IMG/VR virus record: IMGVR_UViG_3300031417_000415 | Reading direction: 5' to 3' (one strand) | Source: a virus | Lineage: Duplodnaviria; Heunggongvirae; Uroviricota; Caudoviricetes | DNA: 64,000 nucleotides | Shown here: positions 1 to 64,000 of the stretch, piece after piece | Layout of the letters: every line of letters starts with the position of its first letter | Position numbering within the stretch: the first letter of the stretch is position 1 | Translations under genes and position numbers: made by a program | The notes under the pieces: model-generated | Databases searched by the model: none | Seen by the model: only the letters and a program-made list of their open reading frames with translations | What the model was told of the DNA's origin: nothing

Positions 1-10328: not shown

Positions 10329-10452
10329 CGGCCTCGACGCCGTCCAGAACAGTGTCCGGCACCGGCCGGGCAGGGTGCTTCTCCGCGAATGCGTTGAAGG
10401 CGTCTCCTCAAGGTGGGGGGAAAATGAAGTGAACAGTCGAAAGGAATACATC

Positions 10453-10803
10453 ATGAGCAAGCCCATCCCAGCATCGGTCGAAGCCAACCGCGCCAAGTTC
10501 CGCGAGCAGGGCGTCGCCAACAAGGCCGCACGCGCGACCGCACACGCCGATCTGATCGCCTCGCAGAAGCTCGTCGGCCAGGGCAACCGCGAGAGCCGCG
10601 CCTCGAACCTGTCGGCCAACGTCGAGAAGTTCCGCGCGATCGGCGTCGAGAACGCACCGCTGAAGGCGCAGGCCAAGGCCGACCGCATCGCCGGCGCGAC
10701 CGCGCGCAACGAGCAGCTCAAGGCCGAGGCCGCAGAGCGCAAGTCGGCGCGCATGTCGGCACACGCCGAGCGCAACGCGTCGATGAAGAAGGTCGCCGCG
10801 TAA
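10453..10803 (+). CDS. small Ala/Lys/Arg-rich helical protein, paralog A (internal two-fold repeat)
   Basis: about 75% identical to the 29762..30109 product; same upstream GGAAAATGAAG element and same downstream hairpins. Confidence 0.5.
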   Translation: MSKPIPASVEANRAKFREQGVANKAARATAHADLIASQKLVGQGNRESRASNLSANVEKFRAIGVENAPLKAQAKADRIAGATARNEQLKAEAAERKSARMSAHAERNASMKKVAA

Positions 10804-10813
10804 GCGGGCCTCA

Positions 10814-10874
10814 GGAGCCGCCATAGCGCGGCTCCTGTCATCGCCGGGGCGCCGTCCGTTCATGGACGGCGTCC
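10814..10874 (+). terminator. double hairpin (GGAGCCGC..GCGGCTCC and GGCGCCGTCC..GGACGGCGTCC)
   Basis: two GC-rich inverted repeats directly after the stop codon. Confidence 0.4.
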
Positions 10875-11090
10875 TTTCCAAGTCCACGCCGGCGGCCGCC
10901 TCATCTCGGCCGTTCCCTTCTCACCTCCGGCGTGGGCTCTGGAAGGACGTCTACCCGCAGGGCCTGGCCCTGCGGGAGGCCCCTTGCTTTTTCCGGACCA
11001 CCGGAAAACCGGCACGGCATCCGGGACGATGCCGTCCATGCTCTCTCCGGCAGGAGAAGGCTCGAAGACGACCAGCGAAAGGGAAAAGAA

Positions 11091-11483
11091 ATGCTTCTCT
11101 ACCGTGCACAGTCCGTGCCTTCCGGCCTGAAGATCCGCAGTCCTCAGGACAACGCGCCCGCCACGCGCGCACGCGGGCGCTGGTTCACCGAGGACCTGGA
11201 GTCCGCGTACCGGCATGCGGAACGCATCGAGGGACCGCGGCGGATCGTCTGCATCGAGCTCGCCGACGACGTCGCGGAGACCTTCCGCGTCGCGACGACC
11301 CCGGTCACGCCCTGCGGCCTGGAGCCTATCCATCATTCGGCGGCGCCCATGAGCGACTTCGTGATTCCGCGCTTCTTCGCCGATCAGGCGGAGATCGTCG
11401 AGGCCGTGGCAGACGAGGACGCCACCAGGGTGGTCAGCGTCGACTTCGGATACGTCGCGTTCGCGGACCGTCAGGCCGCCTGA
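11091..11483 (+). CDS. hypothetical protein
   Basis: conserved GAAAGGGAAAAGAA-ATG motif. Confidence 0.45.
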   Translation: MLLYRAQSVPSGLKIRSPQDNAPATRARGRWFTEDLESAYRHAERIEGPRRIVCIELADDVAETFRVATTPVTPCGLEPIHHSAAPMSDFVIPRFFADQAEIVEAVADEDATRVVSVDFGYVAFADRQAA

Positions 11484-11578
11484 CCAGGACGCCGTCCGCA
11501 TGGGCGGCAGGAAGAGGCGGATTCCGCCTCGAGGAGACCGCGCGCAGAGGCGCGACGGCGACCGGAGAAGGGGACATC

Positions 11579-11953
11579 ATGTACGTTCCGGACGAGCAGA
11601 CGACGGCGATCTACCGCGACGCCATCGTGGCAATGGGATTCTCGCTCCAGCATGCGGCGCTGGTGCAGGTGGACGTGGCGCAGCGCCCCGGCCCGCCAAA
11701 GGCGGACATGCCGTCGTACCGCGTGACGACGGGCACCGAGGTGACGCGTCGCGGCGAGAAGGTGCGACGCGCGCTCATGCTGTGGTACGTCTACGACCAT
11801 GGCGGCGTGCTGGAGGAGGCACGCGACCGCGACGCGATCGCCGTGATGCTGACCGAGACCATGTCCTATCTGCCCGGTCCGGTCCGAAACACGCTTCCGC
11901 CGCCGCCCGCGTGGGCGCAGGCCGTGAAGACTCAGGCGCGTCGCGCCGCCTAG
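11579..11953 (+). CDS. hypothetical protein
   Basis: RBS GGAGAAGGGGA. Confidence 0.4.
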   Translation: MYVPDEQTTAIYRDAIVAMGFSLQHAALVQVDVAQRPGPPKADMPSYRVTTGTEVTRRGEKVRRALMLWYVYDHGGVLEEARDRDAIAVMLTETMSYLPGPVRNTLPPPPAWAQAVKTQARRAA

Positions 11954-12333
11954 AAAAGCGACGACAGTCGCCTGCATCCATCTCTGCGCTGAGCTTGGAG
12001 ATTCGGAAAGACCGTGAGAAGGGAAAACCAGATCAGGGTCGATCCTCGTCGAAGCAACGCGATGGAGGTGGTCATGAAAGATCGACTTCGTGCGCTGGCT
12101 GCGGCGGCCCAGACGGGTCTCTGGACAACAGAGCTCCGTCAGGGCCCTCCGTAGCTGCGGGCACTGTATCCACAAGGCAGGCGCATGCATGCACCTGCTG
12201 GCTTAACGGGTTCGTGCCCATAGGGCGCGGTACCGCTTCACAGACCGGGCGGGGGAGAGATCCCACGCCCGGTCGACCCCTTTAATCTATGGCTCCGGCC
12301 CGGAAAACCCGGCCGCTGCGACGGAGACCCAAC

Positions 12334-12999
12334 ATGGCCGGACACACACGCACTGACCTGCCGCGCGGCATGCGACGCCTCGTCATCCGCGACGAGACCT
12401 GGGGCTGGCGCTTCGGCCGCGAGGTCCCCATCGTCGCACCGGACGGACGACGCTTCAAGGTGGACCTCAGGGACCTCACGGGCCTGGACTGGAACGAGAT
12501 CGAGCGCGGCACCCACAAGCGGTACTTCTCGGCCGAGCCGCAGCGGGTCGTCTCCTACATCGACCGCACGCTGCTGGGCTATACCGACGTCGCGGGCTTT
12601 CCGCGCGGGGCGCTGCCCGGCAACTGGCAGCCTGCACTGCGCAGGGGCTGGATCGGCGTCCATGGACCACGAGGTCTCTGGCAGTGGAAGCCTCATCCCT
12701 GGGTAATCCATCTGCGCAGTCCCGAAGACGTCTCCACCATGACCCGCATCTACCATCTCCTCGACATGCCCGTGGACGAGTGGGCCGACATCAAGGCCGC
12801 CGCGATCGTCGCCGCAGGATCGACCGTCGACGCGGAGATTCGCCGCGGACGGCAGAAGGACATGCGTTCCAGCGTCGAGGGGTTCTTCGGATGGGAGGGA
12901 CCGGGTCTTCCCCGCCCCACCGAGAAGCAGGTGCTGGCCTATATCGGCCGGCTGATCGAGGGGAAGTCCGAGCGTGAGAAGACGAGAGAAGCCGCTTGA
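12334..12999 (+). CDS. hypothetical protein
   Basis: ORF with GGAGAC RBS; Trp-rich. Confidence 0.4.
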   Translation: MAGHTRTDLPRGMRRLVIRDETWGWRFGREVPIVAPDGRRFKVDLRDLTGLDWNEIERGTHKRYFSAEPQRVVSYIDRTLLGYTDVAGFPRGALPGNWQPALRRGWIGVHGPRGLWQWKPHPWVIHLRSPEDVSTMTRIYHLLDMPVDEWADIKAAAIVAAGSTVDAEIRRGRQKDMRSSVEGFFGWEGPGLPRPTEKQVLAYIGRLIEGKSEREKTREAA

Positions 13000-13180
13000 C
13001 ATCCTCCCCCAGCTGAAGCCTGGGGGATTCCTATAGCTAGCCGCTAAGGGCGTCCAACGGTCATGCGGCGAGCTTGCACTCGCCGCGTATTCCCATTGAA
13101 CCTTCCTGCTTCCTTCGGAGCCATTCGGCCCCGTTCTTCGCCGGTTGCACATCGTCCTTACGAACGATGCGTCCTACATC
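12990..13180 (-). ncRNA. candidate TnpB omega-RNA (overlaps tnpB 3' end and right-end hairpin)
   Basis: inference from IS200/IS605 architecture; right-end hairpin CCCCCAGCTGAAGCCTGGGGG lies just past the tnpB stop. Confidence 0.25.
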
Positions 13181-14390
13181 GACTCCACAGGCCTTCCGCC
13201 GTTCGGCGAGGATCGCAAGTCCTGCGACCCTTATGTTGATGGCGGCGTTGACGTCCCGGTCGTGGGCCACGCCGCACGACGGACACGTCCAGGCACGAAC
13301 GTCGAGAGCCATCTCCGCCATCCGATGCCCGCAGCCGGAGCATTTCTTGCTCGAAGGCTCCCACTGCGAGATCCTGACGATCTCGCGCCCATACCACGCC
13401 GCCTTGTACTCGAGCTGCCGCACGAACTCGCCCCAGGCCGCATCGGAGATGGACAAAGCCAGCTTCCGGTTCCTGACCATGGCACTCGCCCGTAGCGTCT
13501 CAATGCAGATCACCTGGTTCTCGGCGATCAGCTTCGACGACAGCTTGTGGAGGAAATCCAGCCGAACCCTGCGCACGCGCGCGTGGACACGCGCGACCTT
13601 CCTCCTGCTCTTCTCCCTGTTCCTGCCGCCCTTGGCCTTGCGGGCGTGATCACGTTGCGCTCTCGCCAGACGATCGAGCGACTTCCTCAGCGCTCTAGGT
13701 GCATCGATGCGACTGCCCCGATCGTCCATGACGTAGTTGGTGAGGCCAAGATCGACGCCGATGGCGTCACGGCCGCCTGCGGCGGCCGAGGTCTCGACCT
13801 CGACCTTCAGCGACACCCACCAGGTGCCGTCCGGCTCGAGACTGATGGTCATGGTGCTGGGGTCGCCCCAGAACACCTGCGTCCAGACGAGGTTCAGCGG
13901 CTGCTTCGACTTGGCCATCGTCAGGACCTTGCCGTCCCAGCCGAAGGCGGAGGCCGTGAACTCCGCCGACTGACGGAGACGACGCTTCATGAAGCTCGGA
14001 TAGCCGACCTTGCGGCCGGCCGGGGCCTTGCACCATCTGAAGAACTTCCTGAACGCCCCTTCGAGATGCCGCAGCTTCTGCTGCAGCGGCACGCAGCTGA
14101 CCTCGTTCAACCAGACGAACGCGGGGTCCTTCTTCCACTCGGTGAGCAGCGCGGACATGTCCGCATAGGACATGCCCTTCTTCTCTTCGCGCCAGCGGCG
14201 CGAGCGCTCCGCGATCATCCGATTCACGACCCAGCGTTCGCACCCGAAGGTGCGAACGAGCAGAGCCGCCTGCTCGGCAGTCGGGTAGTAGCGATAGCGA
14301 AGGCCACAGATCTGCTTCACGAAGATCGTGTTATCCTGTTTTCCTGAAAAGGAAAACGCATTCCTCCCCCGGCTGAAGCCTGGGGTATCC
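13000..14390 (-). mobile_element. IS200/IS605-family (IS1341-like) insertion sequence carrying only tnpB
   Basis: near-identical 27 bp subterminal hairpin-forming direct repeats TCCTCCCCCRGCTGAAGCCTGGGGKAT at 13002-13028 and 14362-14388 flank a TnpB gene; no TnpA. Confidence 0.6.
13061..14320 (-). CDS. tnpB: TnpB (OrfB_IS605) RNA-guided RuvC nuclease with zinc finger
   Basis: N-terminus MKQICGLRYRYYPTAEQAALLVRTFGCERWVVN, RuvC motifs, CSGCGHR...CPSCG zinc finger and NAAINI RuvC-III motif. Confidence 0.8.
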   Translation of the reverse strand: MKQICGLRYRYYPTAEQAALLVRTFGCERWVVNRMIAERSRRWREEKKGMSYADMSALLTEWKKDPAFVWLNEVSCVPLQQKLRHLEGAFRKFFRWCKAPAGRKVGYPSFMKRRLRQSAEFTASAFGWDGKVLTMAKSKQPLNLVWTQVFWGDPSTMTISLEPDGTWWVSLKVEVETSAAAGGRDAIGVDLGLTNYVMDDRGSRIDAPRALRKSLDRLARAQRDHARKAKGGRNREKSRRKVARVHARVRRVRLDFLHKLSSKLIAENQVICIETLRASAMVRNRKLALSISDAAWGEFVRQLEYKAAWYGREIVRISQWEPSSKKCSGCGHRMAEMALDVRAWTCPSCGVAHDRDVNAAINIRVAGLAILAERRKACGVDVGRIVRKDDVQPAKNGAEWLRRKQEGSMGIRGECKLAA

Positions 14391-14403
14391 TGCGGAGATT
14401 ATT

Positions 14404-14628
14404 ATGATCATCACGGGACCCGCAAACGACAACGCCGCGCAGACGGAACTCGAACGGGCGATCGGCGAGTCCCCGGGCCCGATGTCCGGCGATCCGTGGT
14501 GGCAGAGACGACGGCATCTGACGATGATGGAGTACGGCGCGATGCGCGCAGTCGACGGCGAGCCGCTCTGGCCGGCGGCCGCCGAGTATCTGCGCCACCA
14601 GAACGACATGGACAGGTTCCTGCCATAG
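14404..14628 (+). CDS. hypothetical protein (74 aa)
   Basis: start 15 nt past the IS left end, RBS GGAGA. Confidence 0.25.
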   Translation: MIITGPANDNAAQTELERAIGESPGPMSGDPWWQRRRHLTMMEYGAMRAVDGEPLWPAAAEYLRHQNDMDRFLP

Positions 14629-14690
14629 ACGCAGCCCCGTTTCTGGGCACCATCAGGAACGGGTTGAATCACGCCCGGATCGGGCTGTAA

Positions 14691-14702
14691 TTTTCAGGAT
14701 AG
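14691..14702 (+). promoter_or_regulatory. TTTTCAGGATAG copy of the recurring TTTCAGGATGA motif in an AT-rich stretch
   Basis: one of six or seven copies, all 50-200 nt upstream of start codons. Confidence 0.3.
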
Positions 14703-14761
14703 CTCTTGCGCGGTTAACCATTTCGAGGTATTACTTCGTTAACCCCAGCAGGAGTACCGTC

Positions 14762-14917
14762 ATGCACTACGCAGCCATCGATCGCTCCACCAGCACCCCG
14801 GCTCCGGCACCGCGGGAACTGCGCCGCTACTCGCCGCGCATGACGCTGGCCATCCTGACGGGCATCTCGCTCACGAGCTGGTCTCTCATCATCATGGGTA
14901 TCCGCTCGGTCATCTGA
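14762..14917 (+). CDS. small membrane peptide (51 aa)
   Basis: RBS AGCAGGAG; hydrophobic C-terminus; followed by a canonical terminator. Confidence 0.25.
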   Translation: MHYAAIDRSTSTPAPAPRELRRYSPRMTLAILTGISLTSWSLIIMGIRSVI

Positions 14918-14943
14918 TCGCCTGCTCAGGTTACATCCATCAA

Positions 14944-14964
14944 GGGCCCTCCGGGGCCCTTTTT
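14944..14964 (+). terminator. rho-independent terminator GGGCCCTCCGGGGCCCTTTTT
   Basis: GC hairpin plus T5 run. Confidence 0.5.
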
Positions 14965-15006
14965 CGTGAGCGAGGCCCCGAAAAGACGGAAACGCTCCAC
15001 GGACGA

Positions 15007-15018
15007 TTTTCAGGATGA
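15007..15018 (+). promoter_or_regulatory. TTTTCAGGATGA motif copy
   Basis: recurring motif. Confidence 0.3.
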
Positions 15019-15212
15019 CACGGACCGATATCAACGGGTAGCATTGCGGATGGCCTACGGAAGGGAAAAGACCCGGAATCCGTCGCCGCGATGCGGCAGG
15101 CCGTCGTCGTCGCCCACGATACGGGCACCCAGCACCGCGAGCATGTCCACGGGAACCGGTCCTCCGGTACGCCCGACCGGCTGCGCGCACGTCCCCTGAA
15201 CGGAGCATCGCC

Positions 15213-16100
15213 ATGCGTACACTCGAGGAGTATTCGGTCGTCCTGCCTCCGGTCGCCTGCGCCGACGTCGCCACCATGGCGGGCCAGGCGCTCATCGTGT
15301 GCCCCGACGACGACTGCGAGATCATGGTACGCGACTATCTGTTCACGCCGTTCGGCCTCACGGCCACCATACGCTTCGACCCGAACGGCGGCATCGCCGA
15401 CAAGAAGCTCTCGGCCGGAAGCTGGCACGATCTCCTCAACGCAGCGATCGAGACGCTCGCCAGGCGTGCCGGCATCGACCAGGAGGACGAGGAGGACTGG
15501 CCCCGCATGGCGACGCTGCTCTCCGAATGGCAGACGGTACTCGACGACGCCGCTATCATCGCCGACCTGGCGTCGGAGCGGATCTTCGTCATTCCGGGCC
15601 TCGAGGGGCACGCGGACCTGCTAGGGTCGATCCTCGACGGCACCGTCACCATGGCCGAGGCGCGCGCCGCGGCGGTGAACCCGGTGGACTTCGAGAACGA
15701 CCAGTCGCTTCGCCGCAGCGGCGTCGTGATCGACGACACGTGGTCGCAGGACGAGAACGAGATCGACGAGGCGATCGCCGCCGCCGCGCTCGAGGACGAG
15801 GTCGTCCTGTTCGGCGTCCTCGACGACGAGGACCAGTTCCTGCACACCATCGGACTGTCGGAACTCGCGTGGCCCGAGATCGTGGTTCGCAATCTCGACC
15901 CGCACCTCTCGCCCTTCCTGCTGCGCACCATCGTGGCGCTGCACGAGATGGCCGGCGTCGTTCCGACGGCGGGGCGTATCCCTGACGAGATCATGCCGGG
16001 CGGACTGCGGCTCCGCGCGCTGGACCGGGCGACGGTGCACGAGGCGTTTCCCCGCGCCGACGGGGGCACGGGCATCCTCGAGGTCGTCTTCCCGCTATAG
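15213..16100 (+). CDS. hypothetical protein with DUF4262-like C-terminal region
   Basis: motif FLHTIGLSELAWPEIVV resembles DUF4262. Confidence 0.4.
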   Translation: MRTLEEYSVVLPPVACADVATMAGQALIVCPDDDCEIMVRDYLFTPFGLTATIRFDPNGGIADKKLSAGSWHDLLNAAIETLARRAGIDQEDEEDWPRMATLLSEWQTVLDDAAIIADLASERIFVIPGLEGHADLLGSILDGTVTMAEARAAAVNPVDFENDQSLRRSGVVIDDTWSQDENEIDEAIAAAALEDEVVLFGVLDDEDQFLHTIGLSELAWPEIVVRNLDPHLSPFLLRTIVALHEMAGVVPTAGRIPDEIMPGGLRLRALDRATVHEAFPRADGGTGILEVVFPL

Positions 16101-16115
16101 CCCCTGACGACGAAC

Positions 16116-16142
16116 CCCGCGCCGGCTTTCGCCGACGCGGGG
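16116..16142. terminator. bidirectional hairpin CCCCGCG...CGCGGGG between convergent genes
   Basis: 7 bp GC stem between the 16100 stop (+) and the 16172 stop (-). Confidence 0.3.
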
Positions 16143-16171
16143 CCTCCCCGTCCCAGGGATGTCTTGCCGGA

Positions 16172-17290
16172 CTACCGGCCGACCATGGCCGCAACGGCGA
16201 ACGAGCGGGTCGCAGCCTGATGGGCGACGACGCGGTCGGCGTCCTGCATGGAAGCAGACTGCCTGACGCGGGGCGGAAGAGCAATAGCGCCTATCGTCGC
16301 CGTCCTCTGCGACGGACGCGATCCCGGCATTGCGTCGCGTACCATCTGCGCCGTGAGGGCCGCCTCCACCCAGACCTTCCGGTCCTCGACCCTGTCCCGA
16401 TCCGGAATCGGCGCCGTGTCGCTCCCGGGCACGTCGCGGAAGCGCAGGCGGAGCGAGGCCTCCGACATCATGCCAATGCGGGCAGCCTCGACGGCCACCG
16501 CCGCGTGCGCCTCGCGGCTGCGGTCGACGAGCAAGGGAGCGGGCTCCCAGGTCGTCTCTACCGGCCCACGGCGATGCGAGGCCGCGCGGACGACGGCCGA
16601 CGGCGAGAGCAGGCCCTGCCGGGCGGCGGCATGCTCGGCGCGCAGAGCGTCCTCCATCCACCTGCGCCGCTCCTCGCCGCGGTCCGGCATGGGCACGAAC
16701 GACGCGATGGGCATGTCGCGGAAGCGGTCCTGGATCACGCCCGTGCTCTGACGCTCCAGCATCTCGGATTCCGCCGCCACGCGCTCGTCGAGCCGGCGGC
16801 CGTCCTTCATGAAGTCCACGACGCGGCCCGTCACGTCGGCCCTGAGGGCGAAGGTGCGCTCGGGAAAGTTCGACGGGACGGTCTCGTCGGAGGCGAGCCG
16901 GCTGACGACCTGGCGGTCGATCGCGTCCAGGACCTGCGGACCGGCCTCGCCCTTGGGCGTCATGTAGTCGCCGTCACGCGACAGCGCCTCGAACATCTTG
17001 CGGTCGGTCCAGCCGTCGCGGCCGGGGCCCGGCAGCGGCACGAGGGCCTCGCTCTCGAAGCCGAAGGGCTGCCCCATGCTGCGCACCGCCTCGGCAGGCG
17101 TCATGTCCGCCGTGTGCCGCCTGAGTCTCATCATGATGGCGACCAGGCTGGCCTGATGCGGATCGAGACCGGCGGGCGCGGTCCACTCGGCATCGCTCTG
17201 GAGACGGGTCTCCGCGACCGGCTGCTCGGGCATCGCGGCCTGCTCCCTGGCGCCGGTGAGCCGTTCCTTCAGCCTTCCCACAAAACCCAT
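16172..17290 (-). CDS. hypothetical protein (372 aa), minus strand
   Basis: protein-like composition (E, D, K, M, F) against an R/G-rich spurious sense-strand ORF; divergent from the 17372 gene. Confidence 0.5.
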   Translation of the reverse strand: MGFVGRLKERLTGAREQAAMPEQPVAETRLQSDAEWTAPAGLDPHQASLVAIMMRLRRHTADMTPAEAVRSMGQPFGFESEALVPLPGPGRDGWTDRKMFEALSRDGDYMTPKGEAGPQVLDAIDRQVVSRLASDETVPSNFPERTFALRADVTGRVVDFMKDGRRLDERVAAESEMLERQSTGVIQDRFRDMPIASFVPMPDRGEERRRWMEDALRAEHAAARQGLLSPSAVVRAASHRRGPVETTWEPAPLLVDRSREAHAAVAVEAARIGMMSEASLRLRFRDVPGSDTAPIPDRDRVEDRKVWVEAALTAQMVRDAMPGSRPSQRTATIGAIALPPRVRQSASMQDADRVVAHQAATRSFAVAAMVGR

Positions 17291-17310
17291 GTCGCATGTC
17301 CCGATTGCAA

Positions 17311-17321
17311 TTTCAGGATGA
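17311..17321 (+). promoter_or_regulatory. TTTCAGGATGA motif in a divergent intergenic region
   Basis: recurring motif. Confidence 0.3.
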
Positions 17322-17371
17322 TTGTCGCATGCGCCCCGGCATCCATCAACCTCAATGACTCGGAAACGACG

Positions 17372-17674
17372 ATGAGCGTCGACCTCGTGCGCCTGCTGGC
17401 CTCCTCCCTGATCGCCCTCGTGGCGACGACCACGGTCGTATGGCTGCTGCGTCGGCCCTCCGGGCGACGCTCGATCATCCTGGGCTGCACCCTCTCGCTG
17501 GCCTGCATGTCGGTGCCTGCCATGGTAATGGCGTTCGGCCCCCTTCCCGAGACCGAGAGCGTGATCGGCCGTGCCTCGGCGATCATCCCGCCAGCAGAGC
17601 CGTACCGGGAGGTGCCACCCCCAAGCCGACGGGGAGACGTCATCCTGCTCAGGCCGGCATCTGTCTCACGGTAG
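17372..17674 (+). CDS. small membrane protein (100 aa)
   Basis: C-terminal part of a long spurious ORF; two TM helices; followed by a hairpin. Confidence 0.35.
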   Translation: MSVDLVRLLASSLIALVATTTVVWLLRRPSGRRSIILGCTLSLACMSVPAMVMAFGPLPETESVIGRASAIIPPAEPYREVPPPSRRGDVILLRPASVSR

Positions 17675-17675
17675 C

Positions 17676-17698
17676 GCTCGCGTCGATCTGACGCGAGC
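17676..17698 (+). terminator. 9 bp perfect hairpin GCTCGCGTC-GATCT-GACGCGAGC
   Basis: immediately after the stop at 17674. Confidence 0.35.
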
Positions 17699-17895
17699 AT
17701 GATCAGGAAGATGGGGCGGGTGGCTTCTCCGGCATCGCCTTCGATCCGGGGGGAGGTCTGGGGCTTACGTGCGCCATTCGGGGGAGAAGTCTGCGCCGTA
17801 GTTCGGGGTGCCGGAGAAGCCGTGCCCCGATTAGCACGACGGTCCATCCTATCAACCGTGATGCGACGAACCGAACGAAAAAGCAGGAGGAACAT

Positions 17896-18162
17896 GTGGT
17901 GCTCGATCCGAGAACGTTCCTGGGCCAGTGCGTGGCCGGCACCCAGGGGCCCGACGACGTCGACGACTGGATCGACCGGTGGCACGACGGCGACTCGAAG
18001 GTCGAACTGCACGAGTATCTCGGCATGACATGGGAGGAGTACGCCAACTTCGGGCTCGCCCACGACGCGCTCCCCCACATCGTCGAGATCAGACGCCTGG
18101 TGGAGAAGGGACGCGCCGACATGCTGCATGGCCTCGCGAAGATCACCGGACGGGCGAACTAG
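17896..18162 (+). CDS. hypothetical protein (GTG start)
   Basis: AGGAGG RBS 5 nt upstream of GTG. Confidence 0.35.
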   Translation: MVLDPRTFLGQCVAGTQGPDDVDDWIDRWHDGDSKVELHEYLGMTWEEYANFGLAHDALPHIVEIRRLVEKGRADMLHGLAKITGRAN

Positions 18163-18193
18163 GCGCGAACGGACAGAGAGAAGGAAAACCAGG

Positions 18194-19852
18194 CTATTCG
18201 GATTTAGGCGTTGAAACACCTTTTGTTCTCAAACCAGACCGGTTAGTCCGCAACCATGCAGACGATCTCCGTGAGATGGACCACCGACAGTCAAGTCCGC
18301 GACACCGTCGCCGATTGGCTACGCATCGGTGCGGCCATGGTGCGTACCGGATATGCCGGCGGAGCGGACAGATCCGCCGGCGAAATCGAAGAGGTCATCA
18401 AGAAACGCTTCCCGGACCAGCCACTGGGAAGCTGGGCCGCGCACTGCGCGGCCTACGAGGCCAAGTCACTGAGGGCACGCGTGCCCAATGGGAGCATGGT
18501 GTTCGGCGGACGAGCCGAGCTGCTCCGCCGTCAGAAGGGGCTAATCTCCAGCAATATCTGGAAGGCGCGCCGCCACGGCCGCGCGCTGCCGATCATCGGC
18601 GACCGCACCCGATGGGGCAACCGACACTTCCGACTGTCGACCGACGCACGCAAATGCGTCATAACGTTCCTCAAGCACGAGGTGACTCTGGATCTGGTCG
18701 AAATGGCCGGCAAGCACGGCGCGCTGCTGCGCGCCATCGCCCTGCTCGCCGACGCCTGCCAGATCAGCGTACAGTTCTCGCTGACGCCGACGCACCTGAA
18801 CGTAACCTTCGACGAGATGGACCTGCGCCGGCTGCCGCCGGGCATGTCGCTCGAGGATGTGAAGATCCGCGAGCAGGGCGCGTCCCGCCGCGGGCGAAAA
18901 CGCAAGGACGCCTCGACGCACTATGCTGCGCACCGCATAAAGCACACCCCAGACCGGCCGGTGCACCCTGAGTGGCGTGATGCAGTACCTACCGTGGCTA
19001 CCCGCGCCATCGGCCTGGATCTAAACCCGGAATGGATCGGCATCTCCGTCATCCAGATCGACGGCGATCAACAGGATGCGGACCATGTCCGCATCCTCGA
19101 CCATGTCCTGCACCGCATCGCCGTCCCGTTCGCCGCCGAGGCCGCGAACATGACCCGTACCATGGCCAACGTGGCCGCTCAGATCATCAGTCTGGCACGC
19201 GCCTGGAACTGTGGCCTCGTCGTCCACGAGAACGGTCTCGGCAAGCTCGCCTGGTCCAAGAAATCCCGTTCCGGCCAGCAGCTGCAGACCGTGAACTACT
19301 GGTCCCGCAACGCGCTGATCGGCGGGCTGACCCGCCGCTGCAAGCTGGCGGACATAAGGTTTCTGCCAATCTGGGGTGGCTATTCCACCACGATCGGCAA
19401 CATGCTCTTCGAACTGCCTGACGCGTGCGCATCAGCAGCGGAGATCGCACGACGGGGCTTCGCCTCGACGTGCGGCATCAAGGACCGGTTTCCGGTTGTC
19501 CCAGTGCAGGTGGCTTCTCGCCGATGGAAGGATGAGAAGCTACCCACTGCCATGGTGAAGGCCCTGGCGAGCGCGGACAGCTGGCAGGCGGTCCACCGGG
19601 CAATCAAACCGGCGCAGGCCGGGACGCGCAAGCGTCCCGGCATTGGCTACCGTCGGCTGCATCCATTGTCCTCGAACATGGTACCCGGGCGCCTGCTCCG
19701 ACTTGGAGATACGGGCTACGCAGTGAACCGGCTTGGGAATGGAAAAGGAGTGAGCTGTTCGGCCCGCCCGGTTCGACTATCCAGAACGGTTCGAGATAGT
19801 TCGGACCGGGTGACGGTCAGCGTGAGCTGATTCCACACTCAAATCCGAATAG
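18194..19852 (+). mobile_element. 1.66 kb TIR-bounded element encoding a TnpB-like protein, with 10 bp target-site duplication GAAAACCAGG
   Basis: TIR-L CTATTCGGATTTAGG at 18194-18208 and TIR-R CTCAAATCCGAATAG at 19838-19852; direct repeat GAAAACCAGG at 18184-18193 and 19855-19864. Confidence 0.5.
18256..19830 (+). CDS. TnpB-like RuvC-fold nuclease (524 aa) with no recognisable zinc finger
   Basis: TnpB-like N-terminus; RuvC-I AIGLDLNPEWIGISV, RuvC-II LVVHENGLGKLAWS, RuvC-III DACASAAEIARRG; no CxxC..CxxC between II and III. Confidence 0.6.
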   Translation: MQTISVRWTTDSQVRDTVADWLRIGAAMVRTGYAGGADRSAGEIEEVIKKRFPDQPLGSWAAHCAAYEAKSLRARVPNGSMVFGGRAELLRRQKGLISSNIWKARRHGRALPIIGDRTRWGNRHFRLSTDARKCVITFLKHEVTLDLVEMAGKHGALLRAIALLADACQISVQFSLTPTHLNVTFDEMDLRRLPPGMSLEDVKIREQGASRRGRKRKDASTHYAAHRIKHTPDRPVHPEWRDAVPTVATRAIGLDLNPEWIGISVIQIDGDQQDADHVRILDHVLHRIAVPFAAEAANMTRTMANVAAQIISLARAWNCGLVVHENGLGKLAWSKKSRSGQQLQTVNYWSRNALIGGLTRRCKLADIRFLPIWGGYSTTIGNMLFELPDACASAAEIARRGFASTCGIKDRFPVVPVQVASRRWKDEKLPTAMVKALASADSWQAVHRAIKPAQAGTRKRPGIGYRRLHPLSSNMVPGRLLRLGDTGYAVNRLGNGKGVSCSARPVRLSRTVRDSSDRVTVSVS

Positions 19853-19864
19853 CCGAAAACCAGG
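19730..19864 (+). ncRNA. candidate guide/scaffold RNA region at the 3' end of the TnpB-like gene
   Basis: imperfect 13 bp inverted repeat CCGGTTCGACTATC...GATAGTTCGGACCGG inside the ORF 3' end and right end. Confidence 0.2.
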
Positions 19865-20311
19865 ATGGCACGCAACGTCACGATCGTCGCGGGAACGCTG
19901 GACGACACGACACGCGCCGCGCTCGTGGCGCTGCTCGCACGGCCGCTGCCGGCGATCGTGCGCCGGGCGCTGTCGGCGGCGCGCGACCTCGACGACGGAC
20001 TGACCAGCGCACCCCAGCACTCGCTCTACGGCGTGCTGGAGGCGTTGTACGCCTGGCAGACCAGGGCGATGCCGCAGCTGCAGGACGAGGTGCGCGCGAT
20101 CCACGCGTCGGCGGTCCGCCTGGAGGGGCCGCAGACCGTGCAGACCTGTGCGATCCGCGAGATGCTGGGTCTGGCATCGTACATCGCCGACGGCGGCAGG
20201 GCCGAACGGATCGGCGAGCGCATCGGCACGCTGTGCGGGTCGCTGTCCGAGCTCCGCCAGGGCCCGCTGCTGACGTCGGAGGAGCCGCGCGTCCTGCTCG
20301 GAGCCGCCTGA
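19865..20311 (+). CDS. hypothetical protein
   Basis: start directly after the duplicated GAAAACCAGG. Confidence 0.45.
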   Translation: MARNVTIVAGTLDDTTRAALVALLARPLPAIVRRALSAARDLDDGLTSAPQHSLYGVLEALYAWQTRAMPQLQDEVRAIHASAVRLEGPQTVQTCAIREMLGLASYIADGGRAERIGERIGTLCGSLSELRQGPLLTSEEPRVLLGAA

Positions 20312-20976
20312 TGGACAGGATCCTCAAGAGGATGCTCCCCGGACGTCCATGGGAGGTCGCGGCGCTGGCGCAGGCCAGACGCGGGGCGCTCGAGCTGGTC
20401 GAACGGTCGATGCGGGCCGCGGAAGGCGATGCGCAGGCTGCCCTGCTCGCCGTCTCCCCGGACCATCTGCGCGCGCTGGTCGCCCTGGCCGCGAACCCCG
20501 ACGCGCTGCCCTGCATGTCATGCCATGGAACGGGCTGCGGCTGCGATCCCGAGACAGGGCCGTACACGTGCGAGAACTGCGACGGCATGGGTCTTCTGGA
20601 TCCGGAGCCGGACGAACGAATTCCCGAGGAGGAAAAGGACATGGGGCTGCCCCACATCATGAAGCCGGATACCGGTCTGCTCGAGGAGGCCGGGGACCGG
20701 TGGATGCGCTCGCTGGGCGTGACGATCGAATGCGGAGCCGACCGGATCGAGATCGACGCGCTGCGGTTCGAGGAGCTGGCGATGGCGCTCGGCATCCGGC
20801 ATCTGGCCGTACATCCGCGGACCCGCGAGATCGTCGCGCGCTCGATGCCCGGCGAGAGGCTGTCGGCGCTCGTCGAGCGCAACTGGTCCGCCATCGACTC
20901 CTTCGGCATCTGCGACCTCGCACGCGACGTCCAGAAGCTGTGCGCCGGCGGCGACGTCGCGTGGAGGCGCTCGTGA
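20311..20976 (+). CDS. hypothetical protein with DnaJ-type CxxCxGxG zinc-finger repeats
   Basis: CMSCHGTGCGCDPETGPYTCENCDGMG; TGATG overlap with upstream stop. Confidence 0.45.
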   Translation: MDRILKRMLPGRPWEVAALAQARRGALELVERSMRAAEGDAQAALLAVSPDHLRALVALAANPDALPCMSCHGTGCGCDPETGPYTCENCDGMGLLDPEPDERIPEEEKDMGLPHIMKPDTGLLEEAGDRWMRSLGVTIECGADRIEIDALRFEELAMALGIRHLAVHPRTREIVARSMPGERLSALVERNWSAIDSFGICDLARDVQKLCAGGDVAWRRS

Positions 20977-21650
20977 CAGGCACCCAGATCGACACGATCC
21001 TGCGGGGCATCGAGCGGCGCAGGGCAGGCCAGAGGCGGGCGATCTGGTTCGGCGTCTGCTTCGGGATCGGCGCGCAGTCCATAGGCGTCGTCATGAACTT
21101 CCTGGACTCGTGGCAGCACGGCCTGAAGGCGATCGCCTACGGCGCACTCTGCATGACGATATGGATCCCGATCCTCCTCTACATGCGCAAGACCGCCATC
21201 ATGACGAACGCCTCCGCCATAGTGACCGAGCTCCTCCACGGCATGAACGCGAAGGACCCGGAGCGCGAGGATGCGGACCGTAACGGAGATCCGTTCTCAG
21301 GGCTCCTGTGCAGGCTGGCCATACTGAAGGTGGGCATCCTCGCATGGGGGACCCCCGAGGGCAGGTGGAAGGACGGATGCGACCCCTACCACTCCCACCC
21401 GGACGATCGCCGCCGGCGCCTGATGGAGATGCTGACGATCGCCGCCTGGGTGGATCTGCCGGAAGTGCCATGGAGGACGCGCGTCGACATGATCGCGCTC
21501 GCGCAGATCTGCATCGCCGCCGAGGTCCTCCAGTCGCGCAGCCTGTCGGGGCGCATCCGCAACGTCCTGCTGCGCATCTTCGCGCGCCGGTCGAAGCCGC
21601 GCGACGTCGCATGCCCGGTCCCCGTGGCGACCGGACCGGTCGCGGCATGA
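20973..21650 (+). CDS. membrane protein (GTG start overlapping the upstream stop)
   Basis: TM helices; GTGA overlap. Confidence 0.35.
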   Translation: MTGTQIDTILRGIERRRAGQRRAIWFGVCFGIGAQSIGVVMNFLDSWQHGLKAIAYGALCMTIWIPILLYMRKTAIMTNASAIVTELLHGMNAKDPEREDADRNGDPFSGLLCRLAILKVGILAWGTPEGRWKDGCDPYHSHPDDRRRRLMEMLTIAAWVDLPEVPWRTRVDMIALAQICIAAEVLQSRSLSGRIRNVLLRIFARRSKPRDVACPVPVATGPVAA

Positions 21651-22036
21651 GCGCGCCGCTCGTCATGCGCCATGGCCGGCCTCTGCTGATGTACCACGGC
21701 ACGACCGCTCGGTTCGAGCGGTTCAGCGAGCGTCACTGGGACAGTGATCGGGGCTTCTTCTTCACGCCCCGCCTGGCCTACGCCAGGCAGTATGCCCGCG
21801 GCGAGGGGGGCAGGATCATCTCCGCCCATCTCGCCATGTCCAATCCCTACCGGTGCACCGAGATGGACTGGGGATGGGCGAAGGGCCTGAGCATGGACGA
21901 GGCACGCGAGGCGGGACACGACGGCTACGTCGTCGCCCCCTACAGCCTCGGGACCATGTTCGTCGTCTGGAACCCCGATGCCATCCGCGTCCTCTCGCAC
22001 GACCTGGACTCACAGCAGCACAGGCTGGCCGCATAG
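21647..22036 (+). CDS. hypothetical protein
   Basis: ATGA overlap. Confidence 0.4.
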   Translation: MSAPLVMRHGRPLLMYHGTTARFERFSERHWDSDRGFFFTPRLAYARQYARGEGGRIISAHLAMSNPYRCTEMDWGWAKGLSMDEAREAGHDGYVVAPYSLGTMFVVWNPDAIRVLSHDLDSQQHRLAA

Positions 22037-22059
22037 GCCGGCCAGACAGGAGACACTCG

Positions 22060-22386
22060 ATGTCCATAGTCCCCGCTCGTCCTGGCCGGTCGCGTCAGGC
22101 CGCCGAACCCGAAGACGGTCCTCCAGCGCAGACCTCGGATTTCAGGAGCCTTTCCGCACGAGGCTCGGATCTGCAGGGCTGGCGCAGCTTCGCCTGGGAT
22201 CTGGTCATCATGTGCGCGATCGTACTCGGGGGATCCATGCTTCTGGCGCTGGCCTTCGCCCTGATCGCGCTGACGGCATGGATGGCCGCAGCGATATCCG
22301 CATGGACCCTGGTCGCGACGGTCCCGCTCTCGATAGGCCTGCTTCTGGCGGCCATGCTGGCGACATACAGGTGCATACTCGGCTGA
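22060..22386 (+). CDS. small membrane protein
   Basis: RBS GGAGAC; hydrophobic C-terminal half. Confidence 0.35.
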   Translation: MSIVPARPGRSRQAAEPEDGPPAQTSDFRSLSARGSDLQGWRSFAWDLVIMCAIVLGGSMLLALAFALIALTAWMAAAISAWTLVATVPLSIGLLLAAMLATYRCILG

Positions 22387-22422
22387 ACGACCACGAAACA
22401 GGAATCAGCGAGGGAAAAGCAG

Positions 22423-23046
22423 ATGCCCGAGACATACGGATTCACCCATGCGATCATCAGCCCGTCGACGGACCCCGACGATCCGTTCGTGCTGCACGTC
22501 CACGGCCTGACGGCCGGCGTCGACGGCAAGCCCGATGGCCAGAAGGTCCTGATCGCCACCGTGGACGACGAGCGCCCGATGCTCGCGACCCGGATCCTGC
22601 GGATGCTGCAGGCGCGCGGCATCACGATCGAGGGCGATGCTCTCGCGATCAACATGTCCGAGCCCGACATCTCGTTCCTCACCATGCGCGGATCGCTGCA
22701 CGAGGACGGTTCGGAATGGACCGACCTCGAGGTGCGCTTCGTCGACGGAGAGAAGACAGCGGCGGCCAGCTTCCCCGACGCCTACGAGGGTTTCGCCCGG
22801 GCGATGTACGATCTCCATGGACCCGCGGAGCCAGCATACCGCCGCTTCGCCATGTTCCGCCATCGGCGACACGAGGCGGCGGGAGGATGGGACGACTTCG
22901 TCGAGGGGTTCGACACTCCGGAAGCGGCCAGGGCCGACTGGCGCTGGAGCACGCCCGACCGGCACGGGGATGCGGAGGTCTCGATCGTCGACCTGTCTAC
23001 GATGACCGAGATCGAGAGCAGGAGCCTGCCGTCGCTCGAAGGCTGA
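22423..23046 (+). CDS. hypothetical protein
   Basis: conserved GAGGGAAAAGCAG-ATG motif. Confidence 0.45.
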   Translation: MPETYGFTHAIISPSTDPDDPFVLHVHGLTAGVDGKPDGQKVLIATVDDERPMLATRILRMLQARGITIEGDALAINMSEPDISFLTMRGSLHEDGSEWTDLEVRFVDGEKTAAASFPDAYEGFARAMYDLHGPAEPAYRRFAMFRHRRHEAAGGWDDFVEGFDTPEAARADWRWSTPDRHGDAEVSIVDLSTMTEIESRSLPSLEG

Positions 23047-23069
23047 TACGCATACCGAAGGAAAAACAG

Positions 23070-24203
23070 ATGGGCTTCGCAGACCACTACCCGCTCGCCG
23101 TCTTCGAGGCGGGCTACCGCGCCGGCCAGGCCGGTCGAGACGGCGCCAGCGAGCACTTGGAAGAGATCTTCCTCCCCGCCGTGAAGACGCATCTGCTCCG
23201 GCTCCGGCAGGAAGGGCGTCTCGGCACCGCGGCAGGTCTCGCCGGCCGCGACGTGTGGGCCGCGACCGACTGGAACGAGATGGTCGTCTCCGGGCGGTTC
23301 TCGCGCTGGCTGGTCTCGTTCCTGACGAGCCACGCCTTCCACGGGTCGCACGGCGACGCGGAGCGGGGATCGGTCTTCGACCCCGGCTCTCGGGAACCCG
23401 ACGTCGCTCCCGAGGAACGCATCCGGCGCGCCTGGGAACGCCTGTGCGCGCTGCTGGATGCCGGCACCACCGACCACGCCTTCCGGCTGGAGACCCAGCA
23501 GGACGGCATCACCGGCGACCGGTGCCTGCTGGAGTTCGTCGACTGGAAGCCTGCGCTCATGCGCTGGACCGGCGGCGGCTTCGAGCCCGCGCAGGACATG
23601 GGCGCCATCCCGCTCGCCACGATCGAGATCGACTGCCCGTCGGGCGAGCTGATCCTCACCGACGCGATGACCGCCGGAGACGACGTCTTCCGGGAGGCGA
23701 TCGACCTCGGCGACCGCCGTCACACGGTCGCGTCGCTGAACTCCGACCAGGGCTGCGTCAACTACTCGACCATCGTCGCCGCCGAGTACGGCTTCGGCGC
23801 GGTCGCGACCGACAACACCATGGTCGCGGTGCACCGCCAGGGTGACCGGCTCGTCGTCAGCGAGCGCCATGCCGACGAGGATCTGCGTCTCGACGACGAG
23901 GACGGCGACGTCACCGTGGCGGGCTGGGACAAGGTCGGCACGTTCTGCTGCGACCGCTGGATGGTGGAGATCATCGACCGCCAGGTCGCCGTCGACATCA
24001 TGACGCGCCACGGGACGCAGGACGCATCCGCCGCGCTCGACGCATGGATAGCCGACGAGGACGACGAGGTCGTCGTCGTGAAGATGACGCCCGGACGCTA
24101 TCGCATCAGCTTCGGTCCGGGCTTCTCGCAGAGGTTCGACAGGTCCGCGGCCGGCATCCCGAACGGTCCGGAGCCGTGGCTGCTCATGGAGCGGATCGGC
24201 TGA
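23070..24203 (+). CDS. hypothetical protein (377 aa)
   Basis: conserved GAAGGAAAAACAG-ATG motif. Confidence 0.45.
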   Translation: MGFADHYPLAVFEAGYRAGQAGRDGASEHLEEIFLPAVKTHLLRLRQEGRLGTAAGLAGRDVWAATDWNEMVVSGRFSRWLVSFLTSHAFHGSHGDAERGSVFDPGSREPDVAPEERIRRAWERLCALLDAGTTDHAFRLETQQDGITGDRCLLEFVDWKPALMRWTGGGFEPAQDMGAIPLATIEIDCPSGELILTDAMTAGDDVFREAIDLGDRRHTVASLNSDQGCVNYSTIVAAEYGFGAVATDNTMVAVHRQGDRLVVSERHADEDLRLDDEDGDVTVAGWDKVGTFCCDRWMVEIIDRQVAVDIMTRHGTQDASAALDAWIADEDDEVVVVKMTPGRYRISFGPGFSQRFDRSAAGIPNGPEPWLLMERIG

Positions 24204-24233
24204 GTGACCACCTCGATCACGGAGAGAACCACG

Positions 24234-24629
24234 ATGGACATCGTCGATAGCAACACGACACGCCGCCGGCTCTACGAGCCCGCGACCGCACGCGACATGC
24301 ATCTCTACGGCGAGACGTCGACGATGCCCGGGGACGAGCCGATGCAGCTCGACGGGACGCTGCAGTTCGAGGTCCTGCATCTGGCCGAGATCGGCGGCGA
24401 TGGACAGGCCGACTTCCTCGACGTCGCTCCGATCGGATCCTCGCCTACCGACGTCGGCGCGATCGCGCTGGTGCAGGAGCATCATGACGCCTCGGGCGAG
24501 AGCCGCCCCCTGTGGTTCCTCCGCGGCGCAGGTCGCAGCGGCGAGGAGATCCACGCAGGCTACGGTCATGGCCTGCACGCCATGACGAGGTATCGCATCG
24601 TCATGGTGCGGGGACGGACCGTACGATGA
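24234..24629 (+). CDS. hypothetical protein
   Basis: RBS GGAGAGAA. Confidence 0.4.
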   Translation: MDIVDSNTTRRRLYEPATARDMHLYGETSTMPGDEPMQLDGTLQFEVLHLAEIGGDGQADFLDVAPIGSSPTDVGAIALVQEHHDASGESRPLWFLRGAGRSGEEIHAGYGHGLHAMTRYRIVMVRGRTVR

Positions 24630-25276
24630 CGCCCGGCGGCATCGACGACGGGATCTCGCTCCGCTTCCACCTGATGCGGGACGCCCGCGAGAGCGCCTAC
24701 GACATTCCGCGTAGACGCGACGTCATGGAGACCCTGCGGCGCAGCGCGTGGCCGTGCGCGACGGTCGTCATCTGCTCCGCGCTCGCTCTGATGGCTGCCC
24801 ATGCCGGCCACTACGTCTCCGTCGCGCTCCTCGCCCTGCCCGTCTGGATCGCCTGGTGGCTCCACGGCAGGGACCGCAGGATGTCCGACGACTTCGAGCG
24901 TTCGGGCGTCTGGCAGATGGCGGCCTACGCGATCGTTCGGCACGTCGTCCGCGATCCTGCGGGAAATGACGGCCACGAGGTGCTTGCGGAGATACACCGG
25001 ACGCGCTCGGGACGCGCGCTGGGCTACGACGACGTCGCCCGGCTGATCCACCTCTCGCGGATAGTGCCGCTGCGCGCCAGGCTGCTGGTGCTGTCGTATC
25101 TCGAGCTGATGCTCCTCGCCCATGCGGAGCGCCTGCGAGCCGACGCGCTGTACCGCACGGACCGGCTGGACGACGACGAGATACGTCGCATCAGGACGAA
25201 GCTCCGGCAGATGCCGGGGCGGGGCCGCAGGCCCATGTCGGTCGCGATGCGGCAGCCGGATCAGAGAACAGCCTAG
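24626..25276 (+). CDS. membrane protein
   Basis: ATGA overlap; TM helices. Confidence 0.4.
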   Translation: MTPGGIDDGISLRFHLMRDARESAYDIPRRRDVMETLRRSAWPCATVVICSALALMAAHAGHYVSVALLALPVWIAWWLHGRDRRMSDDFERSGVWQMAAYAIVRHVVRDPAGNDGHEVLAEIHRTRSGRALGYDDVARLIHLSRIVPLRARLLVLSYLELMLLAHAERLRADALYRTDRLDDDEIRRIRTKLRQMPGRGRRPMSVAMRQPDQRTA

Positions 25277-25289
25277 AAGGGAAAACGAG

Positions 25290-26276
25290 ATGGGAGTGTC
25301 GCTCGCCAAGGAACCGTACGTGCATGACGCGCGCCCGTCGTACGACCGAAGGACCATGATCGGCGCCGCGCTCCTGCACCTGCAGGCGACCTCCTCGGCG
25401 TCGGCGCTGAGGAACAGCGCCACGTGGGCCGCGCCGCTGCTGCTCGGTCTGTGCGGTCTGGACCGCGACGACCTGGGAAGCGTCGCCCCGATCGAGTGGG
25501 ACGAGGATCCCGCGGATCGGAGGACGGCGCTCGACGAGGCGCTGCCGATCCTGATCACGACGCTGTACTCGCCTGCCCCGTGCAGCGTGCATGACCTGCG
25601 CCTTCAGGTGCTCGACGTCGTCAGGCCGCTCCGTGGAGAACTGCTCGATGCACACCGTCGTGCGTGGTACGACGACCAGATCGCGCTCGCCTTCGCGGAC
25701 CGCGTCTGGGAGGACCGGCCGACAGGACCGATAGCCAGGGCGGCCAGCATCGCCTCGTACGGCGTCACGCTCCTGATCGCGCTGCTCTGCGCGGTGGTGG
25801 CGCTTCCGCTCATCCTCGCCGGCATGACCGACCGTCCGCGTCTCCGCGACGCAGGAAACCGCCGCGATGCGCGATCGGCCATCGGCGCGCCGGACACGGA
25901 GGATGGAATCCCGCCTCTGATGGCCGCGATCGGCGACGCCGCGCTGCTTGCCGATCTCGGGCGGGCACGTTCGGATCTGCGCCGAAATGTCGAACGAAGC
26001 CCTGGGAACGGAGACGCCGCCGAGCGCCTCGAGAAGCACCTGGCAGACTTCACCCGTCGGGTCGACGCCGCCCAGAAGGCGGGATCGATGTCCCCGACGC
26101 TGCGTCGGGAGAGCGCGGCTGCACTCCAGGCGCTGATCCGCTCCATGGACGCCGTCTCGTCGCGCGACTCGCGCCAGGCCGCACAGGATCTCGAGACCGG
26201 CATACGATTCATCGCAAGTGCCCACGGCACGACCGACGACGCACTGTCGCTAGAGGGCCTGCGCGCAGCCGCCTGA
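25290..26276 (+). CDS. membrane protein (328 aa)
   Basis: conserved GAAGGGAAAACGAG-ATG motif. Confidence 0.4.
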   Translation: MGVSLAKEPYVHDARPSYDRRTMIGAALLHLQATSSASALRNSATWAAPLLLGLCGLDRDDLGSVAPIEWDEDPADRRTALDEALPILITTLYSPAPCSVHDLRLQVLDVVRPLRGELLDAHRRAWYDDQIALAFADRVWEDRPTGPIARAASIASYGVTLLIALLCAVVALPLILAGMTDRPRLRDAGNRRDARSAIGAPDTEDGIPPLMAAIGDAALLADLGRARSDLRRNVERSPGNGDAAERLEKHLADFTRRVDAAQKAGSMSPTLRRESAAALQALIRSMDAVSSRDSRQAAQDLETGIRFIASAHGTTDDALSLEGLRAAA

Positions 26277-26318
26277 ACCCCATTGCACGATCATCCACCT
26301 CCATATAGGAAGACCATC

Positions 26319-26357
26319 ATGCTCGCGATCGATCTCGACACCGGCCTCGGTACCTAG
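26319..26357 (+). CDS. possible 12-codon leader peptide (MLAIDLDTGLGT) followed by a 9 bp stem hairpin
   Basis: RBS GGAAGACC; hairpin GACCGCCCC..GGGGCGGTC at 26358-26383, upstream of the aaRS-like gene. Confidence 0.2.
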   Translation: MLAIDLDTGLGT

Positions 26358-26438
26358 ACCGCCCCTCTCCAGACGGGGCGGTCACGAAGTCGCGCAGCCA
26401 GCGCGCACCGACCGATCCCCGATCAAGAGAGAACGAAC

Positions 26439-27191
26439 ATGTCCTATGCACTCTACGACGACCTCGCCGGGCTCCGTACCTGGCGACAGAACGAACTCGC
26501 CCTGCGCCGCCGTATCCGCGACGCCATCGTCGAACGGGTCGAGACGACCGCCCGCGACATCAACCGCGCCTGGGCCTTCGAGGAGGTCGAGGCGCCGCTG
26601 ATGATGCCGCTCGAGCGGATGAGCTCGGCCTACACCTCCGACGACGTCTTCATGCTGCGGGACGCGCCCGGGGGGACGAAGGAATGGGCGATGCGCGCCG
26701 AGACCACGGACGGGACGTACTGCGCCGCCGTCCAGATCCTGCGCACCACCAGCGTCAAGGCGCCGCTGTGCGTCTGGCAGATGGGGACCAGCTTCCGCCG
26801 CGAGCTGAACGACGGGGCGACCGCCGCGCGACTGCGGTTCAACGCCTTCACGCAGCTCGAGCTGCAGATGGTGCACTATGCAGACACCGCGGCCGACATC
26901 GCGGTGCCGATCCGGGAGGCGCTGGTGCCGCTGGTGGGAAGGCTCACCGGGCTCGAGACGCGCCTCGTCGCCTCCGACCGGCTGCCCTCGTACGCGACCG
27001 AGACGATCGACATCGAGTGCCGGCTGCCGGACGTCCCCGAGAGCGCCAGCGAGGACGCCCGGTGGCGCGAGGTCGCCAGCACGTCGCGGCGCACCGACTT
27101 CCCGACGCCGCCCGGATACAAGCCCCTCAAGGTCTTCGAGATCGCGTTCGGGATGGACCGCCTCGTGGCCCTGGCCAACGGGACGCTCTGA
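26439..27191 (+). CDS. class II aminoacyl-tRNA synthetase-like catalytic-core protein (standalone; AsnA/EpmA/HisZ-like architecture)
   Basis: motif 2 GTSFRRELNDGATAARLRFNAFTQLELQ and motif 3 FGMDRLVALA; 250 aa with no anticodon-binding domain. Confidence 0.5.
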   Translation: MSYALYDDLAGLRTWRQNELALRRRIRDAIVERVETTARDINRAWAFEEVEAPLMMPLERMSSAYTSDDVFMLRDAPGGTKEWAMRAETTDGTYCAAVQILRTTSVKAPLCVWQMGTSFRRELNDGATAARLRFNAFTQLELQMVHYADTAADIAVPIREALVPLVGRLTGLETRLVASDRLPSYATETIDIECRLPDVPESASEDARWREVASTSRRTDFPTPPGYKPLKVFEIAFGMDRLVALANGTL

Positions 27192-27473
27192 ACGACGACG
27201 GTTTACGCATGGCATCGATGATGGCATGATGCTCGGGCTGCGGGTCGGGAGAAGCGCTCCCAATCTCCGAGCTGGACAAGTGAGTGGAAGGGTCCAGCCG
27301 CCGAATGACCGCCGACATGCAGGCAGTCGCCCGAGAGGATAGGCGAAACTCACGCTATCCGGCGTAGCGTCCGGAAACGCAGCGACCGCGGACGGTCCGC
27401 ATCTCCACCTGGAGGCGCGGGCCGTCGGTGCGATGGCGCAGCGACCTATCATCCAAACACATGCCTACAGCAG

Positions 27474-27929
27474 ATGGAGCATCGCATGACACGCAAGCTG
27501 TCGCAGGATCAGGGCGAACTGCGCCTGGTGCCGGTGGAGCCGTCGGATGACCTGGTCGCCGAGATCCTGTACAACATCAACCGCAAGCGGGCGAACGGGG
27601 ATGACCTGACGGCCTTCGACGTTCGCGAGGTAGTCCGCAACCTGCACTGGAACGGACGCTACGTCCCGAAGTCGGGCGCAGCCCAGCCGCGAGGCATGGA
27701 CTTCCTGCAGGACCTCGTGAGGGAGCTCTCGGCAGAGGCGCCGGCCGACCTGAAGGCGCAGGCCGTCGAGATCCTGCGGAAGCATCTCTGGTACGACCTG
27801 AGCGACGCCGAGATCGAGAATGGCAGCTCTGTCTTCGCGCACGAGGCGGTCGCGGCGCTCGTCGCGGCGCTGCGGATCGTGCGGTTCGCGGACTTCGACG
27901 CGCCGACGCCAGAAGCAGGCGCGGCATGA
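27474..27929 (+). CDS. hypothetical protein
   Basis: ORF. Confidence 0.4.
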   Translation: MEHRMTRKLSQDQGELRLVPVEPSDDLVAEILYNINRKRANGDDLTAFDVREVVRNLHWNGRYVPKSGAAQPRGMDFLQDLVRELSAEAPADLKAQAVEILRKHLWYDLSDAEIENGSSVFAHEAVAALVAALRIVRFADFDAPTPEAGAA

Positions 27930-28375
27930 CCCGCGTATCCTCGCCGGCCGAGATCGAGGAGTTCCTCGACGGTCGACGCGACGTCGTCGTGCTCAGCGAA
28001 GGCCAGGCTGCCGGCCGAAGCATCCGGAACTACGATCCGGAGTTTCTCCTGCGCCCCTTCGCCGTGAGCGTCGAGGGGTTCGGCACCTTCACCTTCCATG
28101 CGCCGACGCGGGCCCGTGCCATGGCGGACGCGTGGAACGCCTACGTGGGCGCCGGGTACGACATGCCCTACGGCGGCTTCATGAAGATCGCCCAGGTACG
28201 CTCGACCGTGCCAGGGGAGCGGTTCGGCGAGCCGATCCTGGTGGGCGGCCGCAGGGCGTTCTACGTGTCATGGGACAGCCACTACGTGCAGTTCGCATCG
28301 CCGGGCGCGACCCGCTACGGCAACTCGCATCCGCTCGACGTCACCTCCGTTACCGGAGAGCCGTTCGCGCGTTGA
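27926..28375 (+). CDS. hypothetical protein
   Basis: ATGA overlap. Confidence 0.4.
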   Translation: MTRVSSPAEIEEFLDGRRDVVVLSEGQAAGRSIRNYDPEFLLRPFAVSVEGFGTFTFHAPTRARAMADAWNAYVGAGYDMPYGGFMKIAQVRSTVPGERFGEPILVGGRRAFYVSWDSHYVQFASPGATRYGNSHPLDVTSVTGEPFAR

Positions 28376-28416
28376 GCGTCGATATCCACCTGGACATCCA
28401 CAGAACGGGGTCAGAC

Positions 28417-29619
28417 ATGCAGGCCATATCCCTGTCCAAGACGAGCGCCAGCCTCGATCGCCTCGGCGCCGCCATCATGCCGCGCACTACAAGACATCAC
28501 GGGATCGTCGTGAACCCCAAGACCCGCCAGCCCGTCGATCGCGAGATCGGAGAGATCCGCCACGTGCGAATCGATCTGCGCGGCCACCGTCGCGCGGACG
28601 CCGACATGCAGGGAGCGGAGGTCATGCTGGCGCTCCGCATCCTCTACGACGACATCGCGCCCGCCGCCGAGCAGGTAATCGCCAGGCGGGTCGGCGCCAG
28701 GACTCTTCCTCCCAGGCTCGCCCCCACGGCGTCGGATCTGACCATCGAATCGTTCGTGCGTCCGGTCGCGGCACGGATCGAGGAGCGGGCCGTCTCCATA
28801 TGGGCCGAGGTCGACAAGGAGACGGCCTGGGCCTACGAGAAATCGGGACGCCAGTCGTTCGGACCTCCGCTCGCCTCGGAGCCGGAGATCCGCCGTGACG
28901 CGATCGTCGTCAAGGGTGCGGGACTGGAAGCCCTTAGTCGAGGAGCGATCGCCGAGATCGCGCGCCGGCTGGAGCGACAGCACGACGACCTGCTACAGCA
29001 GCGGAGGACCAGGCGTCGAAAGATGACGCTTGCCGGGGCGGTCATGGCACTGATCGCGATAATCTGCCTGGGCGGTACGCTGATGGGATCCCTCATGATC
29101 CCCGTCATGCTGGCGAGCCTTCTCGTCATGGAGCTCGCGCTCAGTCCCTCGGGAGAGCGTCTTGCCGCCGCATGGAGGGATTCGCTTCGCGACATCCGCT
29201 CGGGTCGACGCCGCATCGTGACGTCGGAACCGGTCCAGGAGGCCGGATCGCAGATCCTGGAGGCGATCGGGCGACACGCTCCCGTCAGTGCAGTCGCCGC
29301 CGAGGAGGCCGTCGCCCGCATCCGGCGACTGCGAATCCTCATCGACGGTTCGACGGATCCATCGGCCCACTCGGAGATCGCATCGGTCGAGGGCGACCTG
29401 CGTGCCACGATGCAGGCCTATGCGCGTCCCGCGCGCATCGCCGTGGGCGACGAGTGCCGTGCGCTCGCGACCGATCTCGCCGCGGCGACGATCCAGATCG
29501 GACAGCGGGCCGAATCCGTGCGTCGACGCCTTCTCGACGCGGCACGGGACGGCTTCGATACGCAGCGGCGCTATCTCGCGAGCAAGGACGACGAGGGGCT
29601 TCTGGCTCCCGTAGCCTGA
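28417..29619 (+). CDS. membrane protein (400 aa)
   Basis: internal ATG; central TM helices. Confidence 0.4.
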   Translation: MQAISLSKTSASLDRLGAAIMPRTTRHHGIVVNPKTRQPVDREIGEIRHVRIDLRGHRRADADMQGAEVMLALRILYDDIAPAAEQVIARRVGARTLPPRLAPTASDLTIESFVRPVAARIEERAVSIWAEVDKETAWAYEKSGRQSFGPPLASEPEIRRDAIVVKGAGLEALSRGAIAEIARRLERQHDDLLQQRRTRRRKMTLAGAVMALIAIICLGGTLMGSLMIPVMLASLLVMELALSPSGERLAAAWRDSLRDIRSGRRRIVTSEPVQEAGSQILEAIGRHAPVSAVAAEEAVARIRRLRILIDGSTDPSAHSEIASVEGDLRATMQAYARPARIAVGDECRALATDLAAATIQIGQRAESVRRRLLDAARDGFDTQRRYLASKDDEGLLAPVA

Positions 29620-29761
29620 CCCGGTATCCACGAGCAACGCAGCCGACGCCCATACCGGCCGGCGGGTGATGGCTCGCGTCCGCATCTCGCGGACCGGCGA
29701 CCAGGGTCCAGGGAAGAATGAGTGTTCCCAAGGTGGGAACGGAAAATGAAGGAATTCAGAA

Positions 29762-30109
29762 ATGAGCAAGCCGATCCCCGCGTCCGTCGAAGCCAACCGT
29801 GCGAAGTTCCGCGAGCAGGGCGTCGCCAGCAAGGCGGCACGCGCGCAGAAGCACGCAGAGCTGCTGGCCAGCCAGAAGGCGCTGGGCGCCGCGAACCGCG
29901 AGTCGCGCGCGACCGCGCACGCGCAGCTGATCGAATCGCAGAAGGCCGTCGGCGTCGCCAACGCGCCCGTCAAGGCGCAGGCCAAGGCCGACCGCATCGC
30001 CGGCGCGACCGCGCGCAACGAGCAGCTGTCGGCAGAGGCAGCCGAGCGCAAGTCGGCGCGCATGTCGGCACACGCCGAGCGCAACGAGTCGATGAAGAAG
30101 GTCGGCTGA
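29762..30109 (+). CDS. small Ala/Lys/Arg-rich helical protein, paralog B
   Basis: paralog of the 10453..10803 product; 3' 130 nt nearly identical. Confidence 0.5.
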   Translation: MSKPIPASVEANRAKFREQGVASKAARAQKHAELLASQKALGAANRESRATAHAQLIESQKAVGVANAPVKAQAKADRIAGATARNEQLSAEAAERKSARMSAHAERNESMKKVG

Positions 30110-30117
30110 CCTCTTCG

Positions 30118-30143
30118 GGCGCCGTCCTCACAGGACGGCGCCT
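30118..30143 (+). terminator. hairpin GGGCGCCGTCC-TCACA-GGACGGCGCC
   Basis: same stem sequence as the hairpins at 10846 and 30613. Confidence 0.4.
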
Positions 30144-30321
30144 GCGCATCCCGCCAGTCGGGATGAGAGATCCGCCCCGGCGACGGGGCGGCAGGAAGGA
30201 GAGAGACGGCACGACAGGCGGCAATTCGAGAAGACGGTGTTCCAGATCGCGGCAGGAGTTGCAGCGACACCCCGGCGTCCGGCCGGGACTGGGCTGCATC
30301 GTTCCCATCGAGGAACCTGCC

Positions 30322-30609
30322 ATGTCCGACGTCAAAGACCTTCTGCCCTTCCCGGTCCGCATCATCGAACGCGAGGCGACTTCGGTCGTCTGGTTCGACA
30401 GGGTCTCCGAGATCGAACGGCACTTCAAGCTCTCCGAGCCGCTGAATGCCGACGAGATCGAGCAGGTCGTCAAGATCGCCCGGGACGGGGTCGTCCACGC
30501 ATGCATCTGTCCGTTCTCGGAGGATGTTCACGGTATCCGCAGTCTGATGGCAGACGCTTCGGCAGAGCATCTCGACCGCGACTACTGCGAGCGCTGCGAC
30601 GACATCTGA
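30322..30609 (+). CDS. small Cys-containing hypothetical protein
   Basis: internal ATG; followed by a GGCGCCGTCC hairpin at 30613-30636. Confidence 0.35.
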   Translation: MSDVKDLLPFPVRIIEREATSVVWFDRVSEIERHFKLSEPLNADEIEQVVKIARDGVVHACICPFSEDVHGIRSLMADASAEHLDRDYCERCDDI

Positions 30610-30805
30610 GCCGGCGCCGTCCTTCGGGACGGCGTCGCTCTACACGCCCACGGACATCGCGTCCGGCGGACAGCCTTCCGGCTGGATCATGACAGGCCAG
30701 CAGGAAGCGAGATCCTCCGAGAGGAGGGGAAAACGAAGAAGGTCGCCCGGCCTACCGGGGGACATTGTGCAACGCCCCCATGGGCACTTACGAGGACATG
30801 ACAGC

Positions 30806-31327
30806 ATGACCGACACCAAGCAGAGCAACGGCCGCCCCTGGACCCTGATGGTCGGCGCCACCACCCCATTCAACGAGGGCATGGGCTCGAACGACCAGCC
30901 CTACCTCAACTTCCGCGCCGACATCGAGACATCGCGGGGCGTCAAGAACCGCTTCGTGTCGGTGTTCAACACGCTGCGCTTCCCTAGCCTGATCGACGAC
31001 GTCAAGCAGGCGCTCGTCTCGGGTGCTGCGAAGCTCACCGTGCGCTTCGACTACGACAAGGGCGAGACCGTGAAGGTGCTCGGCGTCGGGTACGTCGACT
31101 TCCGCAAGTCGGCGGACGGCACGCCGCCGATCGATAGCGCTCCGGCCGGGACGCAGGCCGTCGAGCTTCCCCTCGAGAGCACGGTCGAGGAACCGGTCAT
31201 CGACACGCCAGTCGCAGAGGAGCCCGTCATCGAGGCTCCTGTCCAGGAGCCGATCGCGCAGGCCGATCCGATGGAAGGCGTCGTCGTCGAGATGAAGAAG
31301 CCACGTCGCCGCCGCAAGGCCGCATAG
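30806..31327 (+). CDS. hypothetical protein with acidic PV-rich linker and basic KKPRRRRKAA tail
   Basis: ORF followed by a strong terminator. Confidence 0.4.
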   Translation: MTDTKQSNGRPWTLMVGATTPFNEGMGSNDQPYLNFRADIETSRGVKNRFVSVFNTLRFPSLIDDVKQALVSGAAKLTVRFDYDKGETVKVLGVGYVDFRKSADGTPPIDSAPAGTQAVELPLESTVEEPVIDTPVAEEPVIEAPVQEPIAQADPMEGVVVEMKKPRRRRKAA

Positions 31328-31335
31328 GACACGAA

Positions 31336-31370
31336 GGGCGCTCTCCATACGGAGAGCGCCCCTTTTTTAT
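31336..31370. terminator. strong bidirectional rho-independent terminator GGGCGCTCTCC..GGAGAGCGCCC + T7
   Basis: 11 bp stem plus T-run between convergent genes. Confidence 0.6.
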
Positions 31371-31407
31371 ATGCAGCATGTCAAAGCGACGGAAGGCCCG
31401 GCACGGG

Positions 31408-32019
31408 TCACATGCCGTTCGCGTCCTTGTAGGCCTGCCACGCCTTCGCACGTTCGGCTGCGCTAGGAGGAACCGGCATCGGACGCATCTTCTCCTGCGG
31501 CAGCGGCCCCGACGAGCGAAGGGTCGCGACGGCCTGGTATACCGGCGCCTTCAGACCAGCTGTGCTGGCCTGCGAGCAGACGCGGCGGATCTCCGACGGC
31601 GCGACGCGCGACCTGATGGCCGGAACCTTCCCCGTAGGCGGACGGTCGTCGCGATCGGACCGACGTACCTCGATCACGGCGTAGTTCGCCCGGCCGCAGT
31701 GGAGATCGATCCTGTACACGTCGTATCCCGCCCCGCCGTTGAGCACCACGATGCGGCCGCCGGTAGCGTCGACGTCGATGAGCGCCGGTACTGATCTCCC
31801 CCCGACGACGTCCATCCGGACCGGCTTCCAGACGCCGATGCGGATCCAGGGAAGACCTACGGCCTGCTCCGCGGTCCCGCGCGCGAACGCGATGCCGCCA
31901 GCCGACACATGGCGAGGCGCCGACACCGGTGGCGTCACGGTGGAGCGGTCCCCGCCCGGACCGCAGGCGCAGGCAGACAGCGCAAGCCCCAGACCCGCTA
32001 CGATGCCGATCCTGTTCAT
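31408..32019 (-). CDS. lipoprotein (lipobox LSAC)
   Basis: minus-strand ORF; MNRIGIVAGLGLALSACACGP signal. Confidence 0.45.
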   Translation of the reverse strand: MNRIGIVAGLGLALSACACGPGGDRSTVTPPVSAPRHVSAGGIAFARGTAEQAVGLPWIRIGVWKPVRMDVVGGRSVPALIDVDATGGRIVVLNGGAGYDVYRIDLHCGRANYAVIEVRRSDRDDRPPTGKVPAIRSRVAPSEIRRVCSQASTAGLKAPVYQAVATLRSSGPLPQEKMRPMPVPPSAAERAKAWQAYKDANGM

Positions 32020-32093
32020 CCTCAAACTCCCTTGCAATCGGACTGTTTTAGGATAAGCGTCAGGATTCCACAAACGGGTTTCGGGGCGGAAAG

Positions 32094-33638
32094 ATGCGGT
32101 CGGTTTTCATTGCGAGGATGGTCCTCGCCGGTGCTTCCATACAGATGGCTGCGTCAAGCCCGGCGTGGGCAGCCATGCAGACGTCGCCCGATCAGGAATC
32201 GGTGCTCATGAGGCGCCCCATCGACGACCGCATCGGCCGCGCGGACATCCCGAGCAACAATCCCAACCCGAACCCCAATCCCGGCGGCGGCACAAACCCG
32301 ACCGACCCGACCGACCCGACCGACCCGACGGATCCGACGGATCCCAGCATTCCCACAGAGCAGCCGATCGAGGGCGGCAGCCACGATCCCGACCTAGTCA
32401 ACGACCCCGGCGATCCGGGCTGGGCTCCAGGCACCTACCAGTGGACCACAGGTCCATGGCAGGGTGCAGCGGTATGCGGCCAGAAGTCGCAGCTGACCCG
32501 CGACGTCGGCTGCCAGCGCATCATGCCCTTCTTCGGCGGCGGCGGCCCGATCGGCCGTATCGATCCCACGCTGACGGGCAAGCCCGCGGTGATGAACGCC
32601 TCGTGGGGGATGAGCACGGCGGACGGGCCACGGCTGTCGAACGGAGTATACGACCCCGCATCTTCGGGCGTGAAGCGGAAGCTGGCGCAGTTCGGAGGCC
32701 CGGACAGCGGAGGCGACTTCGTGGTGGAGGACGTGCCGGTCTCCTACTGCAGGGAGGTCGAGAACGAGATCGGACCGGCTCCCATCAACTCCTACAGCGG
32801 CACGAAGGGCGGCTGCCAGTACGATCCGGTGAAGACCGGATCGTCGGACTGGGCGCTGCCGCCCTACGCACCGGGAACGGCGAGCTGCTCGGCAAGTGCG
32901 TTCCGGATCAACCAGTACCGCTGCCAGGCATCGGACGGAAGTTCGGCTCCGCTGGCCTACTGCCTCGAGAACCTCTCCGAGGGCGGCGTCCGCAACGGTC
33001 AGCTGGTCACGCCCGAATACGGCAACTTCTCGGGCTGCACCGCACGCTGGCTCACGTACGTCGAGGACAACTACTGCCACAAGTCGGGAGACCTCTCCAA
33101 CGGATACGGCGACGACGGCCCCGTGCATACGGCCAACTACCAGTCGCGCTGCACACGGTCCGACGGCAAGGAGCTGACGGGCATCGACGAGGCCGCCTGT
33201 GCCGCCAGCGACCGTCCCTTCGACGGAGTGCAGGTCGTCGGAGCGTGCCACAAGCAGTACGCGGTCGACTACGAATATGCCTGCTTCGTGGACAATAACG
33301 ATGTCGTCGTCCACCAGGAGATCGGGTTCTACGACTACTACACGAAGGGCACCAAGATGTGCAACGACGCGGGCGCCACGTGCTGCTCGCTGCGTCAGGT
33401 CTCCAACAACAACTACAGCGGTGCTCCCTACCGTGCGTACGAGGTGATCGGCACGAAGGGCAAGGCGGTGTCGAATCCCGGATGGTACTTCGACGATCGC
33501 GCCAAGCGCATCAGCAGCGAGGGCGAGGGACCGTACTTCTACAACTACGGCGGCGGTCGTGGACGGTTCGAGCCCGACCAGTATGTCGGGGGCGTGATCG
33601 ATCCCGGTCCGGGCAACGGCGGCGGTCCCGACAACTGA
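32094..33638 (+). CDS. secreted Cys-rich protein with (PTD)5 repeat
   Basis: signal peptide; PTDPTDPTDPTDPTDPS; many Cys and Trp. Confidence 0.5.
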   Translation: MRSVFIARMVLAGASIQMAASSPAWAAMQTSPDQESVLMRRPIDDRIGRADIPSNNPNPNPNPGGGTNPTDPTDPTDPTDPTDPSIPTEQPIEGGSHDPDLVNDPGDPGWAPGTYQWTTGPWQGAAVCGQKSQLTRDVGCQRIMPFFGGGGPIGRIDPTLTGKPAVMNASWGMSTADGPRLSNGVYDPASSGVKRKLAQFGGPDSGGDFVVEDVPVSYCREVENEIGPAPINSYSGTKGGCQYDPVKTGSSDWALPPYAPGTASCSASAFRINQYRCQASDGSSAPLAYCLENLSEGGVRNGQLVTPEYGNFSGCTARWLTYVEDNYCHKSGDLSNGYGDDGPVHTANYQSRCTRSDGKELTGIDEAACAASDRPFDGVQVVGACHKQYAVDYEYACFVDNNDVVVHQEIGFYDYYTKGTKMCNDAGATCCSLRQVSNNNYSGAPYRAYEVIGTKGKAVSNPGWYFDDRAKRISSEGEGPYFYNYGGGRGRFEPDQYVGGVIDPGPGNGGGPDN

Positions 33639-33744
33639 TCATAGTCGCCCGAGCACGGACGGACGGGCCGGCATCCATCGGATGCCGGCCTTTTCCATGC
33701 CCGATACGCGGAACGGACCAGAACAGGCATCAAGGAGGAAAAAG

Positions 33745-34503
33745 ATGACGGACGTGCATTCCGACCCATGGCACCAGCTGGCCGAAGACATCGAGAACGG
33801 CTGCGCGGAGTTCAACCGCGACCGCATCGACGCGCGGCAGAGGCCGTTCCCCTTCCCCGTAGACGTGGTGCGTCGGCTGCTGCTCGTCCTGAAGGACGCG
33901 AGGCGCCCGCTTCCGGCATTCGACATCGTGACCGACGGTCCGGAATGGCGCCTCATGCTGCGCTGGACGCGGATCGGCGGCGAGGCGTACGTCACGGCTT
34001 CCAGGGACGACGTGATCGACGTTCGCGTCGCGCTGGACGGGCGCGTACTCGTGGACACGCAGGAGGCGCGCTATGCTTCGTTCGATCCGCAGCCGCTGCT
34101 GGACGCGCTGGACCACTTCACCGCGCTCAAGCAGGTCCTCGTGGTACGCCGTGACCTGAAGATGCGCCAGGGCAAGGCCTGCTCGCAGGCATCGCATGCT
34201 TCCGGCGAATTCATGCGCGAGCAGATCGTCGCGGCCATCCACCGCCACGACGATCTCAACTTCAGCGACGACGAGATCGAGTGGATGACGCTGGGCATGG
34301 CCAAGATCACCGTCCGGGCCGACACCGTAGAGCAGTTCGAGCAGGTGCAGGCCGACGCGCTGGCCCGGGGACTGAAGGTCCGTACCATCACGGACAGCGG
34401 GCGCACGGAGTTCGCCGGGGTGCCGACCATCACCGCGCTGGCGATCGGACCGACGCGCTCAGCCTATGTCGATCCTATCACTGGTGCAATGACCCTGCTG
34501 TAG
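33745..34503 (+). CDS. two-domain protein with C-terminal peptidyl-tRNA hydrolase PTH2 domain
   Basis: conserved AAGGAGGAAAAAG-ATG motif; LVVRRDLKMRQGKACSQASHAS and RTITDSGRTEFAGVPTITALAIGP match PTH2. Confidence 0.5.
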   Translation: MTDVHSDPWHQLAEDIENGCAEFNRDRIDARQRPFPFPVDVVRRLLLVLKDARRPLPAFDIVTDGPEWRLMLRWTRIGGEAYVTASRDDVIDVRVALDGRVLVDTQEARYASFDPQPLLDALDHFTALKQVLVVRRDLKMRQGKACSQASHASGEFMREQIVAAIHRHDDLNFSDDEIEWMTLGMAKITVRADTVEQFEQVQADALARGLKVRTITDSGRTEFAGVPTITALAIGPTRSAYVDPITGAMTLL

Positions 34504-34517
34504 GACCTTACGGACAG

Positions 34518-34528
34518 TTTCAGGATGA
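34518..34528 (+). promoter_or_regulatory. TTTCAGGATGA motif
   Basis: 62 nt upstream of the 34590 start. Confidence 0.3.
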
Positions 34529-34589
34529 GTCTTGACGAGGCAGTGGGCAAGGGGCATCGCGATGCGGACTCAGTTTCCGAAAGTCCACG

Positions 34590-35642
34590 ATGCGCCTTCT
34601 CGTCATGTCCATCCTGCTGTCCGCGACGGCGATCCCTGTATCAGCGCAGACGGCGGACACCATCGTCATGCGCAAGGTCATGGGGGCCATCGCCTACCCC
34701 AAAGACCTGAAGCCCAAGTACGGCTGGGCCTATGGGGAGTGGACATCACCGACGAACGCCTGCGGTACGACCGTGCAGACGCGCACGGTGACCTGCGTCA
34801 AGGGAGGCAGGCCCGAATCCCCCGATCTGTGCCGGCAGGCGCCACAGGCAGCCACGCGTACGGTCGAGGACCTGTCCAGCTGCGTGTACGACTGGAAGAC
34901 GACCTACAGCGGCTGGCAGGGAAGCTGCACTGCGGCGGCCACCCGGTCCGCAACCAGCGTCTGCCGTCGCTCCGACGGCACCGTCGTGGCCGACGCCTTA
35001 TGCGATTACACCAGCCGCCCCAAGACGGTGGAAACCGCCGCGAACTATGCTGGATGCGTCTACGACTGGAAGGTAGGGACATGGAGTCAGTGGAGCTCGA
35101 CGTGCTCCAACAGCAGCCTGCATACGCGGTCGGTGACCTGCGAGGCAATGACGGACGAAGGCACCGGCATCAGGGGGACGGTCGACAAGTGCAGGACGCC
35201 GCAGCCGGTCGACCGCGAGACGCAGAAGATCGTCACCGACTGCACAGGAATGCTGGTCAACGGCAACTTCGAGAGCGACATGACCGGCTGGACGCCCACA
35301 AGTCGTGCATCGATCAGTTCAACCGTCGCCCACGGCGGCAAGAAGTCGATGCAGATATACAACACGAGCTCGATCTCGCAGACCATCCAGACCGTCATAG
35401 GCGCAAGCTACAGCGTCACGTTCTACTCGTACCAGTACGGATCGAACGGAATACGTCTCATGATCGGCGGCAACCTGATCGCAGGAGGCCGGGGCTCCAA
35501 CGGCAACTACGAGTGGTTCCAGCGTTCCGGATCCTTCGTGGCGACCTCGGACACGACCAAGCTGACTTTCCTTGCAGAAGGCGGGTTCACCTTCACGTCC
35601 GAGTACGTAGACGACATCGTGGTTGCCCAGTCGCCCATGTAG
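34590..35642 (+). CDS. secreted protein with thrombospondin-type-1-like Cys/Trp repeats and C-terminal carbohydrate-binding-module-like beta domain
   Basis: signal peptide; repeats YGEWTSPTNACGTTVQTRTVTC / YDWKVGTWSQWSSTCSNSSLHTRSVTC; C-terminus NGNFES..GWT. Confidence 0.5.
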   Translation: MRLLVMSILLSATAIPVSAQTADTIVMRKVMGAIAYPKDLKPKYGWAYGEWTSPTNACGTTVQTRTVTCVKGGRPESPDLCRQAPQAATRTVEDLSSCVYDWKTTYSGWQGSCTAAATRSATSVCRRSDGTVVADALCDYTSRPKTVETAANYAGCVYDWKVGTWSQWSSTCSNSSLHTRSVTCEAMTDEGTGIRGTVDKCRTPQPVDRETQKIVTDCTGMLVNGNFESDMTGWTPTSRASISSTVAHGGKKSMQIYNTSSISQTIQTVIGASYSVTFYSYQYGSNGIRLMIGGNLIAGGRGSNGNYEWFQRSGSFVATSDTTKLTFLAEGGFTFTSEYVDDIVVAQSPM

Positions 35643-35682
35643 GCGGCCCCACCTGGCGGGGCCGCCCGTCGAGAGACGTCAG

Positions 35683-36639
35683 CTACCTAACGCCCATCCC
35701 TCCGGCCATCGCAGCCATGCGGACTGCGGGCGAAGGTGCGGTCCTCGTCGAATCGACATCCATCGAAGCCATCTGGACGGGAGCGCCGGAAGACGGCATC
35801 GCCCGGACCGCCTCCACGAGTTCCTTGCCGCCCGAGAACTTGATGCCCTTCGGCATGCCCGAGACCTCCCAGCCGGTCCTGTCGAACGTGGCCAGGATGT
35901 CCTTCTCGGAGATGCCCGGCTGCTTCCAGTCCATGTACGCCGCATAGGCCGCGGCCCGGGGCGTCGAGAACGAGGAGCCGACCACCTCGGCCGACCTGCC
36001 GACATAGGATCCCGGGAACACGAACTTCGTGAACTCCTGATAGCGCCTGTCCTTGGCTACGGAGCGACCGCCGCCGTCCTGTGCGATCGCGATCACCCCC
36101 TGGGAGGCCGCCGGATAGATGCCGGGGTCGTTCGTCTCGTTCGGCGTCGCGGCGAAGAGCTTCATGCCCCTAGCCTTGAACATGTCGGCGATCTTCTGGC
36201 CTTCGGTCTGGTCGGATACCGAGAAGGTGGTGACGGCGATGCTGATCCCCTTGCCTTCCAGATTCTCGAGCCCCTTGCGCAGCATGGCCTTGCTGAACAT
36301 CATCTCGCCGGTGCCCCCGTGCTTGATGAAGGGGTTCAGCGTATAGACCTCGATCGGAACGGTCCGGTCGATCTTGCGGATCTCCTCGACGAACGCCGTC
36401 GCCACGACGACGCCGTGGGAGGTCCGGCCGCTCTTGCCGACGGCCTCCCGCATCCCCGACGGCAGCTCGGGCGTCACGTCGATCAGCTTCGCGTTGTCGT
36501 CCCGGCAGTCCAGCCGGTCGGGCTGGATGTCGATGATCGCCACGCGGACGGGCCGTTCGCCGCCCTGCGTCTGCGCCATCGCCGGCGAGGCCACCGCGGC
36601 GAGCGCCATAGCGCCCGCCATCATTCCCGACTTCGACAT
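35683..36639 (-). CDS. subtilisin-like serine peptidase (S8) with signal peptide
   Basis: Asp (VAIIDIQ), His (HGVVVAT) and Ser (GSSFSTPRAAAYAA) motifs. Confidence 0.6.
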   Translation of the reverse strand: MSKSGMMAGAMALAAVASPAMAQTQGGERPVRVAIIDIQPDRLDCRDDNAKLIDVTPELPSGMREAVGKSGRTSHGVVVATAFVEEIRKIDRTVPIEVYTLNPFIKHGGTGEMMFSKAMLRKGLENLEGKGISIAVTTFSVSDQTEGQKIADMFKARGMKLFAATPNETNDPGIYPAASQGVIAIAQDGGGRSVAKDRRYQEFTKFVFPGSYVGRSAEVVGSSFSTPRAAAYAAYMDWKQPGISEKDILATFDRTGWEVSGMPKGIKFSGGKELVEAVRAMPSSGAPVQMASMDVDSTRTAPSPAVRMAAMAGGMGVR

Positions 36640-36651
36640 GCCGTTCCTCCC

Positions 36652-39600
36652 TTATCCAGTGCAGCTGCAGATGACGTTCTTGGATCCCGTAGTGGACGGA
36701 TACCCGCCTCCGTAAGATCGCTGAAGACCGTAGATCGTCCCGTAGACGCCGTTCTTCGACACGTCGCACGTTCCCGGATTGGTGCTGTTCGGCGTGTTCG
36801 AGAGATACTCGGGCCCACCGGACGCAGCGCCGTTGCTGAGCGCGTAGTACACCCACGGAATGGTTGTCATCGAGGTCGGCATGCGGCTGCTGCCCCAGCT
36901 CGTCGCGGCGCCGGACGAGCCATATCCCGGACCGCCAGCGGTCCAGCTGCACGACAGCGTGCAGGCCTGCGAGATCGTCCAGGGCTGACCACGGTTGACG
37001 CACTCCTCACCCGCCACGCTGGCGCCGTCGGAACGACGGCACAGGTTCATGCCCTGCGTCTTCGTACCGTTGGTGCACGCACCGAACGCGCCGTAGAAGG
37101 CCTGATAGGTATAGTACGTGCAGGCCTGCGAACGCGTCCATGGCTGACCGCGCGCGACGCACTCGTCGCCGGCGACGCTCGCACCGTCGGAACGCTGGCA
37201 CAGGTTCATGCCCTGCGTCTGGGTGCCATTGCTCTGGCACTCGCCGAAACCACCGTAGTACGCCGTGTAGCCGCAACCGGCGACGTTCGAGTAGCCCTGC
37301 GCACCGGCAGGCTGGCCGCCGCCGCACAGCGATCCGTCGACACGGGCCCCGTCAGAACGCTGGCACCACACGTCGCGGTACTCGGTGCCGGTCGTGCAGA
37401 CCGCCTGCTGGCCCGACCAGCCGCCTGCCTGCCACGAGTAGCCGCAACCCGAGAAGTTGGCGGTCTGGACCGACTGGGAAGTCGGAATACCCCGGTTCGA
37501 GCACTCGGCGATCGCAACATCGGCACCATCCGACCGACGACAGCCAGTCGCGTACTGAGTCGCCGTGGTATTTCCCGAACAGCTACTGGCGTAGTTGTAG
37601 CCGCTCCAGCCAGATACGGAATAGCCGCACGCCGCGTAGTTGGTATAGTTCTCGGTCGTCGGCGGCTTGCCGCCTCCGCAATAGGCCTCTGCCACGCGGG
37701 CACCGTCGGACCGGACGCAGGCGACGTCGCGGCTGTACGACGCGGTGCCGCAGACAGCCTGCTGTGCAGGGTAGCCGTAGGCGACCCAGCTGTAGCCGCA
37801 GGCCGAATAGTCGGCGAAGGTCTGAGAAGCAGCTGGCCTCGCGCCGGCGTTGCAGTAGCCTTCGGCGACCGTGGCACCGTCGGAGCGCTGGCACCATACG
37901 GACCGGGCCTGGCTGACCGATCCGCAGCTCTGCGCGGTGGTGCCCCAGCCGTTGTACGCCCAGCCGTACGAGCAGGCCGAATAGTCGGTGACGCCTTCGC
38001 CATCGGGCGGCCGCGTGCCGGGATTGCAGTTGCCCGCATCCACCGTGGCGCCGTCCGAGCGGGTGCACCACACCGCACGATAGCGGGCCGAAGCGCCGCA
38101 GGCCGCGGCAGGAACGCCCCAGCCGCCGGTGCTCCAGGTATAGCCGCACCCGTCGTAGATGCCCGTGGTCTCGGAGCGCGACGGTACGGCGACGCCGCGA
38201 TCGGTGCAGTACTGGTCGCCGGCGAACACATTGTCGCCCGCGCGGTAGCAGGTCGCGGTCCGCGTCCGGGTGGCCGACGCCGAGCAGTGACTGTTGTAGT
38301 CGGTCCAGCCGCTGACCGAGAAATACCCCGGGCAGGCGTTGGTGTAGTTCGCCCCGGTCTGGGTCTCGGTCAGCAATATACCGCGCGCGGTGCACTCGCC
38401 CGCAGCGACGATCGTTCCGTCGGAGCGCTGGCACGAATAGGTACGGGTGCGATTCGCCGTGCCCGAGCAGGCGTTGTCCCACCCGCTCCACGCCGACGGG
38501 CTGACGCGCGAGTAGCCGCACTGGTCATACACGGCAGCAGTCTCGCTGTTGTTCAGCGTCGGACCAAATCCCTCACGGGTCGCATCAGGTCGGGCAGCGC
38601 ACTGCGCATTGTCAATCTTGCGATAACAGTTGCCGCCGCCGGCGTCAGACCAGTAGTTGGCAGAGCCAACGACACAGCGTTCCTCATGGCGAAAACAGCC
38701 TATGTCACGGGTACGCGTGGCATTGGTGGAGCAGTGGCTATTCCAGTCGGTGAACCCGGAAGCCGCATACCAGTACGGAGCACAGGAGCCGTAGTTGGCG
38801 ATCGTCTGAGACGTGGTCGGCTTGGCAGCGGTGCATTCCGCGTCGCCGACCGTCTGACCATCTGAACGCTGGCATGTCACCGAACGGGTCTGCACGGCCG
38901 CAGCCGAGCAGCCGCTGTCCGGGGAACCCCAGGCGCCGACGTTCCACGTGCGGGCGCACCCGGCGGTCTGATAGGACGCCTGCGAGGTATCGGGCTTGGC
39001 GGTGGCGCAGAAGCTGTCTGCCACCGTACGACCGTCGGAGCTCTGGCACGTTACGGGTCGGGTCTGGGTCGCGCTACCACACGTTGCCGACCATGCGCCG
39101 AACGACCCCACGGACCAGCCGTAGGTGCAGGTCGAATAATCGGTCGCCGCCTGCTGCGCGGCGGGACGGCTGCCGGCGGCACACGATCCGTCGGCGACCG
39201 TCTGGCCGTCAGATCGCAGACAGGTGACCGAACGGTTCTGCACGGTCGGCCCACATGCCGGAACGGGCGAGCCGAAGGCACCGGCATTCCAGGAATAGCC
39301 GCATCCGCTCGTCTCGTAGGTCGTTTTCGAGAGATCGGGCTTCGCACCCGAACAGGAGGCGTCGGCGACAGTACGGCCATCGGAGGAAAGACAGGTGACG
39401 CTGCGCGTGGAGGTCGCGCTGCCGCAGGTCGTCGACGGCGCGCTCCAGGCGGCCGGGTTCCAGGAGTAGGTGCAGGTCTGGTAGTCGGTGACGGCCTCGC
39501 TGACGGCGGGCTTCGTTCCCGCATCGCACGATCCGTCAGCGACGACGTCGCCGTTGGAGCGCACGCACTGCACGCTGCGCGACCTGGACGATGGGCCGCA

Positions 39601-40503
39601 CGCAGGCGCGACGGCGCCCCAGGCCTGCTCCTTCCAGGAATAGCTGCACTGGCCGTACTGGTCGCCGGTCTCGCTGACGGCCGGCTTGGCGCCAGCTGCG
39701 CCGCACATGGCATCAGCGACCTCGTCACCGTTAGAACGGAGGCAGACGACCTCGCGGGTACGGGTCGCTCCCGTCTGGCACGACGACGACCACGGGGTCC
39801 ACGCCTTCTCCTTCCAGGAGTAGCCGCACTGGCCGTAGCGATCCTCGGTCTGCGATGCCGCAGGCTTCTTGCCCGAAGCCGAGCACTCGGCATCCGTGAC
39901 CTTCTCGCCGTTCGACCGCTCGCACCACACGTTGCGGGTCGAGGTCGCGGCAGTCTGGCACTCGCCCGAGAACGCCGACCATACGTCGTTCTTCCACTCG
40001 TACGAGCAGGTGCGCAGGTCGCGGACCTCGCGGCTCGTATCTGGGGCAGGAGCCGGGCACTGGTCGTTGGGGACCGTCTTGCCGTCGCCGCGCAGGCAGG
40101 TCAGCTCGCGGGTCTCGACCACCTGGCCGCAGCCGGAGGCATCGGTCCACTCGCCGGGCTGCCAGGTGTAGTCGCAGCCCTGGATGTCGTAGCACGACTG
40201 GTTGTCGGCAGGACGGTTCGGGCCGCAGTTGACCTCCGGAGAACCATGCTTGCCGTTCATCATGCACTGGACGGCGCGGGTCTGCTGACCGGCGCCGCAG
40301 CTGTTCGAGCACTGGCTCCATGCATCCGGGATCCACGCGTAGGTGCGGGTCTTCGGATCGAGCGAGCGGCGCATCACGACGACGCCCGAGTCCGCCTGCG
40401 CATACGCCGCGGTGGACTGCAGCATGCCAATTGCGATGAGTGACGCTGCTGCATACGCGGCAAGACGCATAGTTCGGACTCCCGATGGATTTGGGAGAAG
40501 CAT
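36652..40503 (-). CDS. giant secreted protein (1283 aa) of about 20 tandem thrombospondin-type-1-like repeats
   Basis: signal peptide; repeated unit W..WS.TCGSATQTR.VTC..SDG.TVAD..C...KP; the long sense-strand ORF is R/A/G-rich junk. Confidence 0.55.
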   Translation of the reverse strand: MLLPNPSGVRTMRLAAYAAASLIAIGMLQSTAAYAQADSGVVVMRRSLDPKTRTYAWIPDAWSQCSNSCGAGQQTRAVQCMMNGKHGSPEVNCGPNRPADNQSCYDIQGCDYTWQPGEWTDASGCGQVVETRELTCLRGDGKTVPNDQCPAPAPDTSREVRDLRTCSYEWKNDVWSAFSGECQTAATSTRNVWCERSNGEKVTDAECSASGKKPAASQTEDRYGQCGYSWKEKAWTPWSSSCQTGATRTREVVCLRSNGDEVADAMCGAAGAKPAVSETGDQYGQCSYSWKEQAWGAVAPACGPSSRSRSVQCVRSNGDVVADGSCDAGTKPAVSEAVTDYQTCTYSWNPAAWSAPSTTCGSATSTRSVTCLSSDGRTVADASCSGAKPDLSKTTYETSGCGYSWNAGAFGSPVPACGPTVQNRSVTCLRSDGQTVADGSCAAGSRPAAQQAATDYSTCTYGWSVGSFGAWSATCGSATQTRPVTCQSSDGRTVADSFCATAKPDTSQASYQTAGCARTWNVGAWGSPDSGCSAAAVQTRSVTCQRSDGQTVGDAECTAAKPTTSQTIANYGSCAPYWYAASGFTDWNSHCSTNATRTRDIGCFRHEERCVVGSANYWSDAGGGNCYRKIDNAQCAARPDATREGFGPTLNNSETAAVYDQCGYSRVSPSAWSGWDNACSGTANRTRTYSCQRSDGTIVAAGECTARGILLTETQTGANYTNACPGYFSVSGWTDYNSHCSASATRTRTATCYRAGDNVFAGDQYCTDRGVAVPSRSETTGIYDGCGYTWSTGGWGVPAAACGASARYRAVWCTRSDGATVDAGNCNPGTRPPDGEGVTDYSACSYGWAYNGWGTTAQSCGSVSQARSVWCQRSDGATVAEGYCNAGARPAASQTFADYSACGYSWVAYGYPAQQAVCGTASYSRDVACVRSDGARVAEAYCGGGKPPTTENYTNYAACGYSVSGWSGYNYASSCSGNTTATQYATGCRRSDGADVAIAECSNRGIPTSQSVQTANFSGCGYSWQAGGWSGQQAVCTTGTEYRDVWCQRSDGARVDGSLCGGGQPAGAQGYSNVAGCGYTAYYGGFGECQSNGTQTQGMNLCQRSDGASVAGDECVARGQPWTRSQACTYYTYQAFYGAFGACTNGTKTQGMNLCRRSDGASVAGEECVNRGQPWTISQACTLSCSWTAGGPGYGSSGAATSWGSSRMPTSMTTIPWVYYALSNGAASGGPEYLSNTPNSTNPGTCDVSKNGVYGTIYGLQRSYGGGYPSTTGSKNVICSCTG

Positions 40504-40572
40504 AGAGTCAACATGCCGCTACGTCATCCGTAAAACGGCATCTCGAAGCACGAAATTGCCGAAATCGACCTG

Positions 40573-40583
40573 TTTCAGGATGA
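40573..40583 (+). promoter_or_regulatory. TTTCAGGATGA motif
   Basis: 49 nt upstream of the 40632 start. Confidence 0.3.
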
Positions 40584-40631
40584 TGGCCCGACCGCAAACG
40601 ATTGCGCAGATATCGACACAGGAGGAAAACG

Positions 40632-40937
40632 ATGCAAAGCAGGATAGAGGGATACTGGCGAGCTCCCTACGCCATGGATCTCCCCATGCCGGTCACGGAC
40701 GTCGACTGGCCCGAGAGGCTGCACTTCCTGACGCTTCTCGACGAGGCGGAGGAGGCCGCGCGCGAGCATCACACCAAGGGCATGTCGAAGTGCCGCGTGT
40801 GCGGCGAAATGAACGGCTCCGTCGAGTACGAGCTCGGCGGCTGGCGATGGCCCGAGGGGCTGCGTCACTACCTGTCCGACCACGGAGTCCGCCCGACCCA
40901 CGACTTCGAGGCCTTCATCCTGGGGCGCAGCCGCTAG
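40632..40937 (+). CDS. hypothetical protein (possible zinc-binding)
   Basis: conserved CAGGAGGAAAACG-ATG motif. Confidence 0.4.
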   Translation: MQSRIEGYWRAPYAMDLPMPVTDVDWPERLHFLTLLDEAEEAAREHHTKGMSKCRVCGEMNGSVEYELGGWRWPEGLRHYLSDHGVRPTHDFEAFILGRSR

Positions 40938-40976
40938 ACCACACCGGCGTTCCGGATACACAGGGAGAACACGAGC

Positions 40977-41252
40977 ATGCCACGCTTCTTCAGGAACCAG
41001 CCCTGCCGCGCCATCGAGATCGAGGGCACGAAGGAGGAGATGCAGCGTCACTTCGCCCTGCAGATCGAGTTCCTCGAGCGAGGAATAGACAGCCCGCGAA
41101 GCGGAGCGAGCGGACCGGTACGAGACAAGCCCGGCCGCTACTTCGTCGTCGCCTACATCGACGAGAGCGTGGCCGACGAATACGTGAGCCGCATGAAGGC
41201 CCGCACGCAGAAGGCATTCGAGGCAGGACGGCCCGCCGGTTCGAAGTCATAG
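40977..41252 (+). CDS. hypothetical protein
   Basis: ORF. Confidence 0.35.
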   Translation: MPRFFRNQPCRAIEIEGTKEEMQRHFALQIEFLERGIDSPRSGASGPVRDKPGRYFVVAYIDESVADEYVSRMKARTQKAFEAGRPAGSKS

Positions 41253-41266
41253 CGAGGAGGAAAACC

Positions 41267-41674
41267 ATGAGAATCTTCATGGACGACGACCGCAACCACC
41301 CGCTCGGCGAGGACTGGATCGTCGTCAGGACCGTCGAGGACATGCTCGATCTGGTCGATCGCCACGACGCCGATATCCGCGAGATCTCCTTCGACAACGA
41401 CCTGCGCCAGGAACTCGACGGCATCCATGGGCTGACCATGGTCCGCGAGCACATGCTCGACGATCCGACGCGGCTGCCCGCTCTCGAGCGGATCACGGTG
41501 CACAGCCTGAACGGCGAGGCCGCCAAGGCCATGCTGAGCGACCTCGTCTCGTACGTGAAGCACGGCGTGCTGCCCGACATCAAGATCAGACGCCGGCCGG
41601 CGGAGGGCACGCTCTATCCGCTCCTGACCGAGGACGACCGCGGCATCGTCGCGTACGCGCGTCCCGGCGCATGA
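41267..41674 (+). CDS. receiver(REC)-like domain protein
   Basis: conserved GAGGAGGAAAACC-ATG motif; N-terminus MRIFMDDDRNHP...WIVVRTVEDMLDLV...ISFDNDL. Confidence 0.35.
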   Translation: MRIFMDDDRNHPLGEDWIVVRTVEDMLDLVDRHDADIREISFDNDLRQELDGIHGLTMVREHMLDDPTRLPALERITVHSLNGEAAKAMLSDLVSYVKHGVLPDIKIRRRPAEGTLYPLLTEDDRGIVAYARPGA

Positions 41675-41937
41675 GCGGGATAACGCCCTCGGCCACCATC
41701 CCGATCGGCGACGTCGCGGCCATGATGGACCGCATGTGGCAGGAGATGGTCGGCTTTCCGATGGCGCGGGTCTGCATGCACTATGCCGCAGGCATCGTCA
41801 TCCAGGAAATGGAGAAGCTCGACATCGCCCCGCCGGACGACATCGTCCGCGCCGTCGTGTTCGCGCACGACGACATACCGCTCGCCTGGACGCGTCCGGC
41901 GACATCGAAACCCGCATCCGGAGACCAGACGCCATGA
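41671..41937 (+). CDS. hypothetical protein
   Basis: ATGA overlap. Confidence 0.3.
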   Translation: MSGITPSATIPIGDVAAMMDRMWQEMVGFPMARVCMHYAAGIVIQEMEKLDIAPPDDIVRAVVFAHDDIPLAWTRPATSKPASGDQTP

Positions 41938-42476
41938 CCGACATTCCGACAGTCTCCTACGACGACATCCGCTCGCGATTCGAGGCGGACGGCATCAGGA
42001 TCGGAGACGTGCACCGCTCGCACGAGCACTTCGTGGACTGGCACGCGCGCCACGACCTTCCTGACCGGGACGCCGACGGCATGGCGATCGGCATGTCGCA
42101 CATCTTCATGTCGATGTACGACGCGGCTCCGGACGGACGCGCGCAGCGCCCGCCGTACGTCAACTTCTGGCACTGGATGCTCGACGCCTACGAACACGTC
42201 GAATGGGACGAGACGCCCCAGGGCCGTCGCAAGACGGTGCCGCTGAGCCGCGGCATGCACCAGCCCAGAGCCCCACTGTCCGAAGAGGAGGCGACCGCGG
42301 CGATCGCCGCCATGCTTGGCTCTACCGTGCTTCCCAAGGACATGCGCCGGTCGATCGACGAGCACGTGCGGCAGGACCTCTCCGATCTGGTGGTACGCCA
42401 CAACGAGAGTCTCCGGATCGTCGACGTCATCCTCGACCGGTACGGGGACGAGATCCTGGTACTGATGAGCGTCTGA
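41934..42476 (+). CDS. hypothetical protein
   Basis: ATGA overlap. Confidence 0.4.
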   Translation: MTDIPTVSYDDIRSRFEADGIRIGDVHRSHEHFVDWHARHDLPDRDADGMAIGMSHIFMSMYDAAPDGRAQRPPYVNFWHWMLDAYEHVEWDETPQGRRKTVPLSRGMHQPRAPLSEEEATAAIAAMLGSTVLPKDMRRSIDEHVRQDLSDLVVRHNESLRIVDVILDRYGDEILVLMSV

Positions 42477-42529
42477 AGGGCAGACCTTCGGAAAGAACGC
42501 GACGAGACGGATTCCAGAGAGGAAAAGCG

Positions 42530-43510
42530 ATGAACGAGAAGACCACTTCGCCGGCGGCCCTGACCACCCTGCGCAGCATCACCGGCGCGCTGTACCGCCA
42601 TGGCCCGAAGGAGAGCCGGGAGTTCCTGTCGCTCGCGACGCGGCTGGAGACCGGCATCTGGGCAGGCATCAAGGACCGGGGCGTGTTCCCCGGAAAGGTC
42701 TACGGCAAGTTCTGCGGCACCGAGGTCGTGGTCGACCTCTACCTGCACCTCGTCGCCAAGGACGGCACGGTCTCCGAGCACCCTGTCCAGTGGGCCATGC
42801 GCACGACCTTCCCGCCAGTCGTCCTTCTGGGCGTGCCCGGCGACGTGGGCGAGACGCCGCAGATCGCGCCGACCGCCGAGATGTCGTGGCCGCAGTACCA
42901 GACGATCCATCGGCCGGACATCGTCGGCGTCAGCCGCTTCGGCACCTTCGTGCCGCGCGGCGAGACGAAGTTCGACCGGCCGGTCACCGGCGTCGTCGGC
43001 TCGATCTACGAGGATCCGATGATCCAGACCTACCGCTGCGGCTCCGACGACGCCCATGACGCGCGCGCTATCTGCGTCAGCGCATCGTACGACTATCCCT
43101 CCGACGCGATCGTCGGCTGCCCGGCGGTGGACGACTTCGGTCGTCTCGTCGGCGTCACGATCGGCACCGATCCCGGGCCGGAACGCGGCCATGTCGGCAT
43201 GTACGTGCCGGCAGATCTCGTCATCACCGCGATCCCGATGGCGCGTGCCGCGATCGGAGCGCTCCGTCGCGGCGACCGGCACTCGACCGGCATCGAGCGC
43301 GTGCAGTTCTGGAACAGCGACGTCATGTTCGACGAGGAGTTCGTGCCGGACCGCCGTCCGAGCCACCGCCTCGACCAGATGGTCAAGGTCGTGCTGCCAC
43401 GTCGCACCTGGGACGCGATCATCGACCAGGCCGAGGCCGGATACGGCGCAGAGGCGAGCCAGGATTCCTACGCCGAAGTCGACGCGCTGAAGACCGCCGT
43501 CGGCGAATGA
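42530..43510 (+). CDS. hypothetical protein (326 aa)
   Basis: conserved GAGAGGAAAAGCG-ATG motif. Confidence 0.4.
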   Translation: MNEKTTSPAALTTLRSITGALYRHGPKESREFLSLATRLETGIWAGIKDRGVFPGKVYGKFCGTEVVVDLYLHLVAKDGTVSEHPVQWAMRTTFPPVVLLGVPGDVGETPQIAPTAEMSWPQYQTIHRPDIVGVSRFGTFVPRGETKFDRPVTGVVGSIYEDPMIQTYRCGSDDAHDARAICVSASYDYPSDAIVGCPAVDDFGRLVGVTIGTDPGPERGHVGMYVPADLVITAIPMARAAIGALRRGDRHSTGIERVQFWNSDVMFDEEFVPDRRPSHRLDQMVKVVLPRRTWDAIIDQAEAGYGAEASQDSYAEVDALKTAVGE

Positions 43511-43959
43511 GCGACCTGACGACCGTCCCGGCGGAGGAGGGCATCCCCTCCGTCGAGGACATCGCCATCCGGATCTCGGGTGACGCCGATCCGGACGAGA
43601 TCGTCCTCCAGATGGCCCGGGCTGTACGGTCGCGCATCGTCGCGATCAGGCACCGGGAGGCCGCACGGCCATGCATCACGTGCCGCCACCGCATCTCGCC
43701 CGGGGCCACTCCCGTCTTCATCGGAGTCTGCGTCAACCCGGTCGTCGCCGAGGTATCGTACCGTCCTGACAGCGGCGACATGAAAATCAGAGGCGTGAAC
43801 TGCGTCGAGGAGCGGGGTGTACGGCCCGGATACCGGAAGCGGATACATGTCTGCGGTCCGGAGGGGCTCCTGCACGAGCCGATGGCCGTATCCTTCCTGA
43901 TGCCCCGCCTACGAGCCTATCTGCGATGGCTGAGGCTGGGGAATGACATCCAGCACTAG
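43507..43959 (+). CDS. hypothetical protein
   Basis: ATGA overlap. Confidence 0.35.
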   Translation: MSDLTTVPAEEGIPSVEDIAIRISGDADPDEIVLQMARAVRSRIVAIRHREAARPCITCRHRISPGATPVFIGVCVNPVVAEVSYRPDSGDMKIRGVNCVEERGVRPGYRKRIHVCGPEGLLHEPMAVSFLMPRLRAYLRWLRLGNDIQH

Positions 43960-44034
43960 CTCATTCCATCCTGAAAGTTCTTCACTCCCGTCGGTCCGGC
44001 GTGATACGATGCGTGGACACGAAGGGAAAAGACG

Positions 44035-44607
44035 ATGCTGATCAGTATCTCAGGCGCAAGCTGCTCGGGAAAGACCACGCTGGCACTCGAGCTGGGGCGC
44101 CTGCTGGACGCGCCGGCGCTGCATCTCGACCGCTACTTCATCGAGGACGCCGAACGTCCGCTGGTGATGGGGCACCCGAGCTTCGAGCAGCCGCACCAGT
44201 ACGACGGCAAGGCGATGCTGCACGACGCGCGTCTCGCCATGTGCGAGAACGAACTGGTGATCGCCGAGGGCTTCCTCCTCTTCTCGTACAGTTCGTTCGA
44301 GATGGAGAGCTACCGCATGATCCATCTCGACGTCCCCCACGAGGTGCTCGCCGAGCGACGTCTGGCGCGCGCCATGTCGAAGCAGTCGACCTCCGAGGTG
44401 AAGGGCGGACGCATCAAGACGGCCGACGCAGGCTGGCAGGCGCACGGCGAGGCGGAATGGCAGCGCTGGGGAGCCTTCCAGGCCGACATTCCGGGCATGC
44501 AGGTCGTGCGCAGCCGCGATCACGGCGGCACCTACCCATCGTCGTCCCAGGACATCGCCCAGGCGATCCTCGACTCGTGGTGGGGGCCAGCGCAGCAGGC
44601 TGCATAG
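44035..44607 (+). CDS. P-loop nucleoside kinase (nicotinamide riboside kinase / uridine kinase-like)
   Basis: conserved GAAGGGAAAAGACG-ATG motif; Walker A ISISGASCSGKTTLA; IHLDVPHEVLAERRLAR. Confidence 0.45.
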   Translation: MLISISGASCSGKTTLALELGRLLDAPALHLDRYFIEDAERPLVMGHPSFEQPHQYDGKAMLHDARLAMCENELVIAEGFLLFSYSSFEMESYRMIHLDVPHEVLAERRLARAMSKQSTSEVKGGRIKTADAGWQAHGEAEWQRWGAFQADIPGMQVVRSRDHGGTYPSSSQDIAQAILDSWWGPAQQAA

Positions 44608-44630
44608 GCCGCTTCGATCCGAACCGCGTC

Positions 44631-44659
44631 AGGGGTCCTTCGGGGCCCCTTTTCTTTTG
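44631..44659 (+). terminator. rho-independent terminator AGGGGTCCTTCGGGGCCCCT + TTTTCTTTT
   Basis: GC hairpin plus T-run. Confidence 0.5.
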
Positions 44660-44743
44660 TGCGGACAGCCGAACAACCGTCCATCGAAGGCGGAGGCTGC
44701 CTCACGAACGCGACACGACATGCATTCCGAAAAGGAAAACGAC

Positions 44744-45169
44744 ATGGGCCTGCATTCCACCACCGACCTCGAAGAATTCGCAGTAATGCTGAACGAGTTC
44801 GCATCGTCATGCTACGACCACAGCGTGCTGGCGACGCACTCGAACACCTCTCTGTTCGAGTGCGCCGACACCGTATCCATCCTGTCGGGCGACGTCACGA
44901 CCGCGATCACGGGGTTCGAGGCCTTCGACGAGGATATCACGGAACGAGAGGCTGTCAGACGCATCCATGCGATGCTGTCCTCGCCAGCCGGCACGTCAAC
45001 CATAATCGCCGGAGAAGCATGCATCTCCATAGGGCCGGGACGCCCGTTCGTACGGGCGACGCGACCGACACCCGATGTGCTGGTGATCGAATCCGGAGGC
45101 ATGCGGCCCTCGGTCATGATAATGATCGTCGACCGCACACCCGGTCCCGTCGACACCGAAACCGGCTGA
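44744..45169 (+). CDS. hypothetical protein
   Basis: conserved GAAAAGGAAAACGAC-ATG motif. Confidence 0.4.
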   Translation: MGLHSTTDLEEFAVMLNEFASSCYDHSVLATHSNTSLFECADTVSILSGDVTTAITGFEAFDEDITEREAVRRIHAMLSSPAGTSTIIAGEACISIGPGRPFVRATRPTPDVLVIESGGMRPSVMIMIVDRTPGPVDTETG

Positions 45170-45204
45170 CTGGATGCCTGAGCGGACCTTCCTTCGCTTT
45201 TGAT

Positions 45205-45290
45205 GCCGTACCGCATTTCGCTTCTAATGCGTGAAATACGACGCATATCGCCGTCCATGCGCCAGATATGACGCATTTCCGCCATCCCGG
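45205..45290 (+). promoter_or_regulatory. intergenic region with two or three 30 bp imperfect direct repeats, each holding an ATGCG..CGCAT inverted repeat
   Basis: AATGCGTGAAATACGACGCATATCGCC / CATGCGCCAGATATGACGCATTTCCGCC. Confidence 0.3.
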
Positions 45291-45336
45291 GCGCGCGCCC
45301 GATCTCGCTTTCCATGCATAGAACAGGGAGTCTGCC

Positions 45337-45960
45337 ATGCAGAACGCCACCATGCTCGTATACGCCTCGGGCCAGCAGTACCGATCCATCGGCGAGATCG
45401 TCGGCGGTCTCGTCTGTCTCAAGACGATGAGCGAGGAGCTCTTCGTCATCCTGCCCGGCGAGTCCGTGAGGGCACGGTCGAGCGAGGTGCGGGTATCGGA
45501 TACCGGCATCGTGGTGCAGGGCCGTGACATGATCCCCTTCGAAGGCACCAGCAGCTGGGAACGGCACCACGGCAACGCCTGCGTGAACTTCACGCTCGCC
45601 GGCGGGGACGAGGGCATCATCGCTCCGGCCGTGCGTCCGGTCGGCATGGACGTCGCAGGCGAAGTCTCGAGCTTCTTCCGCAACGCCAGCCAGGACGACG
45701 ACATCTTCCTGATGGACCTCGGCTCGTATATCGCGGATGGCGCGGAATGCCCGGGACACAAGATGGCGGTACTGCGCAGCGCGGCCGACAAGGAGGTCTA
45801 TGACGACGAGGACGTGCTGATCGTCAACGGAAACCGGATTCCGCTGGCCGACATCACCTGGGCGGAGATGGACAAGGACGGCGACGGCAACCGGCACCTG
45901 CATCTCGTCCTTGCGGACGGGCGCTACCGCCGGGTAAGCGCTGGCGACTTCAGCCGCTAG
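45337..45960 (+). CDS. hypothetical protein
   Basis: RBS GGGAG. Confidence 0.4.
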   Translation: MQNATMLVYASGQQYRSIGEIVGGLVCLKTMSEELFVILPGESVRARSSEVRVSDTGIVVQGRDMIPFEGTSSWERHHGNACVNFTLAGGDEGIIAPAVRPVGMDVAGEVSSFFRNASQDDDIFLMDLGSYIADGAECPGHKMAVLRSAADKEVYDDEDVLIVNGNRIPLADITWAEMDKDGDGNRHLHLVLADGRYRRVSAGDFSR

Positions 45961-45988
45961 AGCACGAACGAACGGACAGGAGGAAAAG

Positions 45989-46534
45989 TTGGGCAGGAAC
46001 AGGAAGGCGCCAGTCGCCGCGAAGGACACGGGCCTCCACATCTCGTACGGCGGCGGGTACGAAAGCACGGCGGTGCAGCTCGGGCTCCTGGCGCGCTACG
46101 CGTCGGAGCCCTACGTCGTCGGGCCCAGCCGGGGCGAGGGTGTCAAGATCCTGCGCAACCCCGACTACGTCGAGAGCACGGTGGGCATCGACAAGGTCGA
46201 GCGTCTGAGCGACCTCTCGATCGAGCGGATCTTCCGGGCATGGGGACCGGCGTCCTATCCGCGCCTGAAGTACGACGCGCCTCACGCCGTGCAGCGCGGC
46301 TTCGCTCGGCACCTCGCGCTGACGGGAGACCGGCCGCTTCCGCCCGAACCGTTCGTCGTCGACCCCGCGCGCTACGGCAGCCGTGGCGGCATGGCCTCCG
46401 ACATGCGCGGCATGATGGCCGTCCTCGAGGCCGCCGAGCGAGCCGGGCGTACGGTCTACCATCCCACGGAAGCCGAGCCGGGCTCGGCCGAGGATCGCCG
46501 ACTGGCCTACGGCCTCCGCCGACAGGACGCCTGA
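45989..46534 (+). CDS. hypothetical protein (TTG start)
   Basis: conserved CAGGAGGAAAAG-TTG motif. Confidence 0.4.
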   Translation: MGRNRKAPVAAKDTGLHISYGGGYESTAVQLGLLARYASEPYVVGPSRGEGVKILRNPDYVESTVGIDKVERLSDLSIERIFRAWGPASYPRLKYDAPHAVQRGFARHLALTGDRPLPPEPFVVDPARYGSRGGMASDMRGMMAVLEAAERAGRTVYHPTEAEPGSAEDRRLAYGLRRQDA

Positions 46535-46578
46535 ATCACCGGACACCGGGTCTGGACATCGAAGCTGAGGGAAAAGAC

Positions 46579-47151
46579 ATGGGATACAGCGGCTACGGCG
46601 GCTACGGCTACCGCGACGGCGTGCGCATCGAGACCGCATCTGATGCGCTCATCACGCCCGACAGCGTCAATCACGGCGTGCCCGGGGGCTTTCCGCCATC
46701 GGAACTGATGGTGGCGGCGAACGGCGAGACCGGCGCGGCGATCAACGGCCATGTCGTCATCGGCGACGGCCCGGTCTTCGTCTCGCTCTACAAGCACATG
46801 CTGAGCGTCTATCTGCTCGCGGACGGCGTGTTCCACGACCAGAACCTCGAGACGATCGGCGTCGACCTTCCGGACGAGGTCGTCATCGACTTCGGCGACG
46901 GGACCTGCTCGCTCGACCAGGACCGCATGGTCGAGCGGACCGACATGCTGCGCTTCGAGATCGAGGGCCACGTGATCGAGTATCGCATGGTCGCGCACCC
47001 GCGCTGGGTGCAGCACGCGCGGATCACGCAGCCCGACGGCACCGTGTGGACCGGCTTCTGCGGCCTGGAGATCGGCGCCGGCCACGAGGACGAGGACGAC
47101 GACGCCACCGCGGTCATCGAGCGCAGCCACCTCGCGCTGTTCGGGAAGTAG
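46579..47151 (+). CDS. hypothetical protein (Gly/Tyr-rich N-terminus)
   Basis: conserved GAGGGAAAAGAC-ATG motif. Confidence 0.4.
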   Translation: MGYSGYGGYGYRDGVRIETASDALITPDSVNHGVPGGFPPSELMVAANGETGAAINGHVVIGDGPVFVSLYKHMLSVYLLADGVFHDQNLETIGVDLPDEVVIDFGDGTCSLDQDRMVERTDMLRFEIEGHVIEYRMVAHPRWVQHARITQPDGTVWTGFCGLEIGAGHEDEDDDATAVIERSHLALFGK

Positions 47152-47155
47152 CGCC

Positions 47156-47392
47156 ATGGACATGCGGCAGACAGCTCCCGTCGACTGGGACGGCGACCTC
47201 GTCGCGATCCACGTCGGCGGGCCGGTCCCGAACAGTCCGGCAGCGCTGATGGCCGGAACCACGGTTCCGGTCACCGCTTCGTCCTCGCTCGGTCAGAAGG
47301 CGGTGTACGGCGTTCCGGGCTTCCGGGACGGCCTGTGGGCGCGCCTGGACGGGAGCACGAGGACGCACTGGCGGATCGCCAACGCGGCATAG
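47156..47392 (+). CDS. small hypothetical protein
   Basis: ORF. Confidence 0.3.
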   Translation: MDMRQTAPVDWDGDLVAIHVGGPVPNSPAALMAGTTVPVTASSSLGQKAVYGVPGFRDGLWARLDGSTRTHWRIANAA

Positions 47393-47437
47393 GTCCGATT
47401 TCACGACGACGAGACCAACCACCGGGGAGGAGGAACG

Positions 47438-48103
47438 ATGGACTACAAATATCCGCGGACATATCATCTGCCGACCTCGCCCGGTCTGCAGAACGACGAC
47501 AGGCGGCTGCCGAGCCTCCGGCCCTTCGTGGGCAGGCGGGTGATCGGTACCGAGAAGATCGACGGCGAGGGCACGACGATGACGCCCGAGAAGACCTACC
47601 CCAGGTCGCCGGACGGCCGCTATCATCCGTCGCGCGACCTGATGAAGGCGTTCCACGCCACCAAGAAGGCCGACATCCCGCACGACTGGCGGATCTCGGG
47701 CGAGTACGGCTATGCGCGCCACTCGATCGCCTACACGCGCGATCTGGGCAACGCGCTGCCGGCATGGTTCCTGGGCTTCGGCGTATGGGACGAGCGCAAC
47801 GTGCTGCTCGGCTGGGACCAGACGCTCGAGGTGTTCGAGATGCTGGACATCGCGCCCGTCCCGGTGCTGTACGACGGCATCTACTACGACGGCCTGGCCG
47901 ACGATCTTGCGAAGTCGATCGATCCGCTCCGCCAGGAGGGCTTCGTGCTCAGCCTCGCGGATCCGATGCCGTACCCGGACGGCGCGGGCGACAGCGGCCG
48001 CTTCTTCACCGGCAAGGCCAAGTGGGTGCGGCACGGACACGTCCAGACCAATCGCCACTGGATGAGCGGCCCCGTCGTGCCGAACGAGCTCGTGCAGGGC
48101 TGA
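47438..48103 (+). CDS. RNA ligase (covalent nucleotidyltransferase superfamily, small Rnl-type)
   Basis: motif I EKIDGEG, III ISGEYGY, IV EGFVLS, V FFTGKAKWVRH. Confidence 0.55.
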   Translation: MDYKYPRTYHLPTSPGLQNDDRRLPSLRPFVGRRVIGTEKIDGEGTTMTPEKTYPRSPDGRYHPSRDLMKAFHATKKADIPHDWRISGEYGYARHSIAYTRDLGNALPAWFLGFGVWDERNVLLGWDQTLEVFEMLDIAPVPVLYDGIYYDGLADDLAKSIDPLRQEGFVLSLADPMPYPDGAGDSGRFFTGKAKWVRHGHVQTNRHWMSGPVVPNELVQG

Positions 48104-48171
48104 GGCACCGACGCAATCGCACGTTAAGATCTCGTATGCGATACGAGACCAACAGAAAAAGGGGACCTGCC

Positions 48172-48660
48172 ATGATGATCTCATTCCTGACTGCCGCAAT
48201 GCTCGCAGCGACCATGCCTCAGGTGCAGGACGCGCCGCCGATCGCGCCTGGCGTCGTCATGACCGAAGGCGGTCCGGAAGAGGACGTCATGGTGACGGAG
48301 CCTGCGCTTCGCAGCCGCATCGCGGTGAACGAGGTCCGCAACCCCTGGCGCGGTGCAGGGACGATGGCCGTACGCCGGGGACGTCGGGCGGCGCCACCGC
48401 TGCGGATCGACTACGACCGCGACGGCGTCGTCGACACGGTCCGCCTGGTGCAGAGCCGCATCCATTCGGCAGTTCTCCTGACCTCGGGAAAGACCGGTCG
48501 TACGCGGCCGATCTGGCTGATCGACAGCGACGGACTGGGCGCCGACGTGCATCTCGGCAAGGGCGAGAAGAACACGATCGAGATCGTCTTTCCCGAGTCG
48601 ACAGTGATCTTCCTGTTCGACGACCACGGCAAGCCGATGGCAACCTACCAAAACGGCTAG
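48172..48660 (+). CDS. secreted or membrane-anchored hypothetical protein
   Basis: N-terminal hydrophobic MMISFLTAAMLAATMP. Confidence 0.4.
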   Translation: MMISFLTAAMLAATMPQVQDAPPIAPGVVMTEGGPEEDVMVTEPALRSRIAVNEVRNPWRGAGTMAVRRGRRAAPPLRIDYDRDGVVDTVRLVQSRIHSAVLLTSGKTGRTRPIWLIDSDGLGADVHLGKGEKNTIEIVFPESTVIFLFDDHGKPMATYQNG

Positions 48661-48711
48661 AGACGTCCCGACGCACCTCGTGCGGATGAGACGAACCTGA
48701 AGGAAAAGCAA

Positions 48712-49662
48712 ATGCGCGCCGTGATATTCGACGTCGACGGCACACTGGCCGACCCGTCGCACCGACTTCACCACCTCGACGGCATCGACAAGGACTGGAA
48801 GTCGTTCCACCGCGAGGCCGAGAACGATCCGGTGATCGAAGGCATCGCCGAGATGGCGCGCATCCTGTACCGGACCTGCACCGAGGGCCTGGGCATCGAC
48901 GCCGTGCTGATCGTGACCGCGCGTCACGACGATCCCGCCATCAAGGCGACGCTGATCGCATGGCTGGAGATGGCGGAGATCCCGTATCACCGCATCTACA
49001 TGCGGGCGGACGAGGACACGCGACCCGACCACGTGATCAAGGCGGAAATCCTCGAGCGCATCCTCGAGGATGGCTACGAGCCGATCGGCGTCTTCGACGA
49101 CCGGCCCGAAGTGGTGCGCATGTGGCGCGACCACGGCATTCCTACGTTCCAGGTGGCGCCCGACGAGCAGCCAGCCACCCAGTATGCCGGCCAGACGCTC
49201 CTGCACATGCTGATCGGCCCATGCGGCGCCGGCAAGTCCACCTACGTGGCGGCTAACTACAGACCCGAGGACGTCATCTCGGTCGACACGCTCCGCGTCC
49301 AGCTCTTCGGCAACATGGGCCACAGCCCGGAGGCGCTGATCCGGGTCTGGAAGTACGCGCACGGCCTTGTTCGGGCGCGCCTCGAGGCGGGCGTGTTCAC
49401 GGTGCTGGACGCGACCAACCTCGACCCCGAGGACCGCGAGAAGATCCTGCGCCTCGTGCCGCGCAACGTCTTCATAAACTACATCGTGATCGACCGCGCC
49501 TACGACGACAAGGTGCGCGACCGCGACTGGCGCGACGAGGACATGGTGCAGAAGCAGCATCGCCTCTTCCGCCGCCACGAGGACGTCATCCTCGCAGGCG
49601 ACGACCATCCCTGGGTCGTGGTCAAGGACAAGCGGGATCCGCGCTCCAAGACGCGCAAGTAG
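48712..49662 (+). CDS. polynucleotide kinase/3'-phosphatase (N-terminal HAD phosphatase plus C-terminal P-loop kinase)
   Basis: conserved GAAGGAAAAGCAA-ATG motif; AVIFDVDGTLAD (DxDGT) and GPCGAGKST Walker A. Confidence 0.6.
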   Translation: MRAVIFDVDGTLADPSHRLHHLDGIDKDWKSFHREAENDPVIEGIAEMARILYRTCTEGLGIDAVLIVTARHDDPAIKATLIAWLEMAEIPYHRIYMRADEDTRPDHVIKAEILERILEDGYEPIGVFDDRPEVVRMWRDHGIPTFQVAPDEQPATQYAGQTLLHMLIGPCGAGKSTYVAANYRPEDVISVDTLRVQLFGNMGHSPEALIRVWKYAHGLVRARLEAGVFTVLDATNLDPEDREKILRLVPRNVFINYIVIDRAYDDKVRDRDWRDEDMVQKQHRLFRRHEDVILAGDDHPWVVVKDKRDPRSKTRK

Positions 49663-49687
49663 CGTCACGACAGATAGGAAGACAGAC

Positions 49688-50182
49688 ATGCGCGACCCCC
49701 TGCACGCATACGTCTTCCAGCCGCTCGTCGATCTGACGCGGTGCGATCCCCGCCGGACCGCGGTCGCATGCGCGGACGCCTTCCTGCTGATCGCGCTGAC
49801 GCTGTCGGCGACGCGCGTCGCGACGCTGGATGCCGCGACGCACGCCGGCCTCTACGGCATGCAGACGATGCACGTCGTCGGCGGCGTCATCGTACACGCC
49901 TGGATGCGGTTCTGCGCGGTCAACGGCGCCGTCGCGCGTATGGGGCCGATGGGAGTGCTCCACGCCGGGATGCGGGCGGTACTCGCCGCATGCGTCCTCC
50001 TCGACGTCAGGGAGCTTCATGTCCTGCTGACGACGGACCTCCCCGTGACGGCGACGAGCCTGGGCCGGTCGCTGCTGCAGTTCGCAGAGGACGTGCTGGC
50101 GACGGTCTCGCTCTACCTGCCGCTGTGCGACAGGCCGAAGCCGCGACGCAGGCAGCCACGCGCATCCGCGCTCCATGCCTAG
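49688..50182 (+). CDS. hydrophobic hypothetical protein
   Basis: ORF. Confidence 0.3.
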   Translation: MRDPLHAYVFQPLVDLTRCDPRRTAVACADAFLLIALTLSATRVATLDAATHAGLYGMQTMHVVGGVIVHAWMRFCAVNGAVARMGPMGVLHAGMRAVLAACVLLDVRELHVLLTTDLPVTATSLGRSLLQFAEDVLATVSLYLPLCDRPKPRRRQPRASALHA

Positions 50183-50240
50183 TGCCGGATCCGGGGTTCG
50201 CGCGATCTGAACGAAATGGACAGTGGAAAAGGAGACTGCG

Positions 50241-50540
50241 ATGATCACGTATCTCGAAGGCGTCCTGCTGCGCGACGCGGACGGTCGGATGTGCGTCGTA
50301 CCGGACGCGTCACCCGACACGGCCATACGGGTTCCGGCGACGATGCACCCGTTCGCCGCGCGTGGCCTCGGCTGCCGCTACGAGGATCTGGAACGACGGG
50401 CCGACAATGGCGCACGCGTGATCCTCACGCTCGAGAACGATCCCGACGCGAGCATCCTCGAGATCGACGAGATCGCCGCCGTGGCGCATGAGGACGTCGC
50501 AGTCGCGCGGTCCCTGCTCTCACGACCGCTCGCCGCCTGA
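50241..50540 (+). CDS. hypothetical protein
   Basis: TGGAAAAGGAGACTGCG-ATG. Confidence 0.35.
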   Translation: MITYLEGVLLRDADGRMCVVPDASPDTAIRVPATMHPFAARGLGCRYEDLERRADNGARVILTLENDPDASILEIDEIAAVAHEDVAVARSLLSRPLAA

Positions 50541-50566
50541 TCCCCGTCGCAATAGGAACCGCCCAC

Positions 50567-50953
50567 ATGAAGCCGCTTTCCGACAGTATCCTACGGCACG
50601 TCTCGAACGACCTCGCGTCCATGACGGCGATCGACGTGGCCGAACGGGTGGAGAACGGTCTCCACGAGGACGCCGCCGACATGCCCTACCCGCTGGCGTC
50701 GGTCGTCTGCATCGGCCACGATCGATATCTCGTAGGCGAGATCTCGTACGTGAACTGCGGCAGCCAGCCTGCCACCTATTCGCTGCGTGGCCATCCCGAC
50801 CTCGGGACGACGCCGTCGACGCGCGCCTGGAAGGACCATGAGGATATTCAGCTCGTGATGCTTCCCAGCCAGGAGACGTGGACGATGCTGAAGGACGCGG
50901 TGCGCATCGATCAGGAGTCCCGCATCATGACCGTCGTTCCCGCCCGTGGCTGA
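50567..50953 (+). CDS. hypothetical protein
   Basis: ORF. Confidence 0.4.
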   Translation: MKPLSDSILRHVSNDLASMTAIDVAERVENGLHEDAADMPYPLASVVCIGHDRYLVGEISYVNCGSQPATYSLRGHPDLGTTPSTRAWKDHEDIQLVMLPSQETWTMLKDAVRIDQESRIMTVVPARG

Positions 50954-51707
50954 TCCGAGCGACCAGCTGGAGGACGCGAGGGCCTTCGCGCTCGCCTACT
51001 GCACGCGGCACGGCGACCCCGAGGCAGCCACCCGTCTGAGGATCGATCTGCCGGAACGCCGGGTGATCTTCTCGGTCGTCGACGCAGCGGCCTGCGGCTC
51101 CTCCATCTCGGGATACCTGAGGGCGGACCGGCAGGAGGCCACGCTTGCGCAGGCACTCAGCCGGATCATGCGGCAGAGGGCCCGCGACAAGGCGCTGGAG
51201 CGATGGCCCGAGAAAGGCACCCCCGTCTGGTCGCTGGACATCAATGCCCTGGCCTGGACGATCCTGCGCAACGCCGGCGTCAATCCGCTCCTCCTGGTCT
51301 TCCACGAGGACAGGGCGGCCGACGGCAGCAACGGCTTCGAGCGCGCGGTCGCCGCGTCGCCGATCTCGGCCGAGGTCGAGATAAGGGCGGGACGCATCTC
51401 GGTCAGCGCACTCGGCGTACGTCCGGACCACGACATGAGCGCCGGACTGGTCTACTCGGAGGCGATGAGGCCGCCACGTCTCATCGTCCTCGGCAAGGCG
51501 CTGCCCGACACGGCGGGAGCGGCCTTCGTCGGCCGGCCGATCGGCGATCTGGTCGACCATCCGCTGCTGGATGGCGCCGACGACGTACGCGTGACGCGGG
51601 TCGTCAGCAGCGATGGCAACGTCGAGATCGAGATGGAGGACCGGCGCCGGACGCTCGCTCCGACGCCTGACGGCGCGGACTGGCTACGCTTCGCGTGGCA
51701 TCCCTGA
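50946..51707 (+). CDS. hypothetical protein
   Basis: overlaps previous stop. Confidence 0.4.
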   Translation: MADPSDQLEDARAFALAYCTRHGDPEAATRLRIDLPERRVIFSVVDAAACGSSISGYLRADRQEATLAQALSRIMRQRARDKALERWPEKGTPVWSLDINALAWTILRNAGVNPLLLVFHEDRAADGSNGFERAVAASPISAEVEIRAGRISVSALGVRPDHDMSAGLVYSEAMRPPRLIVLGKALPDTAGAAFVGRPIGDLVDHPLLDGADDVRVTRVVSSDGNVEIEMEDRRRTLAPTPDGADWLRFAWHP

Positions 51708-51890
51708 ACGGACGCCGCCACGGGTACCGGTCATCGCCGTCCGGGCCAGCGCGATGGCCATGTCGGAACTGCCGCCATCCGGAAACGCCTCGCGACTGAT
51801 CTTGCTCGCGACGATCTCGATCTCCTCCTGACAGGGGATCCGGTTCTCCTGGATGCACTCCAGCAGGGCGCGCGGGTACAGCCGCTCCAT
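51684..51890 (-). CDS. small minus-strand hypothetical protein
   Basis: GGAAGGAAACG RBS on the minus strand; overlaps the convergent gene by 24 nt. Confidence 0.2.
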   Translation of the reverse strand: MERLYPRALLECIQENRIPCQEEIEIVASKISREAFPDGGSSDMAIALARTAMTGTRGGVRSGMPREA

Positions 51891-52007
51891 CTACGTTTCC
51901 TTCCGATCAGACTACCGACACGTCTCCCTGAGACACCGACCCGCTCCGGGTAGCATAGGTCGCCTCCGCTGTCACCGCGGACGACGCGCAAAAATCACGG
52001 GATCATC

Positions 52008-52454
52008 ATGATGAACGCAGTCCAGACGAAGAGCGAGGCCCAGGCCGGCGTCACGGCCGCGCAGGCGCGTCTCGCCATGGCGCAGCAGGAGCTCAGGACC
52101 GCCGAGCAGGCCCTGGCCGAAGCCGCCGCGACCGAGGCCGCGACACGCTTCCAGAAGGTCGAGTGGGAAGTCCTCTACGAGCTCTCCATCGGCGGCGTGC
52201 TGGTGCGCTACGACGACCCGTCGGACGACAACCGCAACGGCGAGAACCTGCCGCGGCGCTTCCGGGAGAAGCCCGGCTGCCTGGTATCGGGGGAGTTCGA
52301 CCGCAGGACGCCGGTGTCCGACCGCACCATGCGCAGCATCGTCCGGTCCGGACTCGCGCACTGGGTGCACGAGTCCGGCTGCCCGGTCGAGATGAAGCTG
52401 ACTCCCGCAGGCGTCCGGCGCATGAGCGGAATGCTCCGACCAGGCATGAAATAG
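52008..52454 (+). CDS. hypothetical protein (coiled-coil N-terminus)
   Basis: ORF. Confidence 0.4.
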   Translation: MMNAVQTKSEAQAGVTAAQARLAMAQQELRTAEQALAEAAATEAATRFQKVEWEVLYELSIGGVLVRYDDPSDDNRNGENLPRRFREKPGCLVSGEFDRRTPVSDRTMRSIVRSGLAHWVHESGCPVEMKLTPAGVRRMSGMLRPGMK

Positions 52455-52498
52455 TTCGGGATCGCGATGCGAGACAGGACATGCAGAAGGAAAAAAGA

Positions 52499-53359
52499 AT
52501 GTCGAACTACGATTCCATCGCCAAGAAGGGCCGGAGCATGATCGGCTGCGGGGTAATCCTGGCCATGCTGGCGGTTGGCCTCATCGCCCTACGCCTGTGC
52601 GTGCAGCGAGTGTCACCGGACGCGGGGGTAGCGGCAGTGCTGATCGAAAAGCCGATCTTCTTCGGTCACGGCGGCGTAAGCCCGGTCGCGATCACCACCG
52701 GCTCGAGCTACGTCTGGACCACGACCGACGTCGTGATGGTCAACATGAAGCCGATACAGGAAACGGTCGACTTCAACGATCTGATGTCGTCGGACGGCAT
52801 CCCGCTCCACTTCGACAGTGCCATCCGCCTGCAGGTAGTCGATCCCGTGCAGCTGATCGCGCGGTTCGGTACCGAATGGTATCGCAACAACCTGGCGGTC
52901 GAGTTCAGCAACCGGGTACGTCAGGCCGTCCGCAAGCACGGAATGAACGAGACGGCGATCAACACCACGGCAATCGACGCGATCGACGCCGAGGTCACGG
53001 CGCAGATGCTGCAGTACATCAGGTCGTCGGGCCTGCCCATCCGTCTGATCAAGATCACCGTCGGCCGCGCTAGCCCGCCGGATTCGATCAAGAACCAGCG
53101 TATCACCACGGCGAACGAACAGCAGCGGCAGATCACCGAGGTCCAGACGCAGCGCGCCGAGGTCACCCGCAAGGGGGCCGAGGAAGCACGTGCCGACGCG
53201 GACAACGCCTATCGTCAGCGCCTGGGCCTCGACTCGCAGCAGTTCGTCGATCTGCAGCGGATCGGCATGATGCGCGACGTCTGCAAGCCCAAGGACGGCG
53301 AGAACAGCCCTTGCACGTTCATCATCGGCAACGGCACCGCGCTGGTGAATACCAAGTAA
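52499..53359 (+). CDS. SPFH/band-7 (prohibitin/stomatin-like) membrane protein
   Basis: conserved CAGAAGGAAAAAAGA-ATG motif; N-terminal TM plus SPFH-like core and coiled-coil tail. Confidence 0.6.
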   Translation: MSNYDSIAKKGRSMIGCGVILAMLAVGLIALRLCVQRVSPDAGVAAVLIEKPIFFGHGGVSPVAITTGSSYVWTTTDVVMVNMKPIQETVDFNDLMSSDGIPLHFDSAIRLQVVDPVQLIARFGTEWYRNNLAVEFSNRVRQAVRKHGMNETAINTTAIDAIDAEVTAQMLQYIRSSGLPIRLIKITVGRASPPDSIKNQRITTANEQQRQITEVQTQRAEVTRKGAEEARADADNAYRQRLGLDSQQFVDLQRIGMMRDVCKPKDGENSPCTFIIGNGTALVNTK

Positions 53360-53362
53360 TGC

Positions 53363-53397
53363 GATGCGCCCCTCCTCGGAGGGGCGCATTTTTAATG
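53363..53397 (+). terminator. rho-independent terminator GCGCCCCTCC-TCGG-AGGGGCGC + ATTTTTAAT
   Basis: GC hairpin plus T-run. Confidence 0.55.
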
Positions 53398-53448
53398 CAG
53401 GACGCCTCGAAAAGCGGCAGTCGGATACATCCACTGGAAGGAAAAAAG

Positions 53449-54486
53449 ATGTCAGCCCACGGCTCCAAGAAGGCGCTGTTCGCAGCCCTCGCCGCGAATG
53501 CGGGGATAGCCGTCGCCAAGTTCGGTGGCGCGGCATACACCGGCTCGTCAGCTATGATGTCGGAAGGCGTCCATAGCCTGGTCGACACCGGCAACCAGAT
53601 CCTTCTGCTGTTCGGGATGAAGGACTCGAGCCGCCAGCCCGACGCGTCACACCCGTTCGGCTACGGCCTACGCCTCTACTTCTGGGGGTTCGTAGTCGCG
53701 ATGATGGTATTCGCGCTTGGCTCGCTCGTCGCCATCACTGAAGGCTACGAGAAGGTTCGCGAGCCGCACGAGATCCACAACGCCGTCGTGAACTACATCA
53801 TCCTGGCCTTCGCAATCGTACTCGAAGGAGCCTCACTGCGCGTCGCGATGCGTCAGGTCGCCGTACAGGCGAAGAAGCGCGGAATGACCATGCTGCGCAC
53901 CATCCAGACTCACCGGGACCCGACAATCTTCGCTGTGATCTTCGAGGAGACCGCAGCACTCGCAGGCCTGATCATCGCCATGGTCGGCCTCGCCGCGTCG
54001 CAGATCTTCGCAATGCCCGTCATCGACGGCTACACATCGATCGGCATCGGCGTCGTGCTGGCAATCACCTCGTTCAGTCTCGCGCGCAAGTGCTACAGCC
54101 TGATGACCGGCCAGGCTGCGGATCCCGAGCTGTCGGACCGGCTATGGGACATCCTGGAAGGCATCAAGCTCGTCAAGGAGGTCAACGAGATCCGGACGAT
54201 GCACTTCGGCCCCGACGAGGTCACGATGCTCGCTTCGGTCGACTACCACGACGAGTACAACGGCAAGCCGATCACGAGCCGTACGCTTGAAAGCATCACC
54301 TCGGATGTCAGCGAAACCATGCGCGAGGAGTTTCCTGCCACGAAGCTGCGCATCTACATCGAGCCGCAGTCGAACACCCGCCACCTCGAGGAGCTCGAGG
54401 AAATGGGCGAGGAAGCCGACGCGCTCTACACCGAGGAGGAGCTGGCGGCGGAGGCCGCCGAGGCGGAAGGCCGTTCGGCTGCGTGA
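53449..54486 (+). CDS. cation diffusion facilitator (CDF) family metal efflux transporter
   Basis: conserved GGAAGGAAAAAAG-ATG motif; HSLVDTGN and HPFGYGL signatures, six TM helices, acidic C-terminal domain. Confidence 0.7.
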   Translation: MSAHGSKKALFAALAANAGIAVAKFGGAAYTGSSAMMSEGVHSLVDTGNQILLLFGMKDSSRQPDASHPFGYGLRLYFWGFVVAMMVFALGSLVAITEGYEKVREPHEIHNAVVNYIILAFAIVLEGASLRVAMRQVAVQAKKRGMTMLRTIQTHRDPTIFAVIFEETAALAGLIIAMVGLAASQIFAMPVIDGYTSIGIGVVLAITSFSLARKCYSLMTGQAADPELSDRLWDILEGIKLVKEVNEIRTMHFGPDEVTMLASVDYHDEYNGKPITSRTLESITSDVSETMREEFPATKLRIYIEPQSNTRHLEELEEMGEEADALYTEEELAAEAAEAEGRSAA

Positions 54487-54514
54487 ACGTGATACCTACC
54501 GGAAGGGAAAAGAC

Positions 54515-55249
54515 ATGACAGACACGATCGACGACGTCGAGCGTCCCGACCTGAGCGACCGCGCGAAGGCGCTCGGCGCATACCTCGGCAAGGCTCCCGG
54601 CGAGTTCGAGCCGTTCGGCGCGGGCTACGACCTGCTCAAGGAATGGCTCCGCGCGGAGATCCTGTGCAACGATCTCGACCGGATCGGGCATACGGGCATC
54701 GACCTGGTGGCCTCGCTGCTCGGCGAGGACTTCCCTCTGGCGGAGACGGTGCGCGAGCTGTGGTGCGCGGCATCGGGGCTGTCGCTGCTGTTCGGCGACG
54801 ACAGCGAGCCGTCCATCCAGATCGAACTGGGCGACTGGGCGATCACGTGGAGCGTCACCGACGAGGGCGACTTCGTCAAGCGCACGGTGCTGATCGACAG
54901 CACGCGCCAGCTGCCCAAGGGCATGCGCCACTGGTTCGAGCGCGCCGGCATCTACCAGGGCAAGCGCTACGGCATGCACCGACGCTGGCGTACCTACAAC
55001 CACATCCACGGCACGTCGCGCAAGGCCCGCTTCGCCGCTGGCACGATGGACGGCAGCCGCGAGTTCCGCGTCCTGCCGCACCTCGACCGCATGGACATCT
55101 GCGACGGAAACTTCGACCGCTGGGCGAATTCCAGGGCGGCGTCCGTACCGATGCCCCGCACCCAGGCGGAATTCGAGGCGGCGCTCGTCGAGCTCGTCAA
55201 GCGCTCCGCGACGAGGATATGCCGCGTAGCGCCGCAGGAGGCAGCATGA
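54515..55249 (+). CDS. hypothetical protein
   Basis: conserved GGAAGGGAAAAGAC-ATG motif. Confidence 0.4.
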   Translation: MTDTIDDVERPDLSDRAKALGAYLGKAPGEFEPFGAGYDLLKEWLRAEILCNDLDRIGHTGIDLVASLLGEDFPLAETVRELWCAASGLSLLFGDDSEPSIQIELGDWAITWSVTDEGDFVKRTVLIDSTRQLPKGMRHWFERAGIYQGKRYGMHRRWRTYNHIHGTSRKARFAAGTMDGSREFRVLPHLDRMDICDGNFDRWANSRAASVPMPRTQAEFEAALVELVKRSATRICRVAPQEAA

Positions 55250-55701
55250 CCGATCATATCCACACCGTGCGCGACCGCCGTATCCTGCTGCGGATCGAGC
55301 AGCTGCATCGCTGCGACAATCCGACGGTCGACAGCCCCGAGATGCAGATCGCGCTCCTGCGCGCAGGCATCTCCGGCATGGCGGCCATCATACAGGCCGA
55401 ACCGCAGGACGCGGACCTGGACGAGCGTCTGCTGCTCGAGATCGAGCGGATCCGTCGCTGCGACAACCCTTCCGTCGACAGTCCCGAAGCGGAGATCTCC
55501 GTGCTGCTCGTCGGCCTGTCGGGGCTGGCGGTACGCATCCGCGCACAGGCGGAACGCGAGGCGATCGCGCGGATCATCGACGACGAGATCTGGGACGGCG
55601 ACGGCGACTATCCGCTCGACCGGACACGGATCGCGGACCGCCGGGCAAGCGCCTACGCGCGCGCTGACCGTATCGTCGCCCTGCGCGAAAGGATCTCGTG
55701 A
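55246..55701 (+). CDS. hypothetical protein with internal about 45 aa duplication (RCDNPxVDSPE...)
   Basis: ATGA overlap. Confidence 0.4.
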   Translation: MTDHIHTVRDRRILLRIEQLHRCDNPTVDSPEMQIALLRAGISGMAAIIQAEPQDADLDERLLLEIERIRRCDNPSVDSPEAEISVLLVGLSGLAVRIRAQAEREAIARIIDDEIWDGDGDYPLDRTRIADRRASAYARADRIVALRERIS

Positions 55702-56261
55702 TGGTCGACATCATCCCCGTCCCACCCGAGACGCAGGAAGCGCGCATCGTCCGCCTCCGCGGCGAGATCGCGGCCTGCGGCCGCAACCATGCGCTGCTGC
55801 GCAGGGGATCGCCCAAGGTCGTAGCCAACAACGAGACGCTGCGCTCGGGCATACGTCGGCTGATCGACGGACTGCCTGCCGATCCGGATCTCGCTGCGGT
55901 CGCGGAGAAGCTGGAGGACGCATTGCTCCTTCCGCTCCTGTACCGGCGCGACATGCCGGCCGAGACGCCGCCTGAAGACGACGCGGAGCCCGTCGACCCG
56001 ACGGACCTGGCCGACTTCCTCGACAGGCGGCTGCGGACGGCGAGCCGGACCAACTACCTCATCCAGGAGGCGGGCGCTCCCGTCGTCTGGAACAGCGACG
56101 CGATCCGGGCCGTGCTGACCCAGCTGCGGGACGAGCTATCGCCGCCCGGCATCGAGGACGAGCCCGAGAACCCCCTCACGCTCGACCAGGCCATGATCAT
56201 GGCGATCGTCGACGAGATCGACGCGATCATGAAGGCCGGAGCGGACCGGCCCGACAAGTAG
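55698..56261 (+). CDS. hypothetical protein
   Basis: overlapping start. Confidence 0.4.
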
Positions 56262-56284
56262 AACGGTCCGGCGGCACGTCTGCG

Positions 56285-56425
56285 GGGACGTGTCTTGGGA
56301 CGTCCAATGTCGACCCGCCGACAGCGTGCTGCAGATCTGCCACCGGCTGTCTTGGGACAGTCAATGTCGACTGCCGACAGCGCACGACAGATGCGCGACC
56401 GGCTGTCTTGGGACAGCCATACTTC
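56285..56425 (+). repeat. about 2.5 tandem copies of a 55 bp repeat (CCGGCTGTCTTGGGACAGTCAATGTCGACTGCCGACAGCG...) upstream of clpP
   Basis: direct repeats at about 56289, 56344 and 56399, each with a CTGTC-TTGG-GACAG hairpin. Confidence 0.4.
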
Positions 56426-56464
56426 CCGCGCGAGCGGGCATTACCCACACCTCAGGAGAACACC

Positions 56465-57112
56465 TTGAACCTCGACAACTTCGCATCGCCCTACAGCTTG
56501 GCTCCCCAGGGCATGGGCCTCGTCCCCATGGTCCTCGAGCAGTCCAACCGCGGCGAGCGCTCCTTCGACATCTTCTCGCGTCTCCTGCGCGAGCGCATCA
56601 TCTTCGTGACCGGCGGCGTCGAGGACAACATGGCCTCGCTGATCTGCGCCCAGCTTCTCTTCCTCGAGTCTGAGAACCCGAAGAAGGACATCTACATGTA
56701 CATCAACTCGCCGGGCGGCGTCGTCACGGCGGGCATGGCGATCCATGACACCATGCAGTACATCCGTCCGGACATCTGCACCGTCTGCGTGGGCCAGGCA
56801 GCGTCGATGGGCAGTCTCCTGCTTGCGGCGGGAACACCCGGCAAGCGCATCGCGATGGTCAACTCGCGGATCATGATCCATCAGCCTTCGGGCGGCGCTC
56901 AGGGCATGGCGTCGGACATCGAGATCCAGGCGCGCGAGATCCTGCGCATGCGCACGAGCCTGAACAACATGTACGTGCAGTACACGGGCCAGCCGCTCGA
57001 CGAGATCGAGCGTAAGATGGACCGCGACACGTTCCTGGAAGCCGACGAGGCCAAGGCGTTCGGTCTCGTCGACCAGGTCTTCGACAAGCGGCCGCTGCCG
57101 GACGCGGCCTGA
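56465..57112 (+). CDS. clpP: ATP-dependent Clp protease proteolytic subunit ClpP (probable TTG start)
   Basis: [23 protein letters not shown]...[12 protein letters not shown]...GQAASMGS...MIHQPSGG; highly similar to alphaproteobacterial ClpP; RBS AGGAGA before TTG. Confidence 0.8.
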
Positions 57113-57195
57113 CCGACCTGCCCGGGCCCTCGCGCCCGGGCATCCGACTGCCGTGCGATGAAGAACGCCGGTCTCAGACGAGAAGGAAGACAATC

Positions 57196-57561
57196 GTGGC
57201 CAATAGCGCAAGCACCCGCTCGAACCGGGGTCCGAGCGTCAGCGACGTGCTGACGAGCATCATGTGCATCTTCGGCGTCACGTTCGTCAGCCTCTCCGGT
57301 ATCGCGATCTACAGGGAGGCGCATCCGTCCAAACGCGTGGCGGCACACCGCTTCGACGAACCCGAAGCCCGTCTGGACCGCACGGACGGACAGTCCGAGA
57401 CCGGCCGCCTGCTCGGAATACGGGCGACCATCGTCGGGAACATGCCCGACGAATGCCGTGGCGAGATCGCGATCTCGCTTCCGAAGGGGCCGCCGGCCGA
57501 CGAAGCGGCCATGCTCGCGACCGTGAGGCGTCTGTGCCCTCAGGCGTTCGAGGACGAATAG
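57196..57561 (+). CDS. hypothetical protein with N-terminal TM helix (GTG start)
   Basis: RBS GAAGGAAGA. Confidence 0.35.
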   Translation: MANSASTRSNRGPSVSDVLTSIMCIFGVTFVSLSGIAIYREAHPSKRVAAHRFDEPEARLDRTDGQSETGRLLGIRATIVGNMPDECRGEIAISLPKGPPADEAAMLATVRRLCPQAFEDE

Positions 57562-57733
57562 ATCACGATTGCTGACGCCTGCCCCGAACAACCGAACTGC
57601 TGAACGGAGGCCGATCGAAAGCTCGACGACCTGCACACCGAGCTGCGCTTCCTGGAGAGCCGCCATCCGGGACAGGACGTGCAACTGTCGTCCATCCCGG
57701 CCATGGCCGCCTGACCGTACCGGAGAACCTGAC

Positions 57734-57964
57734 ATGCCCAAGCATCTCGTGACCATGCTGGTCGGCCGCATCGTCGAGGCCGAGACCGCCGAGGAGGCCA
57801 ACGCGCTTGCAAGCCGACCCTTCCTCCTGGGAGCGGTGCCGGGAGTCGTCGGCATCGCTCTTTCAGGCACCCGCCTCGCCTTGCCGCAGGACGAGGACGG
57901 GTCCATCCAAGAGCGCATCCATGCGCTTCCTCCCCAGGTCAAGGAGACCACCGATGCTGTTTGA
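57734..57964 (+). CDS. small hypothetical protein
   Basis: RBS GGAGAAC. Confidence 0.3.
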   Translation: MPKHLVTMLVGRIVEAETAEEANALASRPFLLGAVPGVVGIALSGTRLALPQDEDGSIQERIHALPPQVKETTDAV

Positions 57965-58841
57965 ATGTGCAGTAGGCGACGCCTACGGTCTCGGCTGGGA
58001 ATTCGCCGACGGCCCGACCGCCCAGCACGGCGCCAACGATCTGAGCGCCTACCGGGTCAATCCACGCTACCCGGAGTATCCGGCGGGACGCTACACCGAC
58101 GACACGCTGCGGGCCCTGGCGAACGCGTCGGTCGTCCTCAGCACCCGCAGCGGCTGGTACGACCCCGCCAGCTATGCGCGCGCCTATCAGCGCATCCACG
58201 CCGTCGACGGACGTCAGGGTTGGTCGCGCGGCTTCCAGGCGTATCTCGAGGAACACCGCAGCTCGTCTGCGTTCCAGTTCATGCTGGGCCTGCGTCGGCG
58301 CGCGACCAACGGGGCCGTCATGGGCGTGGCTCCTCTGGGCTACCTGCCGCACGAGAGCTTCGTGCGCATGGCGGTGACCGCGCAGTGCGTCTCGACGCAT
58401 TCGGGCGCGACCGTGTCGTCGGCGCAGGCGATCGCGCTCGCCGCGCATTACCTCCTCTACGGCAAGGGACCGATCGACCAGCTCGAGGACTATCTCGACC
58501 AGGAGGTCGACTGGGCCAGCAAGGACGAGGCGACCCGCATCCTGTGCCGACACGGATCGGCCGTCCCGGTACCGGCGATGCCCGCCTGGACGATCGCGGC
58601 CGGCGCGGTCTTCCTGCTGACCGACGACCTGTTCACCGGCATGGCCGACCGCCTGCAGTTCGCCATCAAGCGTGGCGGCGACACCGACTCGCTGGGCGCG
58701 GTGACGATGGCGCTCTGCTCGTGCACGCAGTCGATCCCGAACGATCTTCCCCCTTCGCTGACGGACCACCTCGAGGACGAGAACGGCCGCGCCATGCTGC
58801 GCGACGTCGACAGGCAGCTGCGCGAGTTCGCCGGGCTTTAG
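57954..58841 (+). CDS. ADP-ribosylglycohydrolase family protein
   Basis: N-terminal AVGDAYGLGWEF and C-terminal KRGGDTDSLGAVTMAL signatures. Confidence 0.6.
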   Translation: MLFECAVGDAYGLGWEFADGPTAQHGANDLSAYRVNPRYPEYPAGRYTDDTLRALANASVVLSTRSGWYDPASYARAYQRIHAVDGRQGWSRGFQAYLEEHRSSSAFQFMLGLRRRATNGAVMGVAPLGYLPHESFVRMAVTAQCVSTHSGATVSSAQAIALAAHYLLYGKGPIDQLEDYLDQEVDWASKDEATRILCRHGSAVPVPAMPAWTIAAGAVFLLTDDLFTGMADRLQFAIKRGGDTDSLGAVTMALCSCTQSIPNDLPPSLTDHLEDENGRAMLRDVDRQLREFAGL

Positions 58842-58865
58842 AACACCCGACCGGAGGAAAAACGG

Positions 58866-59588
58866 ATGACCACCAAGAAGGAGATGGAGGCCCTGGAGCC
58901 GTATCTCGAGGGGATGCGCGCCGCGACGAGCGCCGAGGAACTCGAGGCGGCCTTCCAGAAGGACCGGACCTACCTGGCGCACGGCTTCCAGAGCCGCGGC
59001 ATGCGCGCCATCGAGAAGGTGCGCATCGAGGAAGGCATCCGTCTCTGCACCGAGCATCCGCACGGACACCTCGTGCCGCGCTACGGACCCCGTCGCCGGC
59101 TCGAGGTCTGCACCGAGACGTATAGTGTCGCGCGTGGCGGCAACACGGCGGGCGTGCGCTATGCCTGGGGCTACGCCAAGGACTGGGCCATCGACGTCAT
59201 GATGGAGGGCGGACTGTCCCGCAAGGCCGCGCATCTGGTCTGGGACAGCTTCCGGTCCTATCCGCACCGAGCCCTGCGGACGGTCGAGGAGGCGATAGCG
59301 GGACGGCTTCCCGATCCGCAGCTGGAAGTGCTCATACGACACGAACGCAACGGCGGCAGGCCGGTACGGTATTCGATCGAGGAGAACGAGCGGAACGGCG
59401 GACACCGGCACGCCACCCGTCCCTGTCCGTGCGGAGGTACGCTGTTCGACTGGGGCGCAGGACACAGTCTGGGCTTCGAGTTCGTCGACTGGCACTGCAA
59501 CGCCTGCCCGGACGTGTTCACCGAATACATGACGAAGGAGCAGCTGTACGCGCTGCGCTGGCGCGCCGCCGATAGGAAGGCAGCATGA
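58866..59588 (+). CDS. hypothetical protein
   Basis: conserved CGGAGGAAAAACGG-ATG motif. Confidence 0.4.
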   Translation: MTTKKEMEALEPYLEGMRAATSAEELEAAFQKDRTYLAHGFQSRGMRAIEKVRIEEGIRLCTEHPHGHLVPRYGPRRRLEVCTETYSVARGGNTAGVRYAWGYAKDWAIDVMMEGGLSRKAAHLVWDSFRSYPHRALRTVEEAIAGRLPDPQLEVLIRHERNGGRPVRYSIEENERNGGHRHATRPCPCGGTLFDWGAGHSLGFEFVDWHCNACPDVFTEYMTKEQLYALRWRAADRKAA

Positions 59589-60046
59589 ACGCCAGCGACA
59601 GCGAAGAGGGTGCCGACCTTCCAGCGACGACGGACCAATACGGACTGCCGTTGCCCGGGACGCTCGCCTCGATGATCGCCGGAACCAACGAGCCTGACGC
59701 ACGCACGATGGCGATCGCACGCGCCACACACAGCCGCCTGGTCACGAAAGCGCTGAGGACGGCGCCGACATGTTCTTCGTGCCGACATCATACGGTATTC
59801 TGTCGTAGCGTGCCGGTATTGCACTGCATGCATCCGGCGATAGCCCGGACGACGCGCGACACGGCGCACGGACATACGACGATATCCAGCGAGCATTGCG
59901 AAAGCGAGCGCAAGGACTGGGGCATCGACAGTCCCGGCAGGGTGACGCTGTGCGGCGTCGAAGGACGACTGCACGAGCCCCTCGCCCTGCCTTGGTTCTT
60001 CGGCGTGACGCGCGCACTGATCCGCAAGACGGTCGCACAGCGGTGA
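59585..60046 (+). CDS. hypothetical protein
   Basis: ATGA overlap. Confidence 0.3.
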   Translation: MNASDSEEGADLPATTDQYGLPLPGTLASMIAGTNEPDARTMAIARATHSRLVTKALRTAPTCSSCRHHTVFCRSVPVLHCMHPAIARTTRDTAHGHTTISSEHCESERKDWGIDSPGRVTLCGVEGRLHEPLALPWFFGVTRALIRKTVAQR

Positions 60047-60081
60047 GCATCGACCCGAACGAACCTCAGAAGGGAAAAGAG

Positions 60082-60432
60082 ATGATCGATCTGCTGGACA
60101 CGGTCTGGGGCAGTCCCACCCACATCGTCGAGTGGAGCCGCGTCGACGGGACCAGCGACGTGCAGCGCTTCACGAGCCAGGACGCGATGACGAGCCGATA
60201 CGACGAGCTGGTCTCATCGGAACCCGAAGCGATCTTCGTCGTGTCGGTGGCATTGGACGGCGGCGTCGCTCGACCGGTCTCCCGCTTCCGCCGGGACACT
60301 GATCCATCGATCGCGCTGCTGTCGACGGAGCGGCAGGGCCGCGCGAAGTACCTGTGCGCCGGCGCGCAGTCCCGTCACGAGCGTCGCTATGGGGACGCAG
60401 CAATCATTGCCAATTCGGGAGCATGCCGATGA
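60082..60432 (+). CDS. hypothetical protein
   Basis: conserved GAAGGGAAAAGAG-ATG motif. Confidence 0.4.
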   Translation: MIDLLDTVWGSPTHIVEWSRVDGTSDVQRFTSQDAMTSRYDELVSSEPEAIFVVSVALDGGVARPVSRFRRDTDPSIALLSTERQGRAKYLCAGAQSRHERRYGDAAIIANSGACR

Positions 60433-61475
60433 ACGCAGGCAAAAAGGCCCGGCAGCTGGCGGACCAGCTGTTCAGGCGCATCTGGTCGCAGCGGTTCGAA
60501 GTCGTAAGGAACGACGAGACCTTCGATCTAGGCGGACTCAAGGACGTGGCCATGTGGACGCTGTCGCTTCCGGACGGGCTGAAGATCGCATGCCACCGGG
60601 TATCGAACGTGCCGACCTCATCCGACGGCGTATACATGGTTCTGCCGGATCGTCTGGTGAAGCTCGAATTCGCCGATATCGAAGAGGTATCGCGCTGCTA
60701 CAATGCGCTCGTCGCATCGCAGATACTCAATGCGGCAGGATACCCCGATGCCCGGAACGGACGCACGGTGGCGATCGACTTCCGCAGCGACCATGAAGAC
60801 ATCCTGCCTCGCAACCATGGTCGGAAGCGGACCGAACCCTATCTGTTCGACCATCTGGACCGGATCGCGGCCGATGCGATCAGGGCTCTGTCCACCAAGC
60901 ATGCGCACACCACGAGCTTCACCCTGCCGAACGGCATACAGATCAGCTACGTCACCCGTGAAGGACAGACCGACAATGGCGACGTCTGGGTGTCGCACGT
61001 CGACGTGAAACGGCGGATACGGGTACCTCACAGGGCAAGGGCTGAATATGCAACCTGGCGCATGAACGAGACGGCACATCTGCTGGCCGGCACCATGCCT
61101 CCGCCTCTGCAACCACCCCCGAACATAAACGGGAATGCACGTCTTACGCGTGCCCTTCAGCTGTGCCATCAGGCTCTGGGCATCGATCCGGATCTGACGG
61201 ATGACGCCGGAACTCCGCTGCGACCGCTTCTCGAGGACCACGTCCCCGAACTGATGGAGCGGCATCGCCAGGCGAGCATAACCGCCGACGCCCGCGACAT
61301 GGAGGCCATCGACGCGGAACTGGACGACGGCATCGCGGGAATCTGCGACGCCATCGACCAGGGACTGTCACGTATCGCGGACGAACGGCGCCACGCGCTT
61401 CGCGAGCAGCTGGCGTTTCTCGAGATGCGCCACCCCAAGCCCGACAGGCTGCTGGGCATCGCGTCCAGCGGCTGA
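60429..61475 (+). CDS. hypothetical protein (about 349 aa)
   Basis: ATGA overlap. Confidence 0.4.
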   Translation: MNAGKKARQLADQLFRRIWSQRFEVVRNDETFDLGGLKDVAMWTLSLPDGLKIACHRVSNVPTSSDGVYMVLPDRLVKLEFADIEEVSRCYNALVASQILNAAGYPDARNGRTVAIDFRSDHEDILPRNHGRKRTEPYLFDHLDRIAADAIRALSTKHAHTTSFTLPNGIQISYVTREGQTDNGDVWVSHVDVKRRIRVPHRARAEYATWRMNETAHLLAGTMPPPLQPPPNINGNARLTRALQLCHQALGIDPDLTDDAGTPLRPLLEDHVPELMERHRQASITADARDMEAIDAELDDGIAGICDAIDQGLSRIADERRHALREQLAFLEMRHPKPDRLLGIASSG

Positions 61476-61502
61476 TACACCCACACAGCAAGGAGACACA
61501 CC

Positions 61503-61817
61503 ATGACCCTGCGACTTCCCGCCCGCTTCTGGATCGAGTCCGAGGCCGGCTGGGGCACCCGCCCCGACGGCTACACCGTGCACCGCGACGAGGACGTCGC
61601 ACAGCAGTACGTCGCCGACTACTGGAAGCGCGAGCGCGAGCGCAATCCGGGCGGCGGGGTACCGGCCGAATACAGCCGCCCCGCCGAGGAATCCGTCATG
61701 GTCGAGGTCTCGCAGGACCTCTACGACGAGGTCATGGAGAAGGGCAGCGCCTGGGCGCATGTCACCAGCCATCTCGAGACCCACGCGAAGTCGTGGCGCC
61801 GGCCCGTCGCCGCCTGA
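61503..61817 (+). CDS. hypothetical protein
   Basis: RBS AAGGAGAC. Confidence 0.4.
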   Translation: MTLRLPARFWIESEAGWGTRPDGYTVHRDEDVAQQYVADYWKRERERNPGGGVPAEYSRPAEESVMVEVSQDLYDEVMEKGSAWAHVTSHLETHAKSWRRPVAA

Positions 61818-61878
61818 TGCCGGCCTCCGCCCGGCATGTCCGGGCGGATCGAACCGACATCCGCAGGAGCATACCGCC

Positions 61879-62106
61879 ATGCAGGACATGACACGCATTC
61901 CCGCCGACTGGCCCCTGGAGCTCGTGGTGATCGGCCGCGACGTGAAGCGGGGCAGGAACCTCAGGTTCCACGGCACGCAGCGAGAGCTCGTGCACCACCT
62001 CAAGCAGCTGAACTCCGTCGGCACCGGGGGATACTGGGACGTCGACCGTTCCCAGATCCCGGAAGGCGTCGACCTTCCCAGGAGCCGGCGCCGCAGGACC
62101 GCCTGA
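61879..62106 (+). CDS. small hypothetical protein
   Basis: RBS GCAGGAG. Confidence 0.3.
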   Translation: MQDMTRIPADWPLELVVIGRDVKRGRNLRFHGTQRELVHHLKQLNSVGTGGYWDVDRSQIPEGVDLPRSRRRRTA

Positions 62107-62153
62107 ACCCGACAGCTGAATGCGGCGGCTGATACGACTACGAAGGAAAAGAC

Positions 62154-62489
62154 ATGGGCAGGAAGACCGCTCCGACAGAGGGCAACATCATCGCGCAGCT
62201 GCTGGCCGCGGCGAAGCGGCATCCCGACCATGCCGCGATCCAGGCGATAGCGCAGACCCTGAAGACCTCCGTCCAGATGGCGCAGCTGAGCGGGCGCGAC
62301 CATTCCGTCATGCTGGAGGGATACCGCCGGGGCCTGGCCGGCGACGAGGGCTATGCCGTGATGCACACGGTCGACGAGGCGGGTCTCAGCGGCATGATGC
62401 GCGAGATCGGCTCGATGCGCGAGGTCGCAGGCGTCGTGATCGCGATGATCGCGGTCATGGAGACCGTCGGCGAGACCTTCGACTACTAG
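62154..62489 (+). CDS. hypothetical protein
   Basis: conserved GAAGGAAAAGAC-ATG motif. Confidence 0.4.
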   Translation: MGRKTAPTEGNIIAQLLAAAKRHPDHAAIQAIAQTLKTSVQMAQLSGRDHSVMLEGYRRGLAGDEGYAVMHTVDEAGLSGMMREIGSMREVAGVVIAMIAVMETVGETFDY

Positions 62490-62509
62490 ACTAACAGGGG
62501 TTACGACCG

Positions 62510-63325
62510 ATGAACGACACGCGGAACGCCGGCCATTCGGGCAGGGTATCGAAATCCACCGACCAGGCCGGACTGATCACGTCCTACGCCGCCATGCGGG
62601 CCGCCGCATCGACACCTGCAGCAGCACCGCGGTCACACGAAACGACGCCCGAGGAGCGGCGTCTCGAGGACCTGAAGCAGATGGCCGCCTACCGTGGCCC
62701 CGTCGTCTCCTTCGAGGTGCGCGAACCCTACTATCTCGCCTCGTGCGACCACTGCGGCTGGGTAGGATCGTCCGAGCTGTGCGGCACGAGCGACGCCGAC
62801 GACGTACACTGTCCACGCTGCCATTCGGCGGGAGCGGACTGCGGCAAGGTCGCCGCCGCGCTCGCCTTTCCGGGGACTCCCGAATCGAACGAACAGGACA
62901 TCGACGCTCTGACGGGCTGCGCCGACGACCAGGGCCTTTTCGCGATGGTCGACATGGACGAGAATCGTGAAGCGATCCGACGGGCGCTCTACGACGGGCT
63001 TCGCTGGGTTGAAACTCTGCCCGAGCCGAATGGCGACGTTCCGGCACTGTATAGCGGCTGGGACGACCTCGGCGATCTTGCGGACCGCATCATCGCCGCC
63101 GACGCGTTCGAAGCGTCGGTCCGGGAAATCGCCGGACGTCGGGAAGAAATTCGTCAGGCGCTCTACGACGGACTCTGCCGGGTAGGGACTCTGCCTGAGC
63201 CGCAGGGCGACGTTCCCATGCGATATCACCGCTGGGACGATCTGGGCGAGCTCGCGGACCGCATCATCGCCATGACCCCGGCCGTACGGACGAAAGCGGC
63301 TGACGCCGGGCAGGAGACGCCCTGA
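62510..63325 (+). CDS. zinc-ribbon-containing protein with internal duplicated about 40 aa module
   Basis: CDHCGW...CPRCH; repeat ALYDGLRWVETLPEPNGDVP...DDLGDLADRIIA x2. Confidence 0.4.
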   Translation: MNDTRNAGHSGRVSKSTDQAGLITSYAAMRAAASTPAAAPRSHETTPEERRLEDLKQMAAYRGPVVSFEVREPYYLASCDHCGWVGSSELCGTSDADDVHCPRCHSAGADCGKVAAALAFPGTPESNEQDIDALTGCADDQGLFAMVDMDENREAIRRALYDGLRWVETLPEPNGDVPALYSGWDDLGDLADRIIAADAFEASVREIAGRREEIRQALYDGLCRVGTLPEPQGDVPMRYHRWDDLGELADRIIAMTPAVRTKAADAGQETP

Positions 63326-63576
63326 TGGGCCGCTGCGGCAACCGGAGCGCAGCGGCGCAGATGGAGCGGGACGGCATCCGCACCCTGCCGCGCTGGTCGA
63401 AGCCGAAGCGCGGCGTCGGCGCCTCGATCCAGCACCGCCTCGATCACGGCGGATGCGGCGAGGCGGCCTGCGTCAAGGAAGCCCGCTACTCCACGCCGGC
63501 GGGCGACCGCTGCTACGATCACGCCATCGCGTTCCGGGACCGGAAGGCGGTCATGTCCACCCAGGAGACCGGATGA
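63325..63576 (+). CDS. small Cys-containing protein
   Basis: ATGA overlap. Confidence 0.3.
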   Translation: MGRCGNRSAAAQMERDGIRTLPRWSKPKRGVGASIQHRLDHGGCGEAACVKEARYSTPAGDRCYDHAIAFRDRKAVMSTQETG

Positions 63577-63908
63577 TGTTCGGAGACAGATGCTACGAGA
63601 TGCCGGGATGCGGCCATTCCACCAACTGGACGTGCCCCTGCACGTGCGACGAGGAGATGGCACGGGACACGGGACCAGCGCCATCGGCGACGGTCGTCGT
63701 GGCCGCCGCGAAGCCCCCTAGCGAGATCGATCTCCTGAAGGCGCGCATAGAGGGCATGGCGCTATACGTCGCGCATGATCCGGGATGCGAGGCAAACGAC
63801 CTCGACTATCTCGACAAGTCGCCCTGCACCTGCGGCCTGCGCCGGTACCACAACCCCAAGGGCCTCGACGACGACCGCATGCGAGCGCTCGCCGCCGATC
63901 AGGCATGA
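63573..63908 (+). CDS. small Cys-rich protein
   Basis: ATGA overlap; CGHSTNWTCPCTC...CTCG. Confidence 0.35.
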   Translation: MMFGDRCYEMPGCGHSTNWTCPCTCDEEMARDTGPAPSATVVVAAAKPPSEIDLLKARIEGMALYVAHDPGCEANDLDYLDKSPCTCGLRRYHNPKGLDDDRMRALAADQA

Positions 63909-64000
63909 CATGGATTCCGGCACTGGACTCCTCCGGCGTCATGGCATATCAGGATGGCATGAGCCGCCTGAGCATAGCCACCGCGATCCACGCCGCCTAG
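63905..64000 (+). CDS. hypothetical protein, 5' fragment (runs off window)
   Basis: ATGA overlap. Confidence 0.25.
   Translation: MTWIPALDSSGVMAYQDGMSRLSIATAIHAA

Follow-up and report, generated by a model that had tools for sequence, protein, structure and literature searches.

Positions 12996 to 14403 of the window (the whole 64,000-nt stretch of DNA analyzed here) most probably, with a likelihood of about 85%, constitute on the minus strand a non-autonomous insertion sequence of the IS200/IS605 family, IS1341 type, carrying tnpB and a predicted omega-RNA without tnpA. It is apparently an ordinary, intact member of a very common group of elements; TnpB-only IS200/IS605 copies rank among the most abundant genes of prokaryotes, and the element is therefore routine as such. 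The point of interest is its exact position in an ATGA stop/start overlap, where, judging from the sequence, the ends of the element replace the signals that it displaced. The original prediction of an IS200/IS605-family, IS1341-like, TnpB-only element with matched subterminal hairpins is borne out by the Pfam and NCBIfam matches, the repeats, and their folds. The features are listed in Table 1, in which LE (left end) and RE (right end) denote the high- and low-coordinate sides, respectively.

Table 1. Features of the insertion sequence and of the adjoining host genes, in window coordinates.
Feature	Coordinates	Strand	Details
Whole insertion sequence	12996..14403	-	1408 bp; LE high-coordinate side, RE low-coordinate side
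tnpB	13061..14320	-	419 aa, GTG start; Pfam, NCBIfam, structure-chain alignment
TAM / left cleavage site CL, 5'-TCAT-3'	14404..14407	-	tnpB-sense strand; flank, outside element
LE terminal 18 nt, AATAATCTCCGCAGGATA	14386..14403	-	read from sequence
Left DNA guide GL, GATA (inferred)	14389-14386	-	last 4 nt of LE terminal 18 nt; IS608 pairing rule
LE subterminal imperfect palindrome IPL, CCCCAGGCTTCAGCCGGGGG	14366..14385	-	DNA fold 4+3 bp, one mismatch
Second LE stem-loop, GTTTTCC-TTTTCA-GGAAAAC	14338..14357	-	between IPL and tnpB start; fold z = -2.9
Predicted omega-RNA scaffold	12996..13191	-	~196 nt; overlaps last ~130 nt of tnpB and RE; 5' end undefined
Right DNA guide GR, GAAT (inferred)	13030-13027	-	directly precedes IPR
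RE subterminal palindrome IPR, CCCCCAG-GCTTCAG-CTGGGGG	13006..13026	-	DNA fold
Right cleavage site CR / transposon-encoded motif TEM, TCAA	12996..12999	-	last 4 nt of element; empty-site alignment
RE-flanking 20 nt, GCGGCTTCTCTCGTCTTCTC, predicted omega-RNA guide	12976..12995	-	position in known TnpB model (PMC10055086)
Upstream host gene	12334..12999	+	221 aa as called; ORF open from 12289; 13 homologue clusters
Downstream host gene	14404..14628	+	74 aa; ATG retained; upstream 18 nt now from LE

The extent of the element follows from four element-free relatives (L124, L125, L126, and L127), which read ...GAGAGAAGCCGC/ATGATCGTC... (GCCGC/ATGATC, the slash marking the junction); comparison with these empty sites leaves no target-site duplication, and terminal inverted repeats are absent. 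Conservation among 11 independent copies of the lineage begins and ends exactly at 12996 and 14403. The distances first proposed, with a right end 3 nt after the stop at 12999 and a left end 15 nt before 14404, are wrong according to the empty sites, and the hairpins taken as the true boundaries are indeed present at the ends but lie subterminally, the element extending 6 nt (right) and 15 nt (left) past the repeats. Comparison with IS-free relatives had also been suggested as a way of defining the TAM, and the four empty sites give TCAT. The locus is polymorphic, the element being present in the window and absent from the empty-site relatives; the empty alleles are 94-98.5%, not 100%, identical to the window flanks, and the insertion is therefore not necessarily recent. 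Relatives of the flanks and the empty sites were located by protein search, the first 123 loci containing no relatives of the window flank proteins. A search of IMG/VR with the exact hairpin returned one unrelated low-GC contig (L001), which gave no empty site; this match shows that the hairpin type is common to different lineages. BLAST of the element against phage and plasmid sequences retrieved only distant tnpB fragments (66-73% identity), and the element does not stand out in base composition (GC 0.63 in the IS versus 0.67 in the flanks). The flanking DNA had been described as phage-like, which the searches do not support: megablast of window positions 1-25000 against 50,697 phage records gave no match, there were essentially no PHROG hits, and the window lies in a contig of 1.06 Mb. 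The sole named relative of a flank gene comes from Sphingomonas. No tRNA was found in the 64-kb window.

Gene callers agree on the 419-aa TnpB product, which matches Pfam HTH_OrfB_IS605 (PF12323), OrfB_IS605 (PF01385), and Cas12f1-like_TNB (PF07282) above their cut-offs. Among the NCBIfam models, guided_TnpB scores 308 bits (cut-off 100), IS200_TnpB scores 344 bits, which is under its exception cut-off of 425, and IS607_TnpB matches weakly at 180 bits. The protein aligns over its full length (E = 4e-77) to structure chains 8bf8/8ex9/8exa and 8h1j ("RNA-guided DNA endonuclease TnpB"), which are ISDra2 TnpB of Deinococcus radiodurans, and its three acidic motifs and zinc-finger motifs line up with those of 8bf8/8exa. 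The RuvC triad is probably D190, E274, and D356 and, as such, intact, and the zinc finger consists of two intact CxxC pairs, C327/C330 and C346/C349. The HTH/WED-REC N-terminal part, the RuvC D-E-D triad, and the zinc finger are thus all found in the predicted minus-strand TnpB, and the concern that this might be a pseudogene fragment is answered by a full ORF with intact motifs and neither frameshift nor internal stop. A simple sigma-70 scan revealed no promoter-like site for tnpB or facing outward.

IS608 of Helicobacter pylori is the mechanistic model of IS200/IS605 transposition, and its pairing rule includes G4 with C-1. According to PMC3201880 and PMC5934647, the rule also pairs G1 with C-3 and G2 with C-4, the left cleavage site of IS608 lies 19 nt 5' of IPL, the right cleavage site, TCAA, is found 10 nt 3' of IPR, and the guides are GAAT (GR) and AAAG (GL); an extra stem-loop 3' of IPL is described in PMC5934647. 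In its end geometry and guide and cleavage motifs, the element of the window conforms to the IS608 scheme. The near-identical 27-nt direct repeats predicted at 13002-13028 and 14362-14388 do exist: they agree at 25 of 27 bases, nothing else in the 64 kb matches, and shuffles give an expectation of 0. On the tnpB-sense strand they fold as hairpins, the RE copy with a 7-8-bp stem and the LE copy as an imperfect stem of 4+3 bp. IPL lies in one copy of the repeat. Imperfect subterminal palindromes therefore stand in direct orientation on one strand at both ends, as in IS608. The left cleavage site falls outside the element, 18 nt from IPL compared with ~19 nt in IS608; the right cleavage site is inside, 10 nt 3' of IPR, with TCAA ending 10 nt past the IPR foot, and both this TCAA and the right guide GAAT are identical to their reported IS608 counterparts. 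The asymmetric cleavage sites are complementary to the 4-nt guides (GATA/TCAT on the left and GAAT/TCAA on the right), the exact hairpin foot and hence the guide register being assigned by LE/RE homology. Pairing of the left guide with the target obeys the IS608 rule, an extra stem-loop, preserved in relatives, follows the left hairpin, and, again as in IS608, nothing is duplicated and the donor joint carries no scar. On the other hand, IS608 carries tnpA, targets TTAC, and has the left guide AAAG, whereas the element of the window has no tnpA, targets TCAT, and has GATA.

These end signals recur among relatives. TCAT adjoins LE in 10 of the 11 lineage copies, so that insertion is 3' of a fixed tetranucleotide next to LE without target-site duplication, and the flanks that follow GTCAA are unrelated in every close copy. 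Across the wider clade, 115 of 162 unique LEs have TCAT 10-12 nt ahead of CAGGAWAC, and the base preceding TCAT is T in 80 of 113. A regular expression built from the RE motif of the lineage matched only 4 of 115 in the wider clade, as TGAC is the terminus in other lineages; covariation of the right guide with the right cleavage site extends over three RE classes (GAAT/TCAA, GAAG/TCAC, and CAAG/TGAC), and the IPR stem is maintained across the family through many compensatory changes.

An omega-RNA-like region had been predicted at the 3' end of tnpB and RE, with a guide that would match the flanking DNA, and this part of the element is indeed structured and covarying. The fold of 12996..13191 has an MFE of -97.4 kcal/mol (z = -5.8), and an alignment of seven sequences supports 62 pairs that are 94% paired, 14 of them with compensatory changes, a level reached in 0 of 500 shuffles, with slid controls at 31-46% paired. 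The conserved anchors GCCTGTGGAG and GAAGCAGGAA hold in 21 relatives, and synonymous-site conservation is elevated in tnpB codons 366-417. Together, these data make the last ~200 nt consistent with what is expected of an omega-RNA in the TnpB model. The covariance-model check that had been proposed, run as an Rfam scan of 12000-15500 at E <= 1, returned only sub-threshold chance matches and neither an intron nor an omega-RNA family. The guide would be the DNA flanking RE: TCAT followed by this 20-nt flank is present exactly in the empty alleles L124-L126, and the only near match to TCAT plus guide in the window is the occupied site, with TCAA instead of TCAT. In its full-length TnpB alignment with the D/E/D residues and zinc finger, and in a structured RNA over the tnpB 3' end and RE with a guide predicted from the RE flank, the element is similar to ISDra2 and its omega/reRNA; it differs in its TAM (TCAT here, TTGAT in ISDra2), in an ORF that runs ~45 codons further into the RNA scaffold, and in the lineage-specific insertions of that scaffold.

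The architecture without TnpA holds within the element and the 64-kb window, where no tnpA or Y1 (HUH) transposase was found either in the element or in trans, and no tnpA occurs within 4 kb of seven lineage copies (L041-L044 and L121-L123, the flanks of L311-L314 lying outside this comparison). A weak TnpA-like tblastn match at 54127-54363 was rejected as a cation-efflux protein. Because there is no TnpA in the window, the element is classed as non-autonomous, and moving it would take an unseen partner. Such a situation is expected of non-autonomous IS1341-type members (PMC10055086); the IS1341-/ISGst-type TnpB or IscB elements described by Meers et al. (PMC10055086) likewise lack tnpA, are mobilized in trans by a TnpA that recognizes shared ends, and have a TAM that matches the insertion target, the nuclease targeting the donor joint. 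TTCAT is the known TAM of ISGst5 (PMC10055086), which, unlike the present element, is an IscB element. In L167, a Y1 transposase (Pfam Y1_Tnp, E = 3e-39) lies directly behind the same LE type and TCAT, and TnpA genes adjoin more distant TnpB relatives.

The lack of a nearby tnpA also fits an immobile relic, in which ends and tnpB look intact but the element can neither move nor home, for want of any remaining cognate TnpA in the genome or because its imperfect LE hairpin has ceased to be recognized, and persists only because the insertion is harmless. We consider this unlikely, if worth keeping in mind. The exact element is known as a single copy, its LE hairpin is mismatched, the 5' arm of this hairpin is visibly gone in one relative (L311), and the empty alleles come from non-identical strains. 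However, imperfect palindromes are normal in the IS200/IS605 family according to PMC3201880, tnpB has kept its reading frame together with its catalytic and zinc residues, and the RNA structure is maintained by compensatory changes. Moreover, copies at 69-93% identity occupy many different sites, which indicates that the lineage has been moving.

An insertion sequence mobile in trans could work as follows, by analogy with IS608 and TnpB models. A Y1 (HUH) TnpA encoded elsewhere would recognize both subterminal hairpins and locate the cleavage sites through the 4-nt DNA guides, GATA with TCAT and GAAT with TCAA; the cognate Y1 element would be expected to have ends of the form TCAT/...CAGGAWA-hairpin...GGAGGAATGCG and ...GAAT-hairpin-N6-TCAA. 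TnpA would excise the tnpB-sense strand, the donor would be resealed without a scar, and the element would enter its target as single-stranded DNA, to the 3' side of minus-strand TCAT. The next step would be cleavage of the allele TCAT/GCGGCTTCTC..., whether resealed or naive, by TnpB with the omega-RNA (guide GCGGCUUCUCUCGUCUUCUC), after which recombination of the cut allele with an occupied copy would bring the element back; at the occupied site, TCAA in place of the needed TCAT would protect against cutting. The locus is a fully resolved natural example with TAM, TEM, DNA guides, predicted scaffold, 20-nt guide, and empty allele, and because these parts are all known, the TnpB lends itself to testing as a compact nuclease with a TCAT TAM, with no more guessing required.

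A domesticated TnpB similar to the nuclease-dead TldR repressors, whose guide RNA would regulate neighboring genes rather than serve a transposon, would account for the antisense position within an operon-like gene pair and for a guide that is complementary to the upstream gene at its 3' end; it is nevertheless very improbable, since neither the RuvC residues nor the transposon ends have been lost (the triad appears intact, and both ends, TAM, and TEM can be recognized), some alleles of the locus carry the element and others lack it, and close copies are found in unrelated gene contexts. We give practically no credence to an IS607-type element moved by a serine recombinase, or to hairpins that are unrelated host repeats or terminators, because the weak IS607_TnpB match is far exceeded by IS200_TnpB, the element holds no recombinase gene, and the G+C-rich stems are missing from the empty sites, have no further copy in the 64 kb beyond the two ends, accompany tnpB in every relative, follow IS608 spacing and guide rules, and are of the LE type that goes with a Y1 TnpA in L167.

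The TCAT that the insertion sequence targeted on the minus strand is the complement of ATGA, the stop/start overlap of the 221-aa and 74-aa genes, and the ATGA at 14404..14407 (+) comprises the 74-aa gene's start codon and one further base. Both genes have a coding signature (GC1/2/3 of 0.68/0.52/0.82 upstream and 0.66/0.50/0.85 downstream); the three closest homologue clusters of the upstream protein (P0121-P0123) share its C-terminal REAA, and gene calls on each of the four empty-site contigs include the downstream gene, overlapping the upstream one by 4 nt. The insertion split this 4-base overlap and left both host proteins unchanged, because the element restores the TGA, with the last sense codon going from GCA to GCT (both Ala), and the ATG is retained. 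TCAA reads TTGA on the plus strand and supplies the TGA stop of the upstream gene (12997-12999), and LE begins with the complement of GGAGATTATT, which places a Shine-Dalgarno-like GGAG (14394-14397, +) 6 nt before the ATG at 14404. The element had been described as lodged between the stop codon of one gene and the RBS of the next; instead, the empty sites place both the TGA and the GGAG inside it, and LE abuts the ATG. As read from these positions, the element's own ends replace the displaced stop codon and putative ribosome-binding site of the host genes. Of the 11 lineage members, 5 conserve ATCTCCGCAGGA and the rest show it partly eroded, the GGAG having changed to GAGA, GATA, or AAGG in several close relatives. 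IStrons, which join an IS605-type element to a group I intron, splice themselves out of mRNA and are another way in which an IS605-family element lessens the harm to the gene that it interrupts. In contrast to IStrons, there is no intron here by the Rfam scan, and harm would be avoided in the signals for translation, through a rebuilt stop codon and a Shine-Dalgarno-like motif.

In the wider clade, 50% of the elements lie directly before an ATG that opens an ORF, compared with 17% by chance. Stop-to-stop open frames are uninformative at 66% GC, and a GC1 > GC2 criterion was added because GC3 alone cannot tell a gene from its antisense shadow frame; this criterion reclassified L314 as intergenic. 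The literature searched offered nothing relevant on a link of IS605 elements to start codons or translational coupling and no precedent for insertion in an ATGA gene overlap or for a start-codon excess in a clade. The ATGA-overlap insertion and the clade-wide excess together suggest that the target-motif choice of the clade is tied to translation start sites. More tentatively, the (T)TCAT-targeting clade might be adapted, and not merely filtered by selection, to sites before start codons or in ATGA overlaps, antisense to host genes, an idea that we regard as possible but rather doubtful. On such a reading, the TAM is the complement of ATG plus A, and a right end of TCAA or TCAC would re-create an in-frame TGA for the upstream gene; in the window lineage, the first LE bases carry an outward-facing Shine-Dalgarno motif. 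If true, this adaptation would let elements enter tightly packed operons at almost no cost in protein sequence and would explain their persistence in gene-dense genomes and operons. It would also bear on annotation, in that the stop codons and ribosome-binding sites assigned to neighboring genes may belong to the element.

The window carries a TnpB element of the IS200/IS605 family that looks intact, is non-autonomous, and has the TAM TCAT; the original prediction was right about its kind but not about its boundaries or its "phage-like" surroundings. The predicted 27-nt direct repeats are present (25/27 identical), are the only two matches to this sequence in 64 kb, shuffles giving none, and fold on the tnpB-sense strand into a 7-8 bp stem at the right end (RE) and an imperfect stem of 4+3 bp at the left end (LE). 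Conservation among aligned copies of the same lineage, obtained from a metagenome scan (L041, L042/L043, and L044) and from protein look-ups (L121-L123 and L311-L314), runs past these hairpins: in tnpB orientation, the copies begin directly after TCAT (TTAT in one copy) and finish in ...GGAGGA(N)GTCAA, beyond which the flanks are unrelated. The aligned ends predicted an element at 12996-14403 and an empty site ...GCCGC/ATGATC... (slash, junction), which is read exactly in four element-free contigs reached via homologues of the upstream 221-aa protein. Identity to the window on both sides is 94-98.5% for L124-L126 and about 85% for L127, and two of the four (ERZ27247402 and ERZ27247405) have sample accession numbers near that of the window (ERZ27247433). 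This comparison with element-free relatives, proposed earlier as a check, therefore defines the junction and an element of 1408 bp without target duplication, and it displaces the boundaries first given (12997-14390). In L311, whose TnpB is 86% identical, the LE hairpin no longer has its 5' arm, although TCAT and the remaining LE are kept, and this copy is probably immobilised. In L001, a low-GC IMG/VR contig of much lower G+C content than the window, a tnpB-like ORF is followed at its 3' end by an identical 21-nt RE hairpin (CCCCCAGGCTTCAGCCGGGGG).

Coordinates of the element, its parts, and related features (window, plus-strand numbering, unless a locus is named)
Feature	Coordinates	Strand
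Element	12996-14403	-
tnpB (419 aa, GTG start)	13061-14320	-
tnpB 3' part overlapping predicted omega-RNA (codons ~366-419)	13061-13220	-
RE repeat	13002-13028	
LE repeat	14362-14388	
Extra stem-loop 3' of left hairpin	14338-14357	
GGAG within LE	14394-14397	
TGA ending the upstream gene	12997-12999	+
Predicted guide	12995 down to 12976	-
Upstream gene (221 aa)	12334-12999	+
Downstream gene (74 aa)	14404-14628	+
962-aa ORF, YadA-like membrane anchor at end	5457-8345	+
1283-aa ORF, thrombospondin type 1 repeats (eight; Pfam TSP1_ADAMTS, E = 2e-55)	36652-40503	-
Runs of short genes without Pfam or PHROG match	9000-18000	mostly one
Truncated LE, L311	2929-2965	
RE hairpin, L001	12462-12482	
RE entered by host gene, L123	5328-5348	
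RE entered by host gene, L312	4304-4324	
Two LE motifs, L301	5142-5177; 6404-6439	same orientation

The element is inserted into an ATGA gene overlap and is scarless at the protein level. Before insertion, ATGA was common to both host genes, the stop of one overlapping the start of the other, and gene callers give this 4-nt overlap on the element-free contigs. The TGA that had been taken for a host stop codon is actually the complement of the last bases of the element (TCAA, read as TTGA), so that the upstream frame now ends in GCT TGA, formerly GCA TGA, and its protein still terminates in ...REAA, as in its three closest homologues. Likewise, the GGAG attributed to the next gene as its RBS is part of the LE, within its first 18 nt; the downstream ATG directly adjoins the LE and keeps an SD-like motif at a spacing of 6 nt. 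Both host frames show the coding signature GC1 > GC2 << GC3. In L123 and L312, the called upstream host gene runs into the RE in a different frame and is ended there by the TGA of the hairpin loop (GGCTGAAGCC), so that stops in more than one frame are supplied by the RE.

The tnpB ORF is present as predicted, with two CxxC pairs forming the expected zinc finger. The protein scores above the Pfam cut-offs for HTH_OrfB_IS605, OrfB_IS605, and Cas12f1-like_TNB, matches the NCBIfam guided_TnpB subfamily model, and is far closer to IS200_TnpB (344 bits) than to IS607_TnpB (180 bits). It aligns over its full length (E = 4e-77) to TnpB chains 8bf8/8exa and 8h1j, which we take to be ISDra2 TnpB, with the GVDLG, CIETL, and HDRD motifs in register (D190, E274, and D356). 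The folding energy of the element's last 205 nt is -97.4 kcal/mol, versus -72.6 for shuffles (z = -5.8). A consensus for seven lineage members, predicted from the same sequences used to test its pairing, has 62 pairs, 94% paired, with compensatory changes in 14; 0/500 shuffles reach these values, and slid partners give 31-46% paired. The anchors GCCTGTGGAG, GAAGCAGGAA, and GGAATCCC-hairpin-GGGAGGATGTCAA are kept across 21 more distant relatives, in which the hairpin stems vary by compensatory change. Because no Rfam family matches this region, the predicted omega-RNA is assigned by position, structure, and analogy. It would overlap the C-terminal ~45-50 codons of tnpB. Over codons 366-417, amino-acid identity is low (0.65-0.76, below the rest of the gene) and synonymous-codon identity is the highest of the gene (0.70-0.82), a sequence pattern that fits RNA-level constraint; the C-terminal tail may be held open by such constraints instead of protein function. 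The predicted guide is GCGGCTTCTCTCGTCTTCTC, and TCAT followed by this 20-nt sequence occurs with zero mismatches in the empty alleles L124-L126, whereas its sole near match in the window is the occupied site, with TCAA in place of TCAT. In the published model, TnpB cleaves alleles that are vacated or naive and leaves the copy that carries it uncut (PMC10055086). The arrangement seen here is as expected for such a nuclease: TnpB with the omega-RNA would cut vacated or naive TCAT alleles, the TCAA-bearing copy being spared.

In IS608, guide base 4 pairs with C-1. Published descriptions of IS608 place the left cleavage site 19 nt 5' of the left hairpin, outside the element, and the right site, TCAA, inside it and 10 nt 3' of its hairpin; each site is read by a 4-nt guide that lies 5' of the foot of the hairpin, AAAG on the left (GL) and GAAT on the right (GR), the first guide base pairing with C-3 and the second with C-4 (PMC3201880; PMC5934647). 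Set against these values, the distances here are 18 nt (left) and 10 nt (right), and TCAA and the GAAT before the hairpin are the same, whereas the left site TCAT has the guide GATA (GAAA in L042 and L044), as the pairing rule predicts; IS608 also has a counterpart to the additional stem-loop located 3' of the left hairpin (PMC5934647). The anatomy matches that of IS608 point for point, from which we infer, by analogy, the mode of movement. Across relatives, the right guide and right site change jointly in Watson-Crick fashion, giving three RE classes, GAAT/TCAA, GAAG/TCAC, and CAAG/TGAC (e.g. L064, L135, L131, and L218), and this covariation covers two pairing positions. An opposite-strand TGA is left by the first two classes only. 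In accord with the predicted lack of TnpA, no Y1 transposase was found in the element or the 64-kb window by motif scan or by tblastn with four TnpA sequences; one weak TnpA-like tblastn match was negative in a Pfam check. L167, an autonomous relative that shares the LE type and TCAT, has a Y1_Tnp gene immediately after the LE, and more distant TnpB relatives have TnpA genes alongside. The best reading is therefore that the element is non-autonomous and is mobilised in trans, which is described as the usual state of tnpB elements (PMC10055086); a Y1 TnpA supplied in trans would act on its ends.

The LE pattern CAGGAWAC-hairpin-GGAGGAATGCG occurs at no fewer than 120 loci (at least) in the genome collection, the matches listed including Chloroflexota, Paracoccaceae, Nitrospirota, and Paenibacillus and, among archaea, haloarchaea, Methanosarcina, Nitrososphaeria, and Woesearchaeota, and also in 63 IMG/VR contigs. 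Most matches listed have (T)TCAT 10-12 nt upstream; among them (L128-L310), the architecture (T)TCAT-N10-12-CAGGAWAC-hairpin-GGAGGAATGCG spans Bacteria, Archaea, and viral contigs. TTCAT, compared with TCAT here, is already described as the TAM of ISGst5 (PMC10055086), and the element therefore belongs to a very large, known group. Two LE motifs lie 1262 nt apart in one viral contig (L301) and may mark tandem or nested elements.

The "phage-like" character ascribed to the flanks found no support: positions 1-25000 of the window show no similarity by megablast to any of 50,697 phage records, and PHROG matches are essentially absent among the eight genes surrounding the element. No tRNA genes were found in the window, which lies in a 1.06 Mb metagenomic contig. 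The upstream gene has one relative with a named source, Sphingomonas sp. 3-13AW, and it is reasonable to guess that the DNA comes from a sphingomonad chromosome or large replicon. The 962-aa ORF probably encodes a trimeric autotransporter adhesin, and the eight thrombospondin type 1 repeats of the 1283-aa ORF are unusual for a bacterial contig. Runs of short genes like those around the element are also seen in L122, L123, and L311-L313, and several of the contigs with close copies are large ORFan-rich replicons of 245-587 kb from JGI 3300055083.

Insertion next to an ORF-opening ATG extends beyond the window. Among the matches listed, 50% of 113 independent clade insertions have an ORF of at least 100 codons starting at the ATG that is complementary to the TAM, versus 17% for control ATGA/ATGAA sites in the same flanks (Fisher p about 2e-15); genome and viral sets show a similar excess, as do the different hairpin sub-families. 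Of the 11 insertions counted in the lineage to which the window's element belongs, the window included, two (the window and L311, where CTA became CTT, likewise a synonymous change) are bona fide ATGA overlaps with an RE-supplied stop. Another five (L041, L042, L044, L122, and L313) adjoin the ATG of a frame with a coding signature and a short in-frame upstream extension, the element in L313 lying between the native GGAG and ATG of a Flp pilin gene; L123 may be inserted at an internal Met, and three (L121, L312, and L314) are intergenic or unclear. The excess could reflect survivorship, gene-breaking insertions having been lost. It is also possible, but not established, that TAM, TEM (the right site, TCAA), and LE terminus are adapted to translation start sites, a grading that follows from the LE GGAG: the deeper branches of the lineage conserve it, but it has eroded in several close relatives, and many other lineages lack it. 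No paper describing such adaptation was found in the searched literature, in itself weak evidence of novelty. Together, the main value of these data lies in the fully resolved anatomy of the element and in a possible link between its target motif and start codons.

Follow-up and report, generated by a model that had tools for sequence, protein, structure and literature searches.

Research on bacterial TnpB nucleases has focused on IS605 and IS607, and to our knowledge their cooperation with DDE transposons, which make target duplications in cut-and-paste or copy-paste transposition, has barely been studied. Among the IS605-type models, IS608 uses the target TTAC and has a right end in ...TCAA, and ISDra2 uses the target TTGAT; for the ISL3 family of DDE elements, an 8-bp duplication is typical. 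TnpBs associated with DDE transposons have been described, as have solo TnpBs lying within the ends of such elements and a zinc-finger-less clade, RIIIr-4 (Altae-Tran et al., 2023, PMC10691335); ISL3 does not occur in the main text of that study, and neither a target-site preference nor insertion into ribosome-binding sites is described there. In addition, Fanzor1 resides in eukaryotic and viral transposons with terminal inverted repeats (TIRs), for which the TIR (and the target-site duplication, TSD) has been proposed to form part of the RNA scaffold (Yoon et al., 2023, PMC10711439). Here we compare with these systems two TnpB-type insertions in a stretch of 64,000 nucleotides from a virus of the Caudoviricetes (hereafter the window), which belongs to a replicon of 66% G+C. 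The two are unrelated non-autonomous elements whose positions at the starts of genes very probably have different causes, GAAA in the case of the ISL3-type element and TCAT in that of the IS605-like element (Table 1). The original prediction had placed both insertions on the A-rich GGAAAA initiation motif of the window, which is correct for the TIR element but not for the IS605-like element, whose flank is TCAT instead.

The motif itself is genuine and strongly strand-biased, with 34 GGAAAA copies on the + strand versus 4 on the - strand, and about 24 of the + strand copies are followed by an ATG 2-5 nt downstream. It does not precede most start codons, as had been stated, but about a third of them (roughly 17-25 of about 70 open reading frames, ORFs). 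Likewise, the two TTTTCC-N-GGAAAA palindromes that had been suggested as a preferred target context do exist but have no part in the target of either element: the one at about 10988-11008 shares sequence with the T tract of a hairpin that resembles a terminator, while that at 14340-14359 is internal to the IS605-like element. A search for an empty site of either insertion found none, all contigs with the neighbouring genes carrying both elements.

Table 1. Features of the two TnpB-type elements and of the adjoining host genes in the window.
Feature	Coordinates	Strand	Details and basis
Host gene upstream of IS605-like element	12289..12999	+	ORF list; high GC3
IS200/IS605-family element, tnpB only (IS1341 type)	12996..14403	-	1408 bp; conserved-block limits in 9 copies
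Right-end subterminal hairpin CCCCCAG/CTGGGGG	13002..13028	-	terminus ...GGATGTCAA follows; conserved in other copies
tnpB, canonical TnpB	13061..14320	-	419 aa; Pfam; relatives at 62-93% identity
Internal hairpin GTTTTCC-TTTTCA-GGAAAAC (tnpB strand), = TTTTCCTGAAAAGGAAAAC	14340..14359	-	conserved in copies
Left-end subterminal hairpin	14362..14388	-	conserved in copies
Left-end terminal segment, CCTGCGGAGATTATT on + strand	14389..14403	-	conserved as (A)ATAA(A)TCTCnCAGG in copies
Target/presumed TAM, TCAT (element strand) = ATGA (host strand)	14404..14407	-	nine copies; empty-site reconstruction
Host gene, ATG abuts IS605-like element	14404..14628	+	74 aa; called on all carrying contigs; GC3 0.82
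Target duplication GAAAACCA, left copy	18184..18191	+	8 bp; preceding AAG + copy = original ribosome-binding motif AAGGAAAACCA
Non-autonomous ISL3-type TIR element with TnpB-like gene	18192..19854	+	1663 bp; TIR pair
Left terminal inverted repeat	18192..18221	+	perfect over 14 nt, 80% over 30 nt
TnpB/Cas12-like protein, no C4 zinc finger	18256..19830	+	524 aa; RuvC triad, AF2, Foldseek
Conserved three-helix structure, candidate guide-RNA scaffold	19657..19723	+	within 3' part of TnpB-like ORF
Right terminal inverted repeat	19825..19854	-	TIR pair
Target duplication GAAAACCA, right copy	19855..19862	+	2 nt upstream of next gene's ATG
Host gene, ribosome-binding site split by TIR element	19865..20311	+	148 aa; ORF list; GC3 0.92; called on all contigs

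The perfect terminal repeat of the TIR element, GGCTATTCGGATTT, occurs in the window only at 18192-18205 (+) and 19841-19854 (-). The sequence GAAAACCAGG is found twice, at 18185-18194 and 19855-19864, and a 10-bp duplication had been read at this site. The duplication is real and does lie on the motif, but since the TIR begins with GGCTAT in the family comparison, it comprises only the 8 bp GAAAACCA, the extra GG being a coincidental match with the native ...CCAGGATG. The reconstructed empty site, gagagaag-GAAAACCA-ggATG, falls within one motif instance, and gene 19865 has had its ribosome-binding sequence AAGGAAAACCAGG-ATG cut in two by the insertion. Identical 14-nt termini together with 8-bp duplications also bound ISL3 DDE transposase genes in three other loci, two of which (L193 and L197) encode proteins with the domains DDE_Tnp_ISL3 (Pfam, E 1e-61), Zn_ribbon_ISL3 and HTH_Tnp_ISL3, while that of the third (L199) is an aligned homolog with 41% identity to the L197 protein; the TIR element is therefore a non-autonomous element of ISL3 type. 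It shares with this family the terminal repeats, the 8-bp TSD, a stop codon inside the right repeat at exactly the place where the ISL3 transposase ends (KSE-stop), and the habit of carrying passenger genes, the closest named member being ISRso21 with its methyltransferase passenger. It differs from the family in that a TnpB-like gene replaces the DDE transposase and in that its TSDs have the oriented form GAAA(A/T)NNN, where those of the family are A+T-rich in a general way. No ISL3 DDE transposase was found in the window by tblastn with ISL3 transposases, and the sole ORF of the element has no Pfam match; the most likely route of movement would be mobilisation in trans by such an enzyme.

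The target of this family was apparent from 24 independent insertions, all with 8-bp duplications. GAA occupied TSD positions 1-3 in 21 of them, against a background of 1.8% (P about 3e-34), and in 16 the duplication started with GAAA (background 0.45%), while TTC was found at the far TSD end in only 3/24. Position -1 was G or A in 22 insertions and never C, yet the occupied right junction carries C there. The flanks of the other copies are thus not unrelated but share the target consensus R-G|GAAA(A/T)NNN, which is matched by the AAGGAAAA ribosome-binding motif of the window, and because GAA and GAAA recur at these frequencies and always in one orientation, the idea of a preferred target was borne out for the TIR element. 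An ORF starts no more than 3 nt downstream of the duplication in 10-11 of the 24 insertions, and the orientation bias persists at sites away from start codons. The family thus very probably inserts in a single orientation at this consensus. At 66% G+C, such a target occurs mostly in the AAGGAAAA(G/C)-N2-4-ATG ribosome-binding motif of about a third of the genes, and insertions therefore come to separate the Shine-Dalgarno core from the ATG. In the window, GAAAACCAGG-ATG is left ahead of the downstream gene by the duplication.

The cargo protein of the TIR element had no match in Pfam, NCBIfam or PDB sequence searches, but among 51 relatives NCBIfam matches were obtained to guided_TnpB (16/51, best E 2.7e-8) and TIGR01766 (24/51). 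Its RuvC triad, D255-E325-D389, follows the TnpB order and is invariant across the 51 homologs. The AF2 model (pLDDT 86) has a WED-REC-RuvC fold, and the top 21 Foldseek matches were all Cas12f or Cas12k (E 1e-7 to 8e-5), with alignments covering the full length (about 500 columns) at TM 0.25-0.50. Between RuvC-II and RuvC-III, where the C4 zinc finger (TNB) was sought, there is no conserved Cys quartet, YSTTIGN directly joining LPDACASAAEIARRG. The protein thus resembles the DDE-linked and solo TnpBs in being a TnpB relative within inverted repeats, presumably mobilised in trans, that has lost the C4 zinc finger, but it has Asp at the RuvC-III position in place of the His of RIIIr-4 (PMC10691335). 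A paralogous zinc-finger-less TnpB-like element with the same type of ends (L014) has His at this position. The family comprises about 260-800 clusters at 50% identity and occurs in Rhizobiales, Methylobacterium, Acetobacter and very large uncultured replicons. Moreover, a three-helix structure is conserved in the 3' portion of the ORF: at 19657-19723, pairing was retained in 91.5% of cells, as compared with 33-43% upon sliding and 69.7% for shuffled data (0/500), and 11/16 pairs showed compensatory changes. This covarying structure is a candidate guide-RNA scaffold, and in the predicted folds of relatives the inner half of the right TIR pairs with upstream sequence to form a terminal hairpin.

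These features raise the question of whether it is the TnpB-like cargo, and not the transposase, that imposes the oriented GAAA. In that case the predicted 3' RNA would end in the right TIR, the first TSD bases would serve as a TAM or as part of the guide scaffold, and only GAAA copies would make a working guide and spread by homing. The covarying structure with its terminal hairpin, the invariant catalytic triad, the exclusion of C at position -1, the bias at sites away from start codons and the Fanzor1 precedent (PMC10711439) all point in this direction. So do the elements that have the same TIR but lack TnpB-like cargo (8 autonomous ones and about 10 MITEs or others), which are mostly without oriented GAAA; the duplications of the eight autonomous ISL3 elements are A+T-rich and start with GA in 4/8 and with GAAA in 0/8, but the cargo-free elements also differ in host and in transposase lineage, which confounds the comparison. 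Furthermore, a GAAA 4 nt from the unique flank would be an unusual TAM geometry, and the occupied right junction also bears GAAA and the full target. We therefore regard control of the target by the cargo as possible but rather doubtful. It is very improbable that the TnpB-like protein moves the TIR element itself, acting as a transposase with a RuvC fold that recognises the inverted repeats and makes an 8-bp staggered cut. Its gene is indeed the only ORF in all 24 elements, whose duplications are perfect in most cases, the TIR is conserved among its relatives down to 35% protein identity, and the L014 element shares the end type. However, the identical termini and 8-bp TSDs also bound bona fide ISL3 DDE transposases as well as methyltransferase cargo, other cargo and MITEs, the stop of the ORF in the TIR corresponds exactly to that of the ISL3 transposase, and the fold is that of a Cas12f/TnpB effector and not of a transposase.

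Turning from the ISL3-type element to the IS605-like insertion, its comparison covered nine copies, one of which (L178) has a degenerate left end. Its TnpB contains HTH_OrfB_IS605, OrfB_IS605 and the Cas12f1-like_TNB zinc ribbon (PF12323, PF01385 and PF07282; E 5e-13 to 3.5e-26). The subterminal hairpins at 13002-13028 and 14362-14388 are direct copies, 93% identical and the only two matches in the window, with none in shuffles. The element has neither TIR nor target duplication, its flanks (...GCCGC / ATGA...) containing no repeat, and a conserved tetranucleotide lies 5' of its left end, while its right end terminates in TCAA. In all these respects it agrees with the IS200/IS605 models, from which it differs by its target TCAT, by the lack of TnpA and by an extra conserved hairpin, which separates that of the left end from tnpB. 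No Y1 (HUH) transposase gene lies between the ends, tnpB being the sole gene, so the element is a non-autonomous member of the IS1341 type, and for a guide RNA (omega/reRNA) Rfam gave no match at the gathering score. The GGAAAA-type sequence that its left end was thought to abut belongs to the extra hairpin: TTTTCCTGAAAAGGAAAAC is located at 14340-14358, with the tnpB start (14320) on one side and the left-end hairpin on the other, and since the stretch is kept at different sites in 7/9 copies (the window, L177, L173, L174, L178, L175 and L179; L176 and L180 lack it), it forms part of the element instead of its flank. In L175 the hairpin shows a compensatory change (GTTTTTC/GAAAAAC), and most other copies have AGAAAAC or GAAAAAC at the position of GGAAAAC. 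GGAAAAC was accordingly rejected as a target, the end at 14403/14404 abutting ATGA.

A shared flank does exist among the IS605-like copies, but it is TCAT (7/9 copies, with ACAT and TTAT in one each), that is, ATGA on the host strand, and not the GGAAAA motif. At the present site ATGA is where gene 14404-14628 starts and where gene 12289 used to stop; the TGA (12997-12999) of the latter is now provided by the right terminus of the element (TTGA, the reverse complement of TCAA). In silico removal of 12996-14403 restored a scarless site at which gene 12289 keeps its C-terminus REAA-stop. In addition, the left end CCTGCGGAGATTATT puts GGAG 7 nt upstream of ATG 14404, a putative IS-borne ribosome-binding site for this gene. 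The element very probably inserted next to TCAT, on the 3' side in terms of its own strand and directly 5' of the host-strand ATGA, and into a stop/start overlap where the TTGA terminus restores the upstream stop and the left end supplies GGAG, leaving both genes undisrupted. Such copies may survive while intragenic insertions are lost. Since TCAT reads as ATGA on the opposite strand, the copies that survive lie antisense to host genes, at start codons or at stop/start overlaps. The suggestion that insertions ahead of start codons are tolerated or selected is well matched by this element, the flanking ATG being the called start of a host gene in 7/9 copies. Selection is needed to account for these start codons, and in a gene-dense replicon surviving insertions should cluster at gene borders, but it is highly improbable that both positions reflect chance or the mere survival of harmless insertions without any sequence preference, an idea already contradicted as the sole explanation by a GAA fixed in register and orientation in 21/24 TIR-element insertions, including sites far from starts, and by TCAT or a one-base variant beside 9/9 IS605-like copies.

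For annotation, these results mean that element ends should be mapped before adjoining GGAAAA-type motifs are read as targets. In the IS605-like case, a four-base target (TCAT = ATGA) and the end sequences can allow harmless insertion in a stop/start overlap. The ISL3-type family is compact and widespread, and with its clear ends and oriented target, intact triad and covarying RNA-like structure it makes the question of cooperation between TnpB and DDE transposons testable. Like Fanzor1 (PMC10711439), it has a TnpB-family gene as the single ORF within a non-autonomous element with TIRs and a TSD, and a putative structured RNA at the 3' end; unlike Fanzor1, the element is bacterial and has ISL3 ends, its protein lacks the zinc finger, and its RNA and guide are predicted ones. 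Tentatively, and with the odds in our view against it, the element may be a bacterial Fanzor1-type counterpart, in which a zinc-finger-less RNA-guided nuclease replaced the transposase, the scaffold runs through the right TIR, and GAAA is a TAM or has been assimilated into the scaffold. If this were true, the specificity of the nuclease would be coupled to the insertion site, and an element that seeks out ribosome-binding sites would have arisen as a side effect.

The inverted repeats of the TIR element match perfectly over 14 nt and at 80% over 30 nt, and GAAAACCA is duplicated on both flanks. The rebuilt empty site reads gagagaag-GAAAACCA-ggATG, so that the insertion interrupted the ribosome-binding motif of gene 19865 (host genes are named by their start coordinates), ahead of which GAAAACCAGG was retained afterwards. 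Among loci of the TnpB-like family to which its cargo belongs, collected from genomes (Rhizobiales, Methylobacterium, Falsiroseomonas and Bradyrhizobium) and metagenomes, the terminus GGCTATYCGGATTT was kept down to 35% protein identity, and 8-bp duplications were found at 24 independent insertions. Position 1 of these duplications was G in 18 cases, positions 2 and 3 were each A in 22, position 4 was A in 17, and position 5 was A in 11 and T in 8, with G in 15, A in 7 and C in none at the preceding position -1. Duplications beginning with GAA accounted for 21 of the 24, compared with a background of 1.8% (P ~3e-34, counting the right-hand copy), and since TTC occupied the far end in only three of 24, this preference is oriented. 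An ORF started within 3 nt downstream of the duplication at 10-11 of the 24 insertions; because the GAA register was kept also where no start was near, it reflects more than selection for downstream expression. In a further copy, from an Acetobacter persici plasmid, the duplication is AAAATATC, preceded by G. This survey bears out the original prediction that a GGAAAA-type sequence is the preferred target of the TIR element.

Coordinates of the elements and associated sequence features in the window
Feature	Position	Strand	Description
IS605-like element	12996-14403	-	IS200/IS605 family; tnpB is the sole gene
tnpB ORF	13061-14320	-	419 aa; domains HTH_OrfB_IS605, OrfB_IS605, Cas12f1-like_TNB
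End hairpins	13002-13028, 14362-14388		direct copies flanking tnpB, 93% identical
Internal hairpin	14340-14358		TTTTCCTGAAAAGGAAAAC; 6-7 bp
TIR element	18192-19854	+	non-autonomous, ISL3-type
TnpB-like cargo gene	18256-19830		524 aa
Three-helix junction	19657-19723		within the 3' coding portion of the TnpB-like cargo gene
Terminator-like hairpin	10955-11008		G+C-rich, with T tract; between genes 10375-10803 and 11090
Palindrome			TTTTCCGG-ACCA-CCGGAAAA; directly after or overlapping the terminator-like hairpin within 10955-11008
Target-like sequence	12010-12035		GAGAAGGGAAAACCAGATCAGG

When the TIR was scanned through viral contigs, the same termini with 8-bp duplications were found to bound ISL3 DDE transposase genes (DDE_Tnp_ISL3 at E 1e-61, Zn_ribbon_ISL3, HTH_Tnp_ISL3) as well as methyltransferase cargo and MITEs of 263-769 bp. 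Since these termini are common to ISL3 DDE elements, the TIR element is a non-autonomous ISL3-type element with TnpB-like cargo, and for the same reason the TnpB-like protein was dropped as a candidate transposase. The closest named relative of these ISL3 transposases is ISRso21; their ORF ends in KSE-stop inside the right repeat, and the same TAG is the stop of many TnpB-like ORFs. Elements ended by GGCTATTCGGATTT are common among the viral contigs (comparison loci L182-L208) and comprise autonomous ISL3 elements, MITEs and carriers of a DNA methyltransferase (L197, L184). When the 30-nt right end was compared with plasmids by BLAST, this end type proved common on Firmicutes ISL3 elements, and the search returned nothing further. 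In general, both TnpBs associated with DDE transposons and TnpBs standing alone between such ends have been described (PMC10691335); a literature search for a link between ISL3 and TnpB found no paper.

The duplications of eight autonomous ISL3 elements with the same TIR are A+T-rich (GATTTAAC, GATATAGG, GATTTTTA, GAATAATT, CATTAAAT, ATTAAATA, CGTATAT and CTTTGTT), and oriented GAAA is mostly absent from MITEs and other-cargo elements with this TIR, as might be expected if the GAAA preference depended on the TnpB-like cargo, through a TAM or a scaffold requirement. We regard this explanation as possible but rather doubtful, since the comparison of cargo-bearing with cargo-free elements is confounded by mixed hosts and transposase lineages. 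MITE derivatives, which would separate the preference of the transposase from that of the cargo, were not found in the alphaproteobacterial and metagenome loci.

The ORF of the IS605-like element is a canonical TnpB, and the paired direct-copy hairpins around it, which do not occur elsewhere in the window, form the IS200/IS605 end architecture. Its ends were mapped by aligning the window copy with eight others from other contigs and insertion sites (71-93% protein identity); TnpB relatives on viral contigs, all below 50% identity, were left out of this mapping, and a scan of viral contigs with the left-end pattern gave no match. The window copy and six of the others, seven of nine in all, have in common, on the tnpB strand, the block TCAT/AATAA(A)TCTCnCAGGATACCCC-hairpin-GGAGGAATGCGTTTTCCTTyTynnGAAAACAkGATAACAC...tnpB...hairpin-GGAGGATGTCAA/, where slashes mark the element ends, and the remaining two (L176 and L180) have the same ends with a different internal stretch. 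Because it lies inside this conserved block, TTTTCCTGAAAAGGAAAAC is internal to the element; it folds as a hairpin, for which locus L175 has the compensatory variant GTTTTTC/GAAAAAC. Most copies have AGAAAAC rather than GGAAAAC here, and the likeness to the window's motif is therefore a coincidence of the window copy. A GGAAAA-motif target for this element was thus not upheld, the conserved flank being TCAT (seven of nine copies; ACAT and TTAT in one each), or ATGA on the host strand. In seven of the nine copies a host gene antisense to tnpB is called as starting at the flanking ATG; in L180 this gene encodes a Flp/Fap pilin. As start codons make up a minor share of all TCAT sites, this most likely reflects the loss of intragenic insertions. 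As had been proposed, each of the two elements lies at a gene start, but they do not share a target: one uses a GGAAA-type ribosome-binding sequence, the other TCAT/ATGA.

In silico removal of 12996-14403 restores ...GAAGCCGC/ATGATC..., a stop/start overlap between the end of gene 12289 (REAA-TGA) and the start of gene 14404. The terminus TTGA at the element's right end (12995-12999) recreates the stop of gene 12289 and leaves its C-terminus as it was. Ahead of the ATG of gene 14404 the left end places GGAGATTATT, with GGAG 7 nt before that ATG (14389-14407). Judged from this reconstruction, insertion into the ATGA overlap is scarless, and the rebuilt stop and the supplied GGAG would keep both genes expressed. 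The same arrangement is found at an unrelated site in locus L177.

The GGAAAA motif is real and strongly strand-biased (34 copies on the + strand, of which about 24 have an ATG 2-5 nt further on, vs four on the - strand), but it precedes about one third of the genes (17-25 of ~70 ORFs in a rough gene call) rather than most of them. Its typical forms, gaAGGAAAAgacATG and ggAGGAAAAcgATG, look like a Shine-Dalgarno core (AGGA/GGGA) with an A-rich spacer. The TTTTCC-N-GGAAAA palindromes, suggested as target context, proved irrelevant to the target of either element. Kinship of the palindrome at ~11000 with the IS hairpin was rejected, as the two have only TTTTCC/GGAAAA in common and the former overlaps the terminator T tract. 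The sequence at 12010-12035 closely resembles the TIR-element target GAGAAGGAAAACCAGGATG, with ATC in place of ATG, and is perhaps a ribosome-binding region that has decayed or been duplicated.

The window has a G+C content of 66% and nearly all its genes lie on the + strand; tRNA and Rfam scans across it gave no match, and a megablast comparison of the region with phage records gave none either. The same sequence is contained in very large metagenome contigs (552 kb and 1.06 Mb long), most of whose proteins have no known domain. The source contigs are ENA ERZ27247433 k141_1011129 and JGI Ga0308169_10000012, to which Ga0308163_10000002 is related. The source replicon, at least 1.06 Mb long with a strong strand bias, may be a megaplasmid, a giant extrachromosomal element or an odd chromosome; nearly all its proteins are without known domains, the exceptions observed being YadA anchor, Band_7, cation efflux, ADP-ribosylglycohydrolase and ART-PolyVal. 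Exact look-ups of the flanking proteins yielded no empty site for either insertion, every contig returned carrying both.

The 524-aa cargo protein has no Pfam match, and searching PDB sequences with a profile of its family gave no hit. A word-indexed search returned 156 relatives and an exhaustive profile search 1,242 clusters at 50% identity. D255, E325 and D389 are invariant in the family and the conserved Cys quartet is absent, the AlphaFold model (pLDDT 86) matches Cas12f/Cas12k over its full length (E 1e-7), and some relatives match NCBIfam TnpB models; the protein is therefore a zinc-finger-less TnpB/Cas12-like protein. A second, paralogous zinc-finger-less TnpB-like gene (593 aa, RuvC-III Asp replaced by His) lies at 25-1903 of comparison locus L014; the element that carries it has ISL3 ends of the same kind and a GACAGGC duplication, and is immediately followed downstream by another family member.

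Within the 3' 230 nt of 23 TnpB-like elements we found a three-helix junction with 91.5% of its cells paired, compared with 69.7% in shuffles (none of 500 reached the observed value) and 33-43% with slid partners. Compensatory changes occur in 11 of 16 junction pairs, G-U pairs favour the sense strand, and the stems fall in variable peptide segments between the conserved IGYRRLHP and GYAVxRLG. In single-sequence folds most elements also have a terminal hairpin (in the stretch running on to 19854 in the window), and its 3' arm is formed by the inner half of the right TIR. This covarying structure is a candidate guide-RNA scaffold. It resembles those of TnpB and also Fanzor1, whose scaffold includes the TIR and TSD (PMC10711439). 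Pairing of the GA of the duplication with the upstream conserved AUUGGCUA was dropped, as the latter codes for the conserved IGY peptide and shows no covariation with variants of the TIR. Eight matches to the TnpB-like family, all annotated as hypothetical proteins, are present on Acetobacter persici plasmid pAC1084_1 (L181; NZ_CP014688.1), which offers a cultured host for work on the family.

What the first reader, a model, noticed from the sequence alone, without database searches (positions are those of the whole stretch)
14691..43977. Recurrent TTTCAGGATGA motif 50-200 nt upstream of start codons
Copies sit at 14692, 15007, 17311, 34518, 40573, a weaker copy at 32045 and an inverted copy at 43967. 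Each lies in a locally AT-richer intergenic patch, ahead of the genes starting at 14762, 15213, 17372, 34590, 40632 and 32094. The 17311 copy is in a divergent promoter region. This is a candidate promoter element or transcription-factor site specific to this element. It does not resemble sigma-70 -35/-10.
Basis: seen in the sequence. Interest (0 to 1): 0.5.

Follow-up and report, generated by a model that had tools for sequence, protein, structure and literature searches.

The report
Dispersed 11-bp regulatory box, giant plasmid
A short DNA word (TTTcAGGATGr) recurs just upstream of about a dozen genes on a giant, largely uncharacterised Sphingomonas plasmid-like element; it is most likely the docking site of one regulatory protein that switches a set of accessory, mostly secreted-protein genes on or off together.

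Summary
TTTCAGGATGA occurs 4 times exactly (0.01 expected). The relaxed form TTTNNGGATRR occurs 10 times (0.33 expected), and 9 of those are intergenic. Four more intergenic copies lie in the 10-kb contig flanks, giving 13 sites in 84 kb. Twelve sites have a clear downstream gene, and 11 of these lie 34-62 nt before its start codon. The box stays intact in relatives at 79-93% protein identity while the flanks diverge.

It has no conserved partner element on either side and no shared RNA fold. It works in both orientations: 9 copies are co-oriented with the gene and 4 are reversed, at the same distance. Inverted pairs occur, including a perfect palindrome on a distant Sphingosinicella megaplasmid. 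At the two recognisable sigma-70-like promoters it abuts or overlaps the -35 hexamer. Two box-bearing units are strain-variable gene cassettes.

Best reading: an asymmetric operator for an unidentified transcription factor controlling a regulon of accessory genes, many of them secreted or membrane proteins. The nearest analogue is the dispersed C1 operators of phage P1. A promoter element for an element-encoded sigma factor is the main rival.

This is a new, unassigned regulatory motif of an ordinary kind. The giant element itself is the more interesting object.

The parts
14692..14702 (+). Box copy TTTCAGGATAG. It sits 3 bp upstream of a sigma-70-like promoter (-35 TTGCGC 14706-14711, 17-bp spacer, -10 TATTAC 14729-14734) and 60 nt before the ATG at 14762 of a 51-aa membrane protein.
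   Evidence: The box, TTGCG and TATT are conserved in L008 and L009.
15008..15018 (+). Exact box. Its last 4 nt belong to the -35-like hexamer ATGACA (15015-15020), followed by an 18-bp spacer and the -10-like TAGCAT (15039-15044). A 195-nt conserved leader runs to the ATG at 15213.
   Evidence: Both hexamers are kept in Sphingomonas sp. 3-13AW (L007), while the spacer has diverged.
17311..17321 (+). Exact box in the divergent region between 16172-17290 (minus strand) and 17372-17674 (plus strand, 100-aa membrane protein).
   Evidence: All 11 of 11 positions are invariant in four lineages.
32016..32026 (-). Box copy TTTGAGGATGA. It is the partner of 32046, 30 bp centre to centre, and overlaps the ATG of the minus-strand lipoprotein gene (31408-32020).
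32046..32056 (+). Box copy TTTTAGGATAA, 38 nt before the ATG at 32094 of a 514-aa secreted cysteine-rich protein.
   Evidence: It lies inside a cassette of about 2.3 kb (31.4-33.7 kb) that is absent from L101-L103 and L011.
34518..34528 (+). Exact box, 62 nt before the ATG at 34590 of a secreted TSP1/DUF642 protein. It is 14 nt from the 5' junction of a strain-variable cassette (34504-35682).
40524..40534 (-). Box copy TTTACGGATGA, 54 nt before the ATG (40470) of the 1272-aa secreted TSP1-repeat protein on the minus strand.
   Evidence: The orthologous site in L013 is TTTCCGGATGG.
40573..40583 (+). Exact box, 49 nt before the ATG at 40632 (101-aa protein). It pairs with 40524, 49 bp centre to centre.
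43966..43976 (-). Reversed box (TTTCAGGATGG on the minus strand). It lies 7 nt after the stop of the plus-strand gene 43507-43959 and 59 nt before the plus-strand gene at 44035. No minus-strand gene follows it.

Best explanation
TTTcAGGATGr is an asymmetric operator: the binding site of one sequence-specific DNA-binding regulator that is not yet identified. The regulator is probably encoded by this family of giant Sphingomonadales plasmid-like elements rather than by the host.

One box, or an inverted pair of boxes, sits in the promoter region of about a dozen transcription units per 84 kb. Many of these units encode secreted, lipoprotein or small membrane proteins. They include thrombospondin-type-1-repeat proteins and strain-variable 'moron-like' cassettes.

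Bound protein would act on host RNA polymerase at the -35 region and so couple these scattered units into one regulon.

**Shown:**
- the enrichment and the intergenic placement 34-62 nt before start codons;
- conservation of the box across relatives;
- use in both orientations;
- the lack of any partner element;
- the position at or next to the -35 hexamer in two promoters.

**Inferred:**
- that a protein binds the box;
- that one protein serves all sites;
- the sign of regulation. I lean slightly to repression because extra copies overlap a -10 hexamer and a start codon, and because palindromic pairs exist.
For: **Enrichment and placement**
- Exact 11-mer: 4 against 0.01 expected. Relaxed pattern: 10 against 0.33.
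- 13 of 14 matches in 84 kb are intergenic, P about 4e-11.
- Distance from box end to start codon is 34-62 nt for 11 of 12 sites, median 55.

**Conservation**
- Invariant box columns are 9-11 of 11. Upstream flank columns are 4-27 of 40 invariant, across relatives at 71-93% protein identity.

**Features of the box itself**
- No information content in the 35 nt on either side.
- No common RNA fold.

**Orientation**
- Nine copies are co-oriented and four reversed (p = 0.27 against 50:50).
- The reversed copies lie 34-59 nt upstream of plus-strand genes, with no minus-strand gene downstream.

**Inverted pairs**
- Centre-to-centre spacings are 19, 30, 40 and 49 bp.
- A perfect palindrome, CTCATCCTGAAAC-5-GTTTCAGGATGAG, lies on Sphingosinicella plasmid p1.

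**Relation to promoters**
- The box ends 3 bp upstream of the -35 at 14692 and overlaps the -35 at 15008.
- In L008 an extra inverted copy overlaps the -10.

**Cassettes and host control**
- Two box-bearing units are indels between strains.
- There is no intergenic use in 1.43 Mb of Sphingomonadaceae chromosomal DNA. The only exact hits are one orthologous clpX coding site.
Against: - No candidate regulator was found. No HTH or sigma family appears among 84 window proteins in Pfam or PHROGs.
- There are no binding or expression data.
- A 9:4 orientation bias is also compatible with a directional element.
- The chromosomal control covers only the clpP neighbourhood, so a host factor with a small regulon is not excluded.
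- On the complete Sphingosinicella plasmid the box occurs only once, as a palindrome, in the 327 kb scanned. It is therefore not a dispersed regulon there.
- The offset of the box relative to the two predicted promoters differs by 6 bp (centres at about -44 and -38). This argues against one fixed activator geometry.
Confidence: 0.55

Rival explanations
1. The box is a core promoter element for an element-encoded sigma factor or RNA polymerase. It would be a single-block promoter, like the T4 late TATAAATA or a replacement -35 box. Transcription would start a fixed short distance downstream and define a temporal or conditional gene class.
For: - Nine of 13 copies point toward the downstream gene, including both minus-strand units.
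- Distances of 34-62 nt to the start codon fit a TSS just after the box plus a 25-55-nt leader.
- Several boxes follow terminator-like hairpins or open independent cassettes.
- The distantly related plasmid p1 encodes three sigma-like proteins.
- Relative L007 carries a GAAT variant at both of its sites.
Against: - Four reversed copies sit at the same distance upstream of plus-strand genes, with no gene in their own direction.
- The palindromes in p1 and L013 have a gene on one side only.
- No conserved second block or initiation region exists.
- At 14692 and 15008 conserved sigma-70-like hexamers lie at different offsets from the box.
- One copy overlaps the start codon of the gene it would have to drive.
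- No sigma or RNAP gene lies in the window or its flanks.
Confidence: 0.2
2. The box is the site of a conserved host (Sphingomonadales) global regulator. Accessory cassettes on the element have recruited it, and it is not an element-specific system.
For: - The identical 11-mer appears on a Sphingosinicella plasmid whose shared marker protein is only 36% identical.
- Cassettes that come and go between strains carry the box with them.
- The element's ClpP is 80-85% identical to host ClpP, which shows gene flow from the host.
Against: - No intergenic copies occur in 1.43 Mb from 80 Sphingomonadaceae chromosomes.
- The density on the element, about 1 per 6.5 kb, is far above that of typical host regulons.
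- L007 shows a lineage-specific GAAT variant.
Confidence: 0.15
3. The box is a recombination or insertion signal that marks the boundaries of mobile gene cassettes, in the manner of an integron attC site.
For: The box at 34518 lies 14 nt from the 5' junction of a strain-variable cassette. Box-bearing units include two indels.
Against: - The empty site in L011 has no box or half-box.
- In the 31.4-33.7 kb cassette the boxes are internal, in the divergent promoter, and not at the junctions.
- Most boxes show no indel.
- Other indels, such as TnpB and the 524-aa gene, lack the box.
- No flanking inverted-repeat structure is present.
Confidence: 0.04
4. The box acts at the RNA level in 5' leaders, for example as a processing, antitermination or translational-control signal comparable to ops or RegA sites.
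For: The box lies in the region between the presumed promoter and the start codon at several sites. The forward orientation predominates.
Against: - At 14692 it lies upstream of the conserved -35/-10 pair and so would not be transcribed.
- Reversed copies would present the complement.
- There is no shared fold.
- There is no Rfam match in the window.
Confidence: 0.03

Closest known systems
Phage P1 C1 repressor operators
   Same: Both are short asymmetric operators dispersed over a large plasmid-like genome. P1 has 22 sites on about 94 kb (PMC8546580); here there are 13 on 84 kb. Both occur in either orientation, singly or as inverted pairs, at or over promoters of otherwise unrelated operons.
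   Different: The P1 consensus is 17 bp (ATTGCTCTAATAAATTT) and unrelated in sequence. No C1 homologue was found. Repression is not shown here. The element is 6-10 times larger and carries plasmid functions rather than proven phage functions.
MarA/SoxS/Rob 'marbox' and other monomeric class II activators
   Same: Both are asymmetric sites that abut or overlap the -35 hexamer of sigma-70-type promoters. Both are used in both orientations and scattered over a regulon (from general knowledge).
   Different: The marbox is about 20 bp and degenerate, and its orientation is tied to its distance from the -35. Here forward and reversed copies share the same distance range. No AraC-family gene was seen.
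Phage T4 MotA box and T4 late promoter TATAAATA
   Same: Both are single short conserved blocks that define a class of transcription units in a large mobile genome (from general knowledge).
   Different: Those elements are strictly directional and lie at a fixed distance from the TSS. The present box also occurs reversed and lies at different offsets from the recognisable -10 hexamers.
Phage 'morons' (promoter-gene-terminator cassettes)
   Same: Two box-bearing units are present or absent between strains. They are inserted between conserved genes and bounded by a terminator. They encode secreted or surface proteins.
   Different: Morons normally carry unrelated promoters. Here independent cassettes share one regulatory box.

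Membership tests
Sigma-70-type bipartite promoter (-35/-10) | Two conserved hexamers 16-18 bp apart, at a fixed position relative to the motif. | tested here: not met
   No information content within 35 nt on either side of 17 aligned sites. The consensus scan finds a promoter at only one site, 15008.
Single-block directional promoter (T4 late / MotA-box type) | Strict co-orientation with the transcribed gene. | tested here: not met
   Four of 13 copies are reversed, upstream of plus-strand genes, with no gene in their own direction. Palindromes in p1 and L013 have a gene on one side only.
Single-block directional promoter (T4 late / MotA-box type) | Transcription start at a fixed distance from the box. 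| not testable with these tools
   No transcriptome or 5'-end data are available for this uncultured element.
Transcription-factor operator / regulon motif | Over-represented, restricted to intergenic promoter regions, and conserved more than its flanks. | tested here: met
   for enrichment and intergenic restriction. for 9-11 of 11 invariant box columns against 4-27 of 40 in upstream flanks.
Transcription-factor operator / regulon motif | Functions in either orientation and may occur as inverted pairs. | tested here: met
Transcription-factor operator / regulon motif | A cognate DNA-binding protein exists. | tested here: inconclusive
   No HTH or sigma family among the window proteins. The Fic-wHTH gene next to the p1 palindrome was tested and rejected, because its homologues carry other upstream repeats.
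P1 C1-type immunity network | A C1-family repressor gene and a phage lytic-lysogenic switch. | not tested
   Only 84 kb of a contig of at least 552 kb could be read. No phage structural genes were seen in it.
Integron attC / cassette recombination site | The site lies at cassette junctions, has an imperfect inverted-repeat structure, and leaves a hybrid site at empty loci. | tested here: not met
Known RNA families (Rfam) | A covariance-model match at or above the gathering score. | tested here: not met
   No match in the whole window.

The most novel reading that the evidence does not exclude
The box is the operator of a master regulator. That regulator would be either a P1-C1-like immunity or silencing protein, or an element-encoded sigma-associated factor. 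It would gate a whole class of secreted thrombospondin-repeat and envelope proteins on a half-megabase to megabase-scale Sphingomonas extrachromosomal element that combines plasmid replication and partition genes with jumbo-phage-like RNA-repair gene sets. The box would then give a handle on how such giant elements programme their accessory genes.
Probability: 0.2. Interest if true: 0.6.

Novelty: new member of a known kind. Interest (0 to 1): 0.35.

Why it matters
The box gives the first regulatory handle on a family of giant (347 kb to over 1 Mb), almost entirely uncharacterised Sphingomonadales replicons. It defines a candidate regulon of secreted TSP1-repeat, lipoprotein and small membrane proteins, and it shows that independently gained cassettes are wired into one control circuit. 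It can be used directly as bait (DNA pull-down or DAP-seq) to find the regulator, and as a search pattern to annotate related elements. As a biological principle, a dispersed operator or regulon motif is ordinary.

Tried and rejected
**1. Bipartite promoter.** I looked for a -35 or -10 partner at fixed spacing upstream or downstream of the box. There is none.

**2. Start codon or uORF.** I asked whether the ATG inside the box starts a small ORF. The frames are inconsistent between sites.

**3. RNA structure or known RNA.** There is no shared fold and no Rfam hit.

**4. Known factor sites recalled from memory.** I compared the box with these consensus sites:
- sigma-54
- EcfG (GGAAC-N16-CGTT)
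- CtrA
- LexA
- Fur, Irr and Mur
- the DnaA box
- the lux box
- RfaH ops
- the sigma-32 -35 element, which would lie on the reverse strand

None fits the sequence, or the orientation it would require is wrong.

**5. Fic-wHTH protein as the cognate factor.** This protein lies next to the palindrome on plasmid p1.
- Six homologues on other alphaproteobacterial plasmids carry different repeats directly upstream and lack the box.
- No homologue is present in the window or its flanks.
- Rejected.

**6. Cassette recombination site.** Rejected on the junction sequences.

**7. TTTCAGGA at 22140 and TTTCCGGATGG at 51775.** Both lie inside genes and are treated as chance matches.

**8. Literature search for the sequence.** It returned only unrelated primers.

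**9. Searches that found nothing.**
- Nucleotide searches of phage and plasmid collections, and an IMG/VR scan, found no close relative.
- A homologue search with the 350-aa TSP1/DUF642 protein returned only the query itself.
Full report
**Observation**

- The exact 11-mer TTTCAGGATGA occurs four times in the window, at 15008, 17311, 34518 and 40573, all on the + strand. Dinucleotide-preserving shuffles give 0.01 expected.
- With up to two mismatches there are 20 matches against 6.6 expected. All of the excess is intergenic.
- The form that fits all credible copies, TTTNNGGATRR, gives 10 matches against 0.33 expected.
- Nine of these are intergenic. The tenth (51775) lies in an uncalled 68-aa minus-strand gene.
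- It is the most over-represented 11-mer in the window.
Each faces a minus-strand gene in a divergent intergenic region.
- GC within 50 nt of the sites is 0.50-0.57, against 0.665 overall.

**What the sequence is**

- The window is 67% GC.
- My codon-usage gene calls give 84 genes, nearly all on the + strand.
- Most genes are ORFans. The recognisable families are:
  - polynucleotide kinase-phosphatase
  - RNA ligase
  - cREC_REC
  - HAD_SAK_2
  - PTH2
  - ART-PolyVal
  - R2K ATP-grasp
  - ADP-ribosylglycohydrolase
  - ClpP
  - a cation-efflux protein
  - an IS605-family TnpB
- The window is part of a 552,210-bp metagenomic contig. Identical proteins occur on a 1,059,898-bp contig.
- A relative at 71% protein identity lies on a 581,572-bp contig of Sphingomonas sp. 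3-13AW, next to RepA_C and ParA genes.
- The element's ClpP is 80-85% identical to chromosomal ClpP of many Sphingomonas species. The host is therefore a Sphingomonas.
- Distant relatives exist as complete megaplasmids.
  - One is Sphingosinicella sp. BN140058 p1. It is 347 kb and carries a T4SS, a relaxase, DnaE, DnaN, RNR, ligase and three sigma-like genes.
  - The other is a 408-kb Erythrobacter aureus plasmid.

**More copies and their placement**

The 10-kb flanks of the same contig hold four further intergenic copies:

| Locus and position | Strand | Sequence | Distance to next gene |
|---|---|---|---|
| L018 4463 | - | TTTCAGGATGG | 34 nt before a + gene |
| L019 14102 | + | exact | 43 nt before a gene |
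| L019 12705 | - | exact | 56 nt before the ATG of a secreted TSP1-like protein |
| L019 17015 | - | TTTCTGGATGG | 57 nt before a + gene |

- That makes 13 intergenic sites in 84 kb. Thirteen of 14 pattern matches are intergenic where about 13% of the DNA is non-coding, so P is about 4e-11.
- The gap from box to start codon is 34-62 nt for 11 of 12 sites, with a median of 55. The exception is 195 nt at 15008.
- The downstream products are enriched for exported proteins:
  - a 51-aa and a 100-aa membrane protein
  - a lipoprotein
  - a 514-aa cysteine-rich secreted protein
  - three thrombospondin-type-1-repeat proteins with signal peptides

**Conservation**

- In L009 (93% protein identity) and L008 (79%) the boxes at the sites orthologous to 15008 and 17311 are identical. 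The flanks diverge.
- In L007 (71%) the 15008 orthologue is TTTCCGAATGA.
- Nine to eleven of 11 box columns are invariant. In the 40 nt upstream, 4, 9 and 27 columns are invariant.
- The weak copy at 40524 is matched by TTTCCGGATGG upstream of the orthologous TSP1 gene in L013.

**What kind of element it is**

- Seventeen sites aligned on the box show no information on either side. There is therefore no -35 or -10 partner.
- There is no common RNA fold and no Rfam family in the window.
- Orientation is not tied to the gene. Nine copies are co-oriented and four reversed (p = 0.27). The reversed ones sit at the same distance from + genes, and no minus-strand gene follows them.
- Inverted pairs occur with centre-to-centre spacings of:
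  - 19 bp in L013
  - 30 bp at 32016/32046
  - 40 bp in L008
  - 49 bp at 40524/40573
- Plasmid p1 has a perfect palindrome, CTCATCCTGAAAC-cgcca-GTTTCAGGATGAG, 67 nt upstream of a gene. It is the only credible copy in the 327 kb of p1 that I scanned.
- Where a sigma-70-like promoter can be recognised and is conserved, the box is next to or inside the -35 hexamer.

| Site | -35 hexamer | Spacer | -10 hexamer | Relation of box to -35 |
|---|---|---|---|---|
| 14692 | TTGCGC (14706) | 17 bp | TATTAC (14729) | box ends 3 bp upstream |
| 15008 | ATGACA (15015) | 18 bp | TAGCAT (15039) | box supplies the first four bases |

- At 15008 both hexamers are kept in L007 while the spacer has changed.
- In L008 an extra inverted copy overlaps the -10.
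- At 32016 a copy overlaps a start codon.
- Together these features fit a protein-binding operator better than a core promoter element.

**Cassettes**

- Strain comparison shows two insertions bounded by terminators next to conserved genes.
  - One is the unit at 31.4-33.7 kb: a lipoprotein gene, a box pair and a secreted 514-aa gene.
  - The other is the unit at 34.5-35.65 kb: a box and a TSP1/DUF642 gene.
- They are absent from L101-L103 and/or L011.
- The empty site has no box, so the box is not an insertion site.
- It is part of the cassette's own control region, like a moron promoter, except that it is shared between cassettes.

**Host or element?**

- In 1.43 Mb around clpP from 80 Sphingomonadaceae genomes, the exact 11-mer occurs only at one orthologous clpX coding position.
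- Pattern matches outside confident coding sequence number at most about 10 in 303 kb there, against 11 in 13 kb on the element.
- This argues against a host-wide motif, but it samples only one neighbourhood.
- L007 carries GAAT instead of GGAT at both of its sites and no GGAT form. This hints at co-evolution with an element-encoded factor.
- The identical box on the distant p1 argues instead for a conserved factor.

**Regulator**

- None was identified.
- Window proteins have no HTH or sigma domain.
- The Fic-wHTH gene downstream of the p1 palindrome was considered. Six homologues on other plasmids carry different repeats directly upstream and lack the box, and there is no homologue near the window. 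I rejected it.

**Comparison with known systems**

- The nearest analogue in logic is phage P1. Its C1 repressor uses 22 asymmetric 17-bp operators dispersed on the plasmid prophage (PMC8546580).
- MarA/SoxS boxes share the asymmetry and the -35 overlap.
- The T4 MotA box and late promoters share the single-block form but are strictly directional.
- The sequence matches no consensus I could recall, and the literature search found nothing relevant.

**Verdict**

This is a real, conserved cis-regulatory box. My confidence in each reading is:

| Reading | Confidence |
|---|---|
| Transcription-factor operator defining an accessory-gene regulon on a giant Sphingomonas element | 0.55 |
| Promoter element for an element-encoded sigma | 0.2 |
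| Site of a host global regulator | 0.15 |

The kind of feature is ordinary. The motif and its regulon are new, and the host element is the more remarkable object.

Noticed in passing
whole window; L001, L007, L018, L019, L108-L120: The window is part of a contig of at least 552 kb, and identical proteins lie on a 1.06-Mb contig. The element is a Sphingomonas element with nearly unidirectional, mostly ORFan genes. Relatives carry RepA_C and ParA (Sphingomonas sp. 3-13AW, 581 kb). Distant relatives are complete conjugative megaplasmids with their own DnaE, DnaN, RNR, ligase and sigma-like genes (Sphingosinicella p1, 347 kb; Erythrobacter aureus, 408 kb). This looks like a family of giant plasmids carrying jumbo-phage-like gene sets.
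   Followed up: partly
window 51-875, 4357-4992, 33745-34503, 41267-41674, 48712-49662; L018 4928-7561: There is a dense set of RNA-repair and translation-rescue genes: R2K ATP-grasp, HAD_SAK_2, PTH2, cREC_REC, PNKP and, in the flank, an 877-aa kinase-phosphatase-RNA ligase fusion. An ART-PolyVal gene and an ADP-ribosylglycohydrolase are also present.
   Followed up: no
window 13000-14400: An IS605-family TnpB (13061-14320, minus strand) with flanking hairpins is inserted between two conserved genes. The insertion is absent from strains L002 and L004.
   Followed up: partly
window 11079, 44022, 46567, 54503, 60070 and 15061: A second over-represented word, AAGGGAAAAGA, starts 12-13 nt before the start codons called at 11091, 44035, 46579 and 54515, and looks like a conserved ribosome-binding region. 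No matching start was confirmed for the 60070 copy. The copy at 15061 is conserved in relatives but is not followed by a start codon.
   Followed up: partly
window 15008-15212: A 195-nt leader lies upstream of the 295-aa gene. It has blocks conserved down to the 71%-identity relative (GGTAGCAT, ATGGCCTGCGG, GCCGC..TGCGGCA). It could be a structured 5' UTR or a small RNA. It has no Rfam match.
   Followed up: partly
window 56291-56427: Three tandem copies of a 56-57-nt repeat (TGTCTTGGGAC..CAATGTCGAC..GCCGACAGCG) lie directly upstream of the element's clpP gene. They form an iteron-like or operator-like array.
   Followed up: partly
window 34590-35642, 36652-40470 (minus strand), 32094-33638; L019 12761-13999: Several secreted, cysteine-rich proteins carry thrombospondin type-1-like repeats. 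One has 1272 aa with many repeats. This is unusual cargo for a bacterial plasmid or phage.
   Followed up: no
window 31400-33725 and 34504-35682; 18256-19830: Gene cassettes are present or absent between otherwise near-identical strains. The first two carry the box. The 524-aa gene does not.
   Followed up: yes
L108 21655-21683 (NZ_CP035502.1 156327-156355) and L108 10224-31025: On Sphingosinicella p1 the box occurs once, as a perfect 13-bp-arm palindrome, followed by three GAGGAATAGA repeats upstream of a Fic-wHTH gene. The same plasmid has about 9 copies of GGGATGAAATCA before small paralogous genes.
   Followed up: partly
L113 about 278-288 and L114 257-268: A related word, TTTCAGGACGCT, lies about 130-140 nt upstream of Fic genes on two other Sphingomonadaceae plasmids, in opposite orientations. 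Its relation to the box is unclear.
   Followed up: no
L019 12171-12700: A stretch of about 530 nt with no convincing ORF lies upstream of the reversed box and the TSP1-like gene. It is possibly non-coding RNA or a decayed gene.
   Followed up: no
window 51683-51889 (minus strand): A plausible 68-aa minus-strand gene with its own RBS was missed by my gene caller. Its 3' end overlaps the end of the + gene 50946-51707.
   Followed up: partly

Follow-up and report, generated by a model that had tools for sequence, protein, structure and literature searches.

A predicted TnpB/Cas12-fold protein without a zinc finger, carried on a mobile element with ISL3-type ends

IS200/IS605 elements possess neither terminal inverted repeats (TIRs) nor a target-site duplication (TSD); they carry subterminal DNA hairpins, insert 3' of a TAM and move by a Y1 HUH mechanism. 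In the 64-kb window studied here (the whole stretch of DNA that was analysed, 64,000 nucleotides), a gene for a TnpB-like protein is nevertheless framed by inverted repeats and a direct repeat, which an earlier note had read as an element with a DDE-type insertion signature. This raises the question of what kind of element carries the gene, what moves it, and what the encoded protein might do.

Comparison with uninterrupted sites settles that an insertion took place. The 88-aa and 148-aa genes recur on six independent contigs (L034, L036-L040), where the spacer is unbroken (...GAGAGAAGGAAAACCAGGATGGC...) and GAAAACCA is present once. These sibling contigs prove the insertion and show that it is recent. 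Filled and empty sites differ in length by 1,671 bp, corresponding to a 1,663-bp element plus 8 bp in the filled site:

18192..19854, + strand: whole non-autonomous element, 1,663 bp (filled minus empty site; 19 other insertions)
18184..18191, no strand: left TSD copy, 8 bp, GAAAACCA (single copy in the six empty sites)
19855..19862, no strand: right TSD copy, 8 bp, GAAAACCA (8-mer identical to 18184-18191)
18192..18221, + strand: left inverted repeat (IRL), 30 nt, GGCTATTCGGATTTAGGCGTTGAAACACCT, ISL3 type (repeat search, pairing with IRR)
19825..19854, - strand: right inverted repeat (IRR), 30 nt, reading GGCTATTCGGATTTGAGTGTGGAATCAGCT on the - strand (repeat search, pairing with IRL)

The two arms are 80% complementary over 30 nt and perfect over the outermost 14 nt (GGCTATTCGGATTT), and the pair occurs once in the window (chance expectation 0.03). 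The TIR described earlier as 15 bp long is therefore present, but spans 30 nt including its GG/CC termini. Similarly, the perfect 10-bp direct repeat GAAAACCAGG that had been taken for the TSD exists at 18184-18193 and 19855-19864, but the final GG of its left copy forms the opening two bases of the left TIR, and the CC of the right TIR end stands between 'GAATAG' and the right direct repeat. As GG and CC belong to the TIR termini, the true duplication is the 8-bp GAAAACCA, a length settled by the single GAAAACCA of the empty sites. Searching for further copies, by demanding TSD and TIR together, yielded 19 more independent and unique insertions of the family with exact 8-bp TSDs adjoining GG...CC termini, and three diverged family copies on one 1.27-Mb contig also support the boundaries. 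The locus is a genuine mobile element with a DDE-type TIR/TSD insertion signature, which the six empty sites and 19 further insertions bear out.

The ends and the 8-bp TSD belong to the ISL3 family. IRL shares 26 of 30 positions with that end of a bona fide ISL3 copy (L132) which lies 3' of the transposase gene, and 19 of 30 with the inverted repeat of ISPpu12 (taken from pWW0); over its leading 23 nt, IRR does not differ at all from an ISL3-type MITE end (L125). A TIR-pattern scan of viral contigs recovered bona fide ISL3 copies, never the TnpB-like gene; the transposases of these copies carry DDE_Tnp_ISL3, Zn_ribbon_ISL3 and HTH_Tnp_ISL3 with Pfam scores of 1e-51 to 1e-61. The same kinds of ends, with 8-bp TSDs, delimit 13 MITE-like derivatives of 326-1,061 bp and one methylase-only element. 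Scans of the viral contigs for the Acetobacter-type and L061-type TIR variants returned nothing.

The element itself encodes no DDE_Tnp_ISL3 transposase with zinc ribbon and HTH, as judged from Pfam, hhalign and tblastn, and is thus at most a non-autonomous ISL3-type element. By tblastn, an ISL3 transposase was absent from the 64-kb window and from the flanks of ~100 family loci, and none with matching ends lies alongside this copy within the 64 kb scanned of its contig of more than 0.5 Mb. Further afield, none was found in the first 50 kb of the 526-kb megaplasmid of Acetobacter persici, or on the same giant contigs as the family among the best 120 ISL3 transposase homologues. Methylobacterium fujisawaense harbors an ISL3 transposase with this end type as well as two copies of the TnpB-like element. 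Since no element among ~150 loci combined an ISL3 transposase with the TnpB-like gene, it is solely from the identity of the ends that we infer the partnership with ISL3. The simplest source of the DDE signature is a trans-acting ISL3 transposase, and not the TnpB-like protein.

In agreement with the earlier note, the element separates the ATG of the following gene from its Shine-Dalgarno-like GAGAAGG:

19865..20311, + strand: downstream 148-aa host gene, context outside the element; its Shine-Dalgarno sequence is parted from the ATG by the insertion

Across the family, the target preference is oriented and reads G|GAAAnnnn, often in the spacer from ribosome-binding site (RBS) to ATG, with the element codirectional with the gene. 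TSDs starting with GAA or AAA were seen in 16 of 19 TnpB-like elements, compared to about five of eight in the small sample of ISL3 copies and MITEs; the TSDs of ISL3 copies are likewise biased on one side only, towards RAAR, and at the same end. The cargo might contribute to the choice of target, given a bias that seems stronger than in this ISL3/MITE sample. Were the guide to start with the right TSD, the sequence logo upstream of it would display no clear TAM, with only G at -1 in 11 of 19 insertions and R at -2. The stop codon of the ORF lies 2-25 nt from the element end.

The element contains a single ORF, whose product and putative catalytic residues are as follows:

18256..19830, + strand: only ORF in the element, 524 aa, predicted TnpB/Cas12f-fold RuvC protein that lacks a zinc finger and has a C-terminal extension of ~120 aa
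19018..19020, + strand: RuvC-I Asp D255 in GLDLNP, end of strand beta1 (invariant in 28 homologues; modelled strand 250-256)
19228..19230, + strand: RuvC-II Glu E325 in VVHENGLGKL, end of strand beta4 (invariant in 28 homologues; modelled strand 321-326)
19420..19422, + strand: RuvC-III Asp D389 in PDACASAAEIARRG, helix start (invariant in 28 homologues; helix 389-405 after strand 368-373)

The RuvC-I, RuvC-II and RuvC-III motifs claimed for this protein (GLDLN, VVHENGLG and DACASAAEIARRG) are all found in it, and an alignment of 28 homologues shows D255, E325 and D389 to be invariant. In an AlphaFold model (pLDDT 82.8, pTM 0.79), these residues are placed on beta1, beta4 and the last helix in the order D-E-D, which is that of RuvC and not the D-D-E order. 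A Foldseek search with this model matched Cas12k and Cas12f over ~500 columns, Cas12k being the top structural match. The model aligns with Cas12k, Cas12f and TnpB along 260-340 residues, which take in a WED/REC-like N-terminal part besides RuvC, and displays the overall WED-REC-RuvC architecture; RuvC resolvases align to its catalytic core at a TM of 0.6-0.67. The zinc finger is missing, as had been noted: the 524-aa protein contains no CxxC, its homologues share no conserved cysteine pairs, and the 15 residues between beta5 and the RuvC-III helix leave no space for one. A basic C-terminal domain is conserved in the family.

Profile searches and structure prediction, both proposed as checks, differed in their outcome. 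The 524-aa ORF matched nothing in Pfam, NCBIfam or PHROGs, including OrfB_IS605, HTH_OrfB_IS605 and Cas12f1-like_TNB, and no profile placed it in a DDE family; the model gave the RuvC fold and the loss of the zinc finger. Searches of the PDB with the single sequence (phmmer) and with the family profile also yielded no match, and neither did hhalign of the family profile to the canonical TnpB of the same window. That canonical TnpB is encoded in the window in addition to the gene described here. Sub-threshold Cas12f1-like_TNB matches occur in three of ten distant relatives, limited to the part preceding the zinc finger (positions 3-29 of the 60-position TNB model). Three family members bear the JGI label 'IS605 OrfB family transposase'. 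The proposed homology to TnpB/Cas12 is drawn from predicted structure and motifs, and not from a sequence-profile link. As judged from the model, the protein has a TnpB/Cas12 fold with an intact RuvC D-E-D triad and no zinc finger, the zinc-finger/TNB insert having been lost and a conserved extension of ~120 residues gained at the C-terminus.

Covariance models of the family's 3' ends revealed a conserved, covarying structure of a predicted sense-strand RNA of ~200 nt (19653-19854) with four hairpins, which overlaps the 3' end of the ORF and is organized in three modules:

19653..19727, + strand: RNA module 1, closing helix P1 (CUGC/GCAG) around hairpins H1 and H2 (model R1)
19724..19795, + strand: RNA module 2, long hairpin H3, ~70 nt, helix limits approximate in the window (model R2)
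19798..19853, + strand: RNA module 3, terminal hairpin H4, whose 3' arm is the right TIR (model R2)

The idea of a guide-RNA scaffold at the ORF 3' end thus found a candidate RNA, although in the form of this structure and not of the imperfect 13-bp inverted repeat proposed for it. Module 1 sits in a hypervariable protein segment between IGYRR(L/P)HP and GYAV, i.e. the hairpins are kept where the protein sequence is hypervariable. Model R1 gave 76 matches, every one on the + strand, with 92.3% of cells paired (31-43% in slid controls) and 158 double-change cells (9-37 in controls); 0 of 500 shuffles attained the observed value. For H3, 88% of cells are paired versus 29-43% after sliding, with 165 double-change cells versus 19-42. 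H4 is paired in 86% of cells (slid controls, 26-43%) and includes many G.U pairs that are compatible with the sense strand only; here, the right TIR pairs with an internal degenerate inverted copy, up to the penultimate base of the element. Overall, the two models reach 92% and 87% pairing against 30-43% for slid controls, and 158 and 240 double-change cells against 9-62. The consensus for H3 and H4 was obtained from one subgroup and then extended by covariance model; MAFFT and RNAalifold on all 18 diverse 3' tails returned no H3/H4 consensus. The window's own RNA is predicted to fold more stably than shuffles by only a modest margin (z = -1.6). Applied to ISL3 and MITE loci, R1 and R2 found nothing except weak matches at the TIRs, and nothing like H1-H3 occurs in ISL3 copies or MITEs; judging from the weak R2 matches, H4-like pairing may partly be inherited from the ISL3 end. 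An Rfam scan of 17900-20200 returned a chance-level naRNA4 on the minus strand as its sole match, and a promoter scan found no sigma-70-like promoter inside the element. The predicted RNA follows the end of the gene and stops at the tip of the transposon; this is the layout of a TnpB omega-RNA, which by analogy suggests a putative guide role.

How does this element compare to known systems? The novelty implied by the earlier note was overstated, as a 2023 study (Altae-Tran et al., PNAS 2023, PMC10691335) had already described DDE-associated TnpBs within inverted repeats, trans-mobilised solo TnpBs and a clade lacking the zinc finger. Its DDE-1 to DDE-6 branches, both DDE-associated and solo, are bounded by inverted repeats; the solo TnpBs, whose ends resemble those of elements that bear a transposase, are presumed to rely on mobilisation in trans. 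Our element resembles these branches in that a TnpB-family protein lies within an inverted-repeat transposon, with the ORF 3' end less than 250 bp from the transposon end, but differs in that no family copy was found alongside a transposase, that Pfam TnpB models miss the protein and that it lacks a zinc finger. The C4 zinc finger between RuvC-II and RuvC-III is likewise absent from clade RIIIr-4 of PMC10691335; in that clade, however, the RuvC-III Asp is changed to His and an RHH/MazE-like gene is linked, whereas here D389 is invariant and no such neighbour gene is present. The DDE partners of TnpB named in the literature consulted are IS630, ISL2 and IS1031. ISL3 is not mentioned there, and a literature search for TnpB and ISL3 returned only unrelated resistance-plasmid papers. 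Within the literature searched, a TnpB-like gene on ISL3-type DDE ends is thus apparently an unreported partnership.

With IS1341-type solo tnpB, the element shares a single gene with a putative 3' omega-RNA and a probable dependence on a transposase encoded elsewhere. The 30-nt TIRs and 8-bp TSD set it apart from IS200/IS605, and together with the lack of an adjacent TnpA, the Y1 or serine partner in those families, they led us to reject an identity as IS200/IS605 (including IS1341-type) or IS607. Like the ISL3 insertion sequence ISPpu12 and the MITEs, it has ends of the type GG[C/G]TAT.CGGATTT...GT[G/T]GA, an 8-bp TSD, a resident ORF whose stop codon lies in the terminal TAG, and non-autonomous derivatives. 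Unlike ISL3, it lacks DDE_Tnp_ISL3, its predicted Cas12/TnpB-fold ORF is reversed relative to the two end types, and it carries a structured RNA of ~200 nt in addition. The arrangement of a TnpB-like nuclease on a cut-and-paste-type TIR/TSD element, with a putative omega-RNA overlapping the transposon end, is reminiscent of Fanzor, for which the TSD or target preference is thought, in the literature consulted, to be part of the TAM. Fanzors are eukaryotic or viral, usually larger, and have other motifs retained or rearranged, whereas the present family is bacterial. In contrast to Cas12k of type V-K CRISPR-associated transposons and to Cas12f, the element has neither a CRISPR array nor Tn7-like genes, and sequence identity amounts to 10-12%; Cas12k is moreover catalytically dead, whereas this family retains D-E-D.

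We therefore favor, with a probability of about 0.65, a non-autonomous element with ISL3 ends that carries a TnpB-like nuclease with its RNA module and is moved in trans. Most likely, an ISL3 transposase made elsewhere in the cell would mobilise it, as evidently happens to the ISL3-type MITEs and the methylase-carrying element with the same kinds of ends. Protein and RNA would then act as an RNA-guided nuclease that aids the spread or retention of the element, by analogy with TnpB of IS200/IS605 and IS607 and with Fanzor. Since the last helix of the RNA reaches the very tip of the transposon, read-through transcription would add flanking host sequence as the guide. As the element inserts in the direction of the host gene and its stop codon lies 2-25 nt from the end, host transcription could drive it, and translational coupling could spare the downstream gene.

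A less probable alternative accepts the ISL3-ended carrier and holds that the protein is not an RNA-guided nuclease acting on flanking DNA, but has another role, such as cleaving particular DNA structures or regulating ISL3 transposition. The hairpins would then be cis-regulatory or structural, affecting mRNA stability, attenuation, read-through into the downstream host gene or its translation, or forming transposase-binding DNA structures. The missing zinc-finger/TNB domain of TnpB and Cas12f, the lack of a sequence-level link to TnpB, the unclear TAM before the TSD and the strong match of RuvC resolvases to the catalytic core are all consistent with this; so are the many insertions directly before start codons, where RNA structure could affect the host gene, and H4, which includes the TIR and has weak counterparts at ISL3 ends. 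However, the structural alignment over 260-340 residues extends into the WED/REC-like part, H1-H3 are absent from ISL3 copies and MITEs, and the covarying multi-helix RNA, with its sense-strand G.U pairs, ends at the transposon tip as an omega-RNA does. Moreover, zinc-finger-less TnpB clades are thought to be active (PMC10691335). Another reading takes the ORF for a very divergent DDE (ISL3-like) transposase missed by profiles, and the element for an ordinary autonomous ISL3-family insertion sequence. It would fit the ISL3-type ends and TSD, the single ORF and IS-like size, a stop codon placed within the TIR's terminal TAG as in the L132 transposase gene, and the RNase H-like core common to DDE and RuvC domains. 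Nonetheless, hhalign of the family profile to the ISPpu12 transposase gave a probability of 0.1%, none of DDE_Tnp_ISL3, Zn_ribbon_ISL3 and HTH_Tnp_ISL3 was detected, against 1e-51 to 1e-61 for genuine ISL3 transposases bearing such ends, and the ORF runs opposite to an ISL3 transposase relative to the end types. With the D-E-D order and with Cas12k, Cas12f and TnpB as the closest structures along most of the chain, we rejected a DDE identity, which we regard as highly improbable.

Could the TnpB-like protein and RNA take part in transposition themselves? We consider this unlikely in either of two versions. In one, the RuvC protein, possibly with the RNA, would be the transposase, binding the TIRs, cutting with an 8-bp stagger and inserting the element; insertion sequences of this kind would then be a new TIR/TSD family, RuvC-based (D-E-D), with ends resembling or captured from ISL3. 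RuvC-fold transposases are known, namely the DEDD enzymes of IS110, and all of the ~100 family loci are single-ORF units with no DDE transposase within 3-4 kb. The ORF extends into the right TIR, a common trait of IS transposase genes, the TIRs are conserved although the proteins drop to 24-35% identity, the oriented target preference is apparently stronger than in the sampled ISL3 copies and MITEs, and the family-conserved basic C-terminal domain is without an assigned role. Yet the ends match bona fide ISL3 copies and MITEs at 26 of 30 and all 23 leading bases and produce the same 8-bp TSD, and gene-less or methylase-only elements with these kinds of ends still have fresh TSDs, so that a trans-acting transposase for them must exist. 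The predicted fold is that of RNA-guided nucleases and is accompanied by a conserved omega-RNA-like structure, and we know of no TnpB or Cas12 relative that catalyzes strand transfer. In the other, they would be an RNA- or protein-guided targeting factor steering ISL3-type integration, in fixed orientation, into G|GAAA spacers between RBS and start codon. An active role would be compatible with a transposase never found beside the gene, with a target bias that, next to the small ISL3/MITE sample, seems stronger and more strictly oriented, and with Cas12k as top structural match. If true, the targeting factor would amount to a minimal counterpart, free of CRISPR, to the transposition guided by Cas12k.

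The family of this TnpB/Cas12-like protein comprises at least 1,267 clusters at 50% identity, with members in Rhizobiales, Acetobacteraceae and large uncultured soil replicons. It has been overlooked by Pfam, NCBIfam and PHROGs, and most copies are annotated as hypothetical; oriented insertions from RBS to ATG can moreover pass for operon genes, which calls for caution in annotation. The megaplasmid of the cultured Acetobacter persici TMW2.1084 has eight tblastn matches, and a cultured host together with filled and empty alleles of one site offers a ready start for experiments. If the favored RNA-guided reading holds true, the family would provide a natural zinc-finger-less enzyme with a different C-terminal domain, and its compact protein with an RNA of ~200 nt would be a candidate for genome editing. 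It would further represent a new bacterial TnpB-like nuclease adapted to a TSD-making transposon, as are the Fanzors of eukaryotes.

A repeat search returned a single inverted pair, which delimits a 1,663-bp element (18192-19854) around the gene of the TnpB-like protein:

18256-19830, + strand: ORF of the TnpB-like protein, 524 aa
18192-18221 and 19825-19854: left and right arms of the terminal inverted repeat (TIR), 30 nt each, 80% complementary

The outer 14 nt of the arms (GGCTATTCGGATTT) are perfectly complementary, and a 17-mer of the TIR is found in the 64-kb window at these two places only, versus 0.03 expected by chance. Both sides of the element carry GAAAACCAGG. The left copy ends in GG, with which the inverted repeat begins, and the CC between 'GAATAG' and the right-hand repeat closes the other inverted repeat. 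As the GG and CC thus belong to the inverted repeats, the duplicated target comprises 8 bp, GAAAACCA. The repeats reported in the earlier note are therefore present, while their sizes change from 10 to 8 bp for the target-site duplication (TSD) and from 15 bp to 30 nt for the TIR. A search of public assemblies for the exact proteins encoded by the two flanking genes recovered the site in two configurations. It is filled on contigs of 0.55 to >1 Mb and empty on six others (L034, L036-L040), where an 88-aa gene, 31 nt and a 148-aa gene follow each other and the aligned site (...GAGAGAAGGAAAACCAGGATGGCACGC...) holds a single GAAAACCA. Both flanks are identical between filled and empty sites, and the filled site is longer by 1,671 bp, i.e., by the 1,663-bp element and the 8-bp duplication. 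This alignment identifies the element as a recent, population-polymorphic insertion, which separates a Shine-Dalgarno-like GAGAAGG from the start codon (ATG) of the gene downstream. The comparison with six empty sites confirms the TIR/TSD element proposed at 18184-19864, and we consider its reality practically certain.

The gene upstream of the insertion site encodes 372 aa (16172-17290, - strand). Its counterpart in the empty-site contig L034 encodes 471 aa (2276-3691) and is split in the filled contigs into genes of 372 and 105 aa, which points to a nearby frameshift or indel polymorphism. About 4 kb upstream of the element, a canonical 419-aa TnpB is encoded (13061-14320, - strand), with HTH_OrfB_IS605, OrfB_IS605 and Cas12f1-like_TNB domains and a match to PHROG 506 at 1.8e-117. 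It is missing from the sibling contigs L034 and L036, where a 221-aa and a 74-aa gene abut, and thus represents a second polymorphic insertion in this neighbourhood. The window derives from very large soil-metagenome contigs (0.55 to >1 Mb; L001, L035, L044) with a GC content of 66.5%. Almost none of the neighbouring genes has a Pfam domain, and an ART-PolyVal gene lies downstream; a giant extrachromosomal element or phage-like replicon is a possible source. Related contigs hold at least four copies of the TnpB-like element, belonging to two subfamilies.

The 524-aa protein matched no entry in Pfam, NCBIfam or PHROGs, and PDB searches with the protein (phmmer) or the family profile also gave no match. 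Its close homologues number 156 (460-560 aa); all of them lack a Pfam domain, and a few are labelled 'IS605 OrfB' by JGI. Clustering at 50% identity (E <= 1e-3) divides the wider family into at least 1,267 clusters, mostly of 410-470 aa. Across 28 aligned members, the invariant residues are D255 (G-x-DLNP), E325 (hE-x-GLGKL) and D389 (PDACA-x-AAEIARRG), together with N347, W349, R351 and a YSTTIGN motif. CxxC is absent from the protein, as are conserved cysteine pairs from the alignment. An AlphaFold2 model built from this alignment (pLDDT 82.8, pTM 0.79) has a beta1-beta2-beta3-alpha-beta4-alpha-beta5 core with D255 at the end of beta1, E325 at the end of beta4 and D389 opening the next long helix. 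Just 15 residues separate beta5 from this helix, which leaves no room for a zinc-finger/TNB insert. Foldseek against the PDB placed Cas12k and Cas12f on top (E about 5e-8, ~500 aligned columns), followed by RuvC resolvases. Furthermore, 3 of 10 distant members gave sub-threshold Cas12f1-like_TNB matches covering model positions 3-29 only, the part preceding the zinc finger. Model, Foldseek and alignment thus bear out the earlier description of a TnpB/Cas12 fold with an intact RuvC triad and a lost zinc finger, and the predicted fold assignment is very probably correct. The conserved C-terminal extension of ~120 residues (IGYRRPHP ... GYAVxRLG) is a new domain of this TnpB-like family.

Named genomes with the gene belong to Rhizobiales and Acetobacteraceae, sometimes with two per genome and often as fragments. 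Carriers of the family include Acetobacter persici TMW2.1084, Mesorhizobium sp. SP-1A, Bradyrhizobium tropiciagri and Methylobacterium fujisawaense GCA_053346195.1, as well as the >1-Mb contigs Ga0308163_10000002 and k141_1011129. Loci encoding proteins 24-41% identical to that of the window always form a 1.4-1.8-kb single-ORF unit with GG...CC termini, and the usual family TIR is GGCTAT[T/C]CGGATTT...TGTGGAA. Nineteen unique family insertions show exact 8-bp duplications. On a 1.27-Mb contig, three copies are 90-92% identical and their similarity stops exactly at family-type TIRs; their TSDs are GAAATGCG (exact), GGAAACCA/GAAAACCA and GAAAAGAG/GAAAAGAC. In 12 of 21 elements the ORF stop is a TAG within the terminal ...GAATAGCC.

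Canonical IS200/IS605 and IS607 elements have neither TIRs nor TSDs, and the ends described here are of another kind, that of the ISL3 family. ISPpu12 on pWW0 has the inverted repeats GGGTATACGGATTTAATGGTTGATGG... and GGGTAAGCGGATTAAATGGTTGATC. Scanning IMG/VR contigs for the family TIR pattern yielded 18, then 50 loci, none of which encodes the TnpB-like protein; an ISPpu12-like transposase lies beside the TIR in 17, and the three transposases scanned with Pfam all contain DDE_Tnp_ISL3, Zn_ribbon_ISL3 and HTH_Tnp_ISL3. Complete ISL3 copies carry 8-bp TSDs (e.g. L132 525-2330 and L131 7947-9690). The left inverted repeat of the window is identical at 26 of 30 positions to the L132 end 3' of the transposase gene. 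Like most TnpB-like ORFs, the L132 transposase ORF (527-1897, - strand) stops with a TAG embedded in the terminal GAATAGCC of its inverted repeat; the TnpB-like and ISL3 genes exploit one kind of vehicle alike, from opposite ends. Moreover, the same ends flanked by exact 8-bp TSDs occur in thirteen MITE-like derivatives (326-1,061 bp), and the first 23 nt of the window's right inverted repeat are identical to the end of one of them. Many such MITE-like elements were seen in the IMG/VR viral contigs L125, L126, L130, L136, L140, L141 and L143, and more in L144, L146, L154, L157, L163, L172 and L174. The TIR of L109, a distant TnpB-like element, is GGTAGTGTATCAGTT; it also bounds a 1,264-bp element in L176 (1748-3011; GGTAGTGTATCAGTT..., 8-bp TSD TGGCAGAT). 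The L176 element is a non-autonomous carrier with this end type, and its sole cargo is an MT-A70 DNA methyltransferase. The MITE-like derivatives and the methylase carrier with their TSDs thus demonstrate trans-mobilisation of ends of these types.

No ISL3 transposase turned up in the window or in the flanking 3-4 kb of about 100 family loci, and the family profile did not resemble the ISPpu12 transposase. An ISL3 transposase whose end is of the element's type (GGCTATTCGGATTTGGGTGTTGAA) is present in Methylobacterium fujisawaense, and one assembly of this species contains two TnpB-like elements, one with a perfect TSD. In locus L180, an outward-facing right-end-like TIR (about 1455-1475; ..CTCCACACTTTAATCCGAGC) lies directly upstream of a Methylobacterium-type ISL3 transposase gene. 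This suggests nested or abutting ISL3-type elements; a proper left end of the L180 ISL3 copy was not found. The interpretation given in the earlier note is thus supported in part: the zinc-finger-less TnpB/Cas12-fold protein, the TIR/TSD element and a predicted 3' RNA stand, while the DDE-type signature is, given the ISL3 ends, most simply explained by an ISL3 transposase acting in trans. We assign this mode of mobilisation a probability of about 0.7.

Altae-Tran et al. 2023 (PMC10691335) describe six DDE-transposase-associated TnpB branches, all with inverted terminal repeats, and solo TnpBs with ends matching those of systems that carry a transposase, which implies mobilisation in trans. They also present RIIIr-4 as a zinc-finger-less TnpB clade; its RuvC-III residue is His and it neighbours a MazE-like gene, two points in which the window's family differs. 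As DDE partners of TnpB, the literature searched names IS630 as well as ISL2 and IS1031; ISL3 is not mentioned there. An ISL3 partnership of a TnpB-like gene is thus apparently unreported. Fanzors, as TnpB-like nucleases within TSD-making TIR transposons, are a eukaryotic parallel.

Target choice is biased. When the 19 TSDs are oriented by the ORF, position 1 is G in 14 and position 2 is A in all, A follows at position 3 in 16 and at position 4 in 13, and the preceding base is G in 11; the bias is one-sided. ISL3 copies with the same end type turned left have RAAR on that side in 5 of 8, these being the tabulated ones of nine complete copies and too few to credit the preference wholly to the transposase. 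In 8/19 insertions a co-oriented ORF (>=60 aa) starts within 22 nt, versus 21% at random positions. Insertion directly ahead of an ATG, inside a GAG[A/G]AGGAAAACC-ATG motif, is seen for the window copy and for two of the three on the 1.27-Mb contig. GAG[A/G]AGGAAAACC(n)ATG is a recurrent translation-start motif of the replicon's genes (window 12023, 18184 and 41260; right junctions in the compared contigs L053 and L055), into which TnpB-like elements have inserted repeatedly, oriented as the gene. The preference is thus oriented and RBS-proximal. No promoter-like site was found in the element interior. The ORF ends 2-25 nt from the element tip and, in these ATG-adjacent cases, a host start codon follows a few bases past the right TSD. 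Together with the co-orientation, this suggests that host read-through transcription would drive the element and that translational coupling would spare the downstream gene.

The 3' end of the element also encodes a conserved predicted RNA, seen when the terminal 240 nt of 18 diverse elements are aligned. The protein segment that separates IGYRRPHP from GYAV is hypervariable, both in sequence and in length, yet its nucleotides retain two hairpins, H1 and H2, enclosed by a CCGC/GCGG helix. A covariance model built for this module yielded 76 instances, every one of them on the ORF strand, with 92.3% of cells paired (31-43% with partners slid), 158 double-change cells (9-37 in controls) and a covariation score of 0.45 (<=0.085 in controls); none of 500 shuffles reached the observed value. 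Downstream follow a ~70-nt hairpin, H3, and the terminal hairpin H4, whose 3' arm is the right TIR and whose partner is an internal degenerate inverted copy. In 48 distinct full-length sense-strand instances aligned to a second model, 87% of cells are paired (30-43% slid), with 240 double-change cells (40-62 in controls) and many G.U pairs, which would read as A.C mismatches on the opposite strand. The alignments were fitted to the models and hence lean toward the modelled structure, but, judged by the slid controls and by how many distinct pair types occur, the signal is strong. Pairing extends to the penultimate base of the element. ISL3 and MITE loci gave no match to the first model and only weak, TIR-anchored matches to the second, and no Rfam family matches the RNA. 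The window's own copy (about 19653-19854), taken alone, folds just modestly better than shuffles (z = -1.6). Covariation and sense-strand pairing thus support the RNA proposed earlier for this end. The arrangement is that of TnpB omega-RNAs, i.e., a ~200-nt scaffold overlapping the 3' end of the gene and stopping at the transposon boundary; on a transcript reading through that boundary, the right TSD and host flank would form a 3' extension. By this analogy, we slightly favour an omega-RNA-like guide role.

Acetobacter persici plasmid pAC1084_1 (L041; NZ_CP014688.1), a complete 526-kb megaplasmid of a cultured strain, gave eight matching places by tblastn with the TnpB-like protein, and one copy has diverged ends (GACTCTCCTGCAAACGGGGTTGATG / GGCTATCCTGCATAACGGGTTGATG) and the TSD AAAATATC. 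Taken together, these elements carry a TnpB-like family that is invisible to Pfam, for which pAC1084_1 in cultured A. persici would offer a convenient experimental system.
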